Shown here: positions 1 to 64,000 of the stretch, in pieces
How positions within the stretch are numbered: the stretch's first letter is position 1
Layout of the letters: each line of letters opens with the position of its first letter
Assembly: GCA_041664365.1 (NCBI GenBank)
Contig: JBAYKW010000001.1
Span: 7,168 to 71,167, forward strand
Direction of reading: 5' to 3'
Length of the DNA: 64,000 nt
Source of the DNA: Patescibacteria group bacterium
Lineage (GTDB): Bacteria > Patescibacteriota > Patescibacteriia > UM-FILTER-42-10
The notes under the pieces: model-generated
What the model saw: only the letters and a program-made list of their open reading frames with translations
Databases searched by the model: none
What the model was told of the DNA's origin: nothing
Made by a program: the position numbers and the translations under genes

Positions 1-1
1 T

Positions 2-2614
2 TATGCACTGGAAGTTGGACTTGATTCCGGATTCAAACTGCTTTCAAGTATCGATCAATGGATGCTCCTAAAAAAGCATCTGGATGAATTTGAACTGAAA
101 TATTACAAACCGCTCGGCAACCCTACCAGATTTATTTATGCGCTGATCCAGCATTTCTCCCGCGTAAAAGACGAACATGTTTCGGCAAAAGAATATCTGG
201 CTTACGCACGGAAATTAAACAGCCGAAAAAACCTGAAACCGGATGAGAAGGAAGATGCGGAAAAGATATTGGAAGTGGCAAAAGCTTATCAGCAGTACCA
301 GTTGCTGTTGCAAAAAAACGGATATCTGGATTTTGGCGATCTAATCATACAAACTCTTGAGCTATTTAAAAAAAGAAAAAAAGTATTGGAGCAATTCAGG
401 AAGAAGTTCAAATACATATTGGTAGATGAATTCCAGGATACTAACTATGCTCAATATGAATTGATCAAGATATTGGCATCTCCTAAAAACAACATAACGG
501 TTGTGGGTGATGATGACCAGGCGATCTATCGTTTCCGCGGGGCATCCATGAGTAATATTTTGGAATTTAAAAAAGATTATCCGAAATCAAAAGAAGTTGT
601 ATTAATTAATAACTACCGTTCCCGGCAAAATATTTTGGACTTGTCTTATGAATTTATCCAGAAGAATAATCCGAACCGCCTGGAATATCAGCTGAAACAG
701 GATGCCGTGCAGAAGAAAAATCCGAAGATAAAAAAAGTGAGTAAAAAACTGGTTTCAAAAATTGATGGTGAAGGAATTATCAAACATATTGAATCAGATA
801 CTCAAGAAGATGAAGTGTTCAATATTTTGCGGGAAATTGAAAAGATTAAAAAAAGCGATCCGAAACTGACCTGGAATGATTTTGCAATACTAGTACGCGC
901 GAACAGCCAGGCGGATATTTTTGTAAATGTTTTTACCAACCAGGAAATTCCCTACCAATACGTAGCCGCCCGCGGTCTTTACCAGCAGCCCGAAATTCTG
1001 GATATCATCGCCTGGCTCAAGATGCTGGATAACTATCATGAAAGCCCGTCGCTATTCCGTGTTTTATCAATAGATCTGTTTAAAATAAAAACATCAGATT
1101 TGATCAATCTTTCCAATGAAGCAAAGAAGAAACGCATCTCGCTTTATGAAGTGATAGAAAGTCATCAGGAAGTCGGCGGGATTAGCCAGGATACCAGAAA
1201 ATCCTTAAACTATATTTTGGATCTGATAAAAAAACAGACAGCACTCGCCAAGGAAAAATCGGTCGGGCAAATCTGTTTTGAATTTCTTAAGGCAATCGGT
1301 TATTTGAATAAAATGAGCACTAAAGATGCTGAGGGGTATCACATTAAAATTCAGAATATCAGCAAGTTTTTTCGTAAAGTCCAGGACTTTGAGCGCAATA
1401 ACGAAGACAAGTCAGTGAAAAAATTCATGGAAGAACTGGAATTGGTTATTGATGTCGGTAACGATCCCGCGCCCGCGCAGATGGAAGAGGGGCCGGAAAG
1501 TATAAAGATAATGACAGTACACGGAGCGAAAGGTTTGGAGTTCTCTTATGTATTTATCGCCAATCTGGTGGATAAGCGTTTTCCCAGCATTGAGCGCCGT
1601 GAGCAGATTGAAGTTCCCGGTAAACTGATTAAGGAAATTATTCCGGAAGGGGATATTCACTTGCAGGAAGAGCGCCGGCTTTTTTATGTTGCCTGCACGC
1701 GGGCGCGGAAAGGCCTTTTCTTCAGTTCCGCCAAAGACGTGGGCGGAAAGACTGCCAAAAAACCATCACGGTTTTTATTTGAGATTGATATGGTAAAAGG
1801 GGAAAGATCGGAAAAATCTGAACAGCTGAATCTGGGATTTGATATTGTCAGGAAGAAAAATTTGAAAGTTGAAAAAATTAAATATCCGCTGCCAAAAACA
1901 TTCAGCTACTCTCAACTCAAGGCCTACGAAAAATGCCCGAAGCAGTATAAATATATGTTTATTTGGAAAGTTCCGGTTTTGACCGGGCGTCACACCTACA
2001 GCTTCGGTACCTCGGTGCATAATACATTAAAAGCGTTTTATGCTTTAGCACAGCAGGGGCATAAACCCACCAAAGCGCAGCTGATGAAGTTGTACGAGGA
2101 AAACTGGATTGATGACTGGTATGACTCCCGCCAGCATATGCAGGAAAGAAAAAAAGCAGGAAAGCTGATGCTGGAGGAATATTTCAAGACCAATAAAATA
2201 ATCAAGGCTCCTGTATTTCTGGAAAAGGGTTTCAATCTGAAAATCGGTGATTATTCATTCCGGGGGTTTATTGACCGGGTTGATTCTTTGGATAAGGAAT
2301 CCGTGGAGATTATCGATTATAAAACAGGCAAGAAGCCGGCGCGTAAAACGGAAATTGACCATGAACAGCTGATGATTTATCATATAGCTATGCAGGAGGT
2401 CTTTAAAATGAAGCCTGCAGAACTTAGTTTATATTTTTTGGACGGTAATGTTAAATATTCATTTACGGCATCGGTAAAAGACATTGAAGATCTGAAAGTA
2501 AAGATTATCGAATCGATCAAAGAAATTGAAAAAGGGGATTTTACTCCGGCACCGACCATTTATAAATGTGCGACTTGTGATTTCAGGGAAATCTGCGAGG
2601 ATCGTGCTGTATAA
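2..2614 (+). CDS. SF1 UvrD/PcrA-family DNA helicase (5'-partial, runs off window start) fused to a C-terminal PD-(D/E)xK Cas4/AddB-like nuclease domain
   Basis: ORF is open to position 2. Helicase motifs VDEFQDTNYAQYELI, VVGDDDQAIYRFRGA, TVHGAKGLEFSYVFI and RLFYVACTRAR. C-terminus has IIDYKTGK and a four-Cys cluster (CPKQ…CATCDFREIC) typical of Cas4/AddB nucleases. Walker A is missing, presumably upstream. Confidence 0.75.
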   Translation, partial: YALEVGLDSGFKLLSSIDQWMLLKKHLDEFELKYYKPLGNPTRFIYALIQHFSRVKDEHVSAKEYLAYARKLNSRKNLKPDEKEDAEKILEVAKAYQQYQLLLQKNGYLDFGDLIIQTLELFKKRKKVLEQFRKKFKYILVDEFQDTNYAQYELIKILASPKNNITVVGDDDQAIYRFRGASMSNILEFKKDYPKSKEVVLINNYRSRQNILDLSYEFIQKNNPNRLEYQLKQDAVQKKNPKIKKVSKKLVSKIDGEGIIKHIESDTQEDEVFNILREIEKIKKSDPKLTWNDFAILVRANSQADIFVNVFTNQEIPYQYVAARGLYQQPEILDIIAWLKMLDNYHESPSLFRVLSIDLFKIKTSDLINLSNEAKKKRISLYEVIESHQEVGGISQDTRKSLNYILDLIKKQTALAKEKSVGQICFEFLKAIGYLNKMSTKDAEGYHIKIQNISKFFRKVQDFERNNEDKSVKKFMEELELVIDVGNDPAPAQMEEGPESIKIMTVHGAKGLEFSYVFIANLVDKRFPSIERREQIEVPGKLIKEIIPEGDIHLQEERRLFYVACTRARKGLFFSSAKDVGGKTAKKPSRFLFEIDMVKGERSEKSEQLNLGFDIVRKKNLKVEKIKYPLPKTFSYSQLKAYEKCPKQYKYMFIWKVPVLTGRHTYSFGTSVHNTLKAFYALAQQGHKPTKAQLMKLYEENWIDDWYDSRQHMQERKKAGKLMLEEYFKTNKIIKAPVFLEKGFNLKIGDYSFRGFIDRVDSLDKESVEIIDYKTGKKPARKTEIDHEQLMIYHIAMQEVFKMKPAELSLYFLDGNVKYSFTASVKDIEDLKVKIIESIKEIEKGDFTPAPTIYKCATCDFREICEDRAV

Positions 2615-2619
2615 AATAT

Positions 2620-5175
2620 ATGATTACAATCAATCAGGAACAAATTGAAAAGATTTCGGGATTGTCAGCCGAAGCCGTGTTGGAGAAGCAGACAAAGTAC
2701 GGTTACAATGAGCTGAATTCCCAGAAGAAACATAATATATTTCAAATCCTTTTTGAAGTTATCAAAGAGCCGATGCTGGCTCTTTTGATTTCCATCAGTG
2801 TTATCTACCTCTTCTTAGGCGAGCAAAAAGACGCCTTTGTTTTAATGTTCGCGGTGGTGGGAGTAGTCGGCATCACACTGTTTCAAAAACGCAAAACAGA
2901 AAGAGCGCTAGACGCTTTAAAAAATTTATCCAGTCCTCGTGCATTGGTGATTCGTGAGGGAAAACAAATCAGGATTCCCGGCAGAGATGTGGTAAAAGAA
3001 GATATTATGGTTTTGGCCGAAGGAGACAGGGTGCCGGCGGATGCAGTAATTCTTTCCAGCGTTAATCTGCAGGTAGATGAATCATTATTAACCGGTGAAT
3101 CGCTTTCGGTAAAGAAAACGCAATATGAAGGGCAGGATCTGCCGAAAAGACCCGGTGGGGATAATCTGCCCTACGTTTATTCAGGCACGCTGGTTGTTCA
3201 AGGTAAAGCAACAGCCAGAGTTGAAGCAATCGGCGCGGATACGGAAATGGGGAAAATCGGCAAGGCGCTGGATTCCATAAAAGAAGAGGATACCCTACTG
3301 CAGAAAGAAACCGCCCGGCTGGTGCGTTATATCGGCAGTATCGGTTTGTTGCTTTGTGTTTTAATATTTCTGATCTACGGGCTGGCAAGAGGGGAATGGA
3401 TTGCCGGTTTACTGTCCGGTCTGACTTTAGCCATGGGAATACTGCCGGAAGAGTTTCCGATTGTTCTGTTAATATTTTTAGCCCTAGGAGCATGGCGGAT
3501 ATCAAAGAGAAATGTTTTGACCAGGCGCATGCCGGCGATTGAGACTTTGGGAGCCGCTACTGTTTTATGTGTCGACAAAACCGGAACAATCACACAGAAC
3601 AGAATGTCTTTAAATACTATTTATGTTGATGGTGAATACTATGACGTCGCTGAAAAAAAATCATTGCCGGAAAAATTCCACTCACTTTTAGAATATGCCA
3701 TGCTGGCCAGTCAGGAAGACCCATTTGATCCGATAGAACAGGAAATTAAAAAAGTAACTGTGGGTCTTCTTGAAAATACCGAGCATATCCATAAAGCATG
3801 GCAATTGAATAAGGAATACCCATTTACTAAAGAACTGCTTTCCATTGCGCACGTTTGGGAATCCAAAGATATGAAGGAATACACTGTCGCCGCCAAGGGC
3901 GCTCCGGAAACAATCGCTGATCTGTGTCATTTTACGACGGAAGAATTCAAAGAGCTTGAGGAAAAAATTAATGTTTTGGCCAATCGCGGTCTTCGGCTTC
4001 TCGGAGTGGCGAAGGCGACTTTTGAAAAAACAAATCTGCCTCAATCACAACATGATTTCAAATTTGAATTCGTGGGACTGCTCGGATTCTTAGATCCAAT
4101 CCGTACGCAGGTACCGGGCGCATTGCAGGAAGCATACAGCGCAGGTATTCGTGTAATTATGATTACCGGTGACTATCCGGGAACTGCCAGTTTTATTGCC
4201 CGGCAGATCGGGTTGAAAGATCCGGATAATTTTATCACCGGTCCACAGCTGGAAGCGATGAGCGCGGAAGAATTGAAAATTAAAATTGATTCGGTAAATG
4301 TTTTTAGCCGGGTTGTACCGGAACAGAAGCTGGCGATAGTCAATGCCTTGAAGGCACATGGTGAAATTGTGGCGATGACCGGCGACGGGGTAAATGATGC
4401 CCCTGCTCTGAAGTCGGCAAATGTCGGTATCGCTATGGGTAAAAGGGGAACAGATGTTGCACGTGAAGCCGCTTCACTTGTTTTACTGGATGATGATTTT
4501 ACTTCAATCATCCAGGCGGTAAAGCGGGGGAGGATTATTTTCAAAAATCTAAAAGAGGCCATATCGTATATCTTCGCGGTACATGTGCCGATCGCCGGAC
4601 TGGCATTTTTACCAGTTCTGTTTGGCATGCCGGTTATTCTCCTACCGATTCATATTACTTTCTTGGAATTGATTATTGATCCTGCCTGCACGATTGTTTT
4701 TGAAGCGGACCAGGCGGAAAAAGATGTTATGAAGCGCCACCCTCGGAATTTGAAAGAGCCATTATTTAATCGTAAGGCACTATTTTTTAGTCTAATTCAA
4801 GGGTTGAGTGTATTGATGATTACATTTGCGATTTATTTAATTACTTTAAACATTGGCAGAGGAGAACTTGAGGCTAGGACGCTGACATTTATCAGCCTGG
4901 TTGTAGGTAACTTGATTATGATTGCGGTAAATCTGTCCTGGTCGGAAAGTATCTTGAGTATTTTCAAATCTTCCAATCGCATAATGTGGTTGGTAATATC
5001 CGGCACGCTTGCTTCGTTAGTATTGATTTTTTCAGTTCCCTGGTTGACTGATCTGTTTCATATGTCCAGGATGAATTTGCAGAATGTGGTTTTGATTCTG
5101 ATATTTGGTATAGTTGTTGTATTCTGGTTTGAGCTCATGAAGAAGATTTTCAAGAGAAAGTATAAGGAGATTTAA
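2620..5175 (+). CDS. P-type (E1-E2) cation-transporting ATPase, P2/Ca2+-Mg2+-like
   Basis: Motifs TGES, CVDKTGTITQN (DKTGT phosphorylation site) and MTGDGVNDAPAL. Multiple transmembrane segments at both ends. 851 aa. Confidence 0.85.
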   Translation: MITINQEQIEKISGLSAEAVLEKQTKYGYNELNSQKKHNIFQILFEVIKEPMLALLISISVIYLFLGEQKDAFVLMFAVVGVVGITLFQKRKTERALDALKNLSSPRALVIREGKQIRIPGRDVVKEDIMVLAEGDRVPADAVILSSVNLQVDESLLTGESLSVKKTQYEGQDLPKRPGGDNLPYVYSGTLVVQGKATARVEAIGADTEMGKIGKALDSIKEEDTLLQKETARLVRYIGSIGLLLCVLIFLIYGLARGEWIAGLLSGLTLAMGILPEEFPIVLLIFLALGAWRISKRNVLTRRMPAIETLGAATVLCVDKTGTITQNRMSLNTIYVDGEYYDVAEKKSLPEKFHSLLEYAMLASQEDPFDPIEQEIKKVTVGLLENTEHIHKAWQLNKEYPFTKELLSIAHVWESKDMKEYTVAAKGAPETIADLCHFTTEEFKELEEKINVLANRGLRLLGVAKATFEKTNLPQSQHDFKFEFVGLLGFLDPIRTQVPGALQEAYSAGIRVIMITGDYPGTASFIARQIGLKDPDNFITGPQLEAMSAEELKIKIDSVNVFSRVVPEQKLAIVNALKAHGEIVAMTGDGVNDAPALKSANVGIAMGKRGTDVAREAASLVLLDDDFTSIIQAVKRGRIIFKNLKEAISYIFAVHVPIAGLAFLPVLFGMPVILLPIHITFLELIIDPACTIVFEADQAEKDVMKRHPRNLKEPLFNRKALFFSLIQGLSVLMITFAIYLITLNIGRGELEARTLTFISLVVGNLIMIAVNLSWSESILSIFKSSNRIMWLVISGTLASLVLIFSVPWLTDLFHMSRMNLQNVVLILIFGIVVVFWFELMKKIFKRKYKEI

Positions 5176-5259
5176 ATAATAATCATTAGGGTGCGAAAAG
5201 AAGTTAAGAAATTATAAATGCAATTCTACTCATAAAGGAAATTAACAATCATAAATATT

Positions 5260-6279
5260 ATGGATGTAATAGCTACAATCTGGAAGGTACCATATTATTA
5301 TGACCGTAATCAGCGGATGATAGATAGGGGTGTGGATTGTTTTAGGGTGAAATGCTCACACAACAGTGCTGATGAAATTATAAATTGCCTGCGGTCTGCC
5401 CGTAAACAGATTAATCAGAGCGGAAAACCAGTAAGACTATTAGCCGATCTTCCGGAAGCCAAAATTCGTTTGGGAGAATTCCCGCAAGAAAAAATTAATT
5501 TACCAGAAGATTATCAGTGTCTTTTCAAAAAAGCACAAAATTCTTCGGATCCTCTGGAATTTATTCCAATTAGAAATGAGAACGTAGGGAAATATTTGAT
5601 TGTGGGGGATGAATTTTATTTAGGGGACGGGCAATTATCATTTACGGTGATTAAAATTAATAGTACCAATGAATTTGTTGCAAGGACCAACAATTCCGGC
5701 AGGCTTATTTTTCGGTCTTCTATGACCATACCAAAGATGATGGATGAGATTAATCACATTACCCCATTTCTCGATGAAATAATCCCTCGGCTTCCCGAGG
5801 CTCAACCCGAAATGGTCGCTTTTTCTTTTGTTAGTTCCAAGGAAATGCTCCAGGAATTATTAACTAAATTGTCTAAATACACAACTCCTGATTGGCAGCC
5901 AAAAATAATCGCAAAAATTGAATCTCAAGCAGGAGTGGAAAATATTGATGAAATATTGGAATTGGCGGACGGGATTATGGTGGCAAGGGGAGATTTAGCA
6001 TTAACTATGCCCTATGCAAAATTGGGGATTACTCAAAAAATGTTAGTAAGCAAAGCACGCAGTGCCGGAAAGTACGTAATTGTTGCTACACAAGTCTTGC
6101 AGTCTTTACTTGATAATTATCTTCCGATGCGTTCTGACATATTGGATATCACTAATATGTGTTTAGATGGAGCATCTGCCGTAATGCTTTGCGCTGAAAC
6201 GTCACATAGTGATCATCCAGAGAGAGCGGTAGAGGTTGCCAAAGAAATAATAACCGCGGTGAATAATACTATAGTTTAA
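5260..6279 (+). CDS. pyruvate kinase-like protein (barrel domain only, lacks C-terminal regulatory domain)
   Basis: Signature KIIAKIESQAGVENIDEIL…MVARGDL and an N-terminal CFRVKCSHNS…GKPVRLLADLPEAKIRLG stretch resemble pyruvate kinase. At 339 aa it is about 130 aa shorter than typical pyruvate kinase. Confidence 0.55.
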   Translation: MDVIATIWKVPYYYDRNQRMIDRGVDCFRVKCSHNSADEIINCLRSARKQINQSGKPVRLLADLPEAKIRLGEFPQEKINLPEDYQCLFKKAQNSSDPLEFIPIRNENVGKYLIVGDEFYLGDGQLSFTVIKINSTNEFVARTNNSGRLIFRSSMTIPKMMDEINHITPFLDEIIPRLPEAQPEMVAFSFVSSKEMLQELLTKLSKYTTPDWQPKIIAKIESQAGVENIDEILELADGIMVARGDLALTMPYAKLGITQKMLVSKARSAGKYVIVATQVLQSLLDNYLPMRSDILDITNMCLDGASAVMLCAETSHSDHPERAVEVAKEIITAVNNTIV

Positions 6280-6398
6280 ACTAATAACATCGTTTAAGTA
6301 TTTATATGAAGTAATAGTGTCGGGTCTTGACACTTTTTTTATTTTTTGTAATATGTAGTCTCGCGCATAAATGGTTTCTGATCTGAAGGAGTCAGCTG

Positions 6399-6572
6399 AT
6401 GACTAAAGAGCAGGGCGACAGACTGCCCACACCCCCTTCACAAACCGACCATCATGGTCAAAAGCCTCTTGCGACGACCTCCGATTTCGAAAGGGTTCAA
6501 CAGTTCTCTGATGAGTTCCTGGAGACCTACGGCGGCCACGATCAGATCCCTCAAGGTCTCTTTCTCGGCTAG
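6399..6572 (+). CDS. small hypothetical protein (57 aa) in GC-rich island
   Basis: ATG sits 7 nt after a perfect AAGGAG. It is below the ORF-track cutoff. GC-rich like the neighbouring 648-aa gene. Overlapping alternative frames exist on both strands, so the call is weak. Confidence 0.3.
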   Translation: MTKEQGDRLPTPPSQTDHHGQKPLATTSDFERVQQFSDEFLETYGGHDQIPQGLFLG

Positions 6573-6751
6573 ATGCCTCATTGGCGGCCGTCTGTGCGGG
6601 CTTCCGGCCTTCATTGAGGTTTCGCACCCTCGGACCAATCTCTCCGGTCCGGAGCCCCCGACCTAATAAGCTGCGCGCGGATCGCTCGTTCTCGGGCCTT
6701 GCTGTTGTTTTTGACAGCGGGCCTTATTTTATTTGCATTGAAATTCGCCTT

Positions 6752-6817
6752 GGGGTCTTGACCCCGTTAGAGAAATTCTCTAACGGGGTTGACAAAATGA
6801 GTGTTTTGCTGTATGAT
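6752..6817 (+). promoter_or_regulatory. overlapping palindromes (ggggtcttgacccc; ccccgttagagaa/ttctctaacgggg) directly abutting a TTGACA-N17-TATGAT promoter
   Basis: TTGACA at 6789-6794, a 17-nt spacer, and TATGAT at 6812-6817. The 13-nt inverted-repeat arms are at 6762-6774 and 6776-6788. Confidence 0.45.
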
Positions 6818-6916
6818 GACACGTTTGCAGTATTGTCACAGTGACAGTACCTGTGAGCAGTCTACAGCGTTTCACTCCGAAGCGCGTAGACAGTACCTTA
6901 GCTAGGGGAGAGTGTC

Positions 6917-8863
6917 ATGCCGTATTTCCTTCAGGCACTGCTCGTAAGCGTCGTCTCCATCATGGTGCCGATCGCTTTCGGCGCTGTGCTGAAGTACCAC
7001 CGTCCCACAATCGCTTGGGCAGGTGGTTTCCTTGCCACTGTCCTGTACACTCTCATCGTGTTCTGGCTTTTCTGGAGCGGCGCTGTCGGCGTGTACGGAC
7101 CGACTCCGTTCGCTGATGCGCTCATCTTCGGGTTCGCCCTGTCGGGTGTCTTCATCGGCCTCGGGAGCGCCAAAGGGGGGTACAGAAACGAGTTCTCCGG
7201 CCGGAGTGTCATTGGCTTCGGCTCGGGCTGTGCTGCGATGCTGTGGGTGCTCGGCGTGAGCGTGTTCGGATCTTCGGACATGGTGCATGCCGAGAAGAAG
7301 GCAAGGGTGATCGGTACGGTCGCGGAAGTGACCGAGATCGCTGACGTCATCCAGCCCGCGGATCCGGCACACATCTGTCTTGTGTCCGAGTCGATCGCGC
7401 GCGTGAAGGCCAACCAGGCGCTGTCCGAGTTCAAGATGGACGGCGGTGTGGTGGCAGGATCGCGTTTCAAGATCGGTGACCCGACGAAGCAGTTCGTCTC
7501 CGGACAGCTGTGGTGGATCTTCCCGGTGGAGTTCCAGGGCTGGCTCAAGTGGCGTCAGTCCAAGGAAGTCCCCGGCTATATCCGCGTTTCGGCGGAAGAT
7601 CCGTACACGGAAGGTCAGGCTGTTCAGCAGGATAGCAACGGGCAGCCGATCGTCATCCGGTATCTGGAGAGCGCCTGCTGGGAGTTCCGGGCTGACCGCT
7701 ACCTGCGGGGACACGGGTATATGAGCGTGATCCTGAAGGATTTCACGTTCGAGGTAGACGACAACTGGCGTCCGTTCTATACGGTTTCAGTCATGAAAAG
7801 AACCGTCGGTTACGCCGGCGAAATCACGACCGGAGTCGTCACGCTTGATCTGCAGACCGGCGATGCCAATCCCTACGGTATCGCGAACCTCCCTTCGTGG
7901 ATCGACCGCGGTGTTCCGCTCGACGTGATCGACAAGAATCTCAAGCGCTGGGCGAAGTACCGGCTTGAGGGATGGTGGTACTGCCTCCTACACAACGACA
8001 AGTCGATGGAACCAACGGAAGGATGGTTCCTGATCACCGATCCCGACGGTACCAGTCAGTGGTTCACTGGGCTCACCTCAACCAACGCGGGCGACGAGGC
8101 ACTCACCGGCTACACGGTTTCGGACACACGCACAGGTCTCACGACATACGTGAAGGCCCAGGGTGTGACCGAGTCTGTCTCGGCTCAGGCTGCGAAGTCG
8201 CTCTGGAGCAACTTCGATGGGTACGAACCGACCGAGCTCGTTCCGTACAATCTCTATGGACGTCTGACGTATGTCATTCCGATGGCGTACAACGGACAGT
8301 TCAAGGGCGTCAGTCTCGTCTCGCTCTCCAACCAGGAGGTTGCGGCGAAGGGAGCGACGCTTGAAGAGGCGCTTCGTGAATACCGCAATGCGCTCGCGCG
8401 TTCGGGCAGTAATGCCCTTGCACCGAGCGGTGGAGACCTCGCGCAGCTGACAATCACCGGCGTGGTGGGGCGGGTCGGGCAGCCGATCAGCCAGCAGACT
8501 GGGCAGCCGGTCATTCCGTTCACGATTGATGGCGTGGCCAAGGTGTTCACGGCCATCTACACGTACGACAATCCTGCCGTACTCGTGATGCGATCCGGCG
8601 ACGCTGTGACAGTCGAGTACCTCCAGACTGGCGAACGCGTGATCGCTTGCGAATCGGTGATCCTGTCGGGCATCCCGATTTCCGACGAGAACCCGGTGCA
8701 GGCACGCGCGAATGAACATCGTGCAATCGCCGATCGTGAACGCGGTCGGATCGATACGCAGCAGGAGCGTAACCAACTTCTCGAGAGCAACCGGATGAAC
8801 AACGTTGATCCGGAAGCACTCAAGAAGTTCCTCGACAGCCAGTCCGACAGCACTGCTCATTAG
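6917..8863 (+). CDS. GC-rich polytopic membrane protein (4 N-terminal TM helices plus ~500-aa extracytoplasmic domain), function unknown
   Basis: 648-aa ORF in DNA visibly far more GC-rich than the flanks. GGGGAGAG lies before the ATG. Hydrophobic N-terminus. No family recognised. Antisense ORFs in this span are shadow ORFs. Confidence 0.7.
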   Translation: MPYFLQALLVSVVSIMVPIAFGAVLKYHRPTIAWAGGFLATVLYTLIVFWLFWSGAVGVYGPTPFADALIFGFALSGVFIGLGSAKGGYRNEFSGRSVIGFGSGCAAMLWVLGVSVFGSSDMVHAEKKARVIGTVAEVTEIADVIQPADPAHICLVSESIARVKANQALSEFKMDGGVVAGSRFKIGDPTKQFVSGQLWWIFPVEFQGWLKWRQSKEVPGYIRVSAEDPYTEGQAVQQDSNGQPIVIRYLESACWEFRADRYLRGHGYMSVILKDFTFEVDDNWRPFYTVSVMKRTVGYAGEITTGVVTLDLQTGDANPYGIANLPSWIDRGVPLDVIDKNLKRWAKYRLEGWWYCLLHNDKSMEPTEGWFLITDPDGTSQWFTGLTSTNAGDEALTGYTVSDTRTGLTTYVKAQGVTESVSAQAAKSLWSNFDGYEPTELVPYNLYGRLTYVIPMAYNGQFKGVSLVSLSNQEVAAKGATLEEALREYRNALARSGSNALAPSGGDLAQLTITGVVGRVGQPISQQTGQPVIPFTIDGVAKVFTAIYTYDNPAVLVMRSGDAVTVEYLQTGERVIACESVILSGIPISDENPVQARANEHRAIADRERGRIDTQQERNQLLESNRMNNVDPEALKKFLDSQSDSTAH

Positions 8864-8908
8864 TCCTTCGGGACCGCTACGAAGCCAGCGCTTGGCTTCC
8901 GCAAGACC

Positions 8909-8960
8909 CTATCATCCTCACCGATGATGCGATACCGGGGTCTTTTTCTTTTGTGTAATT
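8909..8960 (+). terminator. bipartite hairpin (gaccc/tatcatc…gatgatg/ggggtc) followed by tttttctttt
   Basis: Imperfect nested stem ending at ccggggtc, followed by a T-rich run, immediately 3' of the GC-rich gene. Confidence 0.35.
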
Positions 8961-8967
8961 TTCCTAT

Positions 8968-8996
8968 TTGACACAAAGTCAATCTTATGGTATGAT
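8968..8996 (+). promoter_or_regulatory. TTGACA-N17-TATGAT promoter upstream of M4 protease gene
   Basis: TTGACA at 8968-8973, exact 17-nt spacer, TATGAT at 8991-8996. Confidence 0.4.
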
Positions 8997-9110
8997 ATCA
9001 ATATTAATATGTGACTAAATAAATAAACATGTGGATTTATTATCCATTTCTGCAATCAACCCGACAATATGATTTGGTTGTTTTTGTTTATGTTGACTAA
9101 ATAGTACATC

Positions 9111-12100
9111 ATGAAAAAAATTATAACGTTTTTTCTGACATTAACGATATCAGTAATTTATTTAGTGGGTGTATTTCATAATGCTTATGCTGAATCAAAT
9201 CAAACTGAGGATTCTAATATTGCTCAATTACAAAATGAGGACGGGAAGGAAACATTAACTGATCTGCAAAACAAGTTGGGAGATAATCTGCAATACACTA
9301 TCGATCAGAATACTGGCAATTTATCTTTTATAAAAAGCCAGGGTAATGGAATACCGCTTACTGGTGCAAGTAGTAATGCAGTGGGTGGAACAAGTATGGC
9401 CGGGTTATTTTTGAAAGAATACGGCGCGTTGTTTGGGATTAATGATCCGGTGTCAGATTTATCCGTAATGAAAGAGACAACGGATGCATTGGGCATGAAA
9501 CACATCCGATATAATCAGCGCTATGCCGGCGTGCCGGTCTTTGGTGGAGAGGTGATTGTCCATTTGAATGGTAATCTGACGGTTGCTTCGGCCAACGGCA
9601 GGGCTATATCTAATACATCTTTAGATGTTACTCCTGTAATTTCCAGTGAAGTTGCTGTAACAAAAGCGAAAGAAATTTGGCAAAATCAATTCGATACAGA
9701 TAATCCGGAAGTGCTGAAAACAAACCTGTATGTTTTTAATAAATCGCTTTTTAACAAAAATAATGAAGATCAAAATTATTTAGTTTGGCAAATAGAATTA
9801 TATAAAAAAACTCCCAGTCTGCATGAATTTTATTTTATTGATACCCGAGACGGCAGTCTCGTTCACCAAATTACAGGTATCAAGAACGCCATTAGTCGCC
9901 GTATCTATGACTGTTCTTACGGAGATGGTTTTTGTTACTTAGATGCATATGATGCAGTCTCCGCTTATACATTAGGCCGTTCCGAAGGAAAGCCGATCCG
10001 CGGTACCAACCCCTGGTATGGTCTAACCGATGTGGATAATTTGTACAGTATAACAGGTTATGCTCATAATTATTTTTTAAATACATTTAGCCTTAACGGT
10101 GCAAATAATTTAGGCGGGCTGGGAGATGGAACTTATGTCCCATATACAAGGACTGAAGGCCTAGCTTATATAGACCCGGTGTATCCAGCATGTCCAAATG
10201 CTTTTTATGATGGTTACGCTATAAATTTCTGTACTGGCTGGGTAACTACCGATATTGTTGCTCATGAGTACGGTCATGGTGTTACTCAATTTTCTGTAGT
10301 AGATGGTTATGGAAATCCTGCCGGTTTGATTTATTCTGACGAATCGGGTGCTTTAAGTGAGTCTTATGCTGATGTTTTTGGTGAAGCTGTTGAGAATTAT
10401 AGTGATGGATCTGGTGATTGGTTGATTGGCGAGGATTTGACCGGTGGTGCCCTGCGCAGCATGAGTGATCCGATGAGTATGTCATATCCCGATCGTTTTA
10501 ACAGTCCTTATTTTTATTGTGGTGATTCTGACCAGGGGGGAGTTCATATCAATAACTCAGTACCGAATTACGCCGCATATTTAATGGCTATGGGTGGTAC
10601 TTTCAACAATTGTACGATTAATGGTATCGGGCGGGCTAAGGAAGAAGCAATATATTACCGCGCACTTACTCAATATCTCACCACCAGTTCCGGTTTTAAT
10701 GATGCATATAATGCTCTAGTCACTTCCTGCCAGGATCTTTATGGAGCTTTGAGCAGTGATTGCCGGCAAGTAGTTAAGGCTTTACGTGCGGTGGAAATGA
10801 ATCAGGGTGGATACTGCAGTGGACAGACAGCTGTTGACCCGGGTTGTGCTGTTATTGATGCGACGCCAAGTGTTACTCAAGTTTCATCTGATAAAGCTGA
10901 CGGTACTTATATTGCCGGTACCGTGATTGATATTGATGTTACTTTTTCTAAAGCGGTTACTTCAAGTGGTGAAATTACTGTAACTTTGGAAACGGGCGCT
11001 ACAGACAGAAGTTGTACTTTCTCAGTTAGCAACGCTGCTTTCGGCAGTTGTGACTATACCATTCAAGCCGGTGATAACAGTAACGATTTAAATGTTAAAA
11101 GCATTTCTGGCTCGATAACAGATGCTTACGGTAATACGGTAACTGACCTTACACCCGGAAGCGATTTGTCTAGTAATAAAAATATTAAAATCGGTGCTCC
11201 TACGCTTGGACTGTTACTTTCACAAGCATCTGATACTGAACCTTTCATCAAACGTGTTGGTCATCATGGCAACAAAATTAAATCATTCGCTGTACACAAA
11301 GGAAAAGGAGGGGTATTAAGTGTTGAAGCCGATATTAATGGTGACGGAATTAATGAAATTGTCGTTGCGCCAGAAGCCGGACTCGGAGGTAAGGTAAAGG
11401 CTTATACAAAAAACGGGGCAGCGCTTGCTTCTTTCAGTCCTTTTGGCAGTAAATTCAATGATGGAATCAGTCTTACTTCGGGCGATGTGAACAACGACGG
11501 GAAAAAAGAAATCATTGTTTCCCCGCTCACTAAGGGAACGCCAAAAATAAAAGTTTTCCGCTACGCAAATAAAAAATTTACACTGCTGAAAGAGATTAAA
11601 GTTTTTGGCAGTAGTGTCCCGGGCGGTCTGATTGTAAGTTCCGGTGATGTCAATGACGATAATATTGACGAAATTATTGTTTCGCCGTATCAGGATCAGG
11701 ATAAAAAAGATCGGGTGGTAAAAATCTATGCTTACCGTAACAACAAACTGGTTAAACTTGCTTCAAAACAGCTCTATAGTAAACGCACTGAATATCAGGG
11801 AATTAAAACTACCACTGCCGATCTGGACGGTGATGGCAGAGATGAAATTATTGCCACTCCTTCGCTAAATTTTGGCGATGACATCCAGGTCTACGGATAT
11901 GCAAACGGGGGGTTAACGCATCTGGATGATGTATGGGCATACTCCGCGTCTTTTAACGGGCTTACATCTCTTGCAACCGGCGACATTAATTCTGACGGCA
12001 GAAATGAAATTATGCTTACGATAAAAACCGGTGGATTACCTTATGTCTTTATCTATAAATTTAACAATGGAAAACTTGTTCTGCATGACAAATTCCGCGC

Positions 12101-12302
12101 ATATGATAAGGAATTTACCGGCGGTGTCAATCTTGCCGTGCTTGATATTGATGGAGATAATAAAGCGGAAGTGATCACTGCACCATATAGTGGTAAACAG
12201 AAAGTAAAAGTATGGGACGTCGAATCAACTAAACAAAAACTGCACTCTTCCTTTTGGGGGTTTGGCAAGGATTTTGAAGGTGGAATCAATTTTGCCCGGT
12301 AA
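9111..12302 (+). CDS. secreted M4 (thermolysin-like) zinc metallopeptidase with FTP/PepSY propeptide and C-terminal FG-GAP/VCBS β-propeller repeats
   Basis: Signal peptide. HEYGH zinc site within VAHEYGHGVTQF, plus GALSESYADVFGEAVE. At least six repeats of the form GDxNxDGxxEIIVxP. 1063 aa. Confidence 0.8.
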   Translation: MKKIITFFLTLTISVIYLVGVFHNAYAESNQTEDSNIAQLQNEDGKETLTDLQNKLGDNLQYTIDQNTGNLSFIKSQGNGIPLTGASSNAVGGTSMAGLFLKEYGALFGINDPVSDLSVMKETTDALGMKHIRYNQRYAGVPVFGGEVIVHLNGNLTVASANGRAISNTSLDVTPVISSEVAVTKAKEIWQNQFDTDNPEVLKTNLYVFNKSLFNKNNEDQNYLVWQIELYKKTPSLHEFYFIDTRDGSLVHQITGIKNAISRRIYDCSYGDGFCYLDAYDAVSAYTLGRSEGKPIRGTNPWYGLTDVDNLYSITGYAHNYFLNTFSLNGANNLGGLGDGTYVPYTRTEGLAYIDPVYPACPNAFYDGYAINFCTGWVTTDIVAHEYGHGVTQFSVVDGYGNPAGLIYSDESGALSESYADVFGEAVENYSDGSGDWLIGEDLTGGALRSMSDPMSMSYPDRFNSPYFYCGDSDQGGVHINNSVPNYAAYLMAMGGTFNNCTINGIGRAKEEAIYYRALTQYLTTSSGFNDAYNALVTSCQDLYGALSSDCRQVVKALRAVEMNQGGYCSGQTAVDPGCAVIDATPSVTQVSSDKADGTYIAGTVIDIDVTFSKAVTSSGEITVTLETGATDRSCTFSVSNAAFGSCDYTIQAGDNSNDLNVKSISGSITDAYGNTVTDLTPGSDLSSNKNIKIGAPTLGLLLSQASDTEPFIKRVGHHGNKIKSFAVHKGKGGVLSVEADINGDGINEIVVAPEAGLGGKVKAYTKNGAALASFSPFGSKFNDGISLTSGDVNNDGKKEIIVSPLTKGTPKIKVFRYANKKFTLLKEIKVFGSSVPGGLIVSSGDVNDDNIDEIIVSPYQDQDKKDRVVKIYAYRNNKLVKLASKQLYSKRTEYQGIKTTTADLDGDGRDEIIATPSLNFGDDIQVYGYANGGLTHLDDVWAYSASFNGLTSLATGDINSDGRNEIMLTIKTGGLPYVFIYKFNNGKLVLHDKFRAYDKEFTGGVNLAVLDIDGDNKAEVITAPYSGKQKVKVWDVESTKQKLHSSFWGFGKDFEGGINFAR

Positions 12303-12405
12303 TTTTGTGGACAATATATATTAATTCTTCATGAAAGCAACGTAACACTTTGATTGCTATATTTTGTGTATTTGAATAAATAATTTCGGTAAATAAGATA
12401 CCGCT

Positions 12406-12432
12406 TTGACATGCACTAATATGTATGATAAT
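12406..12432 (+). promoter_or_regulatory. TTGACA … (TATGAT/GATAAT) promoter-like element upstream of GC-rich lipoprotein gene
   Basis: TTGACA at 12406-12411. GATAAT follows after 15 nt, or TATGAT after 12 nt. AGGGAGGG RBS at 12466-12473. Confidence 0.35.
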
Positions 12433-12481
12433 TTAGTTTTTCCGCGCTCCAATTGTCTGTGTCGTTCCAGGGAGGGCAGAA

Positions 12482-13132
12482 ATGAAGTTGCTGGATGCCG
12501 GCGTCATGCTGGTGCTCGTGGTGCTGATGGCATGCTGCATGATCAACCGTGATGATGTGGCAACCAACAAGCCGGATATCAGTACGGCTCAGGCGGCGGT
12601 GGATACCGTCTCCTACGATCCACTCAATACTCCGCCGTCAGGGATATCGGCGGTCAACCGCTTCTACGCCATCGTGGCGGAATACTTCCGCACTGTCGAA
12701 GAAGAGAATTCCGCCTGGATGAGTAATGAGCAGCATTCCAAGACCCGGTTCGAGAAGGAAAATCTGACCAGCTTTTTCACCTGGTGCTGTTTGAGGGACT
12801 ATTACCAGGACAAGCTGACACCGGAAGACAAACGCTGGCTGTTTGCCAATCTGGACGGATCGCGCCCACTGCCAGTCGGCATCGCGTTCGACTACTGGGG
12901 TCCGATCACGGACGTCCTGGGATTTGAGCCGACGGGTAATCCGCGTGCAGATTTTGAGGACTTTCTCCTCAACTCCTTTCCGGATACGGATTACCAAACG
13001 GGGTTCGACGCCTTTCATGACGCAAAAGCCATGAAGGCAATTCACCAGACGGTCCGTGCGCGGATGAAATCGCTAGGGGTCGAATATCCCAATGATCTTT
13101 CGCAGGCCGAGAGTCTGCTCACGTCCGAATAG
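12482..13132 (+). CDS. GC-rich putative lipoprotein, unknown function
   Basis: Hydrophobic N-terminus with an L-M-A-C lipobox-like motif. GGAGG RBS. Codon usage far more GC-rich than the neighbours. Confidence 0.55.
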   Translation: MKLLDAGVMLVLVVLMACCMINRDDVATNKPDISTAQAAVDTVSYDPLNTPPSGISAVNRFYAIVAEYFRTVEEENSAWMSNEQHSKTRFEKENLTSFFTWCCLRDYYQDKLTPEDKRWLFANLDGSRPLPVGIAFDYWGPITDVLGFEPTGNPRADFEDFLLNSFPDTDYQTGFDAFHDAKAMKAIHQTVRARMKSLGVEYPNDLSQAESLLTSE

Positions 13133-13165
13133 AAGCAACCGCTTCTGTCCGGATTTTTTTATTTT
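13132..13165 (+). terminator. hairpin (gaagc aacc gcttc / tccgga) plus T7
   Basis: Short stems followed by TTTTTTTATTTT. Confidence 0.35.
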
Positions 13166-13166
13166 A

Positions 13167-13264
13167 CCCCCACACCAATATTATTAATAAAAATGGACGG
13201 ATATTTAATTGTAATTATGTTAGATTTATAAAATGTAAATTAAACTACCATATTGGTGTGGGGA
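13167..13264. repeat. 13-14 bp perfect inverted repeat (ccccacaccaata / tattggtgtgggg) bracketing a 70-bp AT-rich spacer
   Basis: Arms at 13168-13180 and 13251-13263. The arms are paralogous to the hairpin at 16347-16368. Confidence 0.55.
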
Positions 13265-13293
13265 TAAAAAAACGAAGACATGGTTAGTCTTCG
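13265..13293 (-). terminator. intrinsic terminator for the minus-strand GC-rich gene (stem cgaagac/gtcttcg, A-tract on + strand)
   Basis: On the - strand it reads cgaagac-taaccat-gtcttcg followed by TTTTTTT. The stop codon lies in the loop. Confidence 0.5.
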
Positions 13294-13769
13294 CAGGAAA
13301 GAGCGGTAGCGGGCGAGTGTTCGTCAGATTGTTCCGGAATCCTCCAGATGGCCAGCGAGCGACTTTTGGTCTTCCGGTATCCGATACCGTCGTCCGTGGC
13401 TATCAGATCGCGCATTGCGCGCAGGATCCGTGTTTCGCTGACGCCCCAGCCTTTGGCATTGAGGCGTTGCCGCACGTCGTTCGGTCGGATCTCCTTCAAT
13501 GGCTTTGCCATAGCCAGGATTCCGCGGATTTCCGCGAACAGGAGTTGGTCCGATTCCGCAGTGTCGGGGTAGTCGCGTGTTCGTACCTGTTCGGTACAGG
13601 GTACGATATGACGTAGCTTCGCCCTCTTGAGTGTCTCCTTTTCGCGCTTGCGATAATCCCTGATGACGGGGACGGCGAGCAGGGCGACCCAACCCAAGAC
13701 ACAGATGGCGATCAGCAGGTCCCCGTACTGACTGGCTCCCTGAGCGGTGGTCGTGACCGTGGTGTCCAT
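13284..13769 (-). CDS. GC-rich membrane-anchored protein with C-terminal winged-helix-like segment
   Basis: Internal start at MDTTVTT (AAAGG precedes it) is preferred over the track start at 13850. One TM helix. RILRAMRDLIATDDGIGYRK resembles a winged HTH. Confidence 0.45.
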   Translation of the reverse strand: MDTTVTTTAQGASQYGDLLIAICVLGWVALLAVPVIRDYRKREKETLKRAKLRHIVPCTEQVRTRDYPDTAESDQLLFAEIRGILAMAKPLKEIRPNDVRQRLNAKGWGVSETRILRAMRDLIATDDGIGYRKTKSRSLAIWRIPEQSDEHSPATALSCED

Positions 13770-13906
13770 AATAACCTTTCTTGTTCGGTTACTCTCCCGT
13801 CTGGCAAACATCGGTTCCACGGCGTTTGCAGTAATAAAACCTAGCACCACTAGTCTTGTTTGTCAACGAGTGATATAATTCTATAATAATAATTGATTGT
13901 AATAAT

Positions 13907-14155
13907 ATGCCTGAAAAACAAGAAAAAAAAGAAGAATTCGTAATTTCCGGCGATAAAGTTGTGGAAAAAGTGAAGGAATTGATCAAAGAGGGAAATGCCC
14001 GTCGGATTATTATTAATAATGAAAAAGGCGAATCAATTATTGAGATTCCCGTAACAGTAGGGGTAGTTGGTGCTTTGATTGCGCCAGTTTTAGCCGCTAT
14101 TGGTGCGGCAGCCGCTCTGCTGACAAAATGCACAATAGTCGTGATTAAAAAATAG
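13907..14155 (+). CDS. DUF4342-like small membrane-associated protein
   Basis: 82 aa. Pattern EEFVISGDKVVEKVKELIKEGNARRIIINNEKGESIIEIPVTVGVVGALIAPVLAAIGAAAAL fits the DUF4342 family. Confidence 0.5.
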   Translation: MPEKQEKKEEFVISGDKVVEKVKELIKEGNARRIIINNEKGESIIEIPVTVGVVGALIAPVLAAIGAAAALLTKCTIVVIKK

Positions 14156-14158
14156 TGT

Positions 14159-15058
14159 ATGCCAGAAGCAATTATCAGTGTTAAGAATTTTTCTAAATCC
14201 TTCGGAGACAATAAAGTTGTAACTGATCTTTCTTTTGATGTACAAAAAGGAGAAGTCTTCGCCTTGCTCGGTGCCAACGGATCGGGGAAAACAACAACTA
14301 TCCGCTGTCTTTTAAACATTCTACAACCGGATACCGGATCGCTTCTGATTGATGGAAAAAAATATGACCAGTCCATGTCCGGTCACGTCGGCTATTTGCC
14401 GGAGGAAAGGGGATTATATACTTCCGAAAGAGTAATTGATACCATGGTCTATTTCGGCGAACTGAAAGGAATGTCAGCTAGCGATGCCAAAAAATGGTCC
14501 TATGGATATCTGGAAAAAGTCGGATTGCATGATAAGGCAAGATTAAAAGTTAAAAAACTGTCATCCGGCCAGCAGCAAAAGATTCAGCTCGGGATTACGA
14601 TTATCAATCAGCCGGATTTATTGATACTGGACGAGCCGACCAAAGGGCTAGATCCGGTAAACAGGACTCTGCTCATGGATATGCTTTTGGATATGAAGGA
14701 AAAGGGAAGTACGATAATATTTATTACTCATCAGATGGAAGAGGTGGAAAAGATAGCCAACCGTCTCCTTATGATCCAGGACGGCAAACGGATTTTATAC
14801 GGAGCGGTGGATGAAGTAAAAGCGCAATTCGGCGAGGATCGGATACACGTTCAGTTCAGAGGTATATTGCCGAAAAACGACCAACTCTATTCCATCGCTA
14901 ATGACACGACTAATTCCGCCTCCTTGATTTTAAAAGAAGGAATCACCCCGAAAGACACGCTATCATATTTAGCTGGGACAGAACTGAAAATTACAAAATT
15001 TGAAGTGGCGGCACCTTCATTAGAAGAAATATTTGTAATGGTATCAAAACAACAATGA
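14159..15058 (+). CDS. ABC transporter ATP-binding protein
   Basis: Walker A GANGSGKTTT, ABC signature LSSGQQQK, Walker B LLILDEPT. Confidence 0.85.
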   Translation: MPEAIISVKNFSKSFGDNKVVTDLSFDVQKGEVFALLGANGSGKTTTIRCLLNILQPDTGSLLIDGKKYDQSMSGHVGYLPEERGLYTSERVIDTMVYFGELKGMSASDAKKWSYGYLEKVGLHDKARLKVKKLSSGQQQKIQLGITIINQPDLLILDEPTKGLDPVNRTLLMDMLLDMKEKGSTIIFITHQMEEVEKIANRLLMIQDGKRILYGAVDEVKAQFGEDRIHVQFRGILPKNDQLYSIANDTTNSASLILKEGITPKDTLSYLAGTELKITKFEVAAPSLEEIFVMVSKQQ

Positions 15059-16278
15059 ATACAATCCTGAAAGTTGCGAAAAAAGAATATTTGAAGATAG
15101 TTCAGAAACCATCTTTTTGGATTATGATTGTAATTGTTCCAATTCTCTATCTGGGCTTAGTCGCCATTTCGGGAACATCAGCAACTCAGGTTGAAAAAAA
15201 GATAGCGGAAGAAGTAAAAAATATCGATAATGTATTGATCATTGATCAGTCAGGGATTGTTAATAAAGATTCGATTGTTCCCCCATATTTTGTTGCTACG
15301 GATATTGACCAGGCTAAAGAGCAGGTTAGGGAAGGAAAAGCAGATGCGGCGTTTATCTATCCAGAGAATATACTGAATGATAAAGTGATTGAAATATATG
15401 CTATTGATACTAGCCTCATTTCACGTGACCGGTTTAATATTGTGGCAAAAGAAATACTGAAGCAGAATATTTTAATGGAAATCCAGGATCCGGCAAGAAT
15501 TGCATTATTCTCAAGTGAAATAAAACTGGAAAAAACTTTATACAAAGACGGGGTGGTGGTAGATCAGCGATTTGAAATATTCATTATTCCGATAATTTCC
15601 ATATTGGTTTACTTTGTGATGGTCATGTTCTCATCCGGATTTATGTTATCCAGTGTCTCAGAAGAAAAAGAGAATCGGATGATTGAAACAATACTGTCTA
15701 TTGTTAAACCGCGCCAGCTAATCTGGGGGAAACTGATCGGACTTACCGGTGTGTCTTTGACTTCACTGTTTGCCTTAGGAGCTCTGATGACCGGGATCGT
15801 AATTGTTTCGACAAATATTTTTCCGATCACGATTGACTGGTCGGCCGTCGATGTAACATTCGGACAGGTACTTTTATCCATATTTTATACGATCGGCGGA
15901 TATCTATTTCTGTCCAGTATCATGGTGGGAGTAGGTGCGGCAATGCCGAAATACCGTGATGCCCAGCAGTTTTCCTCTGTTTTTATTATCCTTTCAATAA
16001 TCCCGGTCTATTTCGCATCATTTTTGCTGGCGGAACCATCAGGAGTATTATCGAGGACGGTAAGTTTTACCCCATTTACTGCCCCGCTGATTTTGATTTT
16101 CCGCAGTTCAATCGGTGCGTTAACCACCTGGGAGTCAATAATGGGAGTCGTAGTTGTATCGTTATACGTTATGATTGGATTCTATTTTGCATTCAAATTG
16201 TTTGAGGTCGGATCGCTGGAAGTAAATAAGAAAATATCCTTTAAATTTCTCTTACAGAAGCAAAAGGAAAAGAAGTAA
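15055..16278 (+). CDS. ABC-2 family transporter permease
   Basis: Overlaps the ATPase stop. Polytopic membrane protein typical of an ABC-2 exporter partner. Confidence 0.7.
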   Translation: MNTILKVAKKEYLKIVQKPSFWIMIVIVPILYLGLVAISGTSATQVEKKIAEEVKNIDNVLIIDQSGIVNKDSIVPPYFVATDIDQAKEQVREGKADAAFIYPENILNDKVIEIYAIDTSLISRDRFNIVAKEILKQNILMEIQDPARIALFSSEIKLEKTLYKDGVVVDQRFEIFIIPIISILVYFVMVMFSSGFMLSSVSEEKENRMIETILSIVKPRQLIWGKLIGLTGVSLTSLFALGALMTGIVIVSTNIFPITIDWSAVDVTFGQVLLSIFYTIGGYLFLSSIMVGVGAAMPKYRDAQQFSSVFIILSIIPVYFASFLLAEPSGVLSRTVSFTPFTAPLILIFRSSIGALTTWESIMGVVVVSLYVMIGFYFAFKLFEVGSLEVNKKISFKFLLQKQKEKK

Positions 16279-16290
16279 ATTATATCGATA

Positions 16291-16326
16291 AAAGACCTGC
16301 CGAATCAGCCGGTCTTTTTTGTATTA
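16291..16326 (+). terminator. hairpin (agacc…ggtct) plus TTTTTT after ABC permease
   Basis: aaagacctgccgaatcagccggtctttttt. Confidence 0.45.
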
Positions 16327-16346
16327 CCCGCATGGCTTGACTTCTA

Positions 16347-16396
16347 CCCCTACACTTGAGTGTGGGGGTTGACAAAAAATTTTATTCTGGTAGTAT
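16347..16396 (+). promoter_or_regulatory. hairpin cccctacac-ttga-gtgtggggg fused to TTGACA-N16-TAGTAT promoter
   Basis: 9-bp stem ending in GGGG immediately followed by TTGACA (16369-16374); TAGTAT at 16391-16396. Confidence 0.4.
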
Positions 16397-16470
16397 TGGC
16401 AATTACTGTCGCAGGTGGACGAAAAGTTCGCCACATGGATGTGAACCAAAGCCTCTAAGGGGACTGGTAC

Positions 16471-16908
16471 ATGCGTAAGCAGGCAAGTGCTTCCGTCGAT
16501 CGCGTGGAAAAACTCCGCCTCTGGGTGGAACGCTGTGATGATCATGACACGGGGAGTCTCTTCATGTCGATCCGGCCGGGTGCTTCAACACATGAAGGCG
16601 GCGTATATATCAGCTGCCAGGAAGGTACGAGGTACCTCTTCGCTGGTGAAGCAATTAACCTCAAGTCGCTGAATGCTGCTCTCGCGAGTAATATTCGCGA
16701 CGAATTCGAGGTGATTGTGACTGGCGTTCTCTACCAAGTCATTCATGGCGCCTTCGAGGTAGTTACTCAGGCACATCTGGCCGACACCGAGGATGGTGAA
16801 GGCAAGGTTGTGGCACCGAACTGGTCAGAAAAAGAACTGGCACGCATGCGCCGGGACTTTGCTCCCATCCACTTCATTCAGGCGGAAACGCTTGTCGTAA
16901 ACCTGTAG
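16471..16908 (+). CDS. GC-rich hypothetical protein (145 aa)
   Basis: GC-rich ORF between a promoter module and a terminator module. No recognisable domain. Confidence 0.5.
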   Translation: MRKQASASVDRVEKLRLWVERCDDHDTGSLFMSIRPGASTHEGGVYISCQEGTRYLFAGEAINLKSLNAALASNIRDEFEVIVTGVLYQVIHGAFEVVTQAHLADTEDGEGKVVAPNWSEKELARMRRDFAPIHFIQAETLVVNL

Positions 16909-16938
16909 ACAGTCCGTTCTTTTGGTCTTAACCGGCCG

Positions 16939-16978
16939 CCCGTAAATCCCCATTGGAATTTGCGGGATTTTTTTATTT
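16939..16978 (+). terminator. terminator module cccgtaaat-ccccattgga-atttgcggg + ATTTTTTTATTT
   Basis: 9-bp stem with one G·U pair, then a T-tract. Near-identical in design to the element at 17520-17556. Confidence 0.5.
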
Positions 16979-16996
16979 ATGAATTGGGGTGCTTAA

Positions 16997-17053
16997 CCCC
17001 GTTAGAGAAAATTATCTAGCCAGATTGACGGAATATTATTTTCTGTTAAGATA
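16997..17053 (+). promoter_or_regulatory. degenerate copy of the ccccgttagagaa element followed by TTGACG-N16/17-TAAGAT promoter-like sequence
   Basis: ccccgttagagaaa at 16997-17010 shares a 13-nt arm with 6762-6774 but the second arm has decayed. TTGACG at 17025-17030. Confidence 0.3.
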
Positions 17054-17129
17054 CTTATTCACAGTCAGGTATATTTCGATATCTGAATTGTGACCAGGCA
17101 CATTCGAGGAGTGGAGAGAGGAGTGGAGA

Positions 17130-17504
17130 ATGGAACAACAGGGCAGACATCATTCAGCCAGCGTGGAGAAGATTTTCGTTGCAGTGATACTGCGTCCTGA
17201 AGCTCTGCCCCAGGGCATGAGTTTTCTGGGAGACACGAGGGTTAACTTTTCCATCGGAGAAGTTGCCTTTCCCGAACTGCTTCCTTCGGATTCCTATCAT
17301 GTCGACGGAGAGTTGGATCAACTCACGGACGCTGGTCGGGAGAAGGTCAGGCCCGTCTGGAATCGTGCTGTGGATCAAGCCAGGACCCGACTGCCGGAAT
17401 TGGCGACTGTCTTCCCCGATTGGGAGGTGCGCTCCATCTTCCTTTATCGGAACGTCAACAATACCATGGTTCGTGATGTGGATCGATTTGATCTTAAACT
17501 TTAG
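17130..17504 (+). CDS. GC-rich hypothetical protein (124 aa)
   Basis: GC-rich ORF preceded by the direct repeat ggagtggaga(x2), which contains a GGAG RBS. No recognisable domain. Confidence 0.5.
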   Translation: MEQQGRHHSASVEKIFVAVILRPEALPQGMSFLGDTRVNFSIGEVAFPELLPSDSYHVDGELDQLTDAGREKVRPVWNRAVDQARTRLPELATVFPDWEVRSIFLYRNVNNTMVRDVDRFDLKL

Positions 17505-17519
17505 TTGCCATAGGCAACT

Positions 17520-17556
17520 CCCGCAATATCCCACTTGGTATTCGCGGGATTTTTTA
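17520..17556 (+). terminator. terminator module cccgcaata-tcccacttgg-tattcgcggg + ATTTTTTATT
   Basis: Stem with a one-nucleotide bulge, then T6. A paralogue of the element at 16939-16978. Confidence 0.5.
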
Positions 17557-17606
17557 TTGTAATATATTCAATTTTTGCATCAGAATTATGGTTTGGAAGA
17601 CGGGGG

Positions 17607-17635
17607 TTGACAGAATATTAAATTAGGTATATCAT
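17607..17635 (+). promoter_or_regulatory. GGGGG-TTGACA-N17-TATCAT promoter upstream of pilB
   Basis: TTGACA at 17607-17612, TATCAT at 17630-17635. Confidence 0.35.
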
Positions 17636-17718
17636 TGCATGTTTTGCTATTAATAAACGGTTGAAACAGATATTATCAAATAAATGTTCTAATCTTAGCC
17701 AAATAATTTTGTAATAAG

Positions 17719-19386
17719 ATGATTGCGACAAAACAGGTTACCGATGCCCTGAGAAAAGAGGGTATCTTATCCAAAGAAACATCGCATAAACTCAAGGAGT
17801 ACGAAAAACTCCAGATGGGTAATGTTTTGGATTTTTGTATTGAGCAAGGCATGGTCCCGTCATCTAAGCTGATTTCATTACTGCAGGAATCTCATTCACT
17901 GCAGGTAGTTGATTTGAATCAGGTAAAAATATATCCGGAAGTGGTTAAAAAACTTCCTTCTTCAATTTGTCTGGAACATTTGGTACTGCCCTTCCAGGAA
18001 GATAAAGCATATATTTATGTGGCAATGGCCCGACCGGAAAATACGGAACTGATTACTTATGTAAAAAAGTCGCTGAAAAAGGATGTGGCGGTGTATCTGG
18101 CCAATCAGAGGGATATTAAACAATACCTGGAGGAAACATTTAATAATTCCGCGGAATCAAGTAAAAAAGCAATTGATGAACTGATTGTCAGGGCATGCCG
18201 GATAAATAACACGCCGGAAACAATGGGACAGGAAGCCCCGATCATTTCATTATTAAACCAGATGATAATCTTCGGTATAAAAAGCGAAGCAAGCGACATG
18301 CATATTGAGCCGCGCGAAGATTCAGTTGCTGTGCGTTTTCGCATGGACGGCATGCTGCACCAATTTTTCACCCTGCCGAAAGAACTGCTAGCTCCGATAA
18401 TTGCGCGTACTAAAATATTATCTCAGATCCGTATTGACGAACATATGCGTCCACAGGACGGGAGATTCAGTTTTGACGAATCGGGATATAAAGTGGCGGT
18501 CCGTCTTTCTATCATCCCGACTCTGCACGGCCAGAAAGCATCCTTAAGATTTTTAGATACGGATAACGAGAACCTTTCGCTCAATACTTTGGGCCTGGAA
18601 AAAAACAATCGGGAAAATTTGAAAAAAATTCTTGGGTTTACCAATGGAATGGTTCTAATTACCGGCCCGACCGGCTCGGGTAAAACAACAACTTTGTATT
18701 CATTGATTAAAGAGATTAATAATCAGCAGGTTAATATTTCAACAATTGAAGATCCGATAGAATACCATCTGACCGGAGCGAACCAGATTCAGGTAAATCC
18801 GCATGTAGATTTGAATTTTGCGAGCGGTCTGCGTTCAATTTTGCGCCAGGATCCGGATATTATTATGATCGGAGAAATTCGGGACAAAGAAACTGCGACC
18901 ATTGCCATTAATGCCGCGATGACCGGTCATTTAGTATTAACATCTTTACATACCAACAGCGCCGCCGCCGCAATCCCGAGACTTTTGGATATGGGTGTGG
19001 AGCCGTATTTAATAGCTTCCACCTTGAAAGCAATTATCGGCCAGCGTTTGGTGCGTAATATATGCGCATCCTGTAAAACGGAATTTGTTGTCGATTCAAT
19101 TCCTAAAGAACTGGTAGAAAAATACTCTGCCACAGAAAAACCAATCGCTGCAAAAGGACAAGGGTGCCCTGAGTGTTTAAATACCGGATATTCAGGCCGA
19201 ACCGGAATTTTCGAAGTTTTAAATGTCGATGAAGATATCCATGATCTGATTATTAATCGGGCACATTCTTCATCAATAGAAGCAGCTGCCATAGCAAAAA
19301 ATATGAAATCGATGTATGAAGATGGAATAATCAAAGTACTTAATAAACAAACTACCTTAGAAGAGGTAATAAGGGTTACTAAATAA
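17719..19386 (+). CDS. pilB: type IV pilus / type II secretion assembly ATPase (PilB/GspE family)
   Basis: GspE N-terminal domain. Walker A GPTGSGKTTT. Asp/His boxes. C-terminal tetracysteine CASCK…CPEC. Confidence 0.85.
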   Translation: MIATKQVTDALRKEGILSKETSHKLKEYEKLQMGNVLDFCIEQGMVPSSKLISLLQESHSLQVVDLNQVKIYPEVVKKLPSSICLEHLVLPFQEDKAYIYVAMARPENTELITYVKKSLKKDVAVYLANQRDIKQYLEETFNNSAESSKKAIDELIVRACRINNTPETMGQEAPIISLLNQMIIFGIKSEASDMHIEPREDSVAVRFRMDGMLHQFFTLPKELLAPIIARTKILSQIRIDEHMRPQDGRFSFDESGYKVAVRLSIIPTLHGQKASLRFLDTDNENLSLNTLGLEKNNRENLKKILGFTNGMVLITGPTGSGKTTTLYSLIKEINNQQVNISTIEDPIEYHLTGANQIQVNPHVDLNFASGLRSILRQDPDIIMIGEIRDKETATIAINAAMTGHLVLTSLHTNSAAAAIPRLLDMGVEPYLIASTLKAIIGQRLVRNICASCKTEFVVDSIPKELVEKYSATEKPIAAKGQGCPECLNTGYSGRTGIFEVLNVDEDIHDLIINRAHSSSIEAAAIAKNMKSMYEDGIIKVLNKQTTLEEVIRVTK

Positions 19387-19394
19387 TTACAAAC

Positions 19395-20603
19395 ATGAGC
19401 AATTTTGAATATACATTTATTGATCTGGAAAACACCATCCACCGTGGATTAGCACGGGGTTGGACCAAGAAAAGAGTCTCAAAACAACTGTCCAATGAAG
19501 GCAATTCAGTTGTTACTTTAGTAAAGATAAAAAATAGAAATGCAATTTTTCAGAGTATGTTCCGGTATATTTCCAGGATTGACCGTATTCTTTTCATGCG
19601 CAGTCTGATGACTATGATGAAAGCGGGACTTAATTTACCGGACGCGCTGGCATCATCCCGGGAACAGAACTCCAATCCGAACATGAAAATAATTATTGCG
19701 GATCTTGAAAAGGCTGTTAATTCGGGAAAAACACTTTCATCCGCACTGGAAAAATACAAAAATGTTTTTTCCCCAGTTTCAATTGCCATGATCAGAATCG
19801 GCGAACACGGAGGAAAACTAGTTGATGTTCTGCAATTTCTGACTACTCAGCAAGAGAGTGATTATAAATTACTCAGGAAGATCAGAAATTCTTTGGTATA
19901 TCCGGCTCTTATTTTTGTAACAATGATTGCAATCGTGGCTGTGATGATGGTGGTGGTAATCCCGAGGATTGCAGCAATCTATGATGATGTTTCTGCGGAA
20001 CTGCCATTATTCACCCGCGCATTGATTGCGATCAGTAACTTTATCGTAAGCTACGGTTTGCTTCTGGCAGTCGGAATTGCGTTATTGATAATTTCTTTTC
20101 GGCTTGGTATTACGTATTCCGAGAAATTCAAAAAATCAATCCATCGTATGACACTTCGTTTGCCGATGGTTGGAATGGTTGTTAGAAAATTAAATTTAGC
20201 AATGATTTCCAGATCTCTACATATGTTAACCAAGTCCGGCGTTTCAATTGATCAAAGCCTGATATTAGCCAGTAATGCCGCAAGCAATGTTGTCTATCGT
20301 GATGCTGTCCGGTCAGGTGAAGTTTTTGTCAGACGCGGTGTTTCACTTTCCGATATCTTTAAAGGCGAGCCGGATCTGTTTTTACCGTTATTTCAGAAGA
20401 TGGTTTCAACCGGTGAAAAGACCGGTTATCTGGATGATATGCTTCAGCATTCGGCAAAATATTATGATGATGATATTCAGAATTGGAGCGATAATCTTTC
20501 AACGTTAATTGAACCGGTAATGCTCTTAATCACCGGCGTGCTGGTCGGCGGACTGGCCTTGGCAGTAATGTATCCGCTCTGGAACTTTGCAAACATATTA
20601 TGA
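19395..20603 (+). CDS. pilC: type IV pilus platform protein (PilC/GspF family)
   Basis: 402-aa polytopic protein with duplicated GspF-type domains, directly after pilB. Confidence 0.8.
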   Translation: MSNFEYTFIDLENTIHRGLARGWTKKRVSKQLSNEGNSVVTLVKIKNRNAIFQSMFRYISRIDRILFMRSLMTMMKAGLNLPDALASSREQNSNPNMKIIIADLEKAVNSGKTLSSALEKYKNVFSPVSIAMIRIGEHGGKLVDVLQFLTTQQESDYKLLRKIRNSLVYPALIFVTMIAIVAVMMVVVIPRIAAIYDDVSAELPLFTRALIAISNFIVSYGLLLAVGIALLIISFRLGITYSEKFKKSIHRMTLRLPMVGMVVRKLNLAMISRSLHMLTKSGVSIDQSLILASNAASNVVYRDAVRSGEVFVRRGVSLSDIFKGEPDLFLPLFQKMVSTGEKTGYLDDMLQHSAKYYDDDIQNWSDNLSTLIEPVMLLITGVLVGGLALAVMYPLWNFANIL

Positions 20604-21040
20604 ACAAACTAAAAAAACAACCCGGGTTTACTGTAATTGAAGTATTGATTGTTATTATCGCGATCAGCCTGATTGCCGGTGTGGCTGTAATTTCATTATC
20701 AAAGGGAAAAACAGGAGCGCAGGCTGTAACGGAAGCGGAAAAAGTCGCCCAGATTATCCGAGATGCTCAAGCGCGATCACAGTCGGCGGAAACAGGTCGC
20801 GCATGGGCGGTTCGATGTAACGGCAACTCAGTTGATTTAATGGCAATTAATCCGGAATCAATATCTGAAACATACAGCTTCCCGGAAAGATTTACGTGTT
20901 CTGCAAGCGATGACATTATTTTTGATAAACTAACCGGTATCCCGAGTCAGGATTTGGATTTATTCATCCGTCTTGATGGTGCTAATAGTTCGCGCATTGA
21001 AGTCAGAGTGCCAGGAACTGTTAAAATATCATCTTTATGA
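20600..21040 (+). CDS. prepilin-type (class III signal) pilin/pseudopilin
   Basis: N-terminus KKQPG|FTVIEVLIVIIAI has Gly at -1, Glu at +5 and a hydrophobic helix. Confidence 0.7.
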   Translation: MNKLKKQPGFTVIEVLIVIIAISLIAGVAVISLSKGKTGAQAVTEAEKVAQIIRDAQARSQSAETGRAWAVRCNGNSVDLMAINPESISETYSFPERFTCSASDDIIFDKLTGIPSQDLDLFIRLDGANSSRIEVRVPGTVKISSL

Positions 21041-21528
21041 ACTGGAAAGACCAAAAAGGAAGTTTGTTGATTGAAGTGCTGCTGAGCATCAGCCTGGCAG
21101 CGGTTTTTTCTTTGGCGATCGGTAATCTAATCGGAGTTAATCACCAGTTAGTTATCGCATCAAAGCAGGAGGTGGAAGCAACAGCCTATGCAAAAGAATC
21201 AATGGAGCAAATATTTGCCATAAAACAGTCCGATTGGAATAAAATCAGCGGTTTTTCTGAGGGGTTTTATCATATTGAAGAGGTCGGTAGTGAATTTCAA
21301 ATAGTCGTGCCAAGCGATCCGACACACCCTGAACAGGAACTTGACGGCAAGTATTACCGGACAGTCCATATCGGCAATGCTTATCGGGACATTTCAGGTA
21401 ATTTGAGTGATATGGGAACCGAAGATGCTCAAGCGAGAAGACTTGATGTAAAAGTGTCCTGGCAGGAAAGAGATAGCACAAGAAATATTGAATTTACCAG
21501 TTATGTTACTAACTGGAGGGGGCAATAA
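21037..21528 (+). CDS. minor pilin-like protein
   Basis: N-terminus QKG|SLLIEVLLSISLAAVF with Glu at +5. Confidence 0.55.
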   Translation: MNWKDQKGSLLIEVLLSISLAAVFSLAIGNLIGVNHQLVIASKQEVEATAYAKESMEQIFAIKQSDWNKISGFSEGFYHIEEVGSEFQIVVPSDPTHPEQELDGKYYRTVHIGNAYRDISGNLSDMGTEDAQARRLDVKVSWQERDSTRNIEFTSYVTNWRGQ

Positions 21529-22040
21529 TGAAGAATAAATTATTTAAATTAAATCAAAACGGTACAACATTAATGGAGTTGATGGTGTATTTAGGTATAT
21601 CCAGCGTGGTTACTCTGATGCTGACGATGTTTCTGGTGAACAGTACCGAGCAGCGAGTTATGACTAATGATCAGCAGATGGCTCAACATAATGCCAGACA
21701 GGTGATTGAAAAGATGACTTACTCTTTGCGCAACGCTTATAGTGTTGATGTTCAAGCAAGCGGGACAAAAGCGGTGATTTATTCCTATTACTATACAAAT
21801 CCGGGTATTCCAGACAATGTAATTACGGTATATGAGCTGAATGGCGGAAAAATGTATTATGGGCAGGATATTAACACGATTCCTGATCCTTCCGGTATGA
21901 AACTTTTGACCGATGAAGATGTGAATGTATCACTAGTTTCTTTTAAAAAAGTTTCTTCTTCACTTCGAATTAATCTGAATGTAGAAAAAGGAGAAGGGAA
22001 GTCGGATATTAATTCTACTGTGTCTTTCAGACAGCAATAA
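21528..22040 (+). CDS. minor pilin-like protein
   Basis: N-terminus NG|TTLMELMVYLGISSVV with Glu at +5. Confidence 0.55.
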   Translation: MKNKLFKLNQNGTTLMELMVYLGISSVVTLMLTMFLVNSTEQRVMTNDQQMAQHNARQVIEKMTYSLRNAYSVDVQASGTKAVIYSYYYTNPGIPDNVITVYELNGGKMYYGQDINTIPDPSGMKLLTDEDVNVSLVSFKKVSSSLRINLNVEKGEGKSDINSTVSFRQQ

Positions 22041-22041
22041 C

Positions 22042-23085
22042 ATGAAAAATAATGTTGTAAAGAATCAGCAAGGAAGCATAACCATTTTAATGGTCTTCTT
22101 TACAATGATAGTAATGTTTCTTTTTGTCTTTTCTAATAATGTTACCGCTACCAGGGAAAAAGTCATTACCCGTAATGCGATTGCGACAGAAAAAGCATTT
22201 TACTCGGCACAAACCTGCATTGAAGAAGGATATCTGCAATTACGCACAGATGAAAATTATGCCGGTACAACAATTAATATTAATGGAGTAGAATGCGAAG
22301 TAATTCCCCAGCATAATGCCGGTGTAGCTTCGGGCAAACTGGTTGGTACCGGAACATTTTCTGAAAGTGTCAGAACGGTTGCCAGTTATTATGCCGACGC
22401 TGGCGCATCAACTGTACGAAACGATACAACGATCTATCATATCATAGACCGCTCAGGCAGTATGGACGATGACGGCAACGGATGCACAGTCGCGGGTTTA
22501 TATAATCCGACAGACTGTACGAATAACGGCGGTGTGTGGGGTCCTCAGCCGATGATATTTGCCAGAGAAGCGGCAAAGTCTTTTATCAATGAAATGGATC
22601 CCGCTTACGACAAAATCGGCGTAGTGCATTATGACGATGTTGCCGGATGTGATTTTATCGCTTCTGCTGATTTATCAGCTGCTCGAGTTGCTGTAGATAC
22701 GGTTCCGGACCCGGACGGCGGTTATACTAATATCGGTGATGCGATTGCTCTGGCAACAAGTAATATTGTCACATATGCACCAGGTACAGATATAAAGGTG
22801 GAAATTATGCTGACAGACGGGGTTACTAACCGACCAAATAATGAGACATACGCCGAACAGTTTGCATTGGATCAGGCAAATATTGCCGACAGCAACGGTA
22901 TACTAATATTTGCCATTGGACTGGGTAGTAGTGTCAATGAAGATTTTTTAAGAAATGATATAGCTACAGACCCTACTATGTATTTCTACGCGCCTTCGCC
23001 GGAAGATTTAGAAGGTATTTATAACCAAATTGCCAACATCATTCTTTCCTACAACATCAGCCAAGACGGCTGGATAGAGGAATAG
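22042..23085 (+). CDS. pilus-associated von Willebrand factor A protein (TadG-like, N-terminal pseudopilin-like TM helix)
   Basis: N-terminal hydrophobic helix. vWA MIDAS motif DRSGSMDDDG, TNIGDAIALA and ILTDGVTN. Confidence 0.65.
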   Translation: MKNNVVKNQQGSITILMVFFTMIVMFLFVFSNNVTATREKVITRNAIATEKAFYSAQTCIEEGYLQLRTDENYAGTTININGVECEVIPQHNAGVASGKLVGTGTFSESVRTVASYYADAGASTVRNDTTIYHIIDRSGSMDDDGNGCTVAGLYNPTDCTNNGGVWGPQPMIFAREAAKSFINEMDPAYDKIGVVHYDDVAGCDFIASADLSAARVAVDTVPDPDGGYTNIGDAIALATSNIVTYAPGTDIKVEIMLTDGVTNRPNNETYAEQFALDQANIADSNGILIFAIGLGSSVNEDFLRNDIATDPTMYFYAPSPEDLEGIYNQIANIILSYNISQDGWIEE

Positions 23086-23104
23086 TTTAATATTTTTTGA
23101 GTGT

Positions 23105-23140
23105 GCAGGCGCGACATCGATGTCGCGCCTGCTTTGATTA
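23105..23140 (+). terminator. 12-bp perfect GC-rich hairpin (gcaggcgcgaca-tcga-tgtcgcgcctgc) + TTTGATT
   Basis: Follows the stop of the vWA gene. Confidence 0.55.
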
Positions 23141-23148
23141 GGTATTGA

Positions 23149-23206
23149 CCCCATTAGAAACATTGTTTCTAATGGGGTTGACAATCCTTCTCTGATATGA
23201 TACCAT
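23149..23206 (+). promoter_or_regulatory. palindrome ccccattagaaaca/tgtttctaatgggg fused to TTGACA … TATGATA promoter-like element
   Basis: TTGACA at 23178-23183. TATGAT at 23196-23201 gives a 12-nt spacer; alternatively TACCAT at N17. Same hairpin-GGGG-TTGACA architecture as 6762 and 16347. Confidence 0.4.
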
Positions 23207-23293
23207 CCTCGGTCACGCGTGGATCAGGTTTTCACTGAAATGCCCTTGCGCGTGAGGGTGTTTCGCACACGGAAGTGTAAAGGTGGGAGAAGT

Positions 23294-23743
23294 ATGAAGA
23301 CGGCCATAATCATCGTCCTTGGTCTCGCTATCCTCGCAACCGTGATCGGCGTCAGCGTCTACAGGACGAACCAGGTGTTCGCTCTGCGGGCGATGACCAG
23401 CATCCCCGTGCTGGCGCTGACCGACCTCGCCGAAGGAGTGGATTACCGGCTGGAATCGTTCCAGCCTTTCATCCTGCGCAAGGACACGCACTTGAACGAA
23501 GCGTACATGGTAATCGTCAGATCCGACAAACTGCCGGTTTCGAGTTACAATCACTTGGCCGCCCTCGTGGTAGCCAAGCAGCTGGTGGAGATCTGCCCCG
23601 CAGACTCAACCCAGTCGGCTTCGGCGACGGTGACCACCGTGATCAGCGAAGGCGAAGGAGGCATGACTCGTATTCTGCACCTCCGCCCCCAGTACCTCTG
23701 CACGGAGCCCGAACCCAGGTCCATCCCCGCCGGCATTTATTAG
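23294..23743 (+). CDS. GC-rich membrane-anchored hypothetical protein
   Basis: Start chosen at MKTAIIIV, which has AAGGTGGGAG 6 nt upstream; the track start at 23219 has no RBS. One N-terminal TM helix. Confidence 0.5.
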   Translation: MKTAIIIVLGLAILATVIGVSVYRTNQVFALRAMTSIPVLALTDLAEGVDYRLESFQPFILRKDTHLNEAYMVIVRSDKLPVSSYNHLAALVVAKQLVEICPADSTQSASATVTTVISEGEGGMTRILHLRPQYLCTEPEPRSIPAGIY

Positions 23744-23931
23744 CAGCTCTTTCCTTTGCCTCGTTCCCCGAAAGGTTCCCATTCATATCTTGGATGTTCG
23801 GAGCCTTTTTTCTTTGGAAAAATGTGGTTTTTTGCCTCTAAATAATGTTTGCTGAAACTGGTAAAATCTGTTACAATCTAAGTGGAAATCTCTTCAAAAA
23901 ACTACGATGAGATAAGATTCTTTAGTGTCAT

Positions 23932-24336
23932 ATGCCTCTAAGAAGATACCTGTTAATTATGGGATTCGGGACCCTCATTTCGTGGGGGGCTTTTGTATTG
24001 GTTATTCTGAATATTGACCCGTTCAGCTCCGGATTTGTCGGCCTTTTTTCCTTTTATATCATGCTTTTTTTGGCGTTAATGGGTACATTTGCCTTATTTG
24101 GTTTCATTGTACGGGCCGTATTTGTTAAAAGATCAGTATTATTCAGGCATATCGGGGTTTCATTGCGACAGTCAGTATTATTCTCTTCCCTGATTATGGT
24201 TTCCTTAATGCTCCAAGCCAACAATCTTTTTACCTGGTGGAACGCGATCTTGCTGATTTTGGGGTTAGGGCTGCTGGAATTCTTCTTTTTAGGCAGGGAA
24301 AATCCATTAACTCAACATGAACAGCATCAAGAATAA
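23932..24336 (+). CDS. small integral membrane protein
   Basis: 134 aa, 4 predicted TM helices, AT-rich like the host. Confidence 0.45.
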   Translation: MPLRRYLLIMGFGTLISWGAFVLVILNIDPFSSGFVGLFSFYIMLFLALMGTFALFGFIVRAVFVKRSVLFRHIGVSLRQSVLFSSLIMVSLMLQANNLFTWWNAILLILGLGLLEFFFLGRENPLTQHEQHQE

Positions 24337-24342
24337 TATTTT

Positions 24343-25383
24343 ATGAAAAAAACACTGGAACAACTGAAACAAAAAGCGCTGGAAGAAATCCAGAAAATTA
24401 ACGACTCCGAAGGATTAAAAAATCTGGAGATCGAATATTTGGGCAGAAAAGGAAAAATTACTAAGGTACTGAGGGAAATAAAAGATATTTCGGACGAAAT
24501 GAAACCGGTAATCGGCAAACTGGCCAATGAAATCAAAAATGAATTAGCTGACGCGCTGAAAACAGCGGAAACAAAATTTTCCGTAAATTCGGAAAAAGAT
24601 ACGGATTTTTTCGATCCCACTTTGCCTGGCGTCAGGATGCAGGAAGGACATCTTCATCCGATCACCCAGATGCTGGAAAAAATATGGGACGTTTTCCGTT
24701 CCATGAATTTTGATATTGTCGAAGGGCCGGAAATAGAAAATGATTATTACAATTTCCAGGCTTTGAATGTACCGGCGGACCATCCGGCACGTGATATGCA
24801 GGATACTTTTTATATAAAGCATGAAAAAAAAGCGCCTCTCGATAAATATGGCGAATTGCTGTTAAGAACCCATACTTCTTCCGCATCGCAGGTCAGAACG
24901 ATGGAAAAAAACAAACCACCACTACGTGTGATTGTCACCGGCAAATGCTATCGCCGTGATGAAGATATTTCCCACACACCGATGTTCCACCAATTCGACG
25001 GTGTTGCAGTCGATACCGATATTACTTTTTCCGATCTGAAAGGAACGCTCCATTATGCCATGAGGGAGATTTTGGAAAAAGATATTAAGGTCCGTTTCAG
25101 AATTTCTTATTTTCCGTTTGTTGAACCGGGGGCGGAATTTGATATCTCCTGCACCATCTGTGACGGCAAAGGATGTCCGACCTGTAAAAATACCGGCTGG
25201 CTCGAGATGGGCGGTTGCGGGATGATCCATCCGAATGTTTTGAAAGCAGCTAATTACGATCCGAAAAAGTACCAGGGGTTTGCATTCGGCTTTGGCATTG
25301 AAAGACCTTTGATGATTAAACACAAAATTGCTGACATCCGCGCTTTGTTTGAAAATGATATCAGATTTTTAAAACAATTTTGA
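24343..25383 (+). CDS. pheS: phenylalanine--tRNA ligase alpha subunit
   Basis: Class II aaRS motifs (FRISYFPFVEPG, GFAFGFGIERP). 346 aa. Confidence 0.9.
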   Translation: MKKTLEQLKQKALEEIQKINDSEGLKNLEIEYLGRKGKITKVLREIKDISDEMKPVIGKLANEIKNELADALKTAETKFSVNSEKDTDFFDPTLPGVRMQEGHLHPITQMLEKIWDVFRSMNFDIVEGPEIENDYYNFQALNVPADHPARDMQDTFYIKHEKKAPLDKYGELLLRTHTSSASQVRTMEKNKPPLRVIVTGKCYRRDEDISHTPMFHQFDGVAVDTDITFSDLKGTLHYAMREILEKDIKVRFRISYFPFVEPGAEFDISCTICDGKGCPTCKNTGWLEMGGCGMIHPNVLKAANYDPKKYQGFAFGFGIERPLMIKHKIADIRALFENDIRFLKQF

Positions 25384-25386
25384 TAT

Positions 25387-25440
25387 TGGTAGGTAGTAAG
25401 TAGTATGTGGTGGGTCGAGAGTCGGTGGGGGGTAGGTAGC
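25387..25440. repeat. G-rich low-complexity block containing GGTAGGTAG (x2)
   Basis: Sequence ggtaggtagtaagtag…ggtggggggtaggtagc. Inverted copies (cctacctac, ctacctact) lie at 25849-25893. Confidence 0.4.
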
Positions 25441-25465
25441 TATTAAAACTATTATAATATAGATT

Positions 25466-25825
25466 ATGGCGAAAAATTATGAAAACTTAGATGTCTGGAA
25501 AAGTAGTATTGTACTTAACAAGGATATTTATTTGATAACTCAAGATTTTCCTAAGGAAGAATTGTATGGTCTAACTTCTCAGATTAGAAGAGCGTCAGTT
25601 TCGGTTGCTTCTAATATTGCGGAAGGTGCGGGTAGAGCTTCTAAGCCGGATTTTAGCAGATTTATTAATATTTCTTTAGGTTCGCTCAATGAGGTCGAGA
25701 GCCTGTTATTTATTGCGCGTGAATTGAAGTATTTGAATTCAAATAAATTTAATGAGCTTAAAGGTTCTATAGAAAAACTAGGTGCAGGACTGGGAGCTTT
25801 CAAAAAGTATTTATCTAAAGAATGA
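25466..25825 (+). CDS. four-helix-bundle protein (formerly 23S rRNA intervening-sequence protein family)
   Basis: 119 aa. Pattern DVWKSSIVLNKDIYLITQDFPKEELYGLTSQIRRASVSVASNIAEG is typical of this family. Wedged between pheS and pheT. Confidence 0.75.
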   Translation: MAKNYENLDVWKSSIVLNKDIYLITQDFPKEELYGLTSQIRRASVSVASNIAEGAGRASKPDFSRFINISLGSLNEVESLLFIARELKYLNSNKFNELKGSIEKLGAGLGAFKKYLSKE

Positions 25826-25848
25826 AATAACCTTCAATTGTTAAAATC

Positions 25849-25893
25849 CTACCTACAAAACTTATCCAATAACCACCAACAACGTTCAACATT
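25849..25893. repeat. inverted copies of the GTAGGTAG motif (cctacctac / ctacctact)
   Basis: Reverse complement of the left-flank motif; together they bracket the four-helix-bundle gene. Confidence 0.4.
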
Positions 25894-25908
25894 CTACCTA
25901 CTAATAAT

Positions 25909-30398
<4,490 letters not shown>

Positions 30399-30427
30399 CG
30401 CAATTTCACAAATTTTAAGCGAAGCAC

Positions 30428-30456
30428 TTGCAAATTATTTCGATTTCGGGTATGAT
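30428..30456 (+). promoter_or_regulatory. TTGCAA-N17-TATGAT promoter; a 5-bp hairpin + T5 (30477-30495) follows in the secE leader
   Basis: Exact 17-nt spacing. A leader hairpin agccc-gacaa-gggct-ttttt follows. Confidence 0.45.
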
Positions 30457-30506
30457 TTAAATACAGAAAAATCAGAGCCCGACAAGGGCTTTTTAAAGAC
30501 CAAAAA

Positions 30507-30701
30507 ATGCCTATAACCAACAACAAAATATTTCGATATTTCAAAGAATCGAAAGACGAACTTAGGAAAGTAACCTGGCCCAGCCGCAAGGAGGCGATTA
30601 AGCACACTTTGATCGTAATTGGTGTCAGTGTGTCAGTAGCCTTGTTTTTAGGACTGGCCGATTTTCTTATGAATATGGGTCTTGAGCAATTAATAAAATA
30701 A
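30507..30701 (+). CDS. secE: preprotein translocase subunit SecE
   Basis: 64 aa with a single C-terminal TM helix (KVTWPSRKEAIKHTLIVIGVSV…), directly upstream of nusG. Confidence 0.8.
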   Translation: MPITNNKIFRYFKESKDELRKVTWPSRKEAIKHTLIVIGVSVSVALFLGLADFLMNMGLEQLIK

Positions 30702-30704
30702 GCA

Positions 30705-31250
30705 ATGCCAAAACAAACCGCTAAACATGGAAAACGTTGGTATGTATTACATACTTATTCGGGATATGAAGAAAATGTTTCCCGAAATCTTCGACAGAGA
30801 ATTGAATCAATGGATATGGAGGATAAGATTTTCAACGTTTTGATTCCTACCGAAAAGAAGATCAAGATAAAAAATGGTAAACGTAAAATTGTAACGGAAA
30901 AAATATTCCCCGGTTATGTGCTGGTGGAAATGATCGTTACTGATGAATCATGGTACGTGGTGAGAAATACACCGAATGTTACCGGATTTGTGGGTACCGG
31001 CACTACGCCAACACCTATATCTGAAGATGAAGTGAAGAATCTACAGAAAAGAATGGGAATTGAAGAGCCGAAATATAAGATTGACGTGTCAGTCGGCGAT
31101 CCGGTACGGATTGTGGACGGACCTTTTAAAGAAATGGAAGGAAAAGTTTCTGAAGTTGATGATGCCCGTGGAAAAGTTAAAGTACTGGTATCGATGTTCG
31201 GCCGGGAAACGCCTACCGAACTGGATTCACTTCAGATTAAGAAACTGTAA
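30705..31250 (+). CDS. nusG: transcription termination/antitermination factor NusG
   Basis: NGN domain (RWYVLHTYSGYEENV) and KOW motif (VGDPVRIVDGPFKEMEGKV). Confidence 0.9.
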   Translation: MPKQTAKHGKRWYVLHTYSGYEENVSRNLRQRIESMDMEDKIFNVLIPTEKKIKIKNGKRKIVTEKIFPGYVLVEMIVTDESWYVVRNTPNVTGFVGTGTTPTPISEDEVKNLQKRMGIEEPKYKIDVSVGDPVRIVDGPFKEMEGKVSEVDDARGKVKVLVSMFGRETPTELDSLQIKKL

Positions 31251-31261
31251 AGAATATTAAC

Positions 31262-31594
31262 GTGAAGGATGTAGAATACAACAAACTGGTACGTGACCGT
31301 ATCCCAGAAGTGATCGAAGCTTCCGGTGACGAGTGTCAGTATGAACAAATGGAAGAAGATGAATATCGGACAATGCTCAGAGAAAAGTTTGTTGAAGAGG
31401 CAAAGGAACTAATAGCTGCTGACGGTAAAGATGAGATTATCAACGAACTCGCTGATTTACTGGAACTGGTTGAAGCGGTTCAAGATCTGGAACAGATATC
31501 TCCCGATGATGTCGCAGATAAGAAAAATATGAAAAAGGAAGAGCGGGGAGGATTTGAAAACAGGATAAAATTAATCAGTATTAAAGAGTCTTAA
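31262..31594 (+). CDS. MazG/PRA-PH-like all-alpha NTP pyrophosphohydrolase family protein (GTG start)
   Basis: Pattern KLVRDRIPEVIE…EEAKEL…ELADLLELVEAV. The in-frame start is GTG with no obvious SD. Inserted between nusG and rplK. Confidence 0.45.
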   Translation: MKDVEYNKLVRDRIPEVIEASGDECQYEQMEEDEYRTMLREKFVEEAKELIAADGKDEIINELADLLELVEAVQDLEQISPDDVADKKNMKKEERGGFENRIKLISIKES

Positions 31595-31699
31595 AAAGCT
31601 TTAAGGTTGAACTCCGTGGTCAGTACATTGCTTCTAGATGTATTTAACTCCGGAAACTTAAATCTTCAATCGAAAATCTCATAACTTAAATCTATCAAA

Positions 31700-32125
31700 A
31701 TGGCAAAGAAAATAAAGACAGTCATCAAACTACAAATTCAGGCGGGAAAAGCAAATCCAGCGCCTCCGGTCGGGCCGGCATTAGGCCAGCACGGCTTAAA
31801 TATCCAGGAATTCTGTACTAAATTCAATAACGAAACAAAGGATCTCGGCGGAGATATTATTCCGGTTGAAATCACTGTATTTGAAGACAGGACTTATTCC
31901 TTTATCCTTAAGACACCACCGGCAGCAGAACTACTCAAAAAAGCGGCTGGTATTCAAAAGGGCTCCAGTAATTCATTGATCACCAAAGTGGGCAAAGTAA
32001 CCAAAGCGCAAATCAAGGAAATAGCCGAAAAGAAAATGCCGGATCTGAATGCCAATGACATCGAAGGTGCGATGAAAATTATTGAAGGTACTGCCCGTCA
32101 AATGGGGCTTACAGTCGAAAAATAA
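31700..32125 (+). CDS. rplK: 50S ribosomal protein L11
   Basis: 141 aa; [24 protein letters not shown]. Confidence 0.9.
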
Positions 32126-32144
32126 TTATTAATCGACAAATTCA

Positions 32145-33029
32145 ATGGATGAACAACAACCAAGTAAGCAAAAAAAAGGGAATCTAATCAGACACATATA
32201 TTTTTATATTGCGTCATTTATTACTCTGGCACTGGTTGTCGGTTCTTTGATTGCATTAATCAACCTGGGTTTGAAAACATGGGTATTTTCTGATGCCAAT
32301 AATGATCCGTATCGTGTCGGACCACCACCCGTACTCTATTTCAATTCGGATGTAGATCCGAAAGCGATTGAGGATGCTGATGGCATAGACTGCGCAGAGG
32401 AATGCCAGATTACAGATGATAATAAGACCATCATTAGTTCCTGGGAAGATAGCTATGCGATCTGGAAGGAAACAGCCGAGAATCCTAATTATCAGAATTC
32501 ACGTTCCGCAGTTGCCGCGCTGTCATTCCTGATTATCGCGCTACCGATATTTATTATCCATTTCCGATCCGTGCAGAAAGATGCCAAGAAAGAGGGCAAT
32601 TCAACTGTTATGCGCCCAATTTATTTCTACTTAGTGTCTTTGGGAGCACTGTTAATGTTTGTGATTGCTGGTGGTATAATGATCAACCTAGTTTTGAAAA
32701 CCTGGATTTTCCCGGCCGCATCAGAAGCTGACAGATTGAACCAGAAAGTATACAGTCAGGAGAATTCCATGGTTATGGAAAAAGGCACTGTACAAAGCAT
32801 TATTGACTGCGCGGAAAAGTGCCAGCTTGAAGAAGCGACTGTTACGAACGCTAAAGGATGGCTGGTTGATTACGAAACTTGGCAGAATTTATCCCAAACT
32901 TCATTTGATAATACTCAAACTGAAGCCGCACGCAATCTACCGTTTATCCTTTTAGGTATCCCGTTGTTCTGGTACCATTGGCGGACTGTGCGCAGGGAAC
33001 AGGAATCTCATAAAAAATTAGAAGAATAA
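32145..33029 (+). CDS. membrane protein with internal tandem duplication (2 x [TM-TM-CAEEC/CAEKC-TM])
   Basis: Two homologous halves: IRHIYFYIASFITL…DCAEECQ… and MRPIYFYLVSLGAL…DCAEKCQ…. Inserted between rplK and rplA. Confidence 0.55.
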   Translation: MDEQQPSKQKKGNLIRHIYFYIASFITLALVVGSLIALINLGLKTWVFSDANNDPYRVGPPPVLYFNSDVDPKAIEDADGIDCAEECQITDDNKTIISSWEDSYAIWKETAENPNYQNSRSAVAALSFLIIALPIFIIHFRSVQKDAKKEGNSTVMRPIYFYLVSLGALLMFVIAGGIMINLVLKTWIFPAASEADRLNQKVYSQENSMVMEKGTVQSIIDCAEKCQLEEATVTNAKGWLVDYETWQNLSQTSFDNTQTEAARNLPFILLGIPLFWYHWRTVRREQESHKKLEE

Positions 33030-33090
33030 ATAATAATTAACTTGTGGGACCTCGGCAAAACCGGGGGTTTGCACCACGAAGGGAAATACA

Positions 33091-33774
33091 ATGACCAAAA
33101 AAAGTAAGCGTTATATCGAAGCAAGCAAGAAAATCGACAAAACTAAGGTCTATCCGATAGCGGAAGCGATTAATATTATCAGAGAAACATCTACCACCAA
33201 GTTTGATTCTTCGGTGGAGGTGCACATCAGTCTGGGAATCGATACCAAGAAAGCGGATCAAATGATCAGAGGAACCTTTTTGATCCCTCATGGTTTGGGT
33301 AAAAAACTACGGATTGCAGCTTTTGTATCTCCGGAAAAAGAAAAAGAAGCGAAAGAGGCAGGTGCGGATATTATCGGCGATGAATCAGTGATTAAAGAGA
33401 TAAAATCCACCAAAAAATGCGATTTTGACATTGCTATTGCTGAACCGCAGATTATGAAAAATTTGGGCAGTATTGCCAAAATTCTGGGTCAGAAAGGCTT
33501 AATGCCAAACCCTAAAACCGATACCATTACCAAAGATGTGAAGAAAACTATTTCCGAATTAGTATCCGGCAAAGCTATGTACCGTTCCGATGATTCCGGT
33601 AATGTACACCAGATGATCGGCAAGGTATCTTTTGATGATCAGAAACTGAAAGAGAATTTTGAAGTACTGATGGATGCGATTAAAAAAGCCAGACCGGAGT
33701 CACTGAAAGGTTCATACATTAAGCAGGTCCATATGGCGAGTTCCATGGGACCAAGCGTAAAAGTAGCTTTTTAA
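33091..33774 (+). CDS. rplA: 50S ribosomal protein L1
   Basis: 227 aa, L1 family. Confidence 0.9.
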   Translation: MTKKSKRYIEASKKIDKTKVYPIAEAINIIRETSTTKFDSSVEVHISLGIDTKKADQMIRGTFLIPHGLGKKLRIAAFVSPEKEKEAKEAGADIIGDESVIKEIKSTKKCDFDIAIAEPQIMKNLGSIAKILGQKGLMPNPKTDTITKDVKKTISELVSGKAMYRSDDSGNVHQMIGKVSFDDQKLKENFEVLMDAIKKARPESLKGSYIKQVHMASSMGPSVKVAF

Positions 33775-33797
33775 CCATAAACTTTAGGGAGAGGAAT

Positions 33798-34340
33798 ATG
33801 GAAAAAGAAACCAAAAAACATGTTCGCCCGTCGTGGGATGATTATTTCATGGCGATTGCAAAAATTATCGGAACACGCAGTACTTGTGACCGCCTTTATC
33901 AAGGCGCTGTTTTGGTTAAAGACCGGAGAATTATTTCCACCGGCTATAACGGTTCGCCTCCCGGTCTGCCGCACTGTGATGATATAGGGCATCTAATGGA
34001 AGAGGGGCACTGCGTCAGAACCATTCACGGAGAACACAATGCTATTCTTCAGGCTGCCACAATTTCGGGAACAAATACTCAAGGGTCGATATTGTATATG
34101 AAATACAGCCCCTGCATACATTGCACAAAATATATTATTGCCGCTGGCATTAAAAAAGTTGTGATGGGAAAAGTATACCGCAATTCGAAAGTAGTGGATT
34201 TCCTTAAAGAAGCGGGGATTGAAGTGGAGGTCTATCAGGAAAATAAAGAATGGCAGGAACAATTGCAGGAAATATTTGCGGAAGAGATAGAAGTAATGAA
34301 ACCGGATGAGGGTGATGTGGAAATGAAAACCAAAAAATAA
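33798..34340 (+). CDS. dCMP deaminase (ComEB/cytidine-deoxycytidylate deaminase family)
   Basis: Zinc motifs HAEHNAILQAA and PCIHCTKYII. Confidence 0.8.
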   Translation: MEKETKKHVRPSWDDYFMAIAKIIGTRSTCDRLYQGAVLVKDRRIISTGYNGSPPGLPHCDDIGHLMEEGHCVRTIHGEHNAILQAATISGTNTQGSILYMKYSPCIHCTKYIIAAGIKKVVMGKVYRNSKVVDFLKEAGIEVEVYQENKEWQEQLQEIFAEEIEVMKPDEGDVEMKTKK

Positions 34341-34352
34341 TAGATTATCTAC

Positions 34353-34895
34353 ATGGACAGACAAGTTCTTGGATTCACAGGACTGATCGCAAGCGGAAAA
34401 GGTACCGCTTGCAAATATCTGAGCGAAAAATACGGAGCCGAAAGTTTCCGTTTTTCGACTATTCTGCGGGATGTGGCGGACCGGGTGTATTTACCGCAGA
34501 CCAGGGAAAACCTGCAGAATATTTCTCAAGTGCTGAGAGAAAACTTTTCCCAGGATATTTTATCGAAAGCAATCGCTGAGGATGTGAAAAAAGCCAAAGT
34601 AGATGTGATAGTAATTGACGGTGTCCGGCGTTGGACGGATATTGAACATCTGAAAGCGATCCCGGGATTCAAACTGGTCAGCCTGCAGGTAGATGCGAAA
34701 ACCCGTTATGAACGGCTCGTAAAAAGGGCGGAAAATCCTGGTGATGAATTAAAAACTTGGGAGGAATTTCAGAAAGACAGCGCAGCGGAAGCGGAAGTAC
34801 ATATTCAAGAAATGATTGAAAAAGCAGATGTGATTATTGATAATAACGGAACGATGGAAGATTTTAATAAACAATTAGATAATCTGCTCGGATGA
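34353..34895 (+). CDS. P-loop nucleotide/nucleoside kinase family protein (adenylate/cytidylate/dNMP kinase-like)
   Basis: P-loop GLIASGKGT. 180 aa. Sits inside the thymidylate-metabolism gene block. Confidence 0.45.
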   Translation: MDRQVLGFTGLIASGKGTACKYLSEKYGAESFRFSTILRDVADRVYLPQTRENLQNISQVLRENFSQDILSKAIAEDVKKAKVDVIVIDGVRRWTDIEHLKAIPGFKLVSLQVDAKTRYERLVKRAENPGDELKTWEEFQKDSAAEAEVHIQEMIEKADVIIDNNGTMEDFNKQLDNLLG

Positions 34896-35314
34896 AGATA
34901 AAAATAAAGCGACTACATCCGGATTTGCAGATCCCAAAGTACGCACACCCGGGCGATGCTGGAATGGATATTTATTCCTTGGAAGAGATAACATTAAAGC
35001 CGGGTAAAAGACATCATTTTAAAACCGGGTTTGCCCTGGAATTACCGGAAGGATACGTGGCATTGGTCTGGGATAAAAGCGGGCTGGCTTCAAAATACGG
35101 AATCACTAGTTTTGGCGGGGTGATTGAATATACTTATCGTGGTGAATACGGAGTAGTTTTATATAATGCCGGCGAGGAGGATTTTGTCATTAACAAGGGG
35201 GATAAAATCGCACAACTTTTAATTCAAAAAATTGAAACAGCGGAAATTGAGGAAGTGGATGAACTCTCTGAATCACCCAGGGGTGAAGGCGGATTTGGAA
35301 GTACGGGCAAGTAG
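34892..35314 (+). CDS. dut: dUTP diphosphatase (dUTPase)
   Basis: Motifs AHPGDAGMD, GVIEYTYRGE and C-terminal RGEGGFGSTG. Confidence 0.8.
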   Translation: MKIKIKRLHPDLQIPKYAHPGDAGMDIYSLEEITLKPGKRHHFKTGFALELPEGYVALVWDKSGLASKYGITSFGGVIEYTYRGEYGVVLYNAGEEDFVINKGDKIAQLLIQKIETAEIEEVDELSESPRGEGGFGSTGK

Positions 35315-35315
35315 A

Positions 35316-35360
35316 TTAGGGTTTAGGGATTAGGGAGTAGGTGGCGAGCTTGCTCGCCTT
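35316..35360. repeat. telomere-like G-rich repeat TTAGGG-TTTAGGG-ATTAGGG-AGTAGG followed by 7-bp palindrome ggcgagc-tt-gctcgcc
   Basis: Four G-runs in 30 nt (G-quadruplex-capable on the + strand) in the dut-thyA spacer. Confidence 0.4.
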
Positions 35361-35396
35361 ATAAATAAGAAGCATCAAGTTGAATTTTAGATAGTA

Positions 35397-36296
35397 ATGA
35401 AACAATATCTCGATTTATTACAAACGATTGTTGACAAGGGTGTCGATAAATCCGACCGCACCGGAACGGGAACGCGCAGTCATTTTGGCTATCAAATGCG
35501 GGTGAATCTACAGGACGGGTTCCCGCTTTTAACCACCAAAAAAATGTTTGTGAAAGGAATAATTCACGAACTGCTTTGGTTTCTAACCGGTGATACGAAT
35601 ATCAAATATCTGGTGGACCGAGGAGTAAAAATATGGAATGAATGGCCGTACGAAACATATAAGGCAAGTTCGGAATATCAGAATGAATCGCTGGACGAAT
35701 TTGTGGAAAAAATAAAATCAGAAACAAGTTTTGCGGAAAAATGGGGAGACTTAGGTCCGGTTTACGGCAAGCAGTGGATCCGCTGGGAAGCGCCGGACGG
35801 AACAAAAATCAACCAGATTCAGAACGCGGTGGATATGATTAAATCTAATCCGGATTCCAGAAGGATTCTGGTCAGCGGGTGGAACGTAGCGGATATCCAA
35901 AGTTTAGTTCAAGGTAAGAAATCTGCTCCGCCACTCTGCCATACCGTGTTTCAGTTTTACGTAGTAAACGGCAGATTATCCTGCCAGCTTTATCAGCGCA
36001 GTGCCGATGTATTTTTAGGCGTGCCTTTTAATATTGCCTCATATTCGCTACTCACGATGATGATGGCGCAGGTGACCGGACTTGAGTCGGGAGATTTCAT
36101 CCATACGTTCGGGGATGTACACATTTATAATAATCACATGGATCAGGTAAAACTCCAGCTTTCCCGCTCCCCGAAGAAACTTCCGGTGATGAAAATAAAT
36201 CCGGATGTTAAGGATATATTTCAATTTAAGTTTGAAGATTTTTCTCTAGAGGATTATGACCCGCATCCGAGGATTGTCGCCCAAATAGCTGTTTAG
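35397..36296 (+). CDS. thyA: thymidylate synthase (ThyA)
   Basis: Core motifs [38 protein letters not shown]. 299 aa. Confidence 0.9.
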
Positions 36297-36297
36297 G

Positions 36298-36825
36298 ATG
36301 ACGGGAAGAAAAAAATATCTGAATCTTGATATAAAAATTATGTCCAAGTCTCATATCAATATCATCTGCGCTTTATCCGAAAACCACGCCATCGGTCGGA
36401 ACGGCAAACTGTTATGGAGTATTCCGGAAGATCTAGCAAGGTTTAAAGAGATTACAACAGGACATCCGATAATTATGGGACGAAAAACCCATGAATCGAT
36501 CGGGAGACCATTGCCGAACCGTACAAATATCATCATATCGCGCAACCTGAAAGCGACTAAAGGCGGGTTCGTATCTTCATCTCTGGAAAATGCAATAGAA
36601 TTTGCATCGAAGCAGGAAGGCGGGGACGAAATATTTATAATCGGTGGTGGGGAGATTTACAAACAGGCACTGCCACTCGCGGATAAACTGTATCTGACTG
36701 TCGTTAAAGGCGATTATGATGGGGACACTTTTTTTCCTGATTATTCCGCATTTGAAAAAGTTACGGTGAAAGGTAACGGAAGGCACGAAAATTTTCAATT
36801 TACATTTTTAGAACTGGAAAAATAA
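36298..36825 (+). CDS. folA: dihydrofolate reductase (alternative start 36343 MSKSHINIICA…)
   Basis: Motifs INIICALSENHAIGRNGKLLW and PIIMGRKTHESIG. Confidence 0.8.
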   Translation: MTGRKKYLNLDIKIMSKSHINIICALSENHAIGRNGKLLWSIPEDLARFKEITTGHPIIMGRKTHESIGRPLPNRTNIIISRNLKATKGGFVSSSLENAIEFASKQEGGDEIFIIGGGEIYKQALPLADKLYLTVVKGDYDGDTFFPDYSAFEKVTVKGNGRHENFQFTFLELEK

Positions 36826-37502
36826 TGTTAAAAGGCAAGCTGATTGTTTTAGACGGAACGGACGGGTCCGGTAAAAAGACCCAGACGGATTTATTGTTGG
36901 CGCGTTTAGAACAGGAGGGAATCGGCAAAGAATACGCGGATTTTCCGAGATACGGAAAGCGTTCCGCCGCGATGGTGGAGGATTATTTGAACGGAGAGTT
37001 CGGCAAAGCGGACGAAGTTAATCCTCACACGGCCTCGCTTTTTTACGCTTTGGACCGTTATGCTGCCAGTAAGGATTTATACAGAAGTCTAATTGATGGA
37101 AAGATTGTTATCGCCAACCGGTATGTATCATCCAATATGGGGCATCAGGGCGGAAAAATCAAAGATGATAAGGACAGAGAAAAGTATTTTGATTGGCTTG
37201 ATAACATGGAATATAACATGCTTGGAATTCCGAGGCCAAATGCTACAATTCTGCTTTATGTCCCGGCCAGAATCGCGCAAGGACTGGTTGCGAAAAAAGA
37301 AGCGAGGGAATATTTGAAAGGCAAAACGCATGATATTCATGAAGAGGATTTGAATCACCTAGAAAACGCGGAAAAAACCTATCTGGAAGCGGCAAAGAAA
37401 TACGGTTTTCAGATTGTGGAATGCGTGGAAAATGGCGAACTGCTTTCCCGCGATGCAATTCATGAAAAGGTGTGGGAAATAGTATCAGGATTGATCAAAT
37501 AG
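36825..37502 (+). CDS. tmk: thymidylate kinase
   Basis: P-loop LIVLDGTDGSGKKTQ. Confidence 0.85.
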   Translation: MLKGKLIVLDGTDGSGKKTQTDLLLARLEQEGIGKEYADFPRYGKRSAAMVEDYLNGEFGKADEVNPHTASLFYALDRYAASKDLYRSLIDGKIVIANRYVSSNMGHQGGKIKDDKDREKYFDWLDNMEYNMLGIPRPNATILLYVPARIAQGLVAKKEAREYLKGKTHDIHEEDLNHLENAEKTYLEAAKKYGFQIVECVENGELLSRDAIHEKVWEIVSGLIK

Positions 37503-37520
37503 CCCCGGCGTGGGAGCGAC

Positions 37521-37556
37521 TTGACAGATATTTCTAATATGCGCTAGTGTATAATT
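37521..37556 (+). promoter_or_regulatory. TTGACA plus TGTATAAT (extended -10-like) element at left edge of GC-rich island
   Basis: TTGACA at 37521-37526; TATAAT at 37550-37555 is preceded by TG. The 23-nt spacer is non-canonical. Confidence 0.25.
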
Positions 37557-37697
37557 ACATAGTAAGAAAATATTGGGCGGCCTAAAGGTCGTTTATTTTA
37601 TTTAGAGGAGGGTTTTCTAGATCACTAGCTGAGATTGTTTTGGCTGGTGATTTGGGGAATAGCCCTTTGACAATTGGCTCTGACGAAAGGGGAGATT

Positions 37698-38240
37698 ATG
37701 TACCGACTTGCGAGGATTTGCATGCTTGGTTGTGTGCTACTTTTACTGGTGACTGTCGATGCAAGCGCACAGTATGTGCTTGCCCGGTCAGTTGTCGGTG
37801 CAGGGCACGGACCTAGCACAAGCGGTCAATGGACGCTTCAAGCGTCACTTGGCCAGAGTGTTTCCAGTCGGGCAGGCGGGATGGTTTTTCTGGTCCACTT
37901 CGGTTACTGGAATGAGATCAGTGTCGTTTCCGGTGTTGATATCCCTCTGGTGCCGATGTCGACTTCACTTGACCAGAACTATCCCAATCCCTTCAACCCA
38001 GCTACGGTGATTCCATTCTCCATCGGAGGCAGCGAACCTGAGCAGGTTTCACTTCGCATCTACAACCTGCGCGGCGCTCTAGTGCGGGAACTGACCACGG
38101 GCTCTTGCCTCCCCGGATTCTACAAAATCCAGTGGGATGGTACTGATACCCAAGGGTTACAGGTTGCGACGGGCGTTTACTTCGTCCGGCTCGTGACAAA
38201 CCACGAAACCTTCAGCAGGAAACTCCTGCTGGTCAAGTAA
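37698..38240 (+). CDS. GC-rich secreted protein with type IX secretion system (Por) C-terminal sorting domain
   Basis: AAGGGGAG RBS and a signal peptide. CTD motifs LDQNYPNPFNPATVIPFSI, VSLRIYNLRGALVREL, IQWDGTDTQG and GVYFVRLVTNHETFSRKLLLVK at the extreme C-terminus. Confidence 0.65.
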   Translation: MYRLARICMLGCVLLLLVTVDASAQYVLARSVVGAGHGPSTSGQWTLQASLGQSVSSRAGGMVFLVHFGYWNEISVVSGVDIPLVPMSTSLDQNYPNPFNPATVIPFSIGGSEPEQVSLRIYNLRGALVRELTTGSCLPGFYKIQWDGTDTQGLQVATGVYFVRLVTNHETFSRKLLLVK

Positions 38241-38252
38241 GGGAGAAACGGA

Positions 38253-40499
38253 ATGAAGACATTCGGCATTCTTATGGTGGCACTGCTTGTGGCAGTCGCG
38301 GCACTTGCTGCCGTACCCGCGCAGGTGTCATACCAGGGACAGCTCACGAACGCCGGTGCTCCGGCTTCCGGCGAGCTCGTCTTTGCTTTCCGCATCTTTG
38401 ACCAGAACACTGCCGGATCACTCCTCTGGAGCGACACCGACACGCTGACCGTCACGAACGGTTTGTTCGATGCATACCTCGGCTCCAACACGCCTCTGCC
38501 GAAGGAAATTTTCACCGGAGCCGCGCTCTGGCTGGAGATCGACGTGGCGGGTGAAACTCTAGAGCCGCGCCAGCAGATCGTGACGGTTCCTTACGCCTTC
38601 CGTTCAGCCATGTCTGATACTGCGATCGTCGCGCTCAACGCGAGCGGTGGCGAGTCTCTGTGGGAGACGAACGGCACGGACGTGTACCGGCCGACGGGGA
38701 ATGTTGGGATTGGGACTAATAATCCCACAAGTAATCTGGATATTCGTGGGATTGTCCAAGTTGTTGATGAAGCATCTCCTGACACGAAGGACTATGCCAG
38801 TCTTGGTGTTACGAGGGCGAATGTCGCAACCAACAACAGCTACATTGGACTTACTAAGCAGTCAATTGTTCCCTGGGGCATTGGCATCAGCAGTACAGAA
38901 AAGTTCATTGTTGGCGTTGCATCAAGTAACCCGGCAAGGACGATTCCGGCTCCGCTTTTGACCATTGAACCTTTCACTGGTAACGTCGGCATCGGAACAA
39001 CAAGTCCGATACAAGAACTGGATGTGGCTGGAACGATTTATTCCAGCAAGGTGAAGTCCAATACTCCTCTGGATGATGAATTCTCCGGGAGTAACGGATA
39101 TTGGGGGCTGAGAACCGACACTTCCAACAGGTTCAACCTGGATGTCTATAATGGTGGTAGCCCCAAAGCGGCAATCACAGTTACAAACACTGGAGATGTC
39201 GGCATTGGGACGACGGTACCAGGAAGAAAATTAGATGTAAATGGACAAATCTACAGCTCTGTTGCGGCATCGGATATTATCAATTCCGGTGGTAACTTCT
39301 TGGGAAGCGGGGGATACTGGAGTTTTAGAACTGGAGTTGATAATCGAATGGGGTTAGATGTCTACAACGGAGGATCATCACTTGAAGCTCTAACTGTCTT
39401 ACAGAATGGCAAGGTCGGCATCGGGACCACTTCGCCGGCCTACACACTGGACGTCAACGGCACGATTCACGCCACGAACATCATCGCCGACAGCTTCGAC
39501 GACGGTGATTGGACGATCGGGAGTGGGGTGCTCTGGACGAACGACAAGGTCGGGATCAATCTGTCTTCACCGAGTTACCCGCTTCATGTTCAGGAGAGCA
39601 GTTCAGCAGACAACAAGCGAGCTGTTTACGGTAAAGAAACTGCGACTTCTGGTAACGTGTTCGGCGTTTACGGGGAGACTCTATCAAACGCAAGGAGTAC
39701 AACCGACACTCCGGAACGTTCGAGTGGCAGTGCAGCTGGGGTCTATGGACTCTCAAGCAGAACGGGTGCGGTCGGCGATGTGTTCGGAGTGCTTGGAGAA
39801 ATCCGGGGAGAAGGAGGGGATGGACCTACTCCGGACTTTGCTGCAGGAGTCTACGGCGTCAGCTATGCAACAACTGGCAAGTCAGCTGGTGTCATCGGTG
39901 ATTCCAAATCTGCAAGCAACTACGGTGCTGGCGTGTTCGGTGTCAACAGCTCCACCAGTGGAGCTACGCGGGGAGTGTGGGGCGAGGTACACTCACACGA
40001 TGGTGCTGGTGTTTATGGTCGCAATGTAGATGAAGATACGCACGTACTCTACACGGCAGGGTATTTCGAAGGAAACCTTGAAGTGCTCGGCACATCCACT
40101 ATGGCGGCCACACTCTATGTTCCGGACATCGCTCAGTACGCTGACACCAAGGACGGCATGGTGCAGTCCTACGGCATGACGTCGGCGTCGCCCATGGTTT
40201 CCGACCAGGGTTTCGCCGAACTGCGGAACGGCACTGTCCGGGTAACGCTGGATGACACGTTCTTTGAACTCATCTCCGAGACCGAGGAGCCGCATGTGCA
40301 GGTGACGCCTTACGGTCCGACCGGGCAATTGTGGGTGGAAACGCACACTGACGGTTTCACCATCCACGATCCCATCGGATCCTCCGCGAAGGTGGCGTAC
40401 ACCGTGACGGCGGTAAGACGCGGCAAGGAGGGAGTCCGTCTCGAACAAGTTGACCCGCAGACCTCGGAGCGTCTGAGGGAATTGGAATCCGCTCGGTAA
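38253..40499 (+). CDS. GC-rich tail-fibre-like / cell-surface repeat protein
   Basis: Signal peptide. At least four repeats of G(N/D/K)VGIGT(T/N)xP…LDVxG(T/Q)I. The N-terminal VSYQGQL…FRIFD…LWSDT…VTNGLF module is seen in Bacteroidota tail-fibre-domain proteins. 748 aa. Confidence 0.6.
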   Translation: MKTFGILMVALLVAVAALAAVPAQVSYQGQLTNAGAPASGELVFAFRIFDQNTAGSLLWSDTDTLTVTNGLFDAYLGSNTPLPKEIFTGAALWLEIDVAGETLEPRQQIVTVPYAFRSAMSDTAIVALNASGGESLWETNGTDVYRPTGNVGIGTNNPTSNLDIRGIVQVVDEASPDTKDYASLGVTRANVATNNSYIGLTKQSIVPWGIGISSTEKFIVGVASSNPARTIPAPLLTIEPFTGNVGIGTTSPIQELDVAGTIYSSKVKSNTPLDDEFSGSNGYWGLRTDTSNRFNLDVYNGGSPKAAITVTNTGDVGIGTTVPGRKLDVNGQIYSSVAASDIINSGGNFLGSGGYWSFRTGVDNRMGLDVYNGGSSLEALTVLQNGKVGIGTTSPAYTLDVNGTIHATNIIADSFDDGDWTIGSGVLWTNDKVGINLSSPSYPLHVQESSSADNKRAVYGKETATSGNVFGVYGETLSNARSTTDTPERSSGSAAGVYGLSSRTGAVGDVFGVLGEIRGEGGDGPTPDFAAGVYGVSYATTGKSAGVIGDSKSASNYGAGVFGVNSSTSGATRGVWGEVHSHDGAGVYGRNVDEDTHVLYTAGYFEGNLEVLGTSTMAATLYVPDIAQYADTKDGMVQSYGMTSASPMVSDQGFAELRNGTVRVTLDDTFFELISETEEPHVQVTPYGPTGQLWVETHTDGFTIHDPIGSSAKVAYTVTAVRRGKEGVRLEQVDPQTSERLRELESAR

Positions 40500-40527
40500 C
40501 ACGAGTGTGAGAATTGAACATAAGTGA

Positions 40528-40580
40528 CATGCGTTTTCTGTACAACATGCATATGTTGGCCGGGGAGCGCATTTTTTTAT
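40528..40580 (+). terminator. terminator-like region (atgcg…cgcat outer stem, caacat-gcat-atgttg inner hairpin) + ATTTTTTTATT
   Basis: GC-rich stems and then a T7 tract after the tail-fibre-like gene. Confidence 0.3.
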
Positions 40581-40605
40581 TGAACAAAGTGTAATTAGTG
40601 TCATG

Positions 40606-40654
40606 CTGAATTTATTTCAATATCTATTAATGAGAGATTCTGAAATAAATTCAG
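40606..40654. repeat. 14-bp perfect inverted repeat ctgaatttatttca / tgaaataaattcag (21-nt spacer) upstream of gatB
   Basis: Arms at 40606-40619 and 40641-40654. TATATGATA follows at 40695-40703, 13 nt before the gatB ATG, with no SD (short-leader or leaderless transcript?). Confidence 0.5.
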
Positions 40655-40715
40655 AATGACGATTAGAAAATTGGTATTATTGAGCTTATTGGTGTGTATA
40701 TGATACAATTACCCC

Positions 40716-42212
40716 ATGAAACTGGAAACAATCATCGGTCTGGAAATACATGTACAGCTCAATACCAAGAGCAAGATGTTTTGCGCATGTTCCAATGACA
40801 GCGATCAAGCCAAGCCGAATACCAATGTCTGCTCAATCTGCATGGGACATCCCGGGACACTGCCGGTAACCAACCAGCAGGCGGCTGACCATGCCTTGCT
40901 CACTGCACTGGCGCTACACTGCAAGATAAATGAGTATTCCAAATTTGACCGGAAAAACTATTTTTACCCTGACTTGCCGAAAGGCTATCAGATTTCTCAG
41001 CTTGACCAGCCGGTCGGTGAGGACGGGCGCTTGATTATTACCATCGGTGAAGAGCGGAAACGCATCGGGATAACCCGCCTGCATATGGAGGAGGACGCGG
41101 CAAAGTTGATGCACCCCAACGATGCGGATTATAGTCTGGTGGATTTTAACCGCGCTGGTTCGCCACTTATTGAAATAGTCACAGAACCGGATATTAGGAC
41201 GCCGGCGGAAGCCAGAATATTTTTAGCTGACTTGAAACTGCTTTTAGAATACTTGGACATATCCGACGCTGACATGGAAAAGGGCAATTTGCGCTGTGAC
41301 GCGAATATTTCTCTCCGGCCGGAAGGTGACAGGAAATTTTATGCAAAGACGGAAATAAAAAACATGAACTCTTTCCGTGGTGTGGAAAGAGCGCTTATCT
41401 TTGAAATAGAAAGACAGTCCAAATTATGGGAAGCGGGTACTCCACCTGATAAGCTGATAACCAGGCGCTGGCTGGACGACCAGGGGATTACCAAAGAAGA
41501 GCGCAGTAAAGAGGAAGAACATGACTACCGGTATTTCCCCGAGCCGGATTTGGCGCCACTTCATTTTACTGAGGAATATGTCAGAAGTATTGAAACAAAA
41601 TTGCCGGAACTGCCGGATGAAAAAAGAAAAAGGTTCCATTTGGAATTGGGCACGACCTATTCTCAGGCGGTTACTCTGACTTATTCCCGGACAGTTGCTG
41701 ACTTTTTTGAAAACACAATTACTGAACTTAAAGCATGGGTAGCGAGCCAGGAAGACAAATCTGAATTGGATGAGGAGACGAAAAAGAAACTGGTGAAGAT
41801 GACAGTTAACTGGATCACTACAGAACTTTTCATGCTGATTAAAGAAAGCCAAATTGAACCTGAAAAAATCAAAGTAACACCGGAGAATATGGCCGAACTG
41901 GTTAAGATGGTTTATATGGAAGAAATAAACAGCAGTGCCGCGCAACAAGTTCTGAGGATAATGTTTGAAAAAGGTTCCGATCCTTCTCAGGTTGTTGAAG
42001 AAAAGAATTTGAAGCAGATGAATGATTCATCAGAGATTGAGCTGATTGTGAAAAAAATTGTTGAAACAAATGAAAAAGCTGTTATTGATTTTAAATCAGG
42101 AAATGATAAGGTACTGCAGTTTTTAGTAGGATTAGTAATGAAGGAAACTAAAGGGAAGGTCAATCCGAAAGTAGCCACCGAAATGCTGAAAAAGATTATG
42201 GGTCAGTTTTGA
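40716..42212 (+). CDS. gatB: Asp-tRNA(Asn)/Glu-tRNA(Gln) amidotransferase subunit B
   Basis: N-terminus MKLETIIGLEIHVQLNTKSKMFC and a C-terminal GatB/YqeY domain. 498 aa. Confidence 0.9.
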   Translation: MKLETIIGLEIHVQLNTKSKMFCACSNDSDQAKPNTNVCSICMGHPGTLPVTNQQAADHALLTALALHCKINEYSKFDRKNYFYPDLPKGYQISQLDQPVGEDGRLIITIGEERKRIGITRLHMEEDAAKLMHPNDADYSLVDFNRAGSPLIEIVTEPDIRTPAEARIFLADLKLLLEYLDISDADMEKGNLRCDANISLRPEGDRKFYAKTEIKNMNSFRGVERALIFEIERQSKLWEAGTPPDKLITRRWLDDQGITKEERSKEEEHDYRYFPEPDLAPLHFTEEYVRSIETKLPELPDEKRKRFHLELGTTYSQAVTLTYSRTVADFFENTITELKAWVASQEDKSELDEETKKKLVKMTVNWITTELFMLIKESQIEPEKIKVTPENMAELVKMVYMEEINSSAAQQVLRIMFEKGSDPSQVVEEKNLKQMNDSSEIELIVKKIVETNEKAVIDFKSGNDKVLQFLVGLVMKETKGKVNPKVATEMLKKIMGQF

Positions 42213-42345
42213 ATAGAAAAAAACTGTGGAAAACTCGGTATTAGATGGGGGTTTACAGGCGGTTTGATAACTGATACACTGCGATTGAAATGATTAACAA
42301 CCACACCGACAATTTGTTCCGAAAATATATTGCGCGGTGATTTAT

Positions 42346-42368
42346 TCCCTGAAAAAGGGATTTTTTTT
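42346..42368 (+). terminator. hairpin tccct-gaaaa-aggga + T8 located 17 nt upstream of pyrB start (attenuator-like)
   Basis: Stem at 42346-42360, T-tract at 42361-42368. AAGGA RBS and pyrB ATG follow. Confidence 0.45.
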
Positions 42369-42384
42369 ATCCTAAGGAAACAAT

Positions 42385-43305
42385 ATGAACAAAATCAACT
42401 TCAAAAACAGGGACGTTATCTCAATCAGGGATTTTTCCAAGCAGGAAATCCTCCATGTACTGAAAAAAGCCAAAGAATTTAAAAGCTCACCAAAGACCGA
42501 CCTGCTCAAAGGAAAAATCATGGCCAGTTTGTTTTTTGAGCCGTCTACCAGAACCCGCTTCTCGTTTGAATCCGCGATGCAGCGGCTGGGGGGTTCCGTC
42601 ATAACTCTGGCTGACGCGAAAACCAGTTCTTCCGCGAAGGGCGAGTCGCTATCTGACTCTATCCGGATCGTGGAAAAGTACTGCGACGTTATCGTCATGC
42701 GCCATTCACTGGAAGGCGCGGCACGTCTGGCAGCGGATGTTTCGAATAATCCGATTTTAAACGGCGGTGACGGTGCCAATCAGCATCCGACCCAGACTTT
42801 CCTGGATCTGTTTTCCATACTGGAAACGCAAAAAAAACTGAATGGCTTAAATGTGGCGATGGTCGGAGATCTGAAATACGGACGCACAGTTCACTCTCTG
42901 GCGTATGCGCTGTCGCTGTTCAACTGCCGGCTGTACTTTATCTCACCGGAATCCCTAAAAATGCCAAAGCATGTATTAAATGAGATTAAAGAGAATAAAA
43001 CTAAATACTCCGAACATACCCGGCCGGAGGGGCTGATGCCGAAAATGGATATTTTCTACGCGACTCGTATCCAGAAAGAAAGATTTGCGGACGCGATGGA
43101 ATACGAAGAAGTGAAGGATGTTTACATCATCAATAATGAACTGCTGAAAAAGGTAAAAAAGAATTTCCGGATCCTGCACCCGCTGCCGAGAGTGAATGAG
43201 ATTAATTATGAAGTGGATGATACTCCTTACGCTTACTACTTTCAGCAAGCTTCCAACGGCCTTTGGGTACGCGAAGCACTTTTAGCCTTAACCTTAGGAA
43301 AATAA
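42385..43305 (+). CDS. pyrB: aspartate carbamoyltransferase catalytic subunit
   Basis: Motifs STRTRFSFESA, HPTQ and HPLPR. Confidence 0.9.
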   Translation: MNKINFKNRDVISIRDFSKQEILHVLKKAKEFKSSPKTDLLKGKIMASLFFEPSTRTRFSFESAMQRLGGSVITLADAKTSSSAKGESLSDSIRIVEKYCDVIVMRHSLEGAARLAADVSNNPILNGGDGANQHPTQTFLDLFSILETQKKLNGLNVAMVGDLKYGRTVHSLAYALSLFNCRLYFISPESLKMPKHVLNEIKENKTKYSEHTRPEGLMPKMDIFYATRIQKERFADAMEYEEVKDVYIINNELLKKVKKNFRILHPLPRVNEINYEVDDTPYAYYFQQASNGLWVREALLALTLGK

Positions 43306-43308
43306 ACT

Positions 43309-43758
43309 ATGCGCGCCTATAAAGTTTACGCAATCAAAGACGGTACAGCAATTGACCACATCCCTTCGGGAAAGGGTATGGATGTGATTAATCTGCTGGG
43401 AGTTGCTAATGACCAGGACATTGTTACCCTGGGTATGCATTTCAACAGCAAAAGGAACAAGAAAAAGGATGTGGTGAAAATTGAAAACAGAGAACTCACA
43501 CCGGAGGAAGTTAGCAGATTGGCAATCGTTGCGCCAAATGCTACGATTAATATCATCCGGAATTTTGAAGTTGCAAAAAAGATTCCAATCAAAATCCCGG
43601 AACAAATAAACGGGATAATAAAATGCGGTAATCCGAATTGTGTCACCAACCACGAACCGGTGGTAACAAAATTCACGCTAGTCAAGGAAAAGCCGATTGA
43701 ATTGTACTGTTTCTTTTGCGAGCGGACGTTTGGGATAGATGAAATAACACTTGCCTGA
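43309..43758 (+). CDS. pyrI: aspartate carbamoyltransferase regulatory subunit
   Basis: 149 aa. C-terminal zinc domain CGNPNC…CFFCE. Confidence 0.85.
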   Translation: MRAYKVYAIKDGTAIDHIPSGKGMDVINLLGVANDQDIVTLGMHFNSKRNKKKDVVKIENRELTPEEVSRLAIVAPNATINIIRNFEVAKKIPIKIPEQINGIIKCGNPNCVTNHEPVVTKFTLVKEKPIELYCFFCERTFGIDEITLA

Positions 43759-43761
43759 TTT

Positions 43762-44679
43762 ATGCCTGATATTTCCATCAATTTAGCGGGAATTAAATTT
43801 AGTAATCCGACAATTCTAGCGTCGGGGATTCTTGGTGTTACCCGGGATTCGTTAAAGTACGTTTTTCAGAACGGCGCGGGCGGTTGTGTGATCAAGTCCA
43901 TCAGCCGGGAAGAGCGCAAAGGGCACGATGCACCGAACATGCACGCGATTGAAGGCGGATTTATGAACGCGGTAGGATATTCCAATCCGGGACTGGAAAA
44001 GGCAAAAGAAGAATTTGTTAAGCTTAAAGATTTAGAAGTGCCGGTTATTGCTAGTATCATTGGCAAAGACGCGGATGAGTTTGCTTACATGGCGGAGAAT
44101 TTTCTGACTGACGAATTTTCGGCGGTAGAAGCGGTTTTATCTTGTCCCCACACTCCGGGTTACGGAACAATGGCCGGGCAGGGAACACCGAAAGCAACCG
44201 AAGAGATTACACGCAGAATCAGGGAAAAAACCAAGCTCCCTTTATTTATTAAAGTTTCACCGGAAAGTCAGCCAATCGGAGAAGTAGCAAAGGCGGCGGA
44301 AGCGGGCGGTGCGGACGCAATCTCCGCAGTCAATTCTATGGGTCCCGGGATTCACCTGGATATCTATGCCAAAAAACCTATCTTACATTTCGGCATGGGT
44401 GGTGTCACCGGTCCGGCACTGAGGCCGATTGCGGCGCGGTGCGTTTCTGATATTTATCAGTCTGTAAAAATTCCGGTGATCGGTATTGGTGGAGTCACAA
44501 CAGGAAGAGATGCGATTGAAATGATGATGCTGGGTGCATCCGCAGTACAAATTGGAACGGCGGTGTACTATCGCGGAGCGGAAGTATTCAAACTGATTTG
44601 TGATGAGATTATGGAATATATGCAAGCGGAGGGTTTTGAATCAATTAATGAAATAATCGGGCTGGCACATAAGAAGTAA
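43762..44679 (+). CDS. pyrD: dihydroorotate dehydrogenase (class 1B catalytic subunit)
   Basis: FMN-binding TIM-barrel motifs; followed by pyrK. Confidence 0.85.
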   Translation: MPDISINLAGIKFSNPTILASGILGVTRDSLKYVFQNGAGGCVIKSISREERKGHDAPNMHAIEGGFMNAVGYSNPGLEKAKEEFVKLKDLEVPVIASIIGKDADEFAYMAENFLTDEFSAVEAVLSCPHTPGYGTMAGQGTPKATEEITRRIREKTKLPLFIKVSPESQPIGEVAKAAEAGGADAISAVNSMGPGIHLDIYAKKPILHFGMGGVTGPALRPIAARCVSDIYQSVKIPVIGIGGVTTGRDAIEMMMLGASAVQIGTAVYYRGAEVFKLICDEIMEYMQAEGFESINEIIGLAHKK

Positions 44680-44732
44680 TTCGTAATCGGTAAGTGGTAA
44701 TTCGTAATTTGTAATTAGTAATTGGTAATATA
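44680..44732. repeat. GTAAT-word low-complexity spacer (inverted relative to 49190-49250)
   Basis: ttcgtaatcggtaagtggtaattcgtaatttgtaattagtaattggtaat. Confidence 0.35.
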
Positions 44733-45548
44733 ATGAATCATTGGATCAATAAGCTGGATAAACCGTTAATGATGCCGATTGTCAGGCGCGAAAAAGAAAA
44801 CGAGAATGTAGACACATTTTATTTTAAACATGCTTTGAATTCGCAGGCTGGCCAGTTTGTTATGCTTTGGATTCCGGGACTGGATGAGAAGCCTTTCAGC
44901 ATTGCGTACGACACCGGTGATGAACTGGGTCTGGCAATTGCAAAGGTTGGTCCGTTTACTGAAGAGCTTTTTAAACTGAAAGTCGGGGACCGTGTTGGAA
45001 TCCGCGGGCCATATGGTCATGGTTTCTGGAAAGAGGCCGGGGCCAAAAAAGTAGTAATGGTTGGCGGTGGATACGGCGTAGCACCATTATTAAACATGGC
45101 GGAAGAACTGGTTAAAGACGGCGTTGAAATCCATTTTATCAACGGCGCCAGGTCAAAAGACCTGCTGTTGTTTCAGGATCGCATTAACAGTTTAAAGGCA
45201 AAAATTTATACAACAACCAATGACGGATCATTTGGTATTGAAGGTATGGTTACAGTTCCCTTGCAGGAAATTATAGCCAAGGAGAAAATCGATCTGGTTT
45301 ATACCTGCGGACCGGAATTGATGGAGAAGGCGGTGTTCGATTTTTGTGAAATATCCAATATTAATTGTCAGATCAGCATTGAACGCTATATGAAATGCGG
45401 TATGGGTGTTTGTGGTGCCTGCTCTGTGGACGGTACTGGTGAGCCGATGTGTGTAAAAGGTCCGGTGGTTGATTCGGAAAGAGCGAGGTTGATTTCAGAG
45501 TTTGGAAAATTTCACCGGAATGGATCCGGAGTGAAAAAGGATTTTTAG
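44733..45548 (+). CDS. pyrK: dihydroorotate dehydrogenase electron-transfer subunit
   Basis: FAD/NAD-binding fold plus C-terminal [2Fe-2S] Cys cluster CGMGVCGACSV. Confidence 0.8.
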   Translation: MNHWINKLDKPLMMPIVRREKENENVDTFYFKHALNSQAGQFVMLWIPGLDEKPFSIAYDTGDELGLAIAKVGPFTEELFKLKVGDRVGIRGPYGHGFWKEAGAKKVVMVGGGYGVAPLLNMAEELVKDGVEIHFINGARSKDLLLFQDRINSLKAKIYTTTNDGSFGIEGMVTVPLQEIIAKEKIDLVYTCGPELMEKAVFDFCEISNINCQISIERYMKCGMGVCGACSVDGTGEPMCVKGPVVDSERARLISEFGKFHRNGSGVKKDF

Positions 45549-45549
45549 T

Positions 45550-46836
45550 ATGAATATTACGCTGAAGAATTGCATTTTGGAATCGGCAGAGACGGATGTT
45601 CATATCTCAGATGGCATTATAAGTAAAATTGGCAAAGGTGCGGAAGGGGAAATAATCGACTGTTCCGGTCTTGTTTTACTTCCCGGTTTGATTGACGGTC
45701 ATGTACATTTTCGTGAACCGGGTGCAGAACATAAAGAAGACTGGCTCACCGGATCGCGCGCGGCGGTCAAAGGGGGCGTCACTACAGTTCTGGATATGCC
45801 GAACAACAACCCGCCGATTATTGACGAAGCGTCTTTACGATTAAAAAGAGCAAAAGCAGAAAAAAGCGTGATTAATTACGGTTTTCATATTGGAGCCACA
45901 ACCGGCAATCTGGATTTTATTAATTCCGCTGAAAATATTGCCGCAGTAAAAATATATTTCGGCTCATCTACCGGTGATCTCTTGGTGGACAAAATGGCCG
46001 ATGTGGAAAAAATATTTGAAGGAAGCAAAAGACTGTTTCTCGTCCACGCTGAAGATGAAGCTTTTATTCAGGAAAAGAACAAAGAATACAGCGGGACGGA
46101 TGACCCGATGATCCATACCAAGGTTAGGGCGCCGGAAGCTGCAATACTAGCAGTCAAAAATATCTTAGCCATTGTTGAACGGACCAAAGCGCGCGTGCAT
46201 TTTTGCCACGTCAGTACGGCGGGCGAATTGAAACTGATCAAATCAGCCAAAGCCAAAGGCCTGCCCGTCACCTGCGAAGTCGCACCACACCATTTATTCT
46301 TGAACAGCAGTGAATACGGCAAACAAGGTAACTGGGTGAAAATGAACCCGCCGCTCAGACCGGAGTCGGATCGATTGGCACTGTGGCGCGGGCTTTTCGA
46401 CGGCACAGTTGATACCATCGCTACCGATCACGCGCCACATACTAGAGAAGAAAAAGAACAGCCCTATTGGCAGGCGCCGGCCGGTGTTCCGGGGGTGGAA
46501 ACTATGTTACCATTACTACTGAACGAGGTGAGTAAAGGCAGAATTGATTTAAAAAAAGTAATTCAATTAACCTGCGAAAATCCCGCTCGAATATTTAAAA
46601 TTAAGCATAAAGGAAAAATTGAAGAAGGGTATGATGCGGATTTGGTTTTAGTAGATATGCAGATGGAAAAAGAAGTGATCAATGAAGAAATGGAGTCCAA
46701 ATGCGCCTGGACCCCGTTTGCCGGGAAGATCCTGACCGGCTGGCCGGTCGCGACGATGGTCGGTGGAAATATCGTTTACAATTCTTTGGAAATTAACGAA
46801 CAATTTAAAGGTAAGGAGATAAATTATGAGTTATAA
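45550..46836 (+). CDS. pyrC: dihydroorotase
   Basis: Amidohydrolase motif DGHVHFREPG. Confidence 0.85.
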   Translation: MNITLKNCILESAETDVHISDGIISKIGKGAEGEIIDCSGLVLLPGLIDGHVHFREPGAEHKEDWLTGSRAAVKGGVTTVLDMPNNNPPIIDEASLRLKRAKAEKSVINYGFHIGATTGNLDFINSAENIAAVKIYFGSSTGDLLVDKMADVEKIFEGSKRLFLVHAEDEAFIQEKNKEYSGTDDPMIHTKVRAPEAAILAVKNILAIVERTKARVHFCHVSTAGELKLIKSAKAKGLPVTCEVAPHHLFLNSSEYGKQGNWVKMNPPLRPESDRLALWRGLFDGTVDTIATDHAPHTREEKEQPYWQAPAGVPGVETMLPLLLNEVSKGRIDLKKVIQLTCENPARIFKIKHKGKIEEGYDADLVLVDMQMEKEVINEEMESKCAWTPFAGKILTGWPVATMVGGNIVYNSLEINEQFKGKEINYEL

Positions 46837-47500
46837 GAAAGATTTTATAGAATTTCTAGTGCGATCAGAAGCTTTGAAGTTTGGCGAATTTACCTTAAAA
46901 AGCGGACGAATTTCACCGTATTTTTTCACTACCGGCAATTTTAATACCGGATCGTCTATTTATAAACTGGGATATTTCTATGCTGCGCTGATCCGTGAGG
47001 AAGTGGTGGATTTTGACGTGATCTTCGGACCAGCCTACAAAGGAATCCCGCTGGCAGTCGCCACGTCCATGGCGCTGGCTAAAGATTTCGGCATGGATAA
47101 AGGATACCTTTTTGATCGGAAAGAGGTAAAAGATTACGGCGATAAAAGTGCGTTTGTCGGTTATGAACCTACACCTGGGCAAAAGATTATTTTGATTGAT
47201 GATGTAATGACAACCGGAAAGACCAAGGAAGATGCTGTAAATATAATCAAAGAAAAATTTGAAAATGTCAGTTTCGCGGGACTGGTTATTGCATTCAACC
47301 GCCAGGAAAAAGACAATGACGGCAATGATGCGCTTTTGGAATTTGAAAAATCATTCGATATTCCGGTAAAAGCAATTGTGACAGTCAGAGAGGTAATTGA
47401 CGTTCTACACAACCAGAAAATTGACGGGCAAATTTACCTGGATGACGCAACTAAAGATAGAATGGAAGAATACCTTGCCAGGTATGGTGTTTCTCAGTAA
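46826..47500 (+). CDS. pyrE: orotate phosphoribosyltransferase
   Basis: PRPP-binding motif ILIDDVMTTGKT. Confidence 0.85.
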   Translation: MSYKKDFIEFLVRSEALKFGEFTLKSGRISPYFFTTGNFNTGSSIYKLGYFYAALIREEVVDFDVIFGPAYKGIPLAVATSMALAKDFGMDKGYLFDRKEVKDYGDKSAFVGYEPTPGQKIILIDDVMTTGKTKEDAVNIIKEKFENVSFAGLVIAFNRQEKDNDGNDALLEFEKSFDIPVKAIVTVREVIDVLHNQKIDGQIYLDDATKDRMEEYLARYGVSQ

Positions 47501-47527
47501 AATAGCGGTAATAATTTATCAAAAAAT

Positions 47528-48316
47528 ATGAACAGCGAACCATCATTTCCGAATGATCAAGATCGCGAGCAGTCAGCGGAGATGCCGAGGGAAATAGAAA
47601 CAAAAATTGTAAATTTAGGTGATCCGGAAGAATTTAAAAAACGCCTATTGGATCTGGGCGCTGTACTTGTTGATGGCAGGCGTCTTTTACAGGACCGCAG
47701 TTTTAAGCGGGAAAAAGATAAACAAGTGGATAGTACCGACCTTCCTTTTAATACCGCCGAGGTTAAAGACCCGACCGATTTACAGAATGTTCTGGAGCTG
47801 TTGGGAGTAGATATTGTCTCTGAGCCGGATGAGAGTGGAGTTATGATGATTCGTACACGTGCAGGCGCTCCTGTCCGTATGGTGCGTTTAAGAAAAGAAA
47901 ATGATACGACAGTCCTGACAATCAAGGAAAAAAGAAATAAAGCACAGACAGTGGATAATCGGATGGAAACCGAGGTGGAATTGATTGATGAAAATTCGCT
48001 GAATCAATTATTGGCATCAATGAGGTATTCGCATTTGGCTGATAAGGAAAAATACCGGACAACATACGGATTAGACGGATGTAAGGTTGAATTAAACGAG
48101 GGTCCGATTGGAGCGCCTTGGGCGGAGATTGAAGCGGGAAGTGAAGAACAGGTTATAGCGCTTGCCAATGCGCTGGGTTATCAGCCGGAAGATTTGGCCG
48201 GTATGTCGGATGCGGATTATTATGCACTTAAAGTTCCTGATCTTACACCAGAGGAACTTAATAACATGACTTTTGCCAAAATGAAAGACAGGGCACCAAA
48301 AGACCAACCGGAATAA
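47528..48316 (+). CDS. CYTH-domain (triphosphate tunnel metalloenzyme) protein
   Basis: N-terminal EIETKI (ExExK signature). 262 aa. Embedded between pyrE and pyrF. Confidence 0.5.
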   Translation: MNSEPSFPNDQDREQSAEMPREIETKIVNLGDPEEFKKRLLDLGAVLVDGRRLLQDRSFKREKDKQVDSTDLPFNTAEVKDPTDLQNVLELLGVDIVSEPDESGVMMIRTRAGAPVRMVRLRKENDTTVLTIKEKRNKAQTVDNRMETEVELIDENSLNQLLASMRYSHLADKEKYRTTYGLDGCKVELNEGPIGAPWAEIEAGSEEQVIALANALGYQPEDLAGMSDADYYALKVPDLTPEELNNMTFAKMKDRAPKDQPE

Positions 48317-48329
48317 TTAATATCACACT

Positions 48330-49139
48330 ATGAATAAACAAAATCAAACATACCTTCAAAGGGCAGAAAAAGCGAAAAACCCGGTGGCTGTAAAATTACT
48401 CCAGCTCATGGGGCAGAAACAAACCAACCTCGCGCTGGCGGTGGATGAGCCGGAGGCCGATTTGGTTTTAAAACTGGCGGACACTATCGGACCGGAGCTT
48501 TGCCTGTTAAAAACGCATATAGACATCATTGAGGGTTTTAACGAGGGATTTATCACAGAATTATCAAACCTCGCTAAAAAGCACAATTTTTTAATCTTTG
48601 AGGACCGGAAATTCGCTGATATCGGCAATACAGTCAAAATGCAGTATGGCGGGGGGATGTATAAAATAGTGGAATGGTCTGATATGGTAAATGCGCATAT
48701 TGTCCCGGGTCCCGGAATTATTGAAGGGCTAAAGGAAGTGGCTGAGGCAAGCGGAAAGGAGCGGGCATTAATCCTGCTGGCACAGATGAGTTCCAAAGGA
48801 AATCTGGCGACGGACGAATATACCGAAAAGGCGGTAAGGATGGCGCGCGAGTACGCTGATTTTGTGATCGGATTTATCGGGAACGGGGGAGATGTGAAAG
48901 AACTGAGCAAACTGACTGGACTAAACAGTGAAGAGTTTATTATAATGACTCCGGGTGTTAAACTGGGTGGCGGGGATGATGCGCTGAAACAGCAATACAC
49001 CACACCATCCGATGTAATAACCGCCGGTTCTGATATCATCATTGTCGGACGGGGGATTTACGGCGCGGACGATCCGGTTGCGGAAGCCAAGGAGTACAGA
49101 CAAGTCGCGTGGGACGCATATTTGAAAAGAATTGGATAG
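48330..49139 (+). CDS. pyrF: orotidine 5'-phosphate decarboxylase
   Basis: TIM-barrel OMP decarboxylase, type 2. 269 aa. Confidence 0.8.
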   Translation: MNKQNQTYLQRAEKAKNPVAVKLLQLMGQKQTNLALAVDEPEADLVLKLADTIGPELCLLKTHIDIIEGFNEGFITELSNLAKKHNFLIFEDRKFADIGNTVKMQYGGGMYKIVEWSDMVNAHIVPGPGIIEGLKEVAEASGKERALILLAQMSSKGNLATDEYTEKAVRMAREYADFVIGFIGNGGDVKELSKLTGLNSEEFIIMTPGVKLGGGDDALKQQYTTPSDVITAGSDIIIVGRGIYGADDPVAEAKEYRQVAWDAYLKRIG

Positions 49140-49189
49140 AAACTAGTCCGATGCATTTACGGAGTAAATGCCCGGGCGCAATGGTTACA

Positions 49190-49250
49190 TATAAATACCA
49201 CTTACGAATTACAAATTACCAATTACTAACTTACTAATTACCAAACCCAA
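49190..49250. repeat. GTAAT-word low-complexity spacer, inverted copy (reads attac… on + strand)
   Basis: Its reverse complement gggtttggtaattagtaagttagtaattggtaatttgtaattcgtaagtgg shares words with 44680-44732. Confidence 0.35.
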
Positions 49251-50186
49251 ATGAGACACTGTCTTACTCTAAAAGACTATTCCAAAGAGGATATCCTGGA
49301 AATAATCCGCAAGGCGCAGGAGATCAAAGCCAATCCGGAAAGATACGGGGATGTTTTGAAAAACAAAACACTAATCATGCTGTTCCAGAAGACATCCACC
49401 CGCACACGTCTATCCTTTGAAGCCGGCATGACTCAGCTGGGCGGACATGCGATATTTTTGGACAGCCGGACATCTCAGTTCGCATTAACCGATTATAAAG
49501 ACGAGATCCAGGCGGTGATGCGTTTTGGTGATGTGCTGATGTTCCGGGCAAAATCCTTTAATGACGTAAATATTGCCGCATCCCTCAACAAAATTCCGGT
49601 CATCGATGCCTGTTCCGAGAAATACCATCCTTGCCAGTCACTGGGAGATCTCTTGACCATGGTGGAACACAGCGGGGGAATTGAAAATATCAAAAAAGTA
49701 ACTTGGCTCGGCATTGAAAACAATGTCAGCAACACACTGAAACTGGTCTGCGCCAAACTGGGGATCGATATCTATCTGGCGGCACCAAAGGTACACGAAA
49801 TCAGCGTTGATGAAGAGCTAAACCAAATGGCAGAAGCAACCGGGAAGGTACACAAAACTGTGGATATGGAAGAAGCAATGAAAGATACGGATTACGTTCA
49901 CACCGACACCTGGATGGATATGGAATTTTTTGAAGACGGCAAAGTGAAGCCGGAATTTCAAGCGGAATATGAGAAGAGAATAGAAGAATTCAAGCCGTTC
50001 CAGCTCAATGCCGGAATCGTGGATAAATACAGCCCCAAGGTCGGAATTATGCACTGTATGCCGTGCCATGTCGGCTATGAGATATCACGTGACGCTATTG
50101 ATCATCCCAACTCCATAATTTTTGATCAGGCGGAAAACAGGATGCATATTCAAAAAGCCATCATTTTGTGGCTCATGGGGAAATAG
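49251..50186 (+). CDS. ornithine carbamoyltransferase-like protein (OTC/ArgF family)
   Basis: Motifs STRTRLSFE, HPCQ and HCMP, closer to OTC than to ATCase (pyrB is separate at 42385). Confidence 0.7.
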   Translation: MRHCLTLKDYSKEDILEIIRKAQEIKANPERYGDVLKNKTLIMLFQKTSTRTRLSFEAGMTQLGGHAIFLDSRTSQFALTDYKDEIQAVMRFGDVLMFRAKSFNDVNIAASLNKIPVIDACSEKYHPCQSLGDLLTMVEHSGGIENIKKVTWLGIENNVSNTLKLVCAKLGIDIYLAAPKVHEISVDEELNQMAEATGKVHKTVDMEEAMKDTDYVHTDTWMDMEFFEDGKVKPEFQAEYEKRIEEFKPFQLNAGIVDKYSPKVGIMHCMPCHVGYEISRDAIDHPNSIIFDQAENRMHIQKAIILWLMGK

Positions 50187-50203
50187 ATAAAAACCTTATT
50201 TCA

Positions 50204-50240
50204 CAAAACAGGCTCTGAATATTTCAGGGCTTGTTTTTTG
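50204..50240 (+). terminator. intrinsic terminator (caggctctgaa-tat-ttcagggcttg + T6)
   Basis: Stem with G·U pairs that forms only on the + strand, then TTTTTT. Confidence 0.55.
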
Positions 50241-50577
50241 TTTAAGTGTGTAATTCGGAGACCCACAAAAAGTAATGGATTCTCGGATCGCCTCCGATGT
50301 CGGTGTCCAAAAAACCTCCCCCGGAAATTATTTCTCAATCTAAGAACCCGACACGTCCTTCCCCTCCTTATCAAGGAGGGGAGCAGATTATTGTTACTAT
50401 TTTAAAATCATGTTCCGGAGGGGTGGTAAACCCAAGGGTAATTTACGGCAATCCCGTTCCTATGTTATTGCCATTCTGAACTTGTTTCAGAATCCATTAT
50501 TGCTATGGAACCGGAGATGCTGAAACTAGTTCAGCATGGCAGAATAATAACGGAATTCCTTTCAATGGGTACTGTTT

Positions 50578-50904
50578 TTATGTTAATAGACGATATAGCT
50601 CCAGCAAGCAATCTGAGTTGCGATTGAGATAAAGTGTCTTTGATCCCTTGGTAACATTTGGAAATCTTATTGATGATAATCTGTCGAACTCTTCATCACT
50701 AAGCTCGGTGTCGGTTATCTCCAGACCATTTTCCTCTGCCAGTTGTTTGATCGCTTCGGCCTGCTCGATAGATAGACCGACCAACAGGATTTTGCCGTTA
50801 ATCGATGCGGTTTGTGATTTGATAAAATCCAGAGAGGGGATAGTATCATGAGTATCGGTTGACTCACTAATATCAAGACTCGGGTTCATGTCCAGTGTTT
50901 TCAT
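50578..50904 (-). CDS. acidic hypothetical protein (108 aa)
   Basis: AT-rich ORF on the - strand inside the duplication-flanked insert. No domain recognised. Confidence 0.45.
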   Translation of the reverse strand: MKTLDMNPSLDISESTDTHDTIPSLDFIKSQTASINGKILLVGLSIEQAEAIKQLAEENGLEITDTELSDEEFDRLSSIRFPNVTKGSKTLYLNRNSDCLLELYRLLT

Positions 50905-51020
50905 AGAAGATTGTTATGAATTATTGTATTAGATAGTTATTTAATTTCAGCAATTATTTGCACAACATTATCTTAACATTACGATTCAGGTAAAGCAATC
51001 TGAATGTGGCCAAAATGCAG

Positions 51021-51047
51021 TTGACACATTTTAGTCGGTATTATAAT
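51021..51047 (+). promoter_or_regulatory. TTGACA-N15-TATAAT promoter for RidA gene
   Basis: TTGACA at 51021-51026, TATAAT at 51042-51047. GGGAGG RBS at 51099-51104. Confidence 0.45.
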
Positions 51048-51110
51048 ATTGCTAACCGTTCGCGCCTGTATTTGCAGGCATTTGCTGTGTCCGCAATCCG
51101 GGAGGTTACA

Positions 51111-51506
51111 ATGCCCAAGAAACAGAAGCCCGCGGGGATCCTCGCGATGGAGAGTGTCGGTCAGCCGTTTTCGACCTGCGTGCAGATCGGCAACCACTTC
51201 CACTTCTCCGGCACGGTCGGCCGGGTCGTCGACGGCAGGGTCGTCGGTGATCTCGAAGAGCAGATCGAGGAGATCTTCACCAAGATGGATAGCATGCTGG
51301 GCGTCTGCGAACTGTACCCCGACGATGTCTTCAGCGCCACGATCCTGCTGGCCGGCGACATGTCGGGCTACGGTCTCGTCAACACGAGCTGGAATCTGTT
51401 CTTCCGGTCCGCGGAGATCATGCCCCGTCGCAAGGCCTACGCCGTGAGCGCGCTGCCCTTCGACGCGCTGATCGAGATCGAGTTCGACGCGGTCAAGCAG
51501 GACTGA
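51111..51506 (+). CDS. RidA/YjgF/L-PSP family protein (GC-rich)
   Basis: Start at the ATG following GGGAGGTTACA. C-terminal AYAVSALPFDALIEIE resembles the RidA signature. The track's overlapping ORFs (51006, 51049) are alternative frames in GC-rich DNA. Confidence 0.7.
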   Translation: MPKKQKPAGILAMESVGQPFSTCVQIGNHFHFSGTVGRVVDGRVVGDLEEQIEEIFTKMDSMLGVCELYPDDVFSATILLAGDMSGYGLVNTSWNLFFRSAEIMPRRKAYAVSALPFDALIEIEFDAVKQD

Positions 51507-51534
51507 ACGCCCAAGCGGAACAAGCTGTACACAA

Positions 51535-51566
51535 GAGGATTCCATCCGGGGTCCTCATTTTTTATT
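51535..51566 (+). terminator. hairpin gaggattcc-atcc-ggggtcctc + ATTTTTTATT
   Basis: 9-bp stem with 2 G·U pairs, then a T6 tract. Confidence 0.5.
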
Positions 51567-51568
51567 AT

Positions 51569-51657
51569 AAAAAGCCATCATTTTGTGGCTCATGGGGAAA
51601 TAGGATAATAATCTTTACAACAAAACAGGCTCTGAATGTTTCAGGGCTTGTTTTAGA
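51569..51657 (+). repeat. direct duplicate of 50152-50240 (last 11 codons of the OTC-like gene plus its terminator)
   Basis: aaaagccatcattttgtggctcatggggaaatag is identical in both copies. The terminators acaaaacaggctctgaat(a/g)tttcagggcttgtttt are near-identical. The 16-nt spacer between has diverged. Confidence 0.7.
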
Positions 51658-51676
51658 TTTTTAGGTTTATTAGAAA

Positions 51677-52993
51677 TCAGCAACCATTGCGAGTACTACG
51701 AATGTAGGACGATGCAATCCTGATACTTTTTGACTTAAGTGCATTATCCCTAGGATCTTTTTTTGTCTCACCTTTTTTATTAATATTCTTATAATTTGTA
51801 AGACTTTCTGTAAATGTCGGCATTCCAATTTTAACTAGGGTATCTTTAGTTACATCACCATTAGTAGGCTTAAGTCCATATTTTTTTAATACTTTCTTTA
51901 TTACCGATTGAAGGCTATCGTCTAAAACAGAGTAATGTGATTTTTCATAATTAGTATAATAGTATGTTGCTCCCCAATTATCAACTCGAGTTTTCAGATA
52001 GTTGAGTGTTTTAAATAGACCATTTCTGTTTACTATTTTTATATCTTTAATAATTTTCTTAAATGCATTTGGCACAGGATATATTTTACTGCCTCGGAAT
52101 TTGATTCCAAGAAATTCAAAATCACTTCTCTCTATAGTGCAATACTTGTTATTATCCTTTGGTTTACTTATTGATAATGGATGTAATTTAAGTCGTAGTT
52201 TGTTCTCAATAATTTCTTTAGCAACTTTATGCATTTTTACTGCCTCTTCTTTTGTCTTGCACATAATAATAAAATCGTCTGCATAACGTACCATTTTATA
52301 ATTATGTTTTATCATTATCTCATCTAGTGGGTATAAATAAATGTTTGCAAATAATGGTGAAAGTATCCCTCCTTGAGGTATTCCGCCCTCTTTTGTCACG
52401 AAATTATCATATTCTCCAATTAAAATAAGATCATTCTTGTTACCTATCTCATTAATCAATGCACCTTCAATCAACTTATTTATTGATTTATCAGGTAAAC
52501 AAGGAAAAACATAATTATTTAGTAGATTAGAGACATCTATAGTATCAAAAAATTTTCTAATATCTGCATTATACACCCATTCATAACCGTGTTTTTTATA
52601 AAGTACAATTCTATCAACAGCATCTTTAACACGCTTTTTTTTAATGTATGCAAAACTTACAGGATTATCAATGTTATATCTTACTTTGATATAGTCAAAA
52701 ATTACAAGTTCAATTGCTTTTTGAACAACTCTGTCACGAACTGCGGGTATTTTGATAGCTCTAGTTTTCGATCCTTTCTTTAAAGGATAGCCTCTTAATG
52801 CTAAAAATTTGTATTTATTGTTAAGTAGATCTTTTCTAATAAAATTAAGCTGATTTTTTAAGTCATTTTCGAAATCCTCTATTGTCTGATTATCAATGCC
52901 TTTAGATTTATCTCTATGCTTTATTGAATCCCAAGAAAGTCGCAAATTATTTTGAGTTGCGACTTTTTTAAGTAGATTATTCGTTTTTTTCAT
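51677..52993 (-). CDS. group II intron-type reverse transcriptase/maturase (no endonuclease domain)
   Basis: RT motifs TRAIKIPAVRDRVVQKA, GIPQGGILSPLFANIYL and RYADDFIIMC (YADD). Maturase X-like NWGATYYYTN. 438 aa. Confidence 0.75.
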   Translation of the reverse strand: MKKTNNLLKKVATQNNLRLSWDSIKHRDKSKGIDNQTIEDFENDLKNQLNFIRKDLLNNKYKFLALRGYPLKKGSKTRAIKIPAVRDRVVQKAIELVIFDYIKVRYNIDNPVSFAYIKKKRVKDAVDRIVLYKKHGYEWVYNADIRKFFDTIDVSNLLNNYVFPCLPDKSINKLIEGALINEIGNKNDLILIGEYDNFVTKEGGIPQGGILSPLFANIYLYPLDEIMIKHNYKMVRYADDFIIMCKTKEEAVKMHKVAKEIIENKLRLKLHPLSISKPKDNNKYCTIERSDFEFLGIKFRGSKIYPVPNAFKKIIKDIKIVNRNGLFKTLNYLKTRVDNWGATYYYTNYEKSHYSVLDDSLQSVIKKVLKKYGLKPTNGDVTKDTLVKIGMPTFTESLTNYKNINKKGETKKDPRDNALKSKSIRIASSYIRSTRNGC

Positions 52994-53052
52994 AATTAGT
53001 ACCCCTAAGCTCTCCGGCTGGTCTGCACCAGTGTAACCTGCTTTTAAGGATA

Positions 53053-53215
53053 TAGTGCAGTCTTAGAGTTGGTAACATTCAGGCTGATGGTTATAACCAT
53101 TAACATTATTGTCAGCATTCTGAGACTTAAGCTACTTAGTACCTTGTAGATTGAATTATACCGATTCATCGTGAATTGGCAAATATTGTCTATTTTGGTG
53201 TTTAAATAAGCAGCT
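53053..53215. repeat. tandem direct repeat copy A (~158 bp)
   Basis: Differs from copy B at only 3 positions (tta/atg and a/g). Confidence 0.7.
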
Positions 53216-53372
53216 AAATTTACTCGGCCGCCGATATCCGCCAAAATGCTATCGGCTTCCGGCGCTATTTTTCGCCATTCCATGTTCTTTGCTGTTAATA
53301 ATAATTCTTGTTCCGCCAATCCGGAGGCTTGGGCGCTACAATTAGCGGTTCCAGAATAAAGCAAGTTACATG

Positions 53373-53535
53373 CAGTCTTAGAGTTGGTAACATTCAGGCT
53401 GATGGTTATAACCATTAACATTATTGTCAGCATTCTGAGACTTAAGCTACTTAGTACCTTGTAGATTGAAATGTACCGATTCGTCGTGAATTGGCAAATA
53501 TTGTCTATTTTGGTGTTTAATAGCATATACAAAAT
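53373..53535. repeat. tandem direct repeat copy B (~158 bp)
   Basis: Near-identical to 53053-53215. A 157-bp more GC-rich spacer separates the copies. Confidence 0.7.
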
Positions 53536-53656
53536 AACATAGAATATAGTTTTGTCAACTCCATTAGTATACTAATCGATATCAATCCGTGATCATAGAA
53601 TCGAGAATAACCAAAACAACGCATTTAGAAATTATTGATAATAACTATTTTTCGTT

Positions 53657-54091
53657 CTAGCAATCCTTCTTCTCATCTTTTTCCGACTGCGCCAGTAAAT
53701 ACTCCAAGACCTTGTATTCCGAAAGTTCTTCTACATTCGACTTTTTAATTAATCTATCGAAGTATAAAACTAAAAACAAAACAATGAAGAGTGATATAGT
53801 AACATACCAATTCATAGAATGAATGACTTCATTCAAAGCATTTAATAGTAAACTACCAGTTATACCTAGAGCGAATCCAAATGTAACTGATACCAACGTT
53901 TGTCTATCTTGTTTGATATTATTCAAAGCATTTTGCAATCCGATATTTTCTATATCAAAAGCTGCTATGTATTTTTCAACTACAGCATTTTGTTGATTAG
54001 CCGAAAGTTTCTGCCACAACTTCTTATTGGAGCGCTTTAGTCTTTTAGTAATTTCTTTCCTAAGGTCATTTTCCCTCTTTTGTAAATTCAT
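53657..54091 (-). CDS. small membrane protein (2 TM), last gene of defence-like operon
   Basis: 144 aa with a charged N-terminal half and two hydrophobic helices. Confidence 0.45.
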   Translation of the reverse strand: MNLQKRENDLRKEITKRLKRSNKKLWQKLSANQQNAVVEKYIAAFDIENIGLQNALNNIKQDRQTLVSVTFGFALGITGSLLLNALNEVIHSMNWYVTISLFIVLFLVLYFDRLIKKSNVEELSEYKVLEYLLAQSEKDEKKDC

Positions 54092-54100
54092 AATGATAAT

Positions 54101-54646
54101 CTAATTTTTAATTTTCTTCGCGATCCATGCTCCGCCCCCAATAAGTATTCCTAAGCCTACAGCCCAATCCGTGAATGATCCTGAATTGTTTGACGAATTA
54201 GTGCTTGCAGAATTTGTCGGGGTAATCTGATTTGCTAAAGTCGCTGCACCTTTTACTTCGCCTTGATCATCAGTTTGTACAGAAGCCTCATCAAGTTCTC
54301 TTTGTAAATTTTCTTTTTCTTCTTCCAGTCTTTTGATTTCCGTTTGCTGATTTTCGTACTCAGTTTTGGCATTTGAATAATCAGCGTAAGAATAATATGT
54401 CCTACCATTAAATTCATAGGTTATTGGTGTTGGGGCGGTGTATGTTTCTGCCTCTTCTTCTGTTCCATTACATTCTGGATAATATGGCGCACATGTAGCG
54501 GATAATGGCGTGCCATCACAACAACCACAACCACATACCCCATCATGATGTGAACAGCATCCACTTCTTGCATCTGCATTATATTGTGGCAATAACAAAA
54601 ACAACCCAAATATGAAGATACTTAGGATATAATGCACTTTTTTCAT
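54101..54646 (-). CDS. secreted Cys-rich, coiled-coil protein with C-terminal membrane anchor
   Basis: Signal peptide; CCSHHDGVCGCGCCDG…C…C; EIKRLEEEKENLQRELDEA coiled coil; C-terminal hydrophobic GLGILIGGGAWIAKKI. Confidence 0.45.
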   Translation of the reverse strand: MKKVHYILSIFIFGLFLLLPQYNADARSGCCSHHDGVCGCGCCDGTPLSATCAPYYPECNGTEEEAETYTAPTPITYEFNGRTYYSYADYSNAKTEYENQQTEIKRLEEEKENLQRELDEASVQTDDQGEVKGAATLANQITPTNSASTNSSNNSGSFTDWAVGLGILIGGGAWIAKKIKN

Positions 54647-54789
54647 TGTGATTTGCCCAATAGTTAGCTATATTTCAACACTACTCCAACTTATCCTAGA
54701 AATCAAGAAAACCGCTTTTGGAGGATGCTTAATTAACCTCTGTACAGACACAATATTTCTGTTTAGGAACCATCATGTAGTAATCTGTG

Positions 54790-55761
54790 TCAAATCAATC
54801 TACTAACAGAAAAACCGTCTACTTTTTTCGTGCTCTTGTTTATTTTAATACTTATATTTTTAACTACACTTGGAAGTATTTCATCAACAGATTTATCAAG
54901 ATTTATTGAATCACCTGAACAGGTAATACTAATTGCAATGCTACAATTCACATACACGTAATAGTACTTTTCATCAGCTTTATATATATAATAATTCCAT
55001 ATAAATACATCATTGTATTCATGATCAACAATATTTTCAAGTTGTATATTTCTGTCTATATTAACTGCGAAGAATAATTCTTCAGGGTATACAAGATTAT
55101 TTATATCATTTAATCCTATCTCCTCAATCATCAGCGATAAGTATTGCTCATTAATAAATTCTATCTTTTCAGCATAATCTGTTAAAAATTTATCTAATAA
55201 ATTATAAAAATAAACATCAGATTCTTTTCTTAATTCTTCATGTAACTCATCTGAATCACCAAAAGCATTTCTATCATTTGAGATAAAACATAAATCATTA
55301 CATTTATTGCGAGCAAATTTAACTTCCTCCCATATTATGAAATCTCGAAATCCAATGTCACTATACTTTTTAGTAGAGTGGAAAGGAGGTTTATTATTTA
55401 ATGATCTACTTATAATTTGTGGGACTAGTACAGGACAGCTTAAATTATCAATAATCTCTATATTCTTATTTTCTACTATCTTTAGCAACCTTTTTTTGTA
55501 TCCAGTTACTTCATTATTTTTAAGCGTAATTTCGCTTGATGTAGATATTTTCAATTTCTTTTTGAATTCTTTCAATGACTTTTCTATATCTTTACAGTCA
55601 TCAATTTCTTTACTGAAGTTTTTTATTGTTTCAGATATCACAATGTCAGGAATAAATAGTTTCGATTTAGTTTTTTTTAAATACGCAAATAATGCTTGGA
55701 ATCTTGGAGTATCAAGATAGTAATTATCTTTTAATTCAGTTGAATCAAGAATTATATTCAT
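54790..55761 (-). CDS. PIN-like (DUF4935-type) domain protein
   Basis: Conserved acidic positions in MNIILDSTEL, IPDIVISETIKNF, IGFRDFIIWEEV and CFISNDRN fit a PIN-like nuclease fold. 323 aa. Confidence 0.4.
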   Translation of the reverse strand: MNIILDSTELKDNYYLDTPRFQALFAYLKKTKSKLFIPDIVISETIKNFSKEIDDCKDIEKSLKEFKKKLKISTSSEITLKNNEVTGYKKRLLKIVENKNIEIIDNLSCPVLVPQIISRSLNNKPPFHSTKKYSDIGFRDFIIWEEVKFARNKCNDLCFISNDRNAFGDSDELHEELRKESDVYFYNLLDKFLTDYAEKIEFINEQYLSLMIEEIGLNDINNLVYPEELFFAVNIDRNIQLENIVDHEYNDVFIWNYYIYKADEKYYYVYVNCSIAISITCSGDSINLDKSVDEILPSVVKNISIKINKSTKKVDGFSVSRLI

Positions 55762-55781
55762 TAAAATATTATTAAATTATA

Positions 55782-56888
55782 CTAAATTTGGGAGAATCCC
55801 AAATCCTTTCCAATTGGCTTGAGCACCCCATCATTTACAGTTGCAATACCAAGATCTAGCGAATTAATAAACTGTATGTATTTATCATCACGCGGTTCAC
55901 GAGAAGGTGTAAGTATTTTGTATTGATCACTGAATTTAAGATTTTTTTCTTTTTTAAATTTGTTAATCTCAAAATAGTCATATTCATATAATTGAACAAT
56001 TGCTTTCCTTGCCTGTGATCTAAAATTTCTATTTTCAGTACTTTTTACTTCAAATAAGAATGAGCGTTTTTCATCATGTGCAAATAAATCAACAAATTCA
56101 TTTGATAAGGTTGCATATCCTTTTTTTCTAAAAATATCGATTAGATTTTGCAAAACTGAATAGTGGGATGATTCTGCCCTCGCAAGAATCTCATTATCTC
56201 TTGTTATTATAGAATGTGGCTTAGTGATAATTCTTTCATTAATTTCATTTATAAACCTTAATGACGCTGCGTGACGCAGTGTCTCAGTCGCATTATGTAC
56301 TTCATAAAAATCAGATGGCTTATCCTGTATAATATTTCCTCTTGTTGAGTGTCCAGAATATAAATATAATGATCTCTGTCTGAATAATATTTGTTTCGCA
56401 ACCTCTGGTGAAACTTTTGAGAAACTACCCATTCGTGGGAAGCCTTCTATTTCCGATACTGGTATTGAGTTTTCAACCAGTTTATCAATTAAATGAGCTG
56501 TCTGTTCATTATTATTTGGATTAGGGGATTCCCAAGTTGCTGGATCGGGTATTTCACCAAATAAATATATTTCTGTTAGTGGAACTAATAATGGCCATCT
56601 ATTTTCATTATGTTTAACTTCGTAATGCCATAAATAATTATCTTTAATTGAAAAATGAAACCCAACGACCCCTATTCCTATAATCCCGGATTTTGCATTT
56701 CGAAATGCAGAGTTATTTGAGCCAGTACTATGGATAAAAAAGATATCACCAGTCTGTATTTTCCCCCATCTTTCCTTTAAATGTGATTCCAATCCCCATG
56801 TCATGTACTTAAAAGCAGTCAGCCAATGCTCAGGTGGACCTGTAAATCTAAATAATTGTTTTGTGCTTATAGCTGAACTTAAATTCAT
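55782..56888 (-). CDS. PUA-like (EVE/ASCH-type) domain fused to PD-(D/E)xK nuclease - candidate modification-dependent restriction enzyme
   Basis: Start taken at MNLSSAIS (overlaps the MazG stop as TAAtATG). N-terminus FRFTGPPEHWLTAFKYMTWGLES…GDIFFIHSTG…IIGIGVV is PUA-like. C-terminus FVDLFAHDEKRSFLFEVKST…QLYEY carries a D…EVK nuclease motif. Confidence 0.45.
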   Translation of the reverse strand: MNLSSAISTKQLFRFTGPPEHWLTAFKYMTWGLESHLKERWGKIQTGDIFFIHSTGSNNSAFRNAKSGIIGIGVVGFHFSIKDNYLWHYEVKHNENRWPLLVPLTEIYLFGEIPDPATWESPNPNNNEQTAHLIDKLVENSIPVSEIEGFPRMGSFSKVSPEVAKQILFRQRSLYLYSGHSTRGNIIQDKPSDFYEVHNATETLRHAASLRFINEINERIITKPHSIITRDNEILARAESSHYSVLQNLIDIFRKKGYATLSNEFVDLFAHDEKRSFLFEVKSTENRNFRSQARKAIVQLYEYDYFEINKFKKEKNLKFSDQYKILTPSREPRDDKYIQFINSLDLGIATVNDGVLKPIGKDLGFSQI

Positions 56889-56889
56889 A

Positions 56890-57237
56890 TTACAAATTTG
56901 TATATTTTGTGTGTTTACCCTTTGCTTTGTCAATTGGATACTTTTCTTCATTCTTTTTAATCTTTTTCTCAAGCGCTTCTTCAATATCAATATTCAAATC
57001 ATTACTCATTAATAGCACCCAGTATAAAACATCCGCCAACTCTTCTCCAATATCCGATTTGTTTGTATCAATATATTTTTTTATCTCTTCATCATTCTTC
57101 CATTGGAAATGTTCCATAACTTCTCCTGCCTCAAGCATAAGCGATAATGCGACGTCTTTTGGATTGTGAAATTGTTTCCAATCTCGGGCATCCCTGAAAG
57201 CAATTACTTGTTTTATTAATTCTTCAATATTTTTCAT
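56890..57237 (-). CDS. MazG-like nucleotide pyrophosphohydrolase
   Basis: Motifs RDARDWKQFH…LMLEAGEVMEHF…EELADVLYWVLLMSNDLNID. Confidence 0.65.
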   Translation of the reverse strand: MKNIEELIKQVIAFRDARDWKQFHNPKDVALSLMLEAGEVMEHFQWKNDEEIKKYIDTNKSDIGEELADVLYWVLLMSNDLNIDIEEALEKKIKKNEEKYPIDKAKGKHTKYTNL

Positions 57238-57394
57238 ATAGTTTAAATAATGCTTATATATATAACAATCCTACGCCCATATTAGCCAATTATCAAGCTC
57301 TTTTTTGTTGAGGAAATAATAGCAAAATAACCATAAAACCTGGGGGCCGGGGCCACATGAAGGATGATAGAGAGAATCAGGATAAGACCCCCGG

Positions 57395-57475
57395 AATTAA
57401 TTCACTTATTTCAAAGAGTAACGGGATTGCTTCATCCTACATTCGTAGGACTCGCAATGGTTACTGCTATCTGTA
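57395..57475 (+). mobile_element. remnant of a second group II intron RT 3' end, inverted relative to the intact copy
   Basis: gggattgcttcatcctacattcgtaggactcgcaatggttactg matches the reverse complement of 51677-51722 (RT C-terminus …IASSYIR.TRNG). It abuts the miaA stop. Confidence 0.5.
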
Positions 57476-57489
57476 TTGGTGTGAGGGGA

Positions 57490-58368
57490 TTATCCCAGAA
57501 AATCAGCAACTAGTGCTTCCGCCTCTTGGGTGCTTTTAACCCATTTTATCCGACCGTCGCGCTTGAACCATGTCATTTGCCGTTTGGCGTAATGATGGGA
57601 GTCGTTCTTAATACTGGCTATCGCATCATCAAGTGACAGCTCATGCTTAAAATAGGCGGAAAGCTGTTTGTAGCCGATCGCGGACATTGCAGGGATCTCC
57701 CAGCCGTATTGCTCGCCCAGTGCTTTCACCTCATCTACCAAGCCCTCTTGAATCATCTCATCCACTCGGCGGTCGATGCGGTCATACATTTCTTCCCGGG
57801 ATAATTTGATGCCGATTTGCAGGGCATCTAAGTTCGGTGATTTTTTCCCCTTTAGTTCCGAATACTTCTCGCCGGATATTTTGAAAACTTCTATTGCCCG
57901 GATCAGCCGGCGTTTATTATTAATATCTATTTCCTGTGCCGATTTATAGTCCAGCTGAATCAGCATCTTGAACAGCTCTTCGGCGGTCTTTTCTTCCAAT
58001 TTGTTACGTAAAACTTTATCGACTCCTCCTTTGGGGATGTCCAGATTATCCACGATGGACTGGATGTAGAGGCCGGTACCGCCGACCAGGAAGGGTAGTT
58101 TTTCTTTTTCTTCGTTGATGATGGCGAAGACTGTTTTCTGAAACTGCGCCAGACTGAATTCCTGATCCGGGTCCATAATGTCAATCATCCGGTGAGTAAT
58201 GCCCTGCCATTTGTCTTTGGTTAATTTTCCGGTGCCGATATCCATACCGCGGTAAACCTGGCGGGAGTCGGCAGAGATTATATATCCGTTAAATTTCTTC
58301 GCCAAGGCTAAAGACATGCCGGTTTTACCGGCGGCGGTTGGTCCTAGGATGACGACGATTTTTTTCAT
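57490..58368 (-). CDS. miaA: tRNA dimethylallyltransferase
   Basis: P-loop ILGPTAAGKT and the MiaA fold. 292 aa. Confidence 0.9.
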   Translation of the reverse strand: MKKIVVILGPTAAGKTGMSLALAKKFNGYIISADSRQVYRGMDIGTGKLTKDKWQGITHRMIDIMDPDQEFSLAQFQKTVFAIINEEKEKLPFLVGGTGLYIQSIVDNLDIPKGGVDKVLRNKLEEKTAEELFKMLIQLDYKSAQEIDINNKRRLIRAIEVFKISGEKYSELKGKKSPNLDALQIGIKLSREEMYDRIDRRVDEMIQEGLVDEVKALGEQYGWEIPAMSAIGYKQLSAYFKHELSLDDAIASIKNDSHHYAKRQMTWFKRDGRIKWVKSTQEAEALVADFLG

Positions 58369-58445
58369 TGACCTCTAAATAAGTTTATGTTAAATTATGA
58401 TACTTCGACCGTGCCTTTGGATTCACTCTGACAGGAGGTCATTGC

Positions 58446-58964
58446 ATGGTTTTCTTGCTGGACGAGCTATTCTTCGTCTGGTCAGCCATCTGGCAGGAAG
58501 AGGTAACGGCCTTCGCCGTCTTTCTAGCCGGGTATGGCTTCTGGAGGGGGTTCTTCACACTGCTCATCGGCTCGAGCATCGGCATGTCGCTGATGTTCTA
58601 CTTCCCCGAGATGCTCCTGTGGCTGGGCGAGCAGATAATCGTGCTTACCAAGCGCGTCCTCCGGCAGAACGGCGCCAATGGCCGTTCACAACAGATGGAG
58701 CTACGACTTGTCGCAATCAACGCTGGTCTGCAGAGATTTCGCGACATGCTGACTGGTTACATTGTGAACAGCCGGTACCCCAGCGTCGTGATCTTCATCC
58801 TGGTCGCCATCCCGCTCCTGCCGTACGCAGTCACGGTCTCCATCATCACTGCGCGGCTTCTGAAACTGCCGCGCGCGTTCCTGCTCATTTTCACAGGGAA
58901 CATGGTCGGTGTTCTGACCACAGCTCTCATGTCTTACCACCTGTTCTCACTTTTCAATCGTTAA
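58446..58964 (+). CDS. GC-rich small polytopic membrane protein (DedA/VTT-like?)
   Basis: AGGAGG RBS and about 5 TM helices. Flanked by AT-rich DNA with a TATGATACT -10-like at 58410-58418 and a terminator hairpin + TTATTTTTTT at 58965-58996. The 58397 frame is a shadow ORF. Confidence 0.5.
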   Translation: MVFLLDELFFVWSAIWQEEVTAFAVFLAGYGFWRGFFTLLIGSSIGMSLMFYFPEMLLWLGEQIIVLTKRVLRQNGANGRSQQMELRLVAINAGLQRFRDMLTGYIVNSRYPSVVIFILVAIPLLPYAVTVSIITARLLKLPRAFLLIFTGNMVGVLTTALMSYHLFSLFNR

Positions 58965-58988
58965 GCTTTGCTCCCGGCTGGACAAGGC

Positions 58989-60275
58989 TTATTTTTTTAA
59001 ACTGCCTTCCAGACTCCAGGGATTAACTTTCGTTACTTTAACTTCTGTAAACTTTCCGATCAGATCTTTTGTGCCGTTTTTTATCTGGATTGGTTTGTTG
59101 GTGTCCGTTTTTCCGAACAACAAACCTTTTCTAATATTCTCCGGCAAAACCATTACAGTTTTATTCAGTAATTTCTGATTATTCAAAAGTGCATATTTTT
59201 TTACATACTCGTTCAGCTTCACTTCCCGTCGCTTTTTAACATTTTGCGGAATATTATCTTTAAAAAGTTTTGTCGCCTGCGTACCCGGTCGTTTGGAATA
59301 CTGCGCCAGATAGGCCATATCAAATTTTACTTTTTCATATAGATCCAGTGTGTCTTGGAAATTTTCTTCTGTTTCATCGCAGAACCCGACGATGATATCC
59401 GTAGTGATTGCAACGTCGGGCATTTTAGTTCTGATCCTTTTGATAAGATCCAGGTATTCTTCGCGGGTATATTTCCGGAGCATTTTTTTCAGCATGTTGT
59501 TACTGCCGGCCTGAACGGGGATGTGCATGTGCGGACAGATTTTTTTGTCGCGAGCTATTACATCGATCAGTTCATCGGAAAAATCAGTTGGGTAAGGGGA
59601 TATGAAGCGGATCCAGAAATCGCCTTTAATCTGCCCAAGTTCTGTAAGCAGATCAGCAAATGACTTTACTGTTCCTTTTTCCGGGTTGATATACGAATTG
59701 ACGGTCTGTCCGAGCAGGGTTACTTCTTTGTAACCGCTGTTAACTAAATCACGCACCTCGGTAATGATTTGGCTTGCGGGACGTGAAACTTCCCGGCCTC
59801 TGGTATAGGGGACGGCACAGTAACGGCAGAATTTGTTACATCCGTTCTGGATGGTGACAAAAGCCTGGAAATGGGATTTGTGTTTGGTCGGCAGTTTGAA
59901 ATAGTCGCTTGCCGGATTTATATCCTCAATATCCTGCATGCGTTTTTTGAGAACCTGCGGGAGTGTGTGCATTTGCGACATGTCCAGAAGAATATCAAAC
60001 TGCTTGCCGAGTCCTTTTTTATCCTTCGGTAAGACACATCCAGTTAGGAGGGTAGTGAGCGGTTTTTCTTTCCGCAGTTTATTCCAAGTTTTTAATTTAC
60101 CGTCAATCCTGTTTATTGCTGATTGTCTTACAGAGCACGCCAAAACATTAATCAAATCTGCTTCTGATTCATTGTCCGTCGGCGTAAATCCCATCTGCTC
60201 AAGCAGAGCGTCCATTTTCTCCGCGTCCAGCTTGTTCATCTGGCAGCCCAGGATGTGGTTGTAATATTTCGGCAT
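58989..60275 (-). CDS. miaB: MiaB-like radical-SAM tRNA methylthiotransferase
   Basis: MTTase N-terminal domain, radical SAM CNKFCRYC, C-terminal TRAM domain. Confidence 0.8.
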   Translation of the reverse strand: MPKYYNHILGCQMNKLDAEKMDALLEQMGFTPTDNESEADLINVLACSVRQSAINRIDGKLKTWNKLRKEKPLTTLLTGCVLPKDKKGLGKQFDILLDMSQMHTLPQVLKKRMQDIEDINPASDYFKLPTKHKSHFQAFVTIQNGCNKFCRYCAVPYTRGREVSRPASQIITEVRDLVNSGYKEVTLLGQTVNSYINPEKGTVKSFADLLTELGQIKGDFWIRFISPYPTDFSDELIDVIARDKKICPHMHIPVQAGSNNMLKKMLRKYTREEYLDLIKRIRTKMPDVAITTDIIVGFCDETEENFQDTLDLYEKVKFDMAYLAQYSKRPGTQATKLFKDNIPQNVKKRREVKLNEYVKKYALLNNQKLLNKTVMVLPENIRKGLLFGKTDTNKPIQIKNGTKDLIGKFTEVKVTKVNPWSLEGSLKK

Positions 60276-60281
60276 GCAGGA

Positions 60282-62081
60282 CTATTTCCGTTCTTTAATT
60301 TCTTTTTGAATCTTTTCCACAAATTCTTCCTGGGTCATTTTCTTTGTATCTTTAGAACCCCTGGTCCGGACAGTCAGATCTTTATCCTTTACTTCCTTGT
60401 CGCCGATGACCAGCATGTAGGATACTTTCAGTTTTTCCGCTTTGCGGATTTTGTAGCCGACAGTTTCCCGGTTCAAATCAACTTCCGTGCGGATGCCCTG
60501 CGCTTTCAGCGATTTGGCTAGATCCCCTGCAAACTTGAAATGATCTTTGCCGACCGGAATTACATATACTTGAGTAGGGGACAGCCAAGTCGGGAAAGCT
60601 CCGCCGAAATGCTCAATCATAATTCCGACGAATCGTTCCATGGAACCGAACGGCGCGCGGTGGATCATCACCGGCCGGTGGTCTTTGTCATCCGCACCTT
60701 TATATTCCAGTTTGAATCTTTCCGGGAGATTGTAGTCCACCTGGATCGTTCCCAGTTGCCATTCTCTGTTGATCACATCTCTGACCACAAAATCAAGTTT
60801 CGGTCCGTAGAAAGCTGCTTCGCCCTCCTGTTTGATATATTTAACTTTCTTTGATTTAACCACTTCCTCGATTTCCTTTTCCGCCCGCTCCCACAGCTCA
60901 TCAGAGCCGACGTATTTGCTGGATTTCGGATCCCGAAGGCCGATGCGTGCTTCAAAGTCTTTAAACTTCAGGGTGGAAAAGACCGTTTTAATCAGTTCAA
61001 TCACATTGGAAAATTCTTCCTTAATTTGGTCCGTTCGGCAGAAAATATGAGCATCATCAATCGTAAATCCGCGCGCCCGGACCAGTCCGGTCAGCTCGCC
61101 GGATTGTTCGTAGCGGTAAACAGTACCGAATTCTGACAGGCGAATCGGTAAGTCACGATAACTGCGCATCTGAGACGAATAGATGTGAATGTGGTGGGGG
61201 CAGTTCATCGGTTTCAGCACAAACTCTTCGCCGTCGATATTCATCGGCGCATAGATATTTTCACGGTAATTCTGCCAGTGGCCGGATGTTTTATACAGAT
61301 CAATCTTGCCGATATGCGGGGTAATTACCTGGTCATAACCGTCCTTTTCCTGCAGTTCGGTCAGGAATTTCTCCAGTTCTCTGCGGATCGTCGTACCTTT
61401 CGGGGTCCAGAGTGGCAAGCCCGCTCCGACTTCGGCTGCGATATGGAAGAGTCCTAGTTCTTTGCCGATTTTCCGGTGGTCTCTTTCCTTGGCCAGTTCC
61501 AGATTGTGCTTGTACTCTGAAAGCTCTTTCTTACTGTTGAAAGCCAAGCCGTAAATTCTGGTCAGCTGTTTGTTCTTTTCGTCCCCGCGCCAATAAGCGC
61601 CGGCGATGCGGTCCAGGGAAAAGGCACAGTTTTGCAGTTGCTCCGTGGTTTCAACGTGTGGCCCACGACAAAGGTCGGTAAAATCACCGGTCTTGTAGAT
61701 CGTCACTTTGTCTTTCTTCTGCGGGTCCAGATCCTGCGCCTCATCTTTTGAAATTCTGGTAGTACCCTTTGTCTGCAGGTCATTTAAAAGTTCCACCTTA
61801 TAGTCCTGTTTCTGCTCCGAAAAAAATTCTACCGCTTTTTTAATCGGAAATTCTTCCAGGATAAAAGCCTGTTTCTGGTTAATCAGCCGGATCATTTCCT
61901 TTTCTATTTTTTTCAGATCATCCGGAACCAGCTGAGCAGGCAGGTCAATATCATAATAAAAACCGTTTTCAATAACCGGTCCCACTCCAAATTTGGCTCC
62001 CGGATAAAGATTGGCGACCGCCGCTGCCATAACATGGGCCAGAGAATGTCGTTTTAGTTCGATTGGTATTTCTTTCTTCAT
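60282..62081 (-). CDS. thrS: threonine--tRNA ligase (lacks N-terminal TGS domain)
   Basis: Editing-domain HSLAHVMAAA; class II core; anticodon-binding domain. 599 aa. Confidence 0.9.
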   Translation of the reverse strand: MKKEIPIELKRHSLAHVMAAAVANLYPGAKFGVGPVIENGFYYDIDLPAQLVPDDLKKIEKEMIRLINQKQAFILEEFPIKKAVEFFSEQKQDYKVELLNDLQTKGTTRISKDEAQDLDPQKKDKVTIYKTGDFTDLCRGPHVETTEQLQNCAFSLDRIAGAYWRGDEKNKQLTRIYGLAFNSKKELSEYKHNLELAKERDHRKIGKELGLFHIAAEVGAGLPLWTPKGTTIRRELEKFLTELQEKDGYDQVITPHIGKIDLYKTSGHWQNYRENIYAPMNIDGEEFVLKPMNCPHHIHIYSSQMRSYRDLPIRLSEFGTVYRYEQSGELTGLVRARGFTIDDAHIFCRTDQIKEEFSNVIELIKTVFSTLKFKDFEARIGLRDPKSSKYVGSDELWERAEKEIEEVVKSKKVKYIKQEGEAAFYGPKLDFVVRDVINREWQLGTIQVDYNLPERFKLEYKGADDKDHRPVMIHRAPFGSMERFVGIMIEHFGGAFPTWLSPTQVYVIPVGKDHFKFAGDLAKSLKAQGIRTEVDLNRETVGYKIRKAEKLKVSYMLVIGDKEVKDKDLTVRTRGSKDTKKMTQEEFVEKIQKEIKERK

Positions 62082-62086
62082 ATTTT

Positions 62087-62575
62087 TTAGGTTAATGGTG
62101 TAATAATTATTTTTTTTAAATTATATTTATCATCATATTCAATTTTTACGAATTGGAATGTATTTGGATTTGCAAACATTTTTGGTAACCAATTATTCAG
62201 ATCAGGAACAAGTTGATAATCAAGTAAATTATTCTTTGGTATCCACTCCAGTGTCCCTTCATCCACTTCTTGTATAGTTATATTTTTCTTGTAGATATTG
62301 CCATAAAAAATATATATTTGCCAAAATCCAAATTTATCTTTTACAGATAGATTTGCTCTGTAATGCAAATTTTCCATTGAGGTTACTCCTGCCTCTTCTT
62401 TTGCTTCTCTTTGGATTGCTTGTAGTGGAGTTTCACCATTATCAATCTTACCTCCCAAACCATTATATAAATTTGGCAAAATCTTTTTCTTTTTACTGCG
62501 TTTCAACATTAAAACTTCCTCAAATTCATTTTCGAGAAAAACGTCAGTTACGCAGAAATGTGATGATTCTTTCAT
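62087..62575 (-). CDS. NUDIX hydrolase
   Basis: Nudix box GGKIDNGETPLQAIQREAKEEAGV. Confidence 0.75.
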   Translation of the reverse strand: MKESSHFCVTDVFLENEFEEVLMLKRSKKKKILPNLYNGLGGKIDNGETPLQAIQREAKEEAGVTSMENLHYRANLSVKDKFGFWQIYIFYGNIYKKNITIQEVDEGTLEWIPKNNLLDYQLVPDLNNWLPKMFANPNTFQFVKIEYDDKYNLKKIIITPLT

Positions 62576-62822
62576 ATTAATTTGAAAATTAAAAAACCAA
62601 ACAACTAACAGTGTTTGGGGTCCCAGAGTCGTGGGACGGTTCCACCCATATTCCTAAGTGTAATAATACAAGGATTAGGCGCTTTTTTTGAATTGGCTGA
62701 TAAACTTAGCGGTTTTGGCCATACCCTTTTACTAGGGTAAGAAAGTTGGTAGCTTTCTCAATCGTTTAAAAGTAGTTTAAAGATATTCCAAAACAGACTG
62801 TTTGTCAAATTCAGCAGTTTAG

Positions 62823-63980
62823 TTATTTCGAGATTACGATTTCGATATGATCCTTTAATGAAGGGGAGCGGAACACCCAAAACGGAGAGAATTTCACGTC
62901 CACATTTTGAATTTCCGGGAAGTCCAGAAAATATGTCTTGATCTCCTGTTTATCACGGTTCAAAAGATTGTCACGGTCAAAAATCGGACTGGCTAATTTT
63001 ACTTTGGTTGTGCCGTCCAGTTTAACGCTTAAAACAGCCGTTTGGTTTTCCAGGTCAAATGATTTTATAGCATATTGCAGGAGGTTTATTTCCGTACCGG
63101 CCAGTTCTTTGTTGCTGGAGACTTTTTCTGACAATAAATTTTTCGCGTAATTGAACAATTCAGTTTCGTCAAAGACAGCAGCTATTACATTTATCTTGCT
63201 GGTTATTTCAAAAGAATTAACCTCGGCATCGGGTTTAACACTCGCTTCTTCATTCAGTATCTGATAGACAACTGCCTGTGGCAGGATTTTTTCTGCTGAA
63301 TTTTCTATTGCAATCTCTCGGGACAATTCTTCCGCCGCTTTTTCCTTTAATTCAACGGCAAACTCTTCTTTGGAATCGTTGATGTCTTTCAATGTGGCGA
63401 CAGTTACATCACGGAGTCCATTATTCATTGCTTCTGAACTCTCGGCGTAAATTTTATCCTGCAAACCTTTCCAGAGGGCGACAATTGTAAAACGGGAAGG
63501 TCCGATATTTCCCGTCTCGCCTGACTGGTCGGCTTCCACTTCGACTTCCACTTGTCCGCCGGCCGGGACGGTTACTGTTTCTTTGGTCCGGAACAGAACA
63601 TCGTCTTCAGAAAGCAGGCGTGTAGACGCGACCAAAGGTTGATTGCTAGTATATTTATTATAAATTGTAACCGTTCCTTCCGCCTTACCCTGAACTTTGC
63701 TCTGACTGGTTACATTGGTAAATGTTTTAGTTTCCTCGATCTGTTTTTCCACCAACCGACCCGGTAGAGAATTAGTCTGATTTTCAAGTTGATTTATTTC
63801 GGCAGTCAAAGGCAAATCAAAAGAAATACTGACCGCTTCGGGGCTTGGGGTGATTGTAATCACCGTTTTGGCCAGTGATACATATACAATGGCGACTACC
63901 GCAACCAAAGCCACACCAAGAAACAGTACAGCCATTTTTGAATAGCGCTTTCCAATTTTTGTTTTTTTGATTGTCGGCAT
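62823..63980 (-). CDS. membrane-anchored extracytoplasmic hypothetical protein
   Basis: N-terminal TM helix (MAVLFLGVALVAVVAIVYV) then a ~350-aa Thr/Ser/Glu-rich domain. Complete within the window. Confidence 0.5.
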   Translation of the reverse strand: MPTIKKTKIGKRYSKMAVLFLGVALVAVVAIVYVSLAKTVITITPSPEAVSISFDLPLTAEINQLENQTNSLPGRLVEKQIEETKTFTNVTSQSKVQGKAEGTVTIYNKYTSNQPLVASTRLLSEDDVLFRTKETVTVPAGGQVEVEVEADQSGETGNIGPSRFTIVALWKGLQDKIYAESSEAMNNGLRDVTVATLKDINDSKEEFAVELKEKAAEELSREIAIENSAEKILPQAVVYQILNEEASVKPDAEVNSFEITSKINVIAAVFDETELFNYAKNLLSEKVSSNKELAGTEINLLQYAIKSFDLENQTAVLSVKLDGTTKVKLASPIFDRDNLLNRDKQEIKTYFLDFPEIQNVDVKFSPFWVFRSPSLKDHIEIVISK

Positions 63981-64000
63981 TTAACTTAAAAAGAATGGTT

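Follow-up and report, generated by a model that had tools for sequence, protein, structure and literature searches.

The GC-rich stretch between a pyruvate kinase (PK) gene and an M4 protease gene on a Patescibacteria contig is a composite of two adjoining things. One is an old, fast-evolving small-protein gene that is shared with relatives, and the other is a self-contained cassette for a 648-aa protein. Here the window refers to the whole 64,000-nt stretch of contig JBAYKW010000001.1 that was analysed. We interpret the composite as two independent transcription units, an ancestral small-protein gene and a horizontally acquired, moron-like gene for an envelope-acting protein, and place the probability of this reading at roughly 0.6. 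The genomes of CPR/Patescibacteria are tiny and contain few recognised defence or surface-interaction genes, which makes the content and gain of their accessory DNA informative. Here a cleanly delimited single-gene cassette lies in a hypervariable hotspot, with a transcription unit on either side. The locus also leads to a conserved family of approximately 1,500 clusters that no curated library describes. Through this family, CPR bacteria are connected with phages of lactobacilli and enterococci, whose hosts are culturable.

The GC content is 53 to 62% at positions 6360-8950 and approximately 40% in the flanks. In 400-nt intervals it ranges from 0.525 to 0.618 between 6401 and 8800 and from 0.32 to 0.39 on either side. 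GC3 reaches 0.746 in the 648-aa gene, compared with 0.34 in the neighbouring PK gene and 0.33 in the M4 gene. These values bear out the GC excess of approximately 2.6 kb over the PK-like and M4 protease neighbours that was noted in a preliminary description of the sequence. The same description treated the stretch as a single island, which has to be revised. The part at 6327-6735 is ancestral and common to the relatives L034, L114 and L115 at the same position; what is window-specific at that site is the 648-aa cassette alone.

Sharp compositional boundaries, in a contig that comes from a metagenome-assembled genome, are what would be expected if DNA of a GC-rich organism had been joined into an AT-rich contig during assembly or binning. 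Misassembly, which the preliminary description had named as a possible flaw, is rejected because an independent Logan assembly (SRR6484324, L008) is 100% identical over 11,693 nt, across both junctions. The junctions also coincide with a terminator and a promoter, homology of the flanks to relatives extends up to the breakpoints, and the same pattern recurs in several islands of the contig, some of them syntenic in relatives. The probability of a chimera is close to negligible.

Table 1. Features of the GC-rich stretch (positions in the window)
Feature	Position	Strand	Evidence and details
Intrinsic terminator of the upstream PK gene	6316-6341	+	Terminator scan; stem 6316-6334, then TTTTTTTATTT
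Predicted sigma-70-type promoter of the small-ORF unit, TTGACA-N16-TAATAT	6327-6354	+	Promoter scan; 10/12 matches
AAGGAG Shine-Dalgarno (6386-6391) and 57-aa ORF (6399-6572)	6386-6572	+	ORF list
GC-rich spacer with small-ORF intrinsic terminator (hairpin ~6694-6723, T-rich 6724-6735)	6573-6735	+	Terminator scan; stem 6698-6721 and CCTTATTTTA
Nested palindromes: GGGGTC-TT-GACCCC (6752-6765) and perfect 14-nt inverted repeat (6761-6774/6776-6789)	6752-6789	+	Repeat search; 100% complementary
Predicted dedicated promoter of the 648-aa gene, TTGACA-N17-TATGAT	6789-6817	+	Promoter scan; 11/12 consensus matches
5' leader, ~93 nt (inferred transcription start)	6824-6916	+	Fold of 6820-6920: -38.1 kcal/mol, z = -3.7
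CDS of the 648-aa envelope protein	6917-8863	+	ORF list
Terminator region: small hairpin 8881-8899, long hairpin 8903-8944, then UUUUUCUUUU	8881-8954	+	Fold of 8864-8960: -29.1 kcal/mol, z = -2.1

The first unit (6327-6735) is an ancestral gene for a small protein, in which a predicted promoter and an AAGGAG ribosome-binding site precede the 57-aa ORF (orf57) and an intrinsic terminator follows it (Table 1). To its left, the PK terminator is AT-rich like native DNA, and the compositional boundary of the island on this side lies there. The sequence after the PK stop, this terminator included, is conserved in L034 and L114, and the promoter motif CTTGACAcTTTTTTTATTT..TAnAAT is kept at the same place in both. 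The AAGGAG-led ORF was correctly described, with 7 nt between AAGGAG and the ATG. Small ORFs of 54 to 62 aa occupy its position in L034, L115 and L116, and share an invariant C-terminal P-x-G-x-FLG-stop with it. Identity of orf57 across relatives is only 23 to 37%, compared with 77 to 79% for the adjacent PK. L115 and L034 retain the stop codon, spacer and terminator in the DNA alignment, where homology ends right past the T-tract. The approximately 170 bp of GC-rich non-coding DNA reported earlier is present but not featureless, as it contains this conserved terminator. The unit is ancestral, since synteny of promoter, ORF and terminator extends to three relatives (L034, L114 and L115), where the unit is likewise GC-rich. 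The small-protein gene orf57 is conserved, hyperdivergent and ancestral to the lineage. Its product has no Pfam, PHROG, NCBIfam or PADLOC match. The unit forms part of a hypervariable, persistently GC-rich stretch that extends from PK to PheS in relatives. The GC-rich neighbours orf57, p216, p145 and p174 are ancestral and are GC-rich in all relatives.

The second unit (about 6740-8955) would be a monocistronic, moron-like cassette consisting of an upstream hairpin, a near-consensus sigma-70 promoter, a structured leader of ~93 nt, the CDS and a terminator. It lies exactly between the small-ORF terminator and the p216 promoter, p216 being the next ancestral gene, and is followed by the natively composed M4 protease gene. 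The nested palindrome that was said to abut the promoter does so, the final base of its 14-nt inverted repeat being the first T of the -35 hexamer. The palindrome folds at -26 kcal/mol (z = -6.2). A canonical terminator takes its position in other family loci, and the palindrome may act as an insulating hairpin or an operator. Of the 16 CPR family loci, 11 have a strict TTGAC[AT]-N16-18-TAnnnT motif within 300 nt upstream, where the background rate is 0.036 per 300 nt. The leader contains a 5'-proximal hairpin, TATTGTCAC-A-GTGACAGTA, at about 6826-6852, a second hairpin at about 6860-6891, two copies of the direct repeat GACAGTACCT and a GGAG Shine-Dalgarno at 6907-6910. Leaders with 5' hairpins are also found in other family loci, with a nearly identical palindrome in L002. 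Rfam at gathering thresholds gave no family matches in the whole window, leader included. The hairpin/T-tract terminator of the preliminary description is likewise present. Its long hairpin was missed by the consensus terminator scan because the loop and bulge exceed the limits of the scan. GC falls from 0.61 to 0.37 at this terminator region, which is the right compositional boundary, and the next promoter (8968-8996, M4 gene) is AT-rich. With a predicted promoter and terminator of its own, the cassette is organised as expected of an acquired islet.

The GC of the 648-aa gene is 0.598. Native GC is approximately 0.42 and native GC3 approximately 0.44 (range 0.40 to 0.47), with 0.42 in the ribosomal-protein genes L11 and L1. 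The dinucleotide delta* of the cassette is 218, while native 2-kb chunks give 50 +/- 21 with a maximum of 110, a deviation of ~8 SD. Both GC3 and dinucleotide signature of the gene are therefore atypical by the comparison with native genes that the preliminary description had proposed. The non-coding leader and terminator of the cassette are likewise GC-rich. The M4 gene, which lies in the same window-specific block, has native composition.

In principle, high GC3 could stem from selection on translation, if the gene were native and very highly expressed, and not from its ancestry. The near-consensus promoter, the 5' stabilising hairpin and the strong terminator would suit such a gene, strong dedicated promoters are common in the family, and many members have raised GC3. 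The family gene ranks among the top three for GC3 at 17 of 27 loci (expected 7.6, P about 1e-4). However, expression-linked codon bias is rejected because ribosomal genes have native GC3; the ribosomal-protein genes and NusG in the window lie at 0.36 to 0.42. In L004, none of the flanking genes compared, which include L20, L35 and IF3, reaches the GC3 of the family gene. In L020, the one GC-rich genome, it is GC-poor and ranks last. Moreover, GC1 and GC2 are also shifted, the spacer, leader and terminator are GC-rich too, and the dinucleotide signature lies far from the native one. Translational selection is a very improbable explanation.

The relatives provide the evidence on acquisition. In L034 and L115/L116 (GyrB about 87% identical) a p216-like gene comes straight after the small ORF, and the 648-aa gene has no remnant there. 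Homology to relatives stops at ~6735, after the terminator T-tract, and resumes at ~12,400 at the p216 promoter. Two genes, for the 648-aa protein and the M4 protease, make up the whole window-specific block from orf57 to p216. Absence at the site was read in L034 and L115/L116, and relatives at 92 to 96% GyrB identity, of which L121 is the closest (96%), were judged by the lack of matches on their contigs. The 72 matches to the 648-aa protein include none on the long contigs of relatives, one of which measures 1.18 Mb and comes from a relative with 92% GyrB identity. A metagenome scan with PK gave at least one close relative among the matches listed. The cluster of the protein at 90% identity contains this genome's copies only, and the next-best homologue is 54% identical. 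In a neighbour-joining tree of the gene alone, the window gene is sister to that of L009, both inside an ABY1-like clade (Komeilibacteria, Magasanikbacteria). The L009 gene has a GC of 0.59 and a GC3 of 0.78, with flanks of 0.50 to 0.53. A position within the ABY1-type clade is compatible with vertical descent and fast evolution.

The 648-aa gene could instead be ancestral, one member of the persistently GC-rich, hypervariable PK-PheS region that the sampled relatives have deleted. Its GC could be kept as for orf57, p216, p145 and p174, by recurrent allelic replacement from a GC-rich pool or by GC-biased gene conversion. The neighbouring GC-rich genes are syntenic in L034, L115 and L121, have a GC of 0.47 to 0.61 there, and are only 42 to 60% identical compared with 72 to 99% for the flanks. 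Because these neighbours are syntenic and GC-rich in relatives, GC-richness alone is no proof of recent transfer in this lineage. Loss of the cassette is also possible since L034 and L115 have lost DNA from the PK-p216 interval, and the ABC-transporter and permease remnants retained in L034 indicate that deletions occur there. The family tree broadly follows ABY1 taxonomy, and mobility signatures were not found. Set against this are the clean abutment of the small-ORF terminator on the p216 promoter in L034/L115, where no remnant is left, and the lack of any close subfamily member on a relative's long contig. GC3 and delta* are also more extreme than in the ancestral island genes. In addition, a comparable island of this genome (p188 and p748) has been inserted cleanly between Tmk and GatB when compared with a genome at 96% GyrB identity; the lineage continues to gain GC-rich DNA. 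An ancestral gene is possible, although we consider it rather unlikely. In the preferred reading, the cassette would have been acquired horizontally from a more GC-rich Patescibacterium.

The encoded protein was described as four TM helices and a soluble domain of approximately 500 aa, and both alignment and the AlphaFold model agree. The helices (3-23, 30-55, 66-84 and 98-119) occupy residues 3-119. A beta-rich ectodomain (~450 aa; residues about 136-505) without a solved structural relative is followed by a five-stranded OB-fold barrel (about 510-585) and C-terminal helices (593-647) that end in a conserved VDPxxLxxFLxxQ motif. K+R averages 1.43 for loop 1, 1.45 for the TM2 stretch next to it and 0.68 for loop 3, compared with 0.07 for the N-terminus and 0.10 for loop 2. 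The protein is probably anchored by its polytopic N-terminus, and the beta-rich domain, OB-fold barrel and helical tail would lie on the outer face of the membrane. The motifs PGY-x-(R/V)VSAEDP, FE-x-DD, P-x-WIDR and TG-x-TS are all present, and R261 and G315 are invariant in the family. Polar residues conserved throughout the superfamily (Q192, Y249, R261, E279, D330, R331 and S388) would point to one conserved binding or catalytic site.

Assignment to the GT-C-type polytopic glycosyltransferases or DUF6056 was rejected: the window protein has no Pfam match at E <= 1 and has four TM helices, as opposed to the at least eight, with a catalytic loop, that define this class. Phage homologues match DUF6056 only in the TM region and only at 20.4 and 16.8 bits (cut-off, 27 bits). 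OB-fold proteins such as SSB, PriB, RPA and the anticodon-binding domains of LysRS/AsnRS are 12 to 16% identical over ~12% of the 648-aa protein. Nucleic-acid binding is not inferable because identity and coverage are this low and the OB domain is predicted to be extracytoplasmic.

The products of the stretch had been called unrecognisable. This holds for curated libraries, as the 648-aa product has no match in Pfam, PHROG, NCBIfam or PADLOC, and PADLOC-DB v2 gave no family at E <= 0.1 for it, orf57 or the other island proteins. It does not hold more widely, as the 648-aa protein is one of a large conserved family with phage genes among its members. The 72 matches mentioned above share 38 to 54% identity over ~99% coverage. 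The family comprises 1,487 representative clusters, and the 150 listed each match in one stretch. Its members are found in Patescibacteria, Firmicutes, spirochaetes and Firmicutes phages and form a single block of 530 to 650 aa that is alignable end to end (for example MFA6391130.1, MDA2922981.1 and QBJ03364.1). This is an undescribed 4TM/beta-ectodomain family without a Pfam accession, and literature searches gave no description of it. The distant member P0300 is a true member (hhalign probability 100%). One member from a metagenome-assembled genome, MGE5474662.1, bears the NCBI name 'cell shape-determining protein', which would suggest MreC or Csd-type proteins but for which no NCBIfam or Pfam model accounts (P0300). 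Pfam/PHROGs/NCBIfam/PADLOC-type searches of Bacillaceae, Leptospirales, phage and other distant members returned only the sub-threshold DUF6056 match.

The preliminary description had allowed that homologues might prove to be ordinary core genes of native composition. Instead, the family is patchy, absent at the site in relatives and often GC-deviant elsewhere. The family gene is 64% identical between L001 and L002, compared with 87 to 89% for their syntenic neighbours. This identity gap and the GC3 ranks given above suggest a family-wide tendency to transfer. In these two loci an 85-aa TM ORF lies upstream of the family homologue, by a FUR-IscS-NifU cluster; the idea of iron regulation was discarded, the ORF being unrelated to orf57 and not conserved elsewhere.

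Homologues also occur in Lactobacillus and Enterococcus phages. They include B521_0014 of Lactobacillus phage 521B ('membrane associated protein', QBJ03364.1), a protein of phage SAC12B and ORF25 of L. crispatus phage vB_Lcr_AB1 (QRD99582.1), which match over ~80% of the length at 23 to 26% identity (E 1e-26 to 1e-28). The BFVD model A0A6G5YLZ4 is a full-length fold match (E 1e-33, TM 0.62/0.68). The phage proteins share the N-terminal TM region followed by a large beta-rich domain. They differ in being shorter (558 to 588 aa), in lying in early or accessory regions of phage genomes and in having no PHROG family, whereas the window protein represents a CPR subfamily with the C-terminal VDPxxLxxFLxxQ tail.

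Together with the moron-like layout, these phage matches would also allow the cassette to be a remnant of a prophage or integrative element. However, the window-specific block has no integrase, recombinase, capsid, terminase, tRNA or att-like repeats: Pfam found no integrase or phage domain in the 648-aa or M4 gene, a tRNA scan found no tRNA in the window, and the cassette junctions show no direct repeats or target-site duplication. The window contains no paralogue of the cassette, and no other mobility signature was found. IMG/VR holds only one contig with a distant relative (25% identity), and the CPR family loci are situated among housekeeping genes. A prophage remnant is improbable.

We tentatively propose, at less than even odds, a role for the protein in phage-host conflict, where it would act on an envelope component or mask it, much as in superinfection exclusion or receptor masking. 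Such a role is proposed because the family is accessory, fast-evolving, transfer-prone and an early gene in Firmicutes phages. An envelope enzyme with a housekeeping task would be just as compatible with the strongly conserved core. In a broader and more doubtful version, the undescribed extracytoplasmic family would serve for surface exclusion or masking in conflicts of phage and host (or symbiont and host), and the GC-rich genes of the lineage, the 648-aa gene among them, would constitute a compositionally distinct accessory pool. If this were true, GC3 of 0.58 to 0.76 would be kept in genomes of ~0.42 among relatives whose housekeeping proteins differ by up to 28%. To persist in this way, the composition would have to be renewed continually at fixed hypervariable loci, by allelic replacement or by GC-biased gene conversion.

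A number of genes for small secreted or membrane proteins remain GC-rich and hyperdivergent at fixed positions across relatives. Such genes bear on the upkeep of base composition in bacteria and may outweigh the 648-aa gene in importance.

Three known systems resemble the locus in part. Phage morons, a concept from lambdoid prophage genomics, are genes with their own promoter and terminator and a composition unlike that of their neighbours. The cassette is similarly a single gene with a near-consensus promoter and a terminator, placed between two pre-existing units and sharply different in composition. It differs in that it lies in a bacterial chromosome among housekeeping genes, with no adjacent phage genes.

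The O-antigen and capsule clusters of enterobacteria are hypervariable surface-structure loci with persistently atypical GC. Common to both are the fixed position between conserved flanks, alleles that are far more divergent than these flanks and an atypical composition retained across lineages. Here, however, the deviation is towards high GC, and the products are small secreted or membrane proteins and not enzymes of sugar pathways.

The Imm and Sp proteins of T4 and Llp of T5 are early-expressed phage membrane proteins for superinfection exclusion or receptor masking. Like them, the family is membrane-anchored and encoded among early or accessory phage genes; its cellular copies are patchy, fast-evolving and horizontally mobile. 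It has no sequence or structural similarity to these proteins and is much larger (550 to 650 aa). A further difference is its deeply conserved polar core, which suggests one biochemical activity.

The GC content (400-nt windows) rises from 0.37 at 6001-6400 to 0.525-0.618 over 6401-8800 and falls to 0.37 at 8801-9200. The sequence features named in the preliminary description (the GC rise, the ORFs, the AAGGAG motif, the palindrome, the promoter and the terminator) are all present, and their coordinates are collected in the table. The inverted repeat upstream of the 648-aa gene has a folding energy of -26 kcal/mol (z = -6.2). The Logan assembly of SRR6484324 (L008), an independent assembly of the region, is 100% identical to window 2772-14464. 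Both junctions of the cassette (the 648-aa gene with its promoter, leader and terminator) are therefore independently reproduced, and misassembly, which the preliminary description had named as a possible refutation, is ruled out.

Coordinates of features in the window and of domains in the 648-aa protein
Feature	Position	Strand	Remark
57-aa ORF (orf57)	6399-6572		AAGGAG 7 nt 5' of ATG
Perfect 14-nt inverted repeat	6761-6774/6776-6789		final base is the first T of the -35 hexamer
Promoter of 648-aa gene, TTGACA-N17-TATGAT	6789-6817		11/12 consensus positions matched
648-aa ORF	6917-8863		ORF list
Terminator of 648-aa gene	hairpin 8903-8944, then UUUUUCUUUU		RNA fold
TM helices of 648-aa protein	residues 3-23, 30-55, 66-84, 98-119		AlphaFold model
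Beta-rich domain	residues about 136-505		AlphaFold model
Barrel	residues about 510-585		AlphaFold model
C-terminal helices	residues 593-647		AlphaFold model
p216	12482-13132		GC-rich, unrecognised
p188 (first)	13284-13850	minus	GC-rich, unrecognised
p145	16471-16908		GC-rich, unrecognised
p124	17130-17504		GC-rich, unrecognised
p174	23219-23743		GC-rich, unrecognised
p188 (second)	37674-38240		GC-rich, unrecognised
p748	38253-40499		GC-rich, unrecognised
Reverse transcriptase, RVT_1	51677-52993		within AT-rich island
PIN_12-domain protein	54790-55761		within AT-rich island

Syntenic loci of the relatives L034 (JGI), L115/L116 (ENA/Logan) and L114 (NCBI) are 85% identical to the window in the upstream helicase and 77-82% in pyruvate kinase (PK). 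The gene order in L034 and L115 is helicase, PK, small ORF, p216-like, p145-like, p174-like, p134, PheS, PheT and GyrB, with a PK-PheS distance of ~4 kb as opposed to 18 kb in the window. Directly 3' of the PK stop, a promoter (CTTGACAcTTTTTTTATTT..TAnAAT), a Shine-Dalgarno and an ATG are common to the window, L034 and L114. The small ORFs at the orf57 position are 54-62 aa long, share 23-37% identity and all finish P-x-G-x-FLG-stop. Their stop codon, GC-rich spacer and terminator (GGGCCTTGCTG...CAGCGGGCC plus a T-tract, window ~6694-6735) can be aligned across the window, L115 and L034. These alignments show the 57-aa ORF to be a genuine small gene that is ancestral and hyperdivergent. The GC-rich island of the preliminary description is real and was correctly described, but it is a composite of two transcription units, with the small ORF outside the cassette.

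Homology between the window and its relatives breaks off immediately 3' of the T-tract of the small-ORF terminator, where the relatives show the p216 promoter and the window shows the palindrome and promoter of the 648-aa gene. It picks up again at the p216 promoter and Shine-Dalgarno (~12,400), and the window-specific block therefore spans ~6,736-12,395. This block holds the GC-rich cassette followed by a gene for an M4 (thermolysin-like) protease with FG-GAP repeats (9111-12302), whose composition is native (GC3 0.33) and which is preceded by a promoter of its own (8968-8996). That promoter is the same TTGACA-N17-TATGAT as in the cassette, with an added TG extension. Further downstream, L034 12614-12765 corresponds to window 14159-16278 and retains an ABC ATPase cut to its first 32 codons and a permease of which 18 codons close to the C-terminal end are left (residues 378-395 of 407). 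This scar of a deletion shows that the interval between PK and PheS loses DNA as well as gaining it.

The syntenic site in L034 and L115 contains no trace of the 648-aa gene. None of 72 homologue matches lies on the relatives' long contigs, among them one of 1.18 Mb from a relative whose GyrB is 92% identical. Clustered at 90% identity, the protein groups with this genome's own gene calls only, and the second-best homologue is 54% identical. These absences could also reflect an ancestral gene that was lost in the relatives, which we consider unlikely. Several observations run against acquisition: the ABC-transporter remnants of L034 indicate that relatives lose DNA in this interval too, ancestral neighbour genes are GC-rich as well, the neighbour-joining (NJ) tree fits vertical descent within ABY1-type lineages, and no integrase, tRNA or target-site duplication was found.

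Horizontal acquisition of the cassette is the preferred reading, with a probability of roughly 0.6, and the source would be a GC-richer Patescibacterium. The compositional comparison with native genes, suggested in the preliminary description, marks the gene as atypical and the cassette as foreign in composition. The 648-aa gene has a GC3 of 0.746, and the dinucleotide signature delta* of the cassette is 218, compared with 50 +/- 21 and no more than 110 in native chunks of the same size. Native window genes have a GC3 of 0.34-0.56, mostly 0.40-0.47. Expression-driven codon bias is ruled out, since ribosomal-protein genes are at native GC3 (0.42 for L11 and L1 in the window) and the non-coding leader and terminator of the cassette are also GC-rich. 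The sister of the 648-aa gene in the NJ tree is that of L009 (GC 0.59, GC3 0.78), whose flanks, GroES among them, are at 0.50-0.53.

The window's lineage demonstrably gains GC-rich DNA elsewhere. Tmk and GatB are adjacent in the closest relative, L121 (GyrB 96% identical), so the island of the second p188 and p748 is a clean ~3.2-kb insertion (37510-40710). This p188 carries FlgD_ig and Por_Secre_tail (type IX secretion sorting) domains, which are unexpected in a Patescibacterium and hint at transfer between phyla.

Across the family, GC3 of the gene was ranked against that of neighbouring genes at 27 independent loci. Its mean normalised rank is 0.29 vs 0.5 expected (P about 3e-5) and it is among the top three at 17 loci vs 7.6 expected (P about 9e-5), P values that are indicative only because the loci are not phylogenetically independent. 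It ranks last in L020, the sole GC-rich genome. At two syntenic Komeilibacteria-like loci the family gene is 64% identical, in contrast to 87-89% for M17, NifU and IscS. The gene is solitary, in variable contexts rich in housekeeping genes. A strict TTGAC[AT]-N16-18-TAnnnT promoter lies within 300 nt upstream in 11 of 16 loci from Patescibacteria (CPR), where the background rate is 0.036 per 300 nt, and the leaders usually open with a hairpin. Together these traits are those of a mobile accessory gene that carries its own expression signals.

A palindrome, TATTGTCAC-N-GTGACA, lies just 3' of the -10 hexamer (window 6826-6852). It has the same place in the leader of a Komeilibacteria-like homologue with 51% protein identity (L002 7936-7951; see also L003 2433-2450), though it is missing from the sister locus of that homologue, L010. 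A common operator, a stabilising hairpin or coincidence could each account for it. A diversity-generating-retroelement-like pair (RVT_1 reverse transcriptase and bAvd, L001 542-1945) lies ~6 kb from the family gene of the Komeilibacteria genome, probably by coincidence.

The 648-aa protein (locus tag WCW66_00060, on a 392-kb contig) was called unrecognisable in the preliminary description, and indeed the curated libraries searched recognise no member of its family. Searching 1.84 billion representatives with a profile nonetheless returns 1,487 clusters at E <= 0.001, 708 of them at E <= 1e-30. All 150 matches listed cover one single stretch each, in proteins of 316-651 aa (mostly 530-650 aa). 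Genomes with hits include those of several classes of CPR, of Spirochaetes/Leptospirales, Obscuribacterales and Ignavibacteriales, and of two cultured Bacillaceae, Salipaludibacillus and Salisediminibacterium. It is shared with phages. BFVD yields one full-length structural match, A0A6G5YLZ4 (E 1e-33, TM 0.62/0.68), and tblastn finds phage homologues at 23-26% identity. These include a 'membrane associated protein' in the early region of Lactobacillus brevis myophages 521B and SAC12B, ORF25 of L. crispatus phage vB_Lcr_AB1 (between ERF/replication genes and ArpU), and homologues in an Enterococcus phage and several gut phage contigs.

An alignment of 40 sequences confirms the ATG at 6917 and contains 37 invariant columns. 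R261 and G315 are invariant across the superfamily, and conservation reaches at least 90% at Q192, Y249, E279, P286, W328, D330, R331 and S388. This core suggests one putative binding or catalytic site. The AlphaFold model is confident (pLDDT 84, pTM 0.72). Because positive charges cluster in loops 1 and 3, with almost none in the N-terminus and loop 2, the large domain is predicted to lie outside the membrane.

Transcription of the cassette would run from the promoter at 6789-6817, starting near 6824, and the 5' hairpin of the leader would stabilise the mRNA. The upstream palindrome would insulate the cassette from orf57 read-through or act as an operator. The protein would display its conserved site on the cell surface. 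Our tentative preference is for a role in phage-host conflict, acting on the envelope or masking a receptor, because the family is accessory, patchy, fast-evolving, transferable and expressed by phages from early or accessory regions. A housekeeping role in the envelope or in cell shape is the main alternative and seems less probable still; one family member in a MAG is named 'cell shape-determining protein', and no model was found to account for that name.

By GyrB, the host is a member of the Patescibacteria near Candidatus Kerfeldbacteria (76-77% identity), with closer relatives at 92-95%. The 850-aa ORF at 62-2614 is a UvrD/PDDEXK (AddA-like) helicase-nuclease and not a second pump, because 85%-identical orthologues carry the corresponding Pfam domains. 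The P-type ATPase gene that follows (2620-5175) is of native composition and missing between helicase and PK in L034, L114 and L115; it was either gained in the window's lineage or lost in the relatives. Pyrimidine-biosynthesis genes run from 42385 to 50186. Pfam confirms PyrI, PyrD, a dihydroorotase-like amidohydrolase and a PyrE-like phosphoribosyltransferase among them, and an orthologue confirms PyrB. The stretch at 33.8-37.5k adds genes for dCMP deaminase, dUTPase, ThyA, DHFR and Tmk. Nucleotide metabolism as complete as this is unusual for a CPR bacterium. L121 has a CYTH-domain gene (16768-17316) between dUTPase and ThyA that the window lacks. An AT-rich island (51677-56990, GC 0.26-0.39), which encodes several further unknown proteins, looks like a defence island, and the NUDIX gene at 62087-62575 is likewise AT-rich.

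Seven other unrecognised genes of the window are GC-rich (GC3 0.55-0.76). Among them, p216, p145 and p174 are syntenic in L034, L115 and L121, where they are GC-rich too (0.47-0.61), and they are hyperdivergent, with 42-60% identity vs 72-99% for their flanks. Between the window and L121, p174 is 57% identical while the adjoining p134 and PheS are 95% identical, with a p174 GC of 0.585 and 0.61, respectively. Across relatives, the GC-rich genes of this lineage thus keep their loci while their alleles stay GC-rich and hyperdivergent. Possible causes are the replacement of alleles from a pool and biased gene conversion. This persistence is a more unusual observation than the 648-aa islet. The cassette itself is best regarded as a single-gene islet of the horizontally mobile kind, encoding a member of an undescribed protein family.

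What the first reader, a model, noticed from the sequence alone, without database searches (positions are those of the whole stretch)
6752..23206. Family of hairpins ending in GGGG fused to a TTGACA -35 box, repeatedly preceding GC-rich genes
The motif ccccgttagagaa occurs at 6762 (perfect palindrome) and 16997 (decayed second arm). cccc(t)acac…gtgtgggg occurs at 16347 and as 13-bp inverted repeats bracketing an AT-rich 70-mer at 13168/13251. ccccattagaaaca/tgtttctaatgggg occurs at 23149. In four cases the stem's 3' GGGG abuts TTGACA with a TATGAT/TATCAT/TAGTAT -10 about 16-17 nt later. A terminator-then-promoter 'insulator' module recurring at several insertion points suggests a mobile or recombinogenic cassette boundary.
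Basis: seen in the sequence. Interest (0 to 1): 0.65.

Follow-up and report, generated by a model that had tools for sequence, protein, structure and literature searches.

The report
Tiny mobile palindromes inserted into promoters
The hairpins "fused" to the TTGACA promoter box are copies of a previously undescribed, very small (27-40 bp) jumping DNA element of candidate-phyla-radiation bacteria that landed inside the promoter's -35 box and rebuilt it by duplicating the four bases TTGA; they are neither terminators nor gene-cassette borders.

Summary
GGGGTTGACA occurs 4 times against 0.1 expected, and three copies carry strong hairpins. The window is a Patescibacteria (CPR) chromosome.

The CCCC-R-TTAGA…TCTAA-Y-GGGG hairpins (6762, 23149; decayed 16997 and 53559-53581 minus) belong to a family with at least 120 copies in groundwater and sediment metagenomes. 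The family has about 12-bp conserved termini (CCCCGTTAGAAA) and a variable centre, and is 26-164 bp long. An exact 4-bp direct repeat flanks 41 of 126 copies (0.5 expected), which is a target-site duplication.

A relative gives an empty site (L354, …gagTTGAttttt…TATAAT) and an occupied site (L351, the same sequence with a 102-bp element and TTGA duplicated).

In the window the duplication is TTGA, and its right copy starts the -35 TTGACA. The family prefers TTNAC targets. Of the 16 independent intergenic TTGAC words here, 12 are -35 boxes, and 8 of those 12 promoters drive GC-rich genes.

There is no support for terminator or insulator function, and the hairpins are not needed for cassette exchange. 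The CCCC-Y-ACAC hairpins (16347, 13168) remain unresolved, and no transposase was found. Verdict: a new, unusually small MITE-like family of moderate interest.

The parts
6762..6788 (.). A-type element, 27 bp, perfect palindrome CCCCGTTAGAGAA-A-TTCTCTAACGGGG
   Evidence: DNA hairpin -14.4 kcal/mol, z -8. Matches the family pattern found in metagenomes.
6758..6761 (+). Left copy of the 4-bp target-site duplication TTGA. The right copy is 6789-6792.
   Evidence: tcTTGA|element|TTGAcaaa.
6789..6817 (+). Promoter TTGACA-17-TATGAT (extended -10 TGt) driving the GC-rich 648-aa gene 6917-8863. Its first four bases are the right TSD copy.
   Evidence: 11/12 match; gene GC 0.60, GC3 0.75; conserved CPR protein.
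23149..23177 (.). A-type element, 29 bp, perfect palindrome CCCCATTAGAAACA-T-TGTTTCTAATGGGG, with TTGA duplicated at 23145-23148 and 23178-23181
   Evidence: -14.0 kcal/mol, z -7.
23178..23206 (+). Promoter TTGACA-17-TACCAT driving the GC-rich 174-aa gene 23219-23743
16997..17024 (.). Decayed A-type element. The left arm CCCCGTTAGAGAAA is intact; the right arm has 5 of 13 positions changed. Flanks are TTAA / TTGA. The 12 nt of left flank resemble those of copy 6762.
   Evidence: no stable fold.
17025..17052 (+). Promoter TTGACG-16-TAAGAT driving the GC-rich 124-aa gene 17130-17504
53559..53581 (-). Decayed A-type element (tatcGATTAGTATACTAATGGag) with TTGA at 53585-53582 and TTGACA at 53558-53553 (minus strand). 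That promoter reads towards a repeat region and a reverse-transcriptase gene.
   Evidence: (CTAATGGAGTTGACAA vs CTAATGGGGTTGACAA, 15/16).
16347..16368 (.). B-type hairpin CCCCTACAC-TTGA-GTGTGGGGG abutting TTGACA (16369-16374; -10 TAGTAT 16391-16396), before the GC-rich 145-aa gene 16471-16908. A second TTGAC lies at 16337-16341. Its nature is unresolved.
   Evidence: -8.5 kcal/mol, z -3.3.
13159..13272 (.). B-type long hairpin: arms CCCCCACACCAATAT / ATATTGGTGTGGGG around a 68-nt AT-rich centre. It lies exactly between the terminators of two convergent GC-rich genes and has no TSD. Its nature is unresolved.
   Evidence: One relative, L104 620-732, shares only about 13 terminal nt.
17603..17635 (+). 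GGGGGTTGACA-17-TATCAT promoter of pilB with no hairpin. It may be a relic of a right arm or may be chance.
   Evidence: 0 kcal/mol.

Best explanation
The CCCC-R-TTAGA…TCTAA-Y-GGGG hairpins are copies of a non-autonomous DNA transposon, a MITE-like element. It consists of little more than two abutting ~12-bp terminal inverted repeats (consensus CCCCGTTAGAAA).

A transposase supplied in trans, not yet identified, makes a 4-bp staggered cut at a preferred TTNAC word and joins the element. Repair then duplicates the four bases.

In this genome the target word was the TTGA of the -35 hexamer TTGACA. The left copy of TTGA is left stranded upstream of the hairpin. The right copy, together with the original CA, restores an intact -35 box directly against the element's terminal GGGG.

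The promoter and the gene it drives were there first. The element only pushes the DNA upstream of -35 away by 31-33 bp.

The link with GC-rich genes arises because nearly all consensus TTGAC promoters in this genome belong to compositionally atypical single-gene islets.

Shown: family membership, the target-site duplication, an empty-versus-occupied site pair, the target consensus, and pre-existence of the promoters.

Inferred: a DDE-type cut-and-paste or copy mechanism, the identity of the enzyme (an IS1380/piggyBac-like one is only a lead), and that the promoters stay active.
For: 1. The same termini occur in at least 120 metagenome stretches and 18 unique copies from viral contigs. Interiors vary, and stems extend beyond the 10 bp forced by the search pattern in 73 of 115 distinct sequences.

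2. Exact 4-nt direct repeats flank 41 of 126 copies against 0.5 expected. Another 23 match at 3 of 4 positions against 5.9 expected. Only 1 extends to 5 nt, and a shifted control gives 1. Longer elements of 62-164 bp with the same ends show this in 8 of 16.

3. One 40-bp sequence sits at 8 or more sites with unrelated flanks, always as TTTA|…|TTTACY.

4. Nested copies occur.

5. Empty versus occupied site, between genomes whose L11 proteins are 97% identical. L354 reads …gaaaagagTTGAtttttaggtctaaatatggTATAAT. L351 has the same sequence plus a 102-bp element and a second TTGA, a 106-nt gap in the alignment. A second case has CAAG/CTTG duplicated at cTTGACA-17-TAATAT; that promoter is unoccupied in L354, L356 and L358.

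6. The window copies read TTGA|element|TTGAca at 6762, 23149 and, decayed, 53581.

7. The target consensus from 39 reconstructed sites is T-T-T-A-C-T, with C as the fifth base in 23 of 39.

8. Of 16 independent intergenic TTGAC words in the window, 12 are -35 boxes, and 8 of those 12 promoters drive GC-rich genes. That gives P(4 of 4) = 0.32 and 0.20, so no further mechanism is needed.
Against: - No autonomous copy or transposase was found in the window or in about 1 Mb of loci.
- The elements are smaller than the 50-800 bp usually given for prokaryotic MITEs (PMC11602168). Whether a 27-bp palindrome is itself a transposition substrate is untested.
- About half of the metagenome copies lack matching flanks. 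I attribute this to recombination between copies, which is inferred and not shown.
- Some copies in viral contigs have A-run/T-run flanks like terminators.
- One L351 copy replaces a native hairpin without a duplication.
- No close relative of the window's own genome was available, so its own sites have no empty-site control.
- Copies 6762 and 16997 share 12 nt of left flank, so at least one of them may have arisen by duplication or recombination of a module rather than by a fresh insertion.
- If only a 4-bp TTGA preference is assumed, placement at promoters is non-random (P=0.001). The explanation therefore depends on the fifth-base preference.
Confidence: 0.85

Rival explanations
1. PeSL-like composite regulatory cassette. 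The hairpin plus strong promoter would be one unit bordering ORFan gene cassettes, and recombination between such units would insert, delete and shuffle the GC-rich genes.
For: - PeSLs of T4-type phages are strong sigma-70 promoters with polyG…polyC stem-loops, sometimes upstream of -35. They flank ORFans and recombine (PMC2839356, PMC4122927).
- In the window, islets D and E are bracketed by three successive modules (16347, 16997, 17603). Their terminators share 21 nt at 90% identity although the proteins are unrelated.
- Copies 6762 and 16997 share a left flank and left arm.
- The rplK-dprA slot of a related lineage holds a different ORFan cassette, each with its own promoter and terminator, in each genome.
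- Non-matching but target-like flanks suggest recombination between copies.
Against: - The hairpin has its own target-site duplication and inserts into promoters that already exist.
- In the hyperplastic slot, three of four genomes exchange cassettes with no element present.
- Islets at 12482, 13284(-) and 37674 have consensus promoters but no such hairpin.
- Shared sequence between modules is only 13-21 nt.
- Family-wide, the elements are not at compositional boundaries.
Confidence: 0.12
2. Intrinsic terminator or transcriptional insulator. The hairpin would stop read-through from the upstream gene just before the next promoter.
For: The stem is GC-capped, stable and intergenic, and lies between a gene end and a promoter. 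Several viral-contig copies have A-run/T-run flanks.
Against: - GGGG is followed by TTGACAAAA or TTGACAATC, not by a T-tract.
- The terminator scan does not call these hairpins, but it does call canonical terminators 15-40 nt upstream: 6698-6721, 13129-13148 and 23105-23132.
- Only 7 of 125 family copies are followed by a T-run.
Confidence: 0.05
3. Operator site. The palindrome at about -50 would bind a dimeric regulator that controls the foreign genes.
For: Perfect palindromes centred at about -46 to -50 relative to the predicted start sites of three promoters.
Against: - Inner sequences and half-site spacing differ between promoters (27, 29 and 21 bp).
- In the family the distance between the conserved ends ranges from 6 to about 140 nt.
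- Most copies elsewhere are not near promoters; only 1 convincing case in 121.
- Target-site duplications are not a property of operators.
Confidence: 0.03
4. REP/RAYT-type or IS200/IS605-type (PATE) hairpin mobilised as single-stranded DNA by a Y1 (HUH) transposase. In this view the two 4-nt repeats would be identical cleavage tetranucleotides rather than a true duplication.
For: The element is a 26-40-nt GC-capped palindrome, similar in size to REPs. One subfamily always has the same tetranucleotide, TTTA. A Y1 transposase gene occurs in a related genome.
Against: - At least 17 different flanking tetranucleotides match on both sides of elements with the same termini.
- The empty site contains a single TTGA and the occupied site two, which is a real duplication.
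- There is no conserved GTAG-type head.
- The Y1 gene in L358 has its own unrelated ends.
- Copy number is low, 4-6 per 64 kb.
Confidence: 0.04

Closest known systems
Bacterial MITEs, e.g. Correia/NEMIS elements of Neisseria (PMC10969869)
   Same: Non-coding, with terminal inverted repeats and a short target-site duplication. Many dispersed and nested copies, mostly intergenic and close to gene starts. Able to form hairpins in DNA or RNA, with a potential influence on neighbouring promoters.
   Different: - Size is 26-40 bp (mode 29-32) for most copies, against 50-800 bp for prokaryotic MITEs in general and 204 bp reported for the original Correia element.
- The TSD is 4 bp at TTNAC. My recollection that Correia elements duplicate TA was not checked here.
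- The element carries no promoter of its own. The -35 box is rebuilt from the duplicated target.
- No cognate IS is known.
PeSL (promoter-early stem-loop) cassettes of T4-type phages (PMC2839356, PMC4122927)
   Same: A near-consensus TTGACA-N17-TATAAT promoter combined with a G/C-capped stem-loop, sometimes just upstream of -35. They lie next to ORFan-like genes in plastic regions.
   Different: - PeSLs are phage regulatory units without target-site duplications. Their stem-loops act as terminators, and they work through recombination between copies.
- Here the context is a cellular genome, the hairpin is an independent insertion with a TSD, and terminator features are absent.
IS elements that create hybrid promoters, and the IS1380 / piggyBac group
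   Same: Insertions that leave a functional promoter at the junction. piggyBac has 4-bp TTAA duplications and ends starting CCC (PMC10140906), and it is paired with IS1380-like elements in prokaryotes (PMC5718144). Both resemble the CCCC…TAGA ends and TTNA-type 4-bp duplications seen here.
   Different: - In hybrid promoters the -35 lies inside the IS end. Here it comes from the duplicated target.
- No transposase was found, so the IS1380 link is untested. The figures "CC ends, 4-5-bp repeats" for IS1380 are from my memory only.
REP/BIME elements with RAYT transposases
   Same: Very short (20-40 nt) GC-rich extragenic palindromes.
   Different: REPs have no target-site duplication, have a conserved GTAG head, sit mostly at 3' ends in clusters, and occur in hundreds of copies. 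None of this is seen here.

Membership tests
MITE (non-autonomous TIR transposon) | Short and non-coding | tested here: met
   26-164 bp, too short to encode a protein.
MITE (non-autonomous TIR transposon) | Terminal inverted repeats conserved among copies | tested here: met
   Terminal consensus CCCCGTTAGAAA on both ends of 115 distinct sequences, with variable interiors.
MITE (non-autonomous TIR transposon) | Target-site duplication of fixed length | tested here: met
   4 nt exact in 41 of 126 copies (0.5 expected) and 3 of 4 in 23 more; only 1 at 5 nt. An empty/occupied pair shows one versus two TTGA.
MITE (non-autonomous TIR transposon) | Multiple dispersed copies at unrelated sites; presence/absence polymorphism between relatives | tested here: met
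   At least 120 metagenome stretches. One 40-bp sequence at 8 or more unrelated sites. L351 has three copies where L354, L356 and L358 have none.
MITE (non-autonomous TIR transposon) | Cognate autonomous element with matching ends and a transposase | tested here: inconclusive
   None in the window or in the loci held. Public collections could not be scanned for distant TIR pairs.
PeSL-type promoter/stem-loop recombination cassette | Strong sigma-70-like promoter joined to a stem-loop | tested here: met
   10-11 of 12 consensus matches, with hairpins abutting -35.
PeSL-type promoter/stem-loop recombination cassette | Stem-loop acts as a transcription terminator | not testable with these tools
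   The sequence argues against it: there is no T-tract and a separate canonical terminator lies upstream.
PeSL-type promoter/stem-loop recombination cassette | Copies flank ORFans on both sides, and indels between close relatives have breakpoints in the copies | tested here: not met
   In the rplK-dprA slot, cassettes differ among four close relatives, but only one of them carries elements. Most window islets have a hairpin on one side only or on neither.
Intrinsic (rho-independent) terminator | GC-rich stem followed directly by a T/U tract | tested here: not met
   The stem is followed by TTGACAAAA or TTGACAATC and is not called by the terminator scan. 7 of 125 family copies have a T-run.
REP / RAYT system | No target duplication; conserved GTAG-type head; RAYT gene flanked by REPs | tested here: not met
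   A real duplication is shown. There is no GTAG head. The only Y1 gene seen has unrelated ends.
Integron attC site / gene cassette | RYYYAAC…GTTRRRY core sites at the outer ends, promoterless cassettes in one array next to intI | tested here: not met
   - The order of the core-like words is reversed (GTTAGA…TCTAAC inside CCCC/GGGG).
- Each islet has its own promoter and terminator.
- No integrase is in the window.
IS1380-derived element (piggyBac-related transposase) | Ends and duplication length matching an IS1380-family transposase encoded in the same genomes | not tested
   This rests on resemblance only: CCC-type ends and a 4-bp TTNA-like duplication. No transposase sequence is in hand.

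The most novel reading that the evidence does not exclude
The most novel reading has two parts.

First, the family may be a promoter-seeking transposon. Its enzyme would recognise -35-like hexamers (TTGACA, TTTACT, TTGATT), perhaps aided by the promoter DNA context. It would insert so that the -35 box is regenerated, planting a cruciform-prone palindrome at position -36. That would make it a mobile, promoter-proximal regulatory and recombination module in streamlined CPR genomes.

Second, at 26-32 bp these would be the smallest known elements that transpose with a target-site duplication.

In the window and in L351 together, 6 of 8 A-type copies abut a -35 hexamer with a properly spaced -10.
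Probability: 0.2. Interest if true: 0.7.

Novelty: new member of a known kind. Interest (0 to 1): 0.45.

Why it matters
- It replaces an attractive but wrong reading (an insulator or cassette border) with a tested one.

- It documents a widespread mobile element family in candidate-phyla-radiation bacteria. I found no description of MITEs for these bacteria in the searchable literature. The elements fall below the 50-bp size floor of current MITE surveys, so such surveys would miss them.

- It shows how a transposon whose target word overlaps the -35 consensus can pepper promoters without destroying them. That gives a simple route to promoter-proximal structural variation and to ectopic recombination sites in very small genomes.

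- It supplies a sequence tag, CCCCGTTAGAAA with a 4-bp duplication, that can be used to hunt for the responsible transposase and to link CPR hosts with their viruses.

Tried and rejected
- **Phage origin or a true PeSL context:** no megablast match of 6000-24000 to 50,697 phage records. The gene content is chromosomal.
- **Structured RNA or tRNA:** no Rfam hit at gathering score and no tRNA in 64 kb.
- **Close relatives of the window's genome for empty-site tests:** none. The best PilB match in GTDB representatives is 44% identical, and the best homologue of the 648-aa protein is 54%. The Logan contig L001 is identical to the window.
- **Family-wide promoter targeting:** rejected, with only 1 convincing case in 121.
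- **Family-wide association with GC boundaries:** rejected, p=0.6.
- **Autonomous copy:** the 689-bp TIR pair in L099 is a 63-bp element plus a chance match inside murG. The solo arms are nested elements or chance matches, one of them inside 23S rRNA.
- **Y1 transposase in L358 as the mobiliser:** rejected, because it has its own ends.
- **B-type pattern in viral contigs:** these are mostly ordinary terminators (55 of 96 with T/A-run flanks, TSD in 3 of 96), so they give no support for a B-type mobile family.
- **Concatenated islet-protein query:** it returned nothing, not even the proteins themselves. This is an artefact and was ignored.
- **attC/integron and operator readings:** rejected on anatomy (see the membership tests).
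- **Literature:** no relevant paper contains CCCCGTTAGA or describes MITEs in Patescibacteria.

Full report
**1.

- 6762-6788 and 23149-23177 are perfect palindromes with 13- and 14-nt arms.
- 16997 keeps the left arm of the 6762 copy, but its right arm has decayed.
- 16347-16368 and the arm pair 13159-13181 / 13250-13272 form a second type, CCCC-Y-ACAC.

GGGGTTGACA occurs four times, all on the + strand, against 0.10 expected. The hairpin-plus-TTGAC pattern occurs three times against 0.09 expected. Folded as single-stranded DNA, the three intact hairpins give -14.4, -14.0 and -8.5 kcal/mol, with z-scores of -8, -7 and -3.3.

The adjoining promoters match the sigma-70 consensus at 10-11 of 12 positions, several with an extended -10.

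Two corrections apply. The fourth GGGGTTGACA, at 17603, has no stem at all and precedes pilB. A further decayed copy lies on the minus strand at 53559-53581.

**2. Context.**

The window is a bacterial chromosome carrying addA, a P-type ATPase, pyk, an ABC transporter, type IV pilus genes, pheST, gyrB, nusG-rplK-rplA and pyr genes. It comes from a Patescibacteria MAG (392-kb contig, protein MFA6391130.1).

The "GC-rich genes" are real. They are discrete single-gene islets of 52-60% GC in a roughly 40% GC background. Their GC3 is 0.55-0.76 against 0.33-0.47, with a normal codon-position pattern. Each has its own near-consensus promoter and intrinsic terminator.
- The 648-aa gene encodes a protein conserved across CPR lineages. 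It is also GC-enriched in a Komeilibacteria genome.
- The 216-aa protein has only 13 distant homologues among 1.84 billion representatives.

**3. What the hairpins are.**

I scanned JGI metagenomes for the A-type ends without requiring a promoter (CCCCRTTAGA-N6..20-TCTAAYGGGG).

The copies share about 12 terminal nucleotides (CCCCGTTAGAAA) and differ in the centre. The stem runs past the 10 bp forced by the pattern in 73 of 115 distinct sequences.

The key result concerns the flanks.
- 41 of 126 unique copies are flanked by an exact 4-nt direct repeat, against 0.5 expected.
- 23 more match at three of four positions, against 5.9 expected.
- Only one repeat extends to 5 nt, and a shifted control gives one.
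- At least 17 different tetranucleotides are duplicated.

Longer elements of 62-164 bp with the same ends behave alike, in 8 of 16 cases. Copies are nested within one another. One 40-bp sequence sits at eight or more sites with unrelated flanks, always as TTTA|…|TTTACY. These are the hallmarks of a non-autonomous TIR transposon with a 4-bp target-site duplication.

**4. Direct proof of insertion.**

The closest relative that carries the element (L112, which is part of L351) is Berkelbacteria-like; its L11 is 70% identical to the window's. It has sister genomes whose L11 proteins are 96-97% identical to its own and whose gene order is the same.

At the stop codon of rplK, L354 reads …gaaaagagTTGAtttttaggtctaaatatggTATAAT…. 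L351 reads …gaaaagagTTGA|CCCCGTTAGAGAAAATATTTC…102 bp…TCTCTAACGGGG|TTGAtttttaggtctaaatatggTATAAT…. In the alignment this is a clean 106-nt gap, made of the element plus one TTGA.

A second L351 element has CAAG (CTTG on the other strand) duplicated at cTTGACA-17-TAATAT. That promoter is present and unoccupied in L354, L356 and L358.

In both cases the promoter existed first, and the element landed in its -35 hexamer.

**5. Why GGGG is "fused" to TTGACA in the window.**

The two perfect copies read tcTTGA|element|TTGAcaaa and taTTGA|element|TTGAcaat. The decayed minus-strand copy reads TTGA|…|TTGACA. The duplicated target is TTGA, and its right-hand copy is the start of the -35 box. Removing the element and one TTGA restores ordinary promoters.

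**6. Why promoters, and why GC-rich genes.**

Thirty-nine reconstructed empty sites give the target consensus T-T-T-A-C-T, with C as the fifth base in 23 of 39. The family therefore prefers TTNAC.

In the window there are 100 TTGAC words. Eighty-one lie in genes, where an insertion would be lost to selection, and 19 are intergenic. Three of those 19 are the stranded left copies, which leaves 16 independent sites. Twelve of the 16 are -35 boxes with a -10 at 16-18 nt.
- Four of four elements at promoters then has P=0.32.
- Eight of those 12 promoters drive GC-rich islets, two drive low-GC islands, and only two drive native genes. Four of four before GC-rich genes then has P=0.20.

If only a 4-bp TTGA preference is assumed, the promoter placement would be unlikely (P=0.001). 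The fifth-base preference therefore matters to the argument.

Across the family at large there is no promoter association (one convincing case in 121) and no association with compositional boundaries (p=0.6). The elements are depleted from long open frames: 40% lie in them, against 75% of random positions.

**7. What the hairpins are not.**

- **Not terminators.** No T-tract follows the stem. A canonical terminator lies 15-40 nt upstream in each case and is called by the scan, while the CCCC hairpins are not. Only 7 of 125 family copies are followed by a T-run.
- **Not operators.** Spacing and inner sequence vary freely.
- **Not REP/RAYT or IS200-type hairpins.** The duplication is real, and the one Y1 transposase seen nearby has its own ends.
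- **Not attC sites.**

**8. What remains of the cassette idea.**

- The terminators of islets D and E share 21 nt, although their proteins are unrelated.
- Copies 6762 and 16997 share 12 nt of left flank and an identical left arm, while the right arm of 16997 has 5 of 13 changes.
- Half of the metagenome copies have flanks that do not match each other, yet each flank is target-like (about 50% against 5% background). Recombination between palindromic copies would produce this.
- The rplK-dprA slot of the related lineage carries a different ORFan cassette in each genome.

However, three of those four genomes have no element in the slot. The elements are therefore not required for cassette turnover. 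At most they are occasional recombination substrates.

**9. Unresolved.**

- No transposase or autonomous copy was found. The CCC-type ends and TTNA-like 4-bp duplication recall piggyBac and its prokaryotic IS1380-like relatives, but that is a lead, not a test.
- The B-type hairpins share only about 13 terminal nucleotides with one outside relative and show no duplication. The same pattern in viral contigs marks ordinary terminators.
- The stem-less GGGGGTTGACA at 17603 may be a relic.

**10. Verdict.**

The A-type hairpins are a new, unusually small MITE-like family. Most copies are 26-40 bp, below the 50-800 bp usually quoted. The family is widespread in CPR-type metagenomes and is also present in some viral contigs. 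In this genome the copies sit in -35 boxes because the target word overlaps the -35 consensus. I rate it as a new member of a known kind, of moderate interest.

Noticed in passing
window promoters at 6327, 6789, 12406, 13862(-), 16369, 17025, 23178, 37521, 53554(-), 62804(-) versus 8968 and 17607: Ten of the twelve intergenic TTGAC-type promoters drive compositionally atypical genes (eight GC-rich islets, two low-GC islands). Only two drive native genes. Foreign-looking single-gene islets, each with its own consensus promoter (often with an extended -10) and its own terminator, are a feature of this genome in their own right.
   Followed up: partly
window 51677-52993 (-), 53056-53205 and 53371-53520: A reverse-transcriptase gene lies in a low-GC island, next to a 150-nt direct repeat at 98% identity. 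This may be a diversity-generating retroelement (template and variable repeats). A bAvd-like / 23S-IVP gene sits at 25466-25825, between pheS and pheT.
   Followed up: partly
window 50203-50237 and 51620-51654: A 35-nt direct repeat (97% identical) brackets 1.4 kb containing the GC-rich ORF 50979-51545(-). It could mark the ends of a small integrated segment.
   Followed up: no
window 40600-40660; 50469-50541: A 61-nt imperfect palindrome (GTCATKCTGAATTTATTTCA…) lies just after GC-rich islet 37674-40499. Related copies lie in the 50187-50577 spacer. This is another palindromic repeat family.
   Followed up: no
window 44683-44729 and 49196-49241: Arrays of the heptamer GTAATTN, in inverted orientation, lie in two spacers that bracket the pyrimidine-biosynthesis genes.
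   Followed up: no
window 37674-40499 and 62823-63980 (-): GC-rich islet 37674-40499 encodes a protein with a T9SS-type sorting domain and a 748-aa protein resembling a tail fibre or a Bdellovibrio mosaic adhesive trimer. A Baseplate_J-like protein is encoded at the window's end.
   Followed up: no
window 6316-6334: The terminator hairpin of pyruvate kinase (AGTGTCgggtcttGACACT plus a T-run) contains the -35 TTGACA of the next promoter (6327). That promoter drives a small GC-rich segment at 6400-6700.
   Followed up: no
L351 10430-10980; L354 10420-10760; L356 10470-10700; L358 8090-8460: In Berkelbacteria-like genomes the rplK-dprA slot holds a conserved ~200-nt non-coding stretch between two convergent strong promoters with a shared bidirectional terminator; it matches no Rfam family. 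Next to it lies an ORFan cassette that differs in each lineage (213, 101/185 and 70 aa). In L351 a 40-bp element replaces a native hairpin of this stretch.
   Followed up: partly
L358 17196-17970: An IS200/IS605-like element: a 227-aa ORF with a weak Y1_Tnp Pfam hit, bounded by CAGTTTAACATCCGATGT-type ends. It is unrelated to the hairpin family.
   Followed up: partly
L002 2542-3945 and 10001-11881: The Komeilibacteria genome carries a reverse-transcriptase and bAvd gene pair. Its homologue of the 648-aa protein is likewise GC-enriched (43% against 31%) and follows a CCCCAGTTTATCTGGGG-T6 terminator and a TTGACA promoter.
   Followed up: no
window 1-64000: There is no Rfam match at gathering score and no tRNA in 64 kb, and no T-box ahead of pheS.
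   Followed up: no

Follow-up and report, generated by a model that had tools for sequence, protein, structure and literature searches.

Two neighbouring small genes in a Patescibacteria chromosome as probable independent units, one inserted behind a duplicated terminator, with repeat-like palindromes at their promoters

We analysed a 64-kb stretch of a Patescibacteria chromosome (the window; GC content approximately 40%) in which two small GC-rich genes, ORF1 and ORF2, follow one another on the same strand. Our preferred reading, which we hold with a probability of roughly 0.7, is that they are two independent monocistronic units with different histories, and that the hairpins at their promoters are copies of REP- or MITE-like repeats. 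ORF1 would be an old resident of the interval between an ABC-2 permease gene and pilB, with its own strong promoter, leader and intrinsic terminator. Later, and in the window's lineage, approximately 0.54 kb would have been inserted directly past the ORF1 terminator, bringing a promoter module like that at 6745–6817, a leader and a gene of an unrelated, sparse family. The insertion event would have left a second terminator, copy A now ending ORF1 and copy B ending ORF2; the two would look paralogous because the event duplicated the ORF1 terminator. Promoter and terminator activity, the mechanism of mobility and the functions of the proteins are what we infer in the following.

Two GC-rich genes between an ABC-2 permease gene and pilB

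ORF1 (16471–16908, plus strand) encodes a Patescibacteria-specific protein of 145 amino acids with no assigned function, and ORF2 (17130–17504, plus strand) encodes a protein of 124 amino acids from a sparse Patescibacteria family. Their GC contents are 0.54 and 0.52, compared with 0.39–0.43 for the neighbouring genes, and their GC3 values are 0.58 and 0.55. A preliminary description of this DNA had called the two ORFs GC-rich, unrelated and devoid of known domains, and all three points were borne out: neither protein matched Pfam, PHROGs, PADLOC or NCBIfam, and comparison of the two families gave a BLASTP E value of 20 and an hhalign probability of 0.08%. With the ORF1 profile as query, no PDB sequence had an E value below 0.02. 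An antisense ORF at 17154–17534 raised the option that ORF2 is spurious; distant relatives of the plus-strand protein and its confidently modelled fold (structure model pLDDT of 80) led us to reject it.

The upstream permease gene ends in a predicted intrinsic terminator at 16290–16325 (plus strand), an inverted repeat with arms at 16290–16303 and 16305–16318 followed by a T-run (fold −11.1 kcal/mol, z = −2.9), and the related loci L001 and L007 carry the equivalent hairpin at the same position. Downstream, the pilB promoter at 17602–17635 (plus strand) consists of GGGGG-TTGACA, 17 nt and TATCAT, has no palindrome and is kept in L001, L007 and L009. The string GGGGTTGACA has four exact occurrences, against 0.10 expected. 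The window holds no tRNA genes, an Rfam gathering scan across its whole length gave no match, and Rfam E-value scans of 6700–6920 and 16280–17720 yielded only chance miRNA and sRNA matches.

ORF1 is conserved in place across related lineages

Homologues of ORF1 lie between the ABC-2 permease gene and pilB in L001/L002, L007, L009 and L010, and those of L004/L008 adjoin the same downstream genes as in the window; the closest orthologue found is 71% identical. As judged from sequence, these comparisons show ORF1 to be a lineage-specific gene that has apparently been inherited vertically, since the same locus, promoter, leader stem-loop and terminator are found in six related lineages. The GC excess is present in every relative as well (0.47–0.56 for ORF1 versus 0.38–0.42 for the respective loci).

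A consensus scan predicted a sigma-70-type promoter for ORF1 at 16369–16396 (plus strand), with TTGACA, a 16-nt spacer and the extended −10 element TGgTAGTAT, and alignment showed that its core, TTCTGGTAGTATT, is unchanged at four orthologous loci. The 5′ leader contains a block at 16410–16445 (plus strand) composed of CGCAGGTGGAC, a variable loop of 4–5 nt and GTTCGCCACATGGATGTG. Across the window, L001, L007, L004, L008, L009 and L010, its 7-bp stem is invariant while the loop varies; the stem is present in the minimum-free-energy fold and shows no covariation across the compared loci, and the block probably forms a stem-loop. Behind the gene lies terminator copy A (16939–16974, plus strand), with the stem CCCGTAAAT…ATTTGCGGG followed by T7 (fold −14 kcal/mol).

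The ORF1 promoter is abutted by a palindrome at 16337–16374 (plus strand), which comprises TTGAC (16337–16341), the arms CCCCTACAC (16347–16355) and GTGTGGGGG (16360–16368), and the −35 box TTGACA (16369–16374). The hairpin at 16347–16368 has a predicted fold of −18.5 kcal/mol (z = −3.9).

A palindromic element at −35 boxes of many phyla

A second kind of palindrome, here called type I, has the anatomy TTGA(C)-CCCCGTTAGA-variable inner stem and loop-TCTAACGGGG-TTGAC(A). The window contains two intact copies and a decayed one. The first intact copy (6758–6794, plus strand) precedes a GC-rich ORF of 648 amino acids, reads TTGAC-CCCGTTAGAGAA-A-TTCTCTAACGGGG-TTGACA and fits the cross-phylum pattern described below (fold −26 kcal/mol, z = −6.2); the second (23145–23183, plus strand), recognized by its sequence, precedes a GC-rich ORF of 149 amino acids at 23294–23743 (fold −24.6 kcal/mol, z = −5.7). 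The decayed copy belongs to the promoter module of ORF2 (16984–17052, plus strand), where TTAA (16993–16996) is followed by the left arm CCCCGTTAGA (16997–17006) and by a degenerate right arm that ends at 17024 and has decayed to CTAGCCAGA, leaving a single intact arm. Directly behind it, a consensus scan predicted a promoter with the −35 box TTGACG (17025–17030), a 16-nt spacer between TTGACG and TAAGAT, and the −10 element TGtTAAGAT with its TG (17044–17052). The module is paralogous to 6745–6817 (score 52, z = 17.5) and also to the element at 23139, as members of a repeat family.

According to the preliminary description, each unit begins with the same hairpin-GGGG-TTGACA arrangement. This is intact in the first unit, whereas the second has the left arm only, of a different palindrome, and TTGACG. 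The proposed paralogy of the upstream hairpins to an element at 6762 likewise holds for the ORF2 module but not for the ORF1 hairpin, which is of a sequence type different from type I. As for a further relative proposed at 13168, the ORF1 hairpin tentatively resembles an element at 13167 through the 9-mer CCCCYACAC only; this 9-mer has three matches (0.29 expected), and a single hairpin contributes two of these, one per arm.

A cross-genome search with the pattern CCCCRTTAKA-N4-14-TCTARYGGGGTTGAC recovered at least 123 copies in at least 120 DNA stretches from at least 89 assemblies of many phyla, where by our own estimate fewer than one would be expected by chance. Several Saccharibacteria MAGs are among the carriers. 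At the level of sequence, these matches show what appears to be a single anatomy distributed across phyla. The copies usually supply the −35 box and sit at about −37 to −65, with a −10 signal at the correct spacing beyond them and a −10-like hexamer in 71 of the 126 copies listed. A 5-nt TTGAC repeat brackets copies in coding regions and in promoters; its right-hand unit was imposed by the search pattern, and the unbiased evidence for a direct repeat is the left flank only, with frequencies of.89 for T,.91 for T,.69 for G and.87 for A among the matches listed. The outer stem of 10 bp is invariant across phyla. The middle measures 6–14 nt, so that half-site spacing varies, and the inner stem pairs by Watson–Crick rules in 119 of 126 copies, using three pair types (permuted mean, 44). 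G–T and A–C mismatches are equally frequent, which points to symmetry at the level of DNA rather than RNA; on the same count we rejected an RNA hairpin with G–U wobble flanks.

Signs of mobility

Several features, the covariation of the inner stem among them, suggest that the type-I element moves or has moved. Its variable middle is more similar within assemblies than between them (0.60 versus 0.27, p = 6 × 10−23, matches listed), and among the matches listed one assembly holds up to nine copies. Orthologous sites occur filled and empty. Ahead of the 149-aa gene, the window carries the element, whereas L004 and L008, where the gene encodes an orthologous protein (44% identity, E = 5 × 10−28), have an empty promoter (cTTGACAATAT). 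The ORF1 promoter site is filled in the window; L001 and L009 each have a palindrome there that differs from the window's, and in L007, L004 and L010 the site is empty, with no palindrome. In L107 and L109, the element interrupts a conserved C-terminal coding motif, where it is inserted at ATTGAC, adds 33 nt and keeps the reading frame; these coding-region insertions may descend from one event.

We propose that the hairpins would be copies of palindromic DNA elements of approximately 28 nt flanked by repeated TTGA(C). Such an element would sit on the −35 hexamer and rebuild TTGACA on its right side, allowing the promoter to survive. The hairpins would then be REP/MITE-like passengers, at most insulators, at strong isolated promoters, which would explain their association with self-contained GC-rich genes. 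A bolder version, which we put forward tentatively and rate a little below even odds, is that this is an undescribed ultra-small element (approximately 28 nt) that inserts at the TTGAC of −35 boxes, duplicates the box, multiplies and has spread across phyla. With the same reserve, the phyla concerned in such promoter homing could be Patescibacteria, Nitrospirota, Planctomycetota, Omnitrophota, Desulfobacterota, Elusimicrobiota and other uncultured lineages. We found a prior description of the palindrome neither in Rfam nor in the searchable literature, and when looked up there as exact strings, CCCCGTTAGA and TCTAACGGGG yielded nothing but unrelated matches of primer type.

Two other origins were tried and rejected. 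Against a cis-encoded transposase, no protein family recurs in the 8-kb loci around the copies (at most 7 of 120 loci). A phage or plasmid source found no support in IMG/VR (0 matches) or in BLAST searches of PLSDB and INPHARED, which gave chance-level matches only.

Among described repeats, the closest likeness is to the REP/BIME sequences of Proteobacteria, which are mobilized by RAYT HUH transposases: these too are dispersed, imperfect intergenic palindromes of approximately 30–40 nt, with a conserved stem foot, a variable interior, a short conserved motif beside the stem and copies that are more similar inside a genome than across genomes. REPs, however, are found for the most part downstream of genes; they carry GTAG at the 5′ foot, are confined to particular lineages and are associated with a RAYT gene. 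By contrast, the type-I element abuts and regenerates a −35 box, appears to be flanked by a TTGA(C) direct repeat, uses one 10-bp outer stem across many phyla and has no RAYT-like or other recurrent gene that we could find nearby. A second parallel is offered by MITEs that carry promoters and by insertion sequences whose −35 boxes point outward, such as the Correia elements of Neisseria and the ends of hybrid-promoter insertion sequences. Like the type-I element, these are small non-autonomous inverted repeats that supply or rebuild promoter parts for an adjacent gene and leave filled and empty sites among relatives; they also have a target-site duplication, to which the TTGA(C) repeat may correspond. 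Correia elements are 100–155 bp long, with TA duplication and long terminal inverted repeats, whereas the type-I element has approximately 28 nt plus a repeat of 4–5 nt, appears to target the −35 hexamer itself and has no known parent insertion sequence. Rickettsia palindromic elements and yeast mitochondrial GC clusters are likewise tiny palindromes that enter coding sequence without breaking the frame, as in L107 and L109, although they are organelle- or genus-restricted and show no promoter association, whereas type-I copies are mostly intergenic and at −35 boxes.

The palindromes might alternatively be operators, or hairpin-specific binding sites, of a regulator of GC-rich genes and be kept by function. 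All four hairpin-bearing promoters of the window do precede GC-rich ORFs, in Patescibacteria several of the downstream genes exceed their locus in GC content, and an invariant outer stem at about −37 to −65 lies where activators and UP elements act. Over all copies, however, the GC excess of the downstream genes is not significant (Wilcoxon p = 0.09). These genes are also functionally heterogeneous, with L19, DnaE, FtsZ, TsaD and UvrA among them, on which ground we rejected an operator of a single regulon. Variable half-site spacing and free covariation of the inner stem fit a hairpin better than a dimeric operator in double-stranded DNA; orthologous promoters exist with and without the element; a coding motif harbours one lineage of copies; and the genome-wise similarity of the middles also speaks against conservation by function. 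We therefore consider regulation by operators unlikely, though it fares best among the alternatives.

ORF2 as a later insertion behind the ORF1 terminator

ORF2 is absent beside the ORF1 homologues of all six related lineages, and the gap between ORF1 and pilB measures 811 nt in the window versus 207–228 nt in the relatives. The insert that holds ORF2 is approximately 0.54 kb long and lies between two diverged copies of the ORF1 terminator. Copy B (17520–17555, plus strand) reads CCCGCAATA…TATTcGCGGG followed by T6 (fold −19.3 kcal/mol, z = −3.5). Like copy A, it is a GC-rich stem-loop downstream of a stop codon with a T-run directly after it, and both are predicted intrinsic terminators. The copies are 582 nt apart and about 82–86% identical (86% over 28 nt), with a local alignment score of 41 against 20.6 ± 2.6 for shuffles (maximum 30); the preliminary description was right to call them paralogous. 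Nor are they ubiquitous generic terminators, as their pattern occurs only twice in the 64 kb (0.06 expected).

The ancestral flanks are divided between the two copies. Copy A retains the ancestral left flank of the ORF1 3′ end, its upstream TTTTGGTCTTAACCGGCC matching L001 in the alignment, and copy B retains the ancestral right flank, where L001 and L007 can be aligned at both ATTTTTTATTGTAATAT and the pilB promoter. Together, these comparisons show ORF2 to be, in all appearance, a later insertion with a duplicated terminator and a paralogous promoter module. The boundaries and age of the insert are approximate, the nearest ORF1 orthologue being 71% identical, and no sufficiently close genome was found to show an exact empty site. 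The preliminary description had seen more here than ordinary operon evolution, which is correct in so far as ORF2 was probably inserted later and regulatory parts were re-used; its 'twin' cassettes do not stand, as ORF1 is syntenic.

The ORF2 unit is self-contained. Its promoter and that of ORF1 both fit the sigma-70 type, with a −35 box, a 16-nt spacer and an extended TGn −10 element, as predicted. The Shine–Dalgarno site lies within a 12-nt tandem repeat, GAGGAGTGGAGA × 2 (17106–17129). The family comprises five proteins, all from Patescibacteria, of which four are distant relatives of ORF2; the homologues are found in three housekeeping contexts unrelated to one another, in each case with a promoter and terminator of their own and without ORF1.

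The −35 box and spacer of ORF2 (TTGACGGAATATTA) have a match in the pilB promoter too, displaced by 582 nt just as the terminators are, while the 50 nt between the terminator and this block are unrelated across that offset (14 of 50 identical). The duplication may therefore have covered either about 45 or about 100 nt originally, and more than one origin is conceivable for the promoter module. We rejected one tandem duplication of the full 582 nt, because nothing but the terminator and a 14-nt block of −35 box and spacer is in register, identity elsewhere being random.

A related proposal derives the ORF2 unit from a tandem duplication of the whole ORF1 unit (palindrome, promoter, gene and terminator), followed by replacement or divergence of the second coding region. 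We regard this as improbable. The duplicated terminators agree with it, as does the similarity of the ORF2 module to the ORF1-type promoters of relatives (z = 11.2 for L001 and about 4.2 for L004 and L008). Against it, the best match of the module is 6745–6817, and with the ORF1 promoter of its own genome z is 1.3; DNA local alignment of the two units yields the terminator only; neither the proteins nor their family profiles have detectable homology, which led us to reject ORF2 as a diverged ORF1 paralogue; the ORF2 family exists elsewhere; and tandem ORF1 paralogues are absent from all six related lineages.

We find it hard to credit that ORF1 works together with ORF2 as a toxin/antitoxin or effector/immunity pair. 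The two are adjacent, small, functionally unassigned and atypical in composition, but ORF1 occurs without ORF2 in all relatives examined, the relatives of ORF2 occur without ORF1 in their three contexts, and the two families co-occur at none of the homologue loci examined. In the window they are separated by 221 nt with a predicted terminator and promoter in between, and Pfam, PADLOC, NCBIfam and PHROGs revealed no toxin, antitoxin or defence domain.

Least probable of all is capture of both ORFs by a recombinase acting on attC-like stem-loops, as in an integron or another site-specific array: two short, unrelated, same-strand ORFs in tandem, each followed by a similar imperfect palindrome and one of them truly inserted, do recall integron cassettes, but the scanned window ORFs of at least 100 amino acids contain no tyrosine or serine recombinase, integrase or transposase domain (Pfam), neither IntI nor attI is present, the palindromes, which are GC stems (CCCG…CGGG) with T6–7, lack RYYYAAC/GTTRRRY cores and number just two in 64 kb, each ORF has its own promoter, and ORF1 is fixed in six related lineages, ORF2 alone being variable. 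Synthetic construction, also raised in the preliminary description, is contradicted by the presence of the same locus in independent metagenome assemblies.

The sole mobile-type enzyme among the scanned ORFs of at least 100 amino acids is a reverse transcriptase 34 kb away. A 150-nt repeat pair near it was considered as the template and variable repeats of a diversity-generating retroelement (DGR) and rejected, because its three differences are not adenine-specific.

Single-gene addition and promoter-associated repeats

With the twin-cassette and toxin–antitoxin readings set aside, the arrangement is ordinary: two small, self-contained genes, one of them probably a newcomer behind a terminator that was duplicated. 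Should the palindrome prove mobile, it would rank with the smallest known transposable units and be one that homes to promoters, which would matter for promoter evolution, for the tracing of gene flow in uncultured lineages and for promoter annotation in Patescibacteria.

The region 50152–51654 presents a second case, in which the neighbouring terminator is likewise repeated on either side of an added promoter–gene unit. It and the ORF2 locus illustrate a route of single-gene addition in a streamlined symbiont genome, by which the added gene would arrive as a complete promoter–gene unit between repeats of the neighbouring terminator.

ORF1 is an inherited gene of atypical composition

The window comes from the chromosome of an uncultured member of the Patescibacteria (CPR); its background GC is ~0.38–0.45. 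Its ordinary genes encode a UvrD/PD-(D/E)XK helicase-nuclease, a P-type ATPase, pyruvate kinase, an M4 peptidase, an ABC-2 exporter, a type IV pilus operon (pilB, pilC, pseudopilins and a VWA protein), PheS/PheT and GyrB and, farther along, ribosomal proteins and pyrimidine biosynthesis enzymes. Dispersed among them are GC-rich ORFs (GC 0.52–0.60, GC3 0.55–0.79), the majority without a Pfam domain. ORF1 (16471–16908, plus strand, 145 aa) and ORF2 (17130–17504, plus strand, 124 aa) are two such; further GC-rich genes of this ~40% GC genome lie at 6917–8863, 12482–13132, 13284–13850 (minus strand), 23294–23743 and 38253–40499, most without a Pfam domain and with GC3 of 0.58–0.79, and another occupies 5628–6101 of L004, a stretch from a different genome. 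The preliminary description of two small GC-rich ORFs without known domains was borne out by composition and by the lack of domain matches for either protein. Identical proteins are already deposited as hypothetical proteins from a 392-kb contig of a 'Patescibacteria group bacterium' MAG.

ORF1 has seven homologues besides the query (51–71% identity), and every source-named one is from Patescibacteria. In L001/L002, L007, L009 and L010, as in the window, the homologue sits between an ABC-2 permease and pilB. L004 and L008 lack the pilus and ABC genes; there, the orthologue of the window's 149-aa gene and then PheS come after the homologue. Across orthologous loci the promoter core (TTGACA, 16 nt, TGgTAGTAT) and the CCCG...CGGG-T terminator are invariant, as is a 7-bp stem with a variable loop in the leader (16410–16445), and in all relatives the GC of ORF1 exceeds that of its locus. 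Thus, rather than a cassette acquired recently, ORF1 is a vertically inherited gene whose atypical composition is stable. Its GC-richness persists in syntenic orthologues of distant relatives, indicating that its composition has not drifted to the genome average; the orthologue of the 149/157-aa gene is syntenic too.

The long leaders of the GC-rich small genes hold blocks conserved among orthologues, at 16410–16445 for ORF1 and at 23213–23280 (GTCACGCGTG...GCGCGTGA...CACACGGAAGTG) for the 149-aa gene. No Rfam family matched either, and both may be cis-regulatory RNA elements.

Each ORF carries a predicted consensus-like promoter, including an extended −10, and a stem-loop with a T-run, all of which are, by their sequence, ordinary members of their kinds. 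RNA polymerase would thus encounter two separate strong predicted promoters and two separate predicted terminators, so that each gene would give its own monocistronic mRNA, with a structured leader of ~75 nt; consensus and conservation make two independent transcripts the most likely output. A toxin/antitoxin or effector/immunity pair is not supported, as all three defining features tested fail, and the two families are not adjacent in any other locus examined. Integron-like cassette capture likewise failed on all three of its tested defining features. What had been observed is mostly ordinary, and the mechanistic interpretation placed on it is not supported.

ORF2 lies between two copies of one terminator

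The terminators after ORF1 (copy A, 16939–16974) and ORF2 (copy B, 17520–17555) are paralogous, as had been proposed: their local alignment scores 41, compared with 20.6 ± 2.6 for shuffles. The terminator pattern has two matches versus 0.06 expected, and GGGGTTGACA occurs four times versus 0.10 expected. In the relatives, no gene separates ORF1 from pilB, and the gap is 207–228 nt, compared with 811 nt in the window. Aligning this interval showed that copy A retains the ancestral left flank (TTTTGGTCTTAACCGGCC...) and that the ancestral right flank (ATTTTTTATTGTAATAT...) and pilB promoter come after copy B. A single terminator of the ancestor has thus become two. The two copies, 582 nt apart, bracket ~0.54 kb comprising a promoter module, leader and ORF2. 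At the identical 582-nt offset, the pilB promoter matches the −35 box and spacer of ORF2, with 50 unrelated nucleotides intervening.

ORF2 is a real gene, as judged by its distant relatives and structure model (pLDDT 80, pTM 0.70), for which no confident solved relative was found. A full HMMER scan and profile search recovered four distant relatives of 123–142 aa, one in Kerfeldbacteria, that share the signature FPEL...VRPxW...FPxW. They are found among housekeeping genes in three unrelated settings (beside guaA, between ychF and rpsF, and after khpA), each with its own predicted TTGACA promoter, long leader and terminator and none beside an ORF1 homologue. The ORF1 and ORF2 protein families are unrelated.

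The same hairpin-GGGG-TTGACA kit had been assigned to both genes. ORF1 does have an intact hairpin (16347–16368) directly against TTGACA; ORF2 instead has a TTGACG box and a different palindrome of which only the left arm survives, the right one having decayed. Of the proposed kinship with elements at 6762 and 13168, the part that stands is that of the ORF2 module with 6745–6817 (z 17.5), and also with 23139–23183. The ORF1 hairpin has CCCCYACAC alone, a 9-mer, in common with the long inverted repeat at 13166–13250 (14-nt arms CCCCCACACCAATAT and ATATTGGTGTGGGG, AT-rich spacer of ~55 nt), which separates the terminators of a convergent pair of GC-rich genes and may be a small MITE-like remnant.

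The same layout recurs at 50152–51654, where an 86-nt direct repeat (50152–50237 and 51569–51654, 86% identical), covering the 3′ end and terminator of a gene of the ornithine/aspartate carbamoyltransferase family, brackets a 1.33-kb insert (50238–51568). The insert holds a GC-rich RidA-like ORF (51111–51506, plus strand) with its own predicted TTGACA-17-TAATAT promoter at 51021. This second insert between copies of a neighbour's terminator suggests a recurrent mode of single-gene addition; a candidate route is the integration of DNA fragments, circular or linear, that share terminator sequence.

A palindrome occupies −35 boxes across phyla

Intact copies of the palindrome at 6758–6794 and 23145–23183 read TTGAC-CCCGTTAGA-inner stem and loop-TCTAACGGGG-TTGACA. 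A scan of a single genome for each GTDB species with CCCCRTTAKA-N4-14-TCTARYGGGGTTGAC returned at least 120 DNA stretches, with at least 123 copies in at least 89 assemblies; we estimate less than one chance match. Among the matches listed, carriers are mostly Patescibacteria classes; other labels are Nitrospirota/Thermodesulfovibrionia, Brocadiia, Pirellulales, Omnitrophota, Desulfobacterota, Elusimicrobiota and TA06, as well as one Bacteroidota MAG and several 'Gammaproteobacteria' MAGs. One copy (L105, 194–228), in a bin that bears the label of a DPANN archaeon (Aenigmatarchaeota), reflects either mis-binning or cross-domain spread. The palindrome was absent from IMG/VR, PLSDB and INPHARED, matched no Rfam family, and had no prior description in exact-string and topic literature searches.

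In 122 non-redundant copies among the matches listed, the left flank, which is unbiased, reads TTGA (T.89, T.91, G.69, A.87), and A follows the right TTGAC in 57%. Beyond it lies a −10 signal at promoter spacing (TG at +16/+17, T +19, A +20, T +24), identifying the right TTGAC(A) as the −35 box. The outer 10 bp are invariant, and the inner stem varies with strong covariation: its first pair is Watson–Crick in 119/126 copies, with three pair types (permuted mean 44). G-T and A-C mismatches are equally frequent, which argues for DNA-level over RNA-level symmetry.

Signs of a repeat rather than a regulon

Genes downstream of the copies have unrelated functions, and the variable middle is more similar within assemblies than between them (0.60 versus 0.27, p 6e-23). 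At two orthologous promoters, the site is filled by a palindrome in some genomes and is empty, with a single TTGACA, in the rest. The ORF1 promoter carries a different palindrome in each of the window, L001 and L009, and in L009 (~3750–3815) two different ones, both bounded by TTGAC, stand in tandem ahead of the −35 box. In L107 and L109, the palindrome is a 33-nt in-frame insertion at ATTGAC, with related copies in L016, L039 and L075; it falls within a conserved C-terminal motif (...ERQID|QMVYxLYDLTxEEIxIVEG), which we take to be typical of restriction-modification-type proteins. Together, the heterogeneous genes, within-assembly likeness, filled and empty sites and coding insertion point to a multiplying repeat, not a regulon, and from these sequence patterns we infer mobility. 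Among the matches listed, no protein family recurs beside the copies, so a mobilizing enzyme, if any, would act in trans.

Multiple copies, filled and empty sites, greater within-genome similarity and apparent flanking repeats (unbiased for the left flank; the right TTGAC is set by the search pattern) recall REP/MITE-type repeats. Unlike described families of that type, the palindrome is ~28 nt in size, apparently chooses the −35 hexamer, keeps one conserved outer stem across phyla and has no identified transposase; we know of no described repeat family with this combination. The cross-phylum palindrome above all, together with the duplicated-terminator insertion of ORF2, is real and merits follow-up.

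At about −37 to −65, the palindromes would not be part of the transcripts. Most simply, they would be passengers that −35 boxes tolerate, since the palindrome's own right end restores TTGACA; they may have an insulating or supercoiling-sensitive role. GC-rich genes follow 4/4 hairpin promoters in the window, and the GC excess of downstream genes in other genomes is not significant (p 0.09); the window's link probably arises because it is these genes that have isolated consensus promoters.

In L122, one palindrome is apparently nested beside another's remnant. Orthologous palindromes in two related Patescibacteria MAGs (L046, 5094–5126; L085, 7925–7957) have the inner stem-loop inverted (GCAAATGC versus GCATTTGC), an outcome to be expected were recombination between the arms to flip the loop.

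Other loci in the window

A reverse transcriptase gene of only 29% GC (51677–52993, minus strand; RVT_1, E 1.5e-28) adjoins two 150-nt repeats (53056–53205 and 53371–53520, 98% identical). They differ at three sites (T>C, T>C and A>T on the reverse transcriptase strand), which are not adenine-specific, and thus make no obvious DGR pair of template and variable repeats. At 54790–55761 (minus strand) lies a gene for a PIN_12 protein, and a gene for a 23S rRNA intervening-sequence/bAvd-like four-helix-bundle protein (25466–25825) is inserted between pheS and pheT. Of the GC-rich pair at 37674–40499, one protein (188 aa) has FlgD_ig and Por_Secre_tail domains, and the other (748 aa) has ~72-aa repeats and matches phage tail-fibre PHROGs; together with the product of a gene at the window's end with a weak Baseplate_J match (62823–63980, minus strand), they may be surface or contractile-system proteins.
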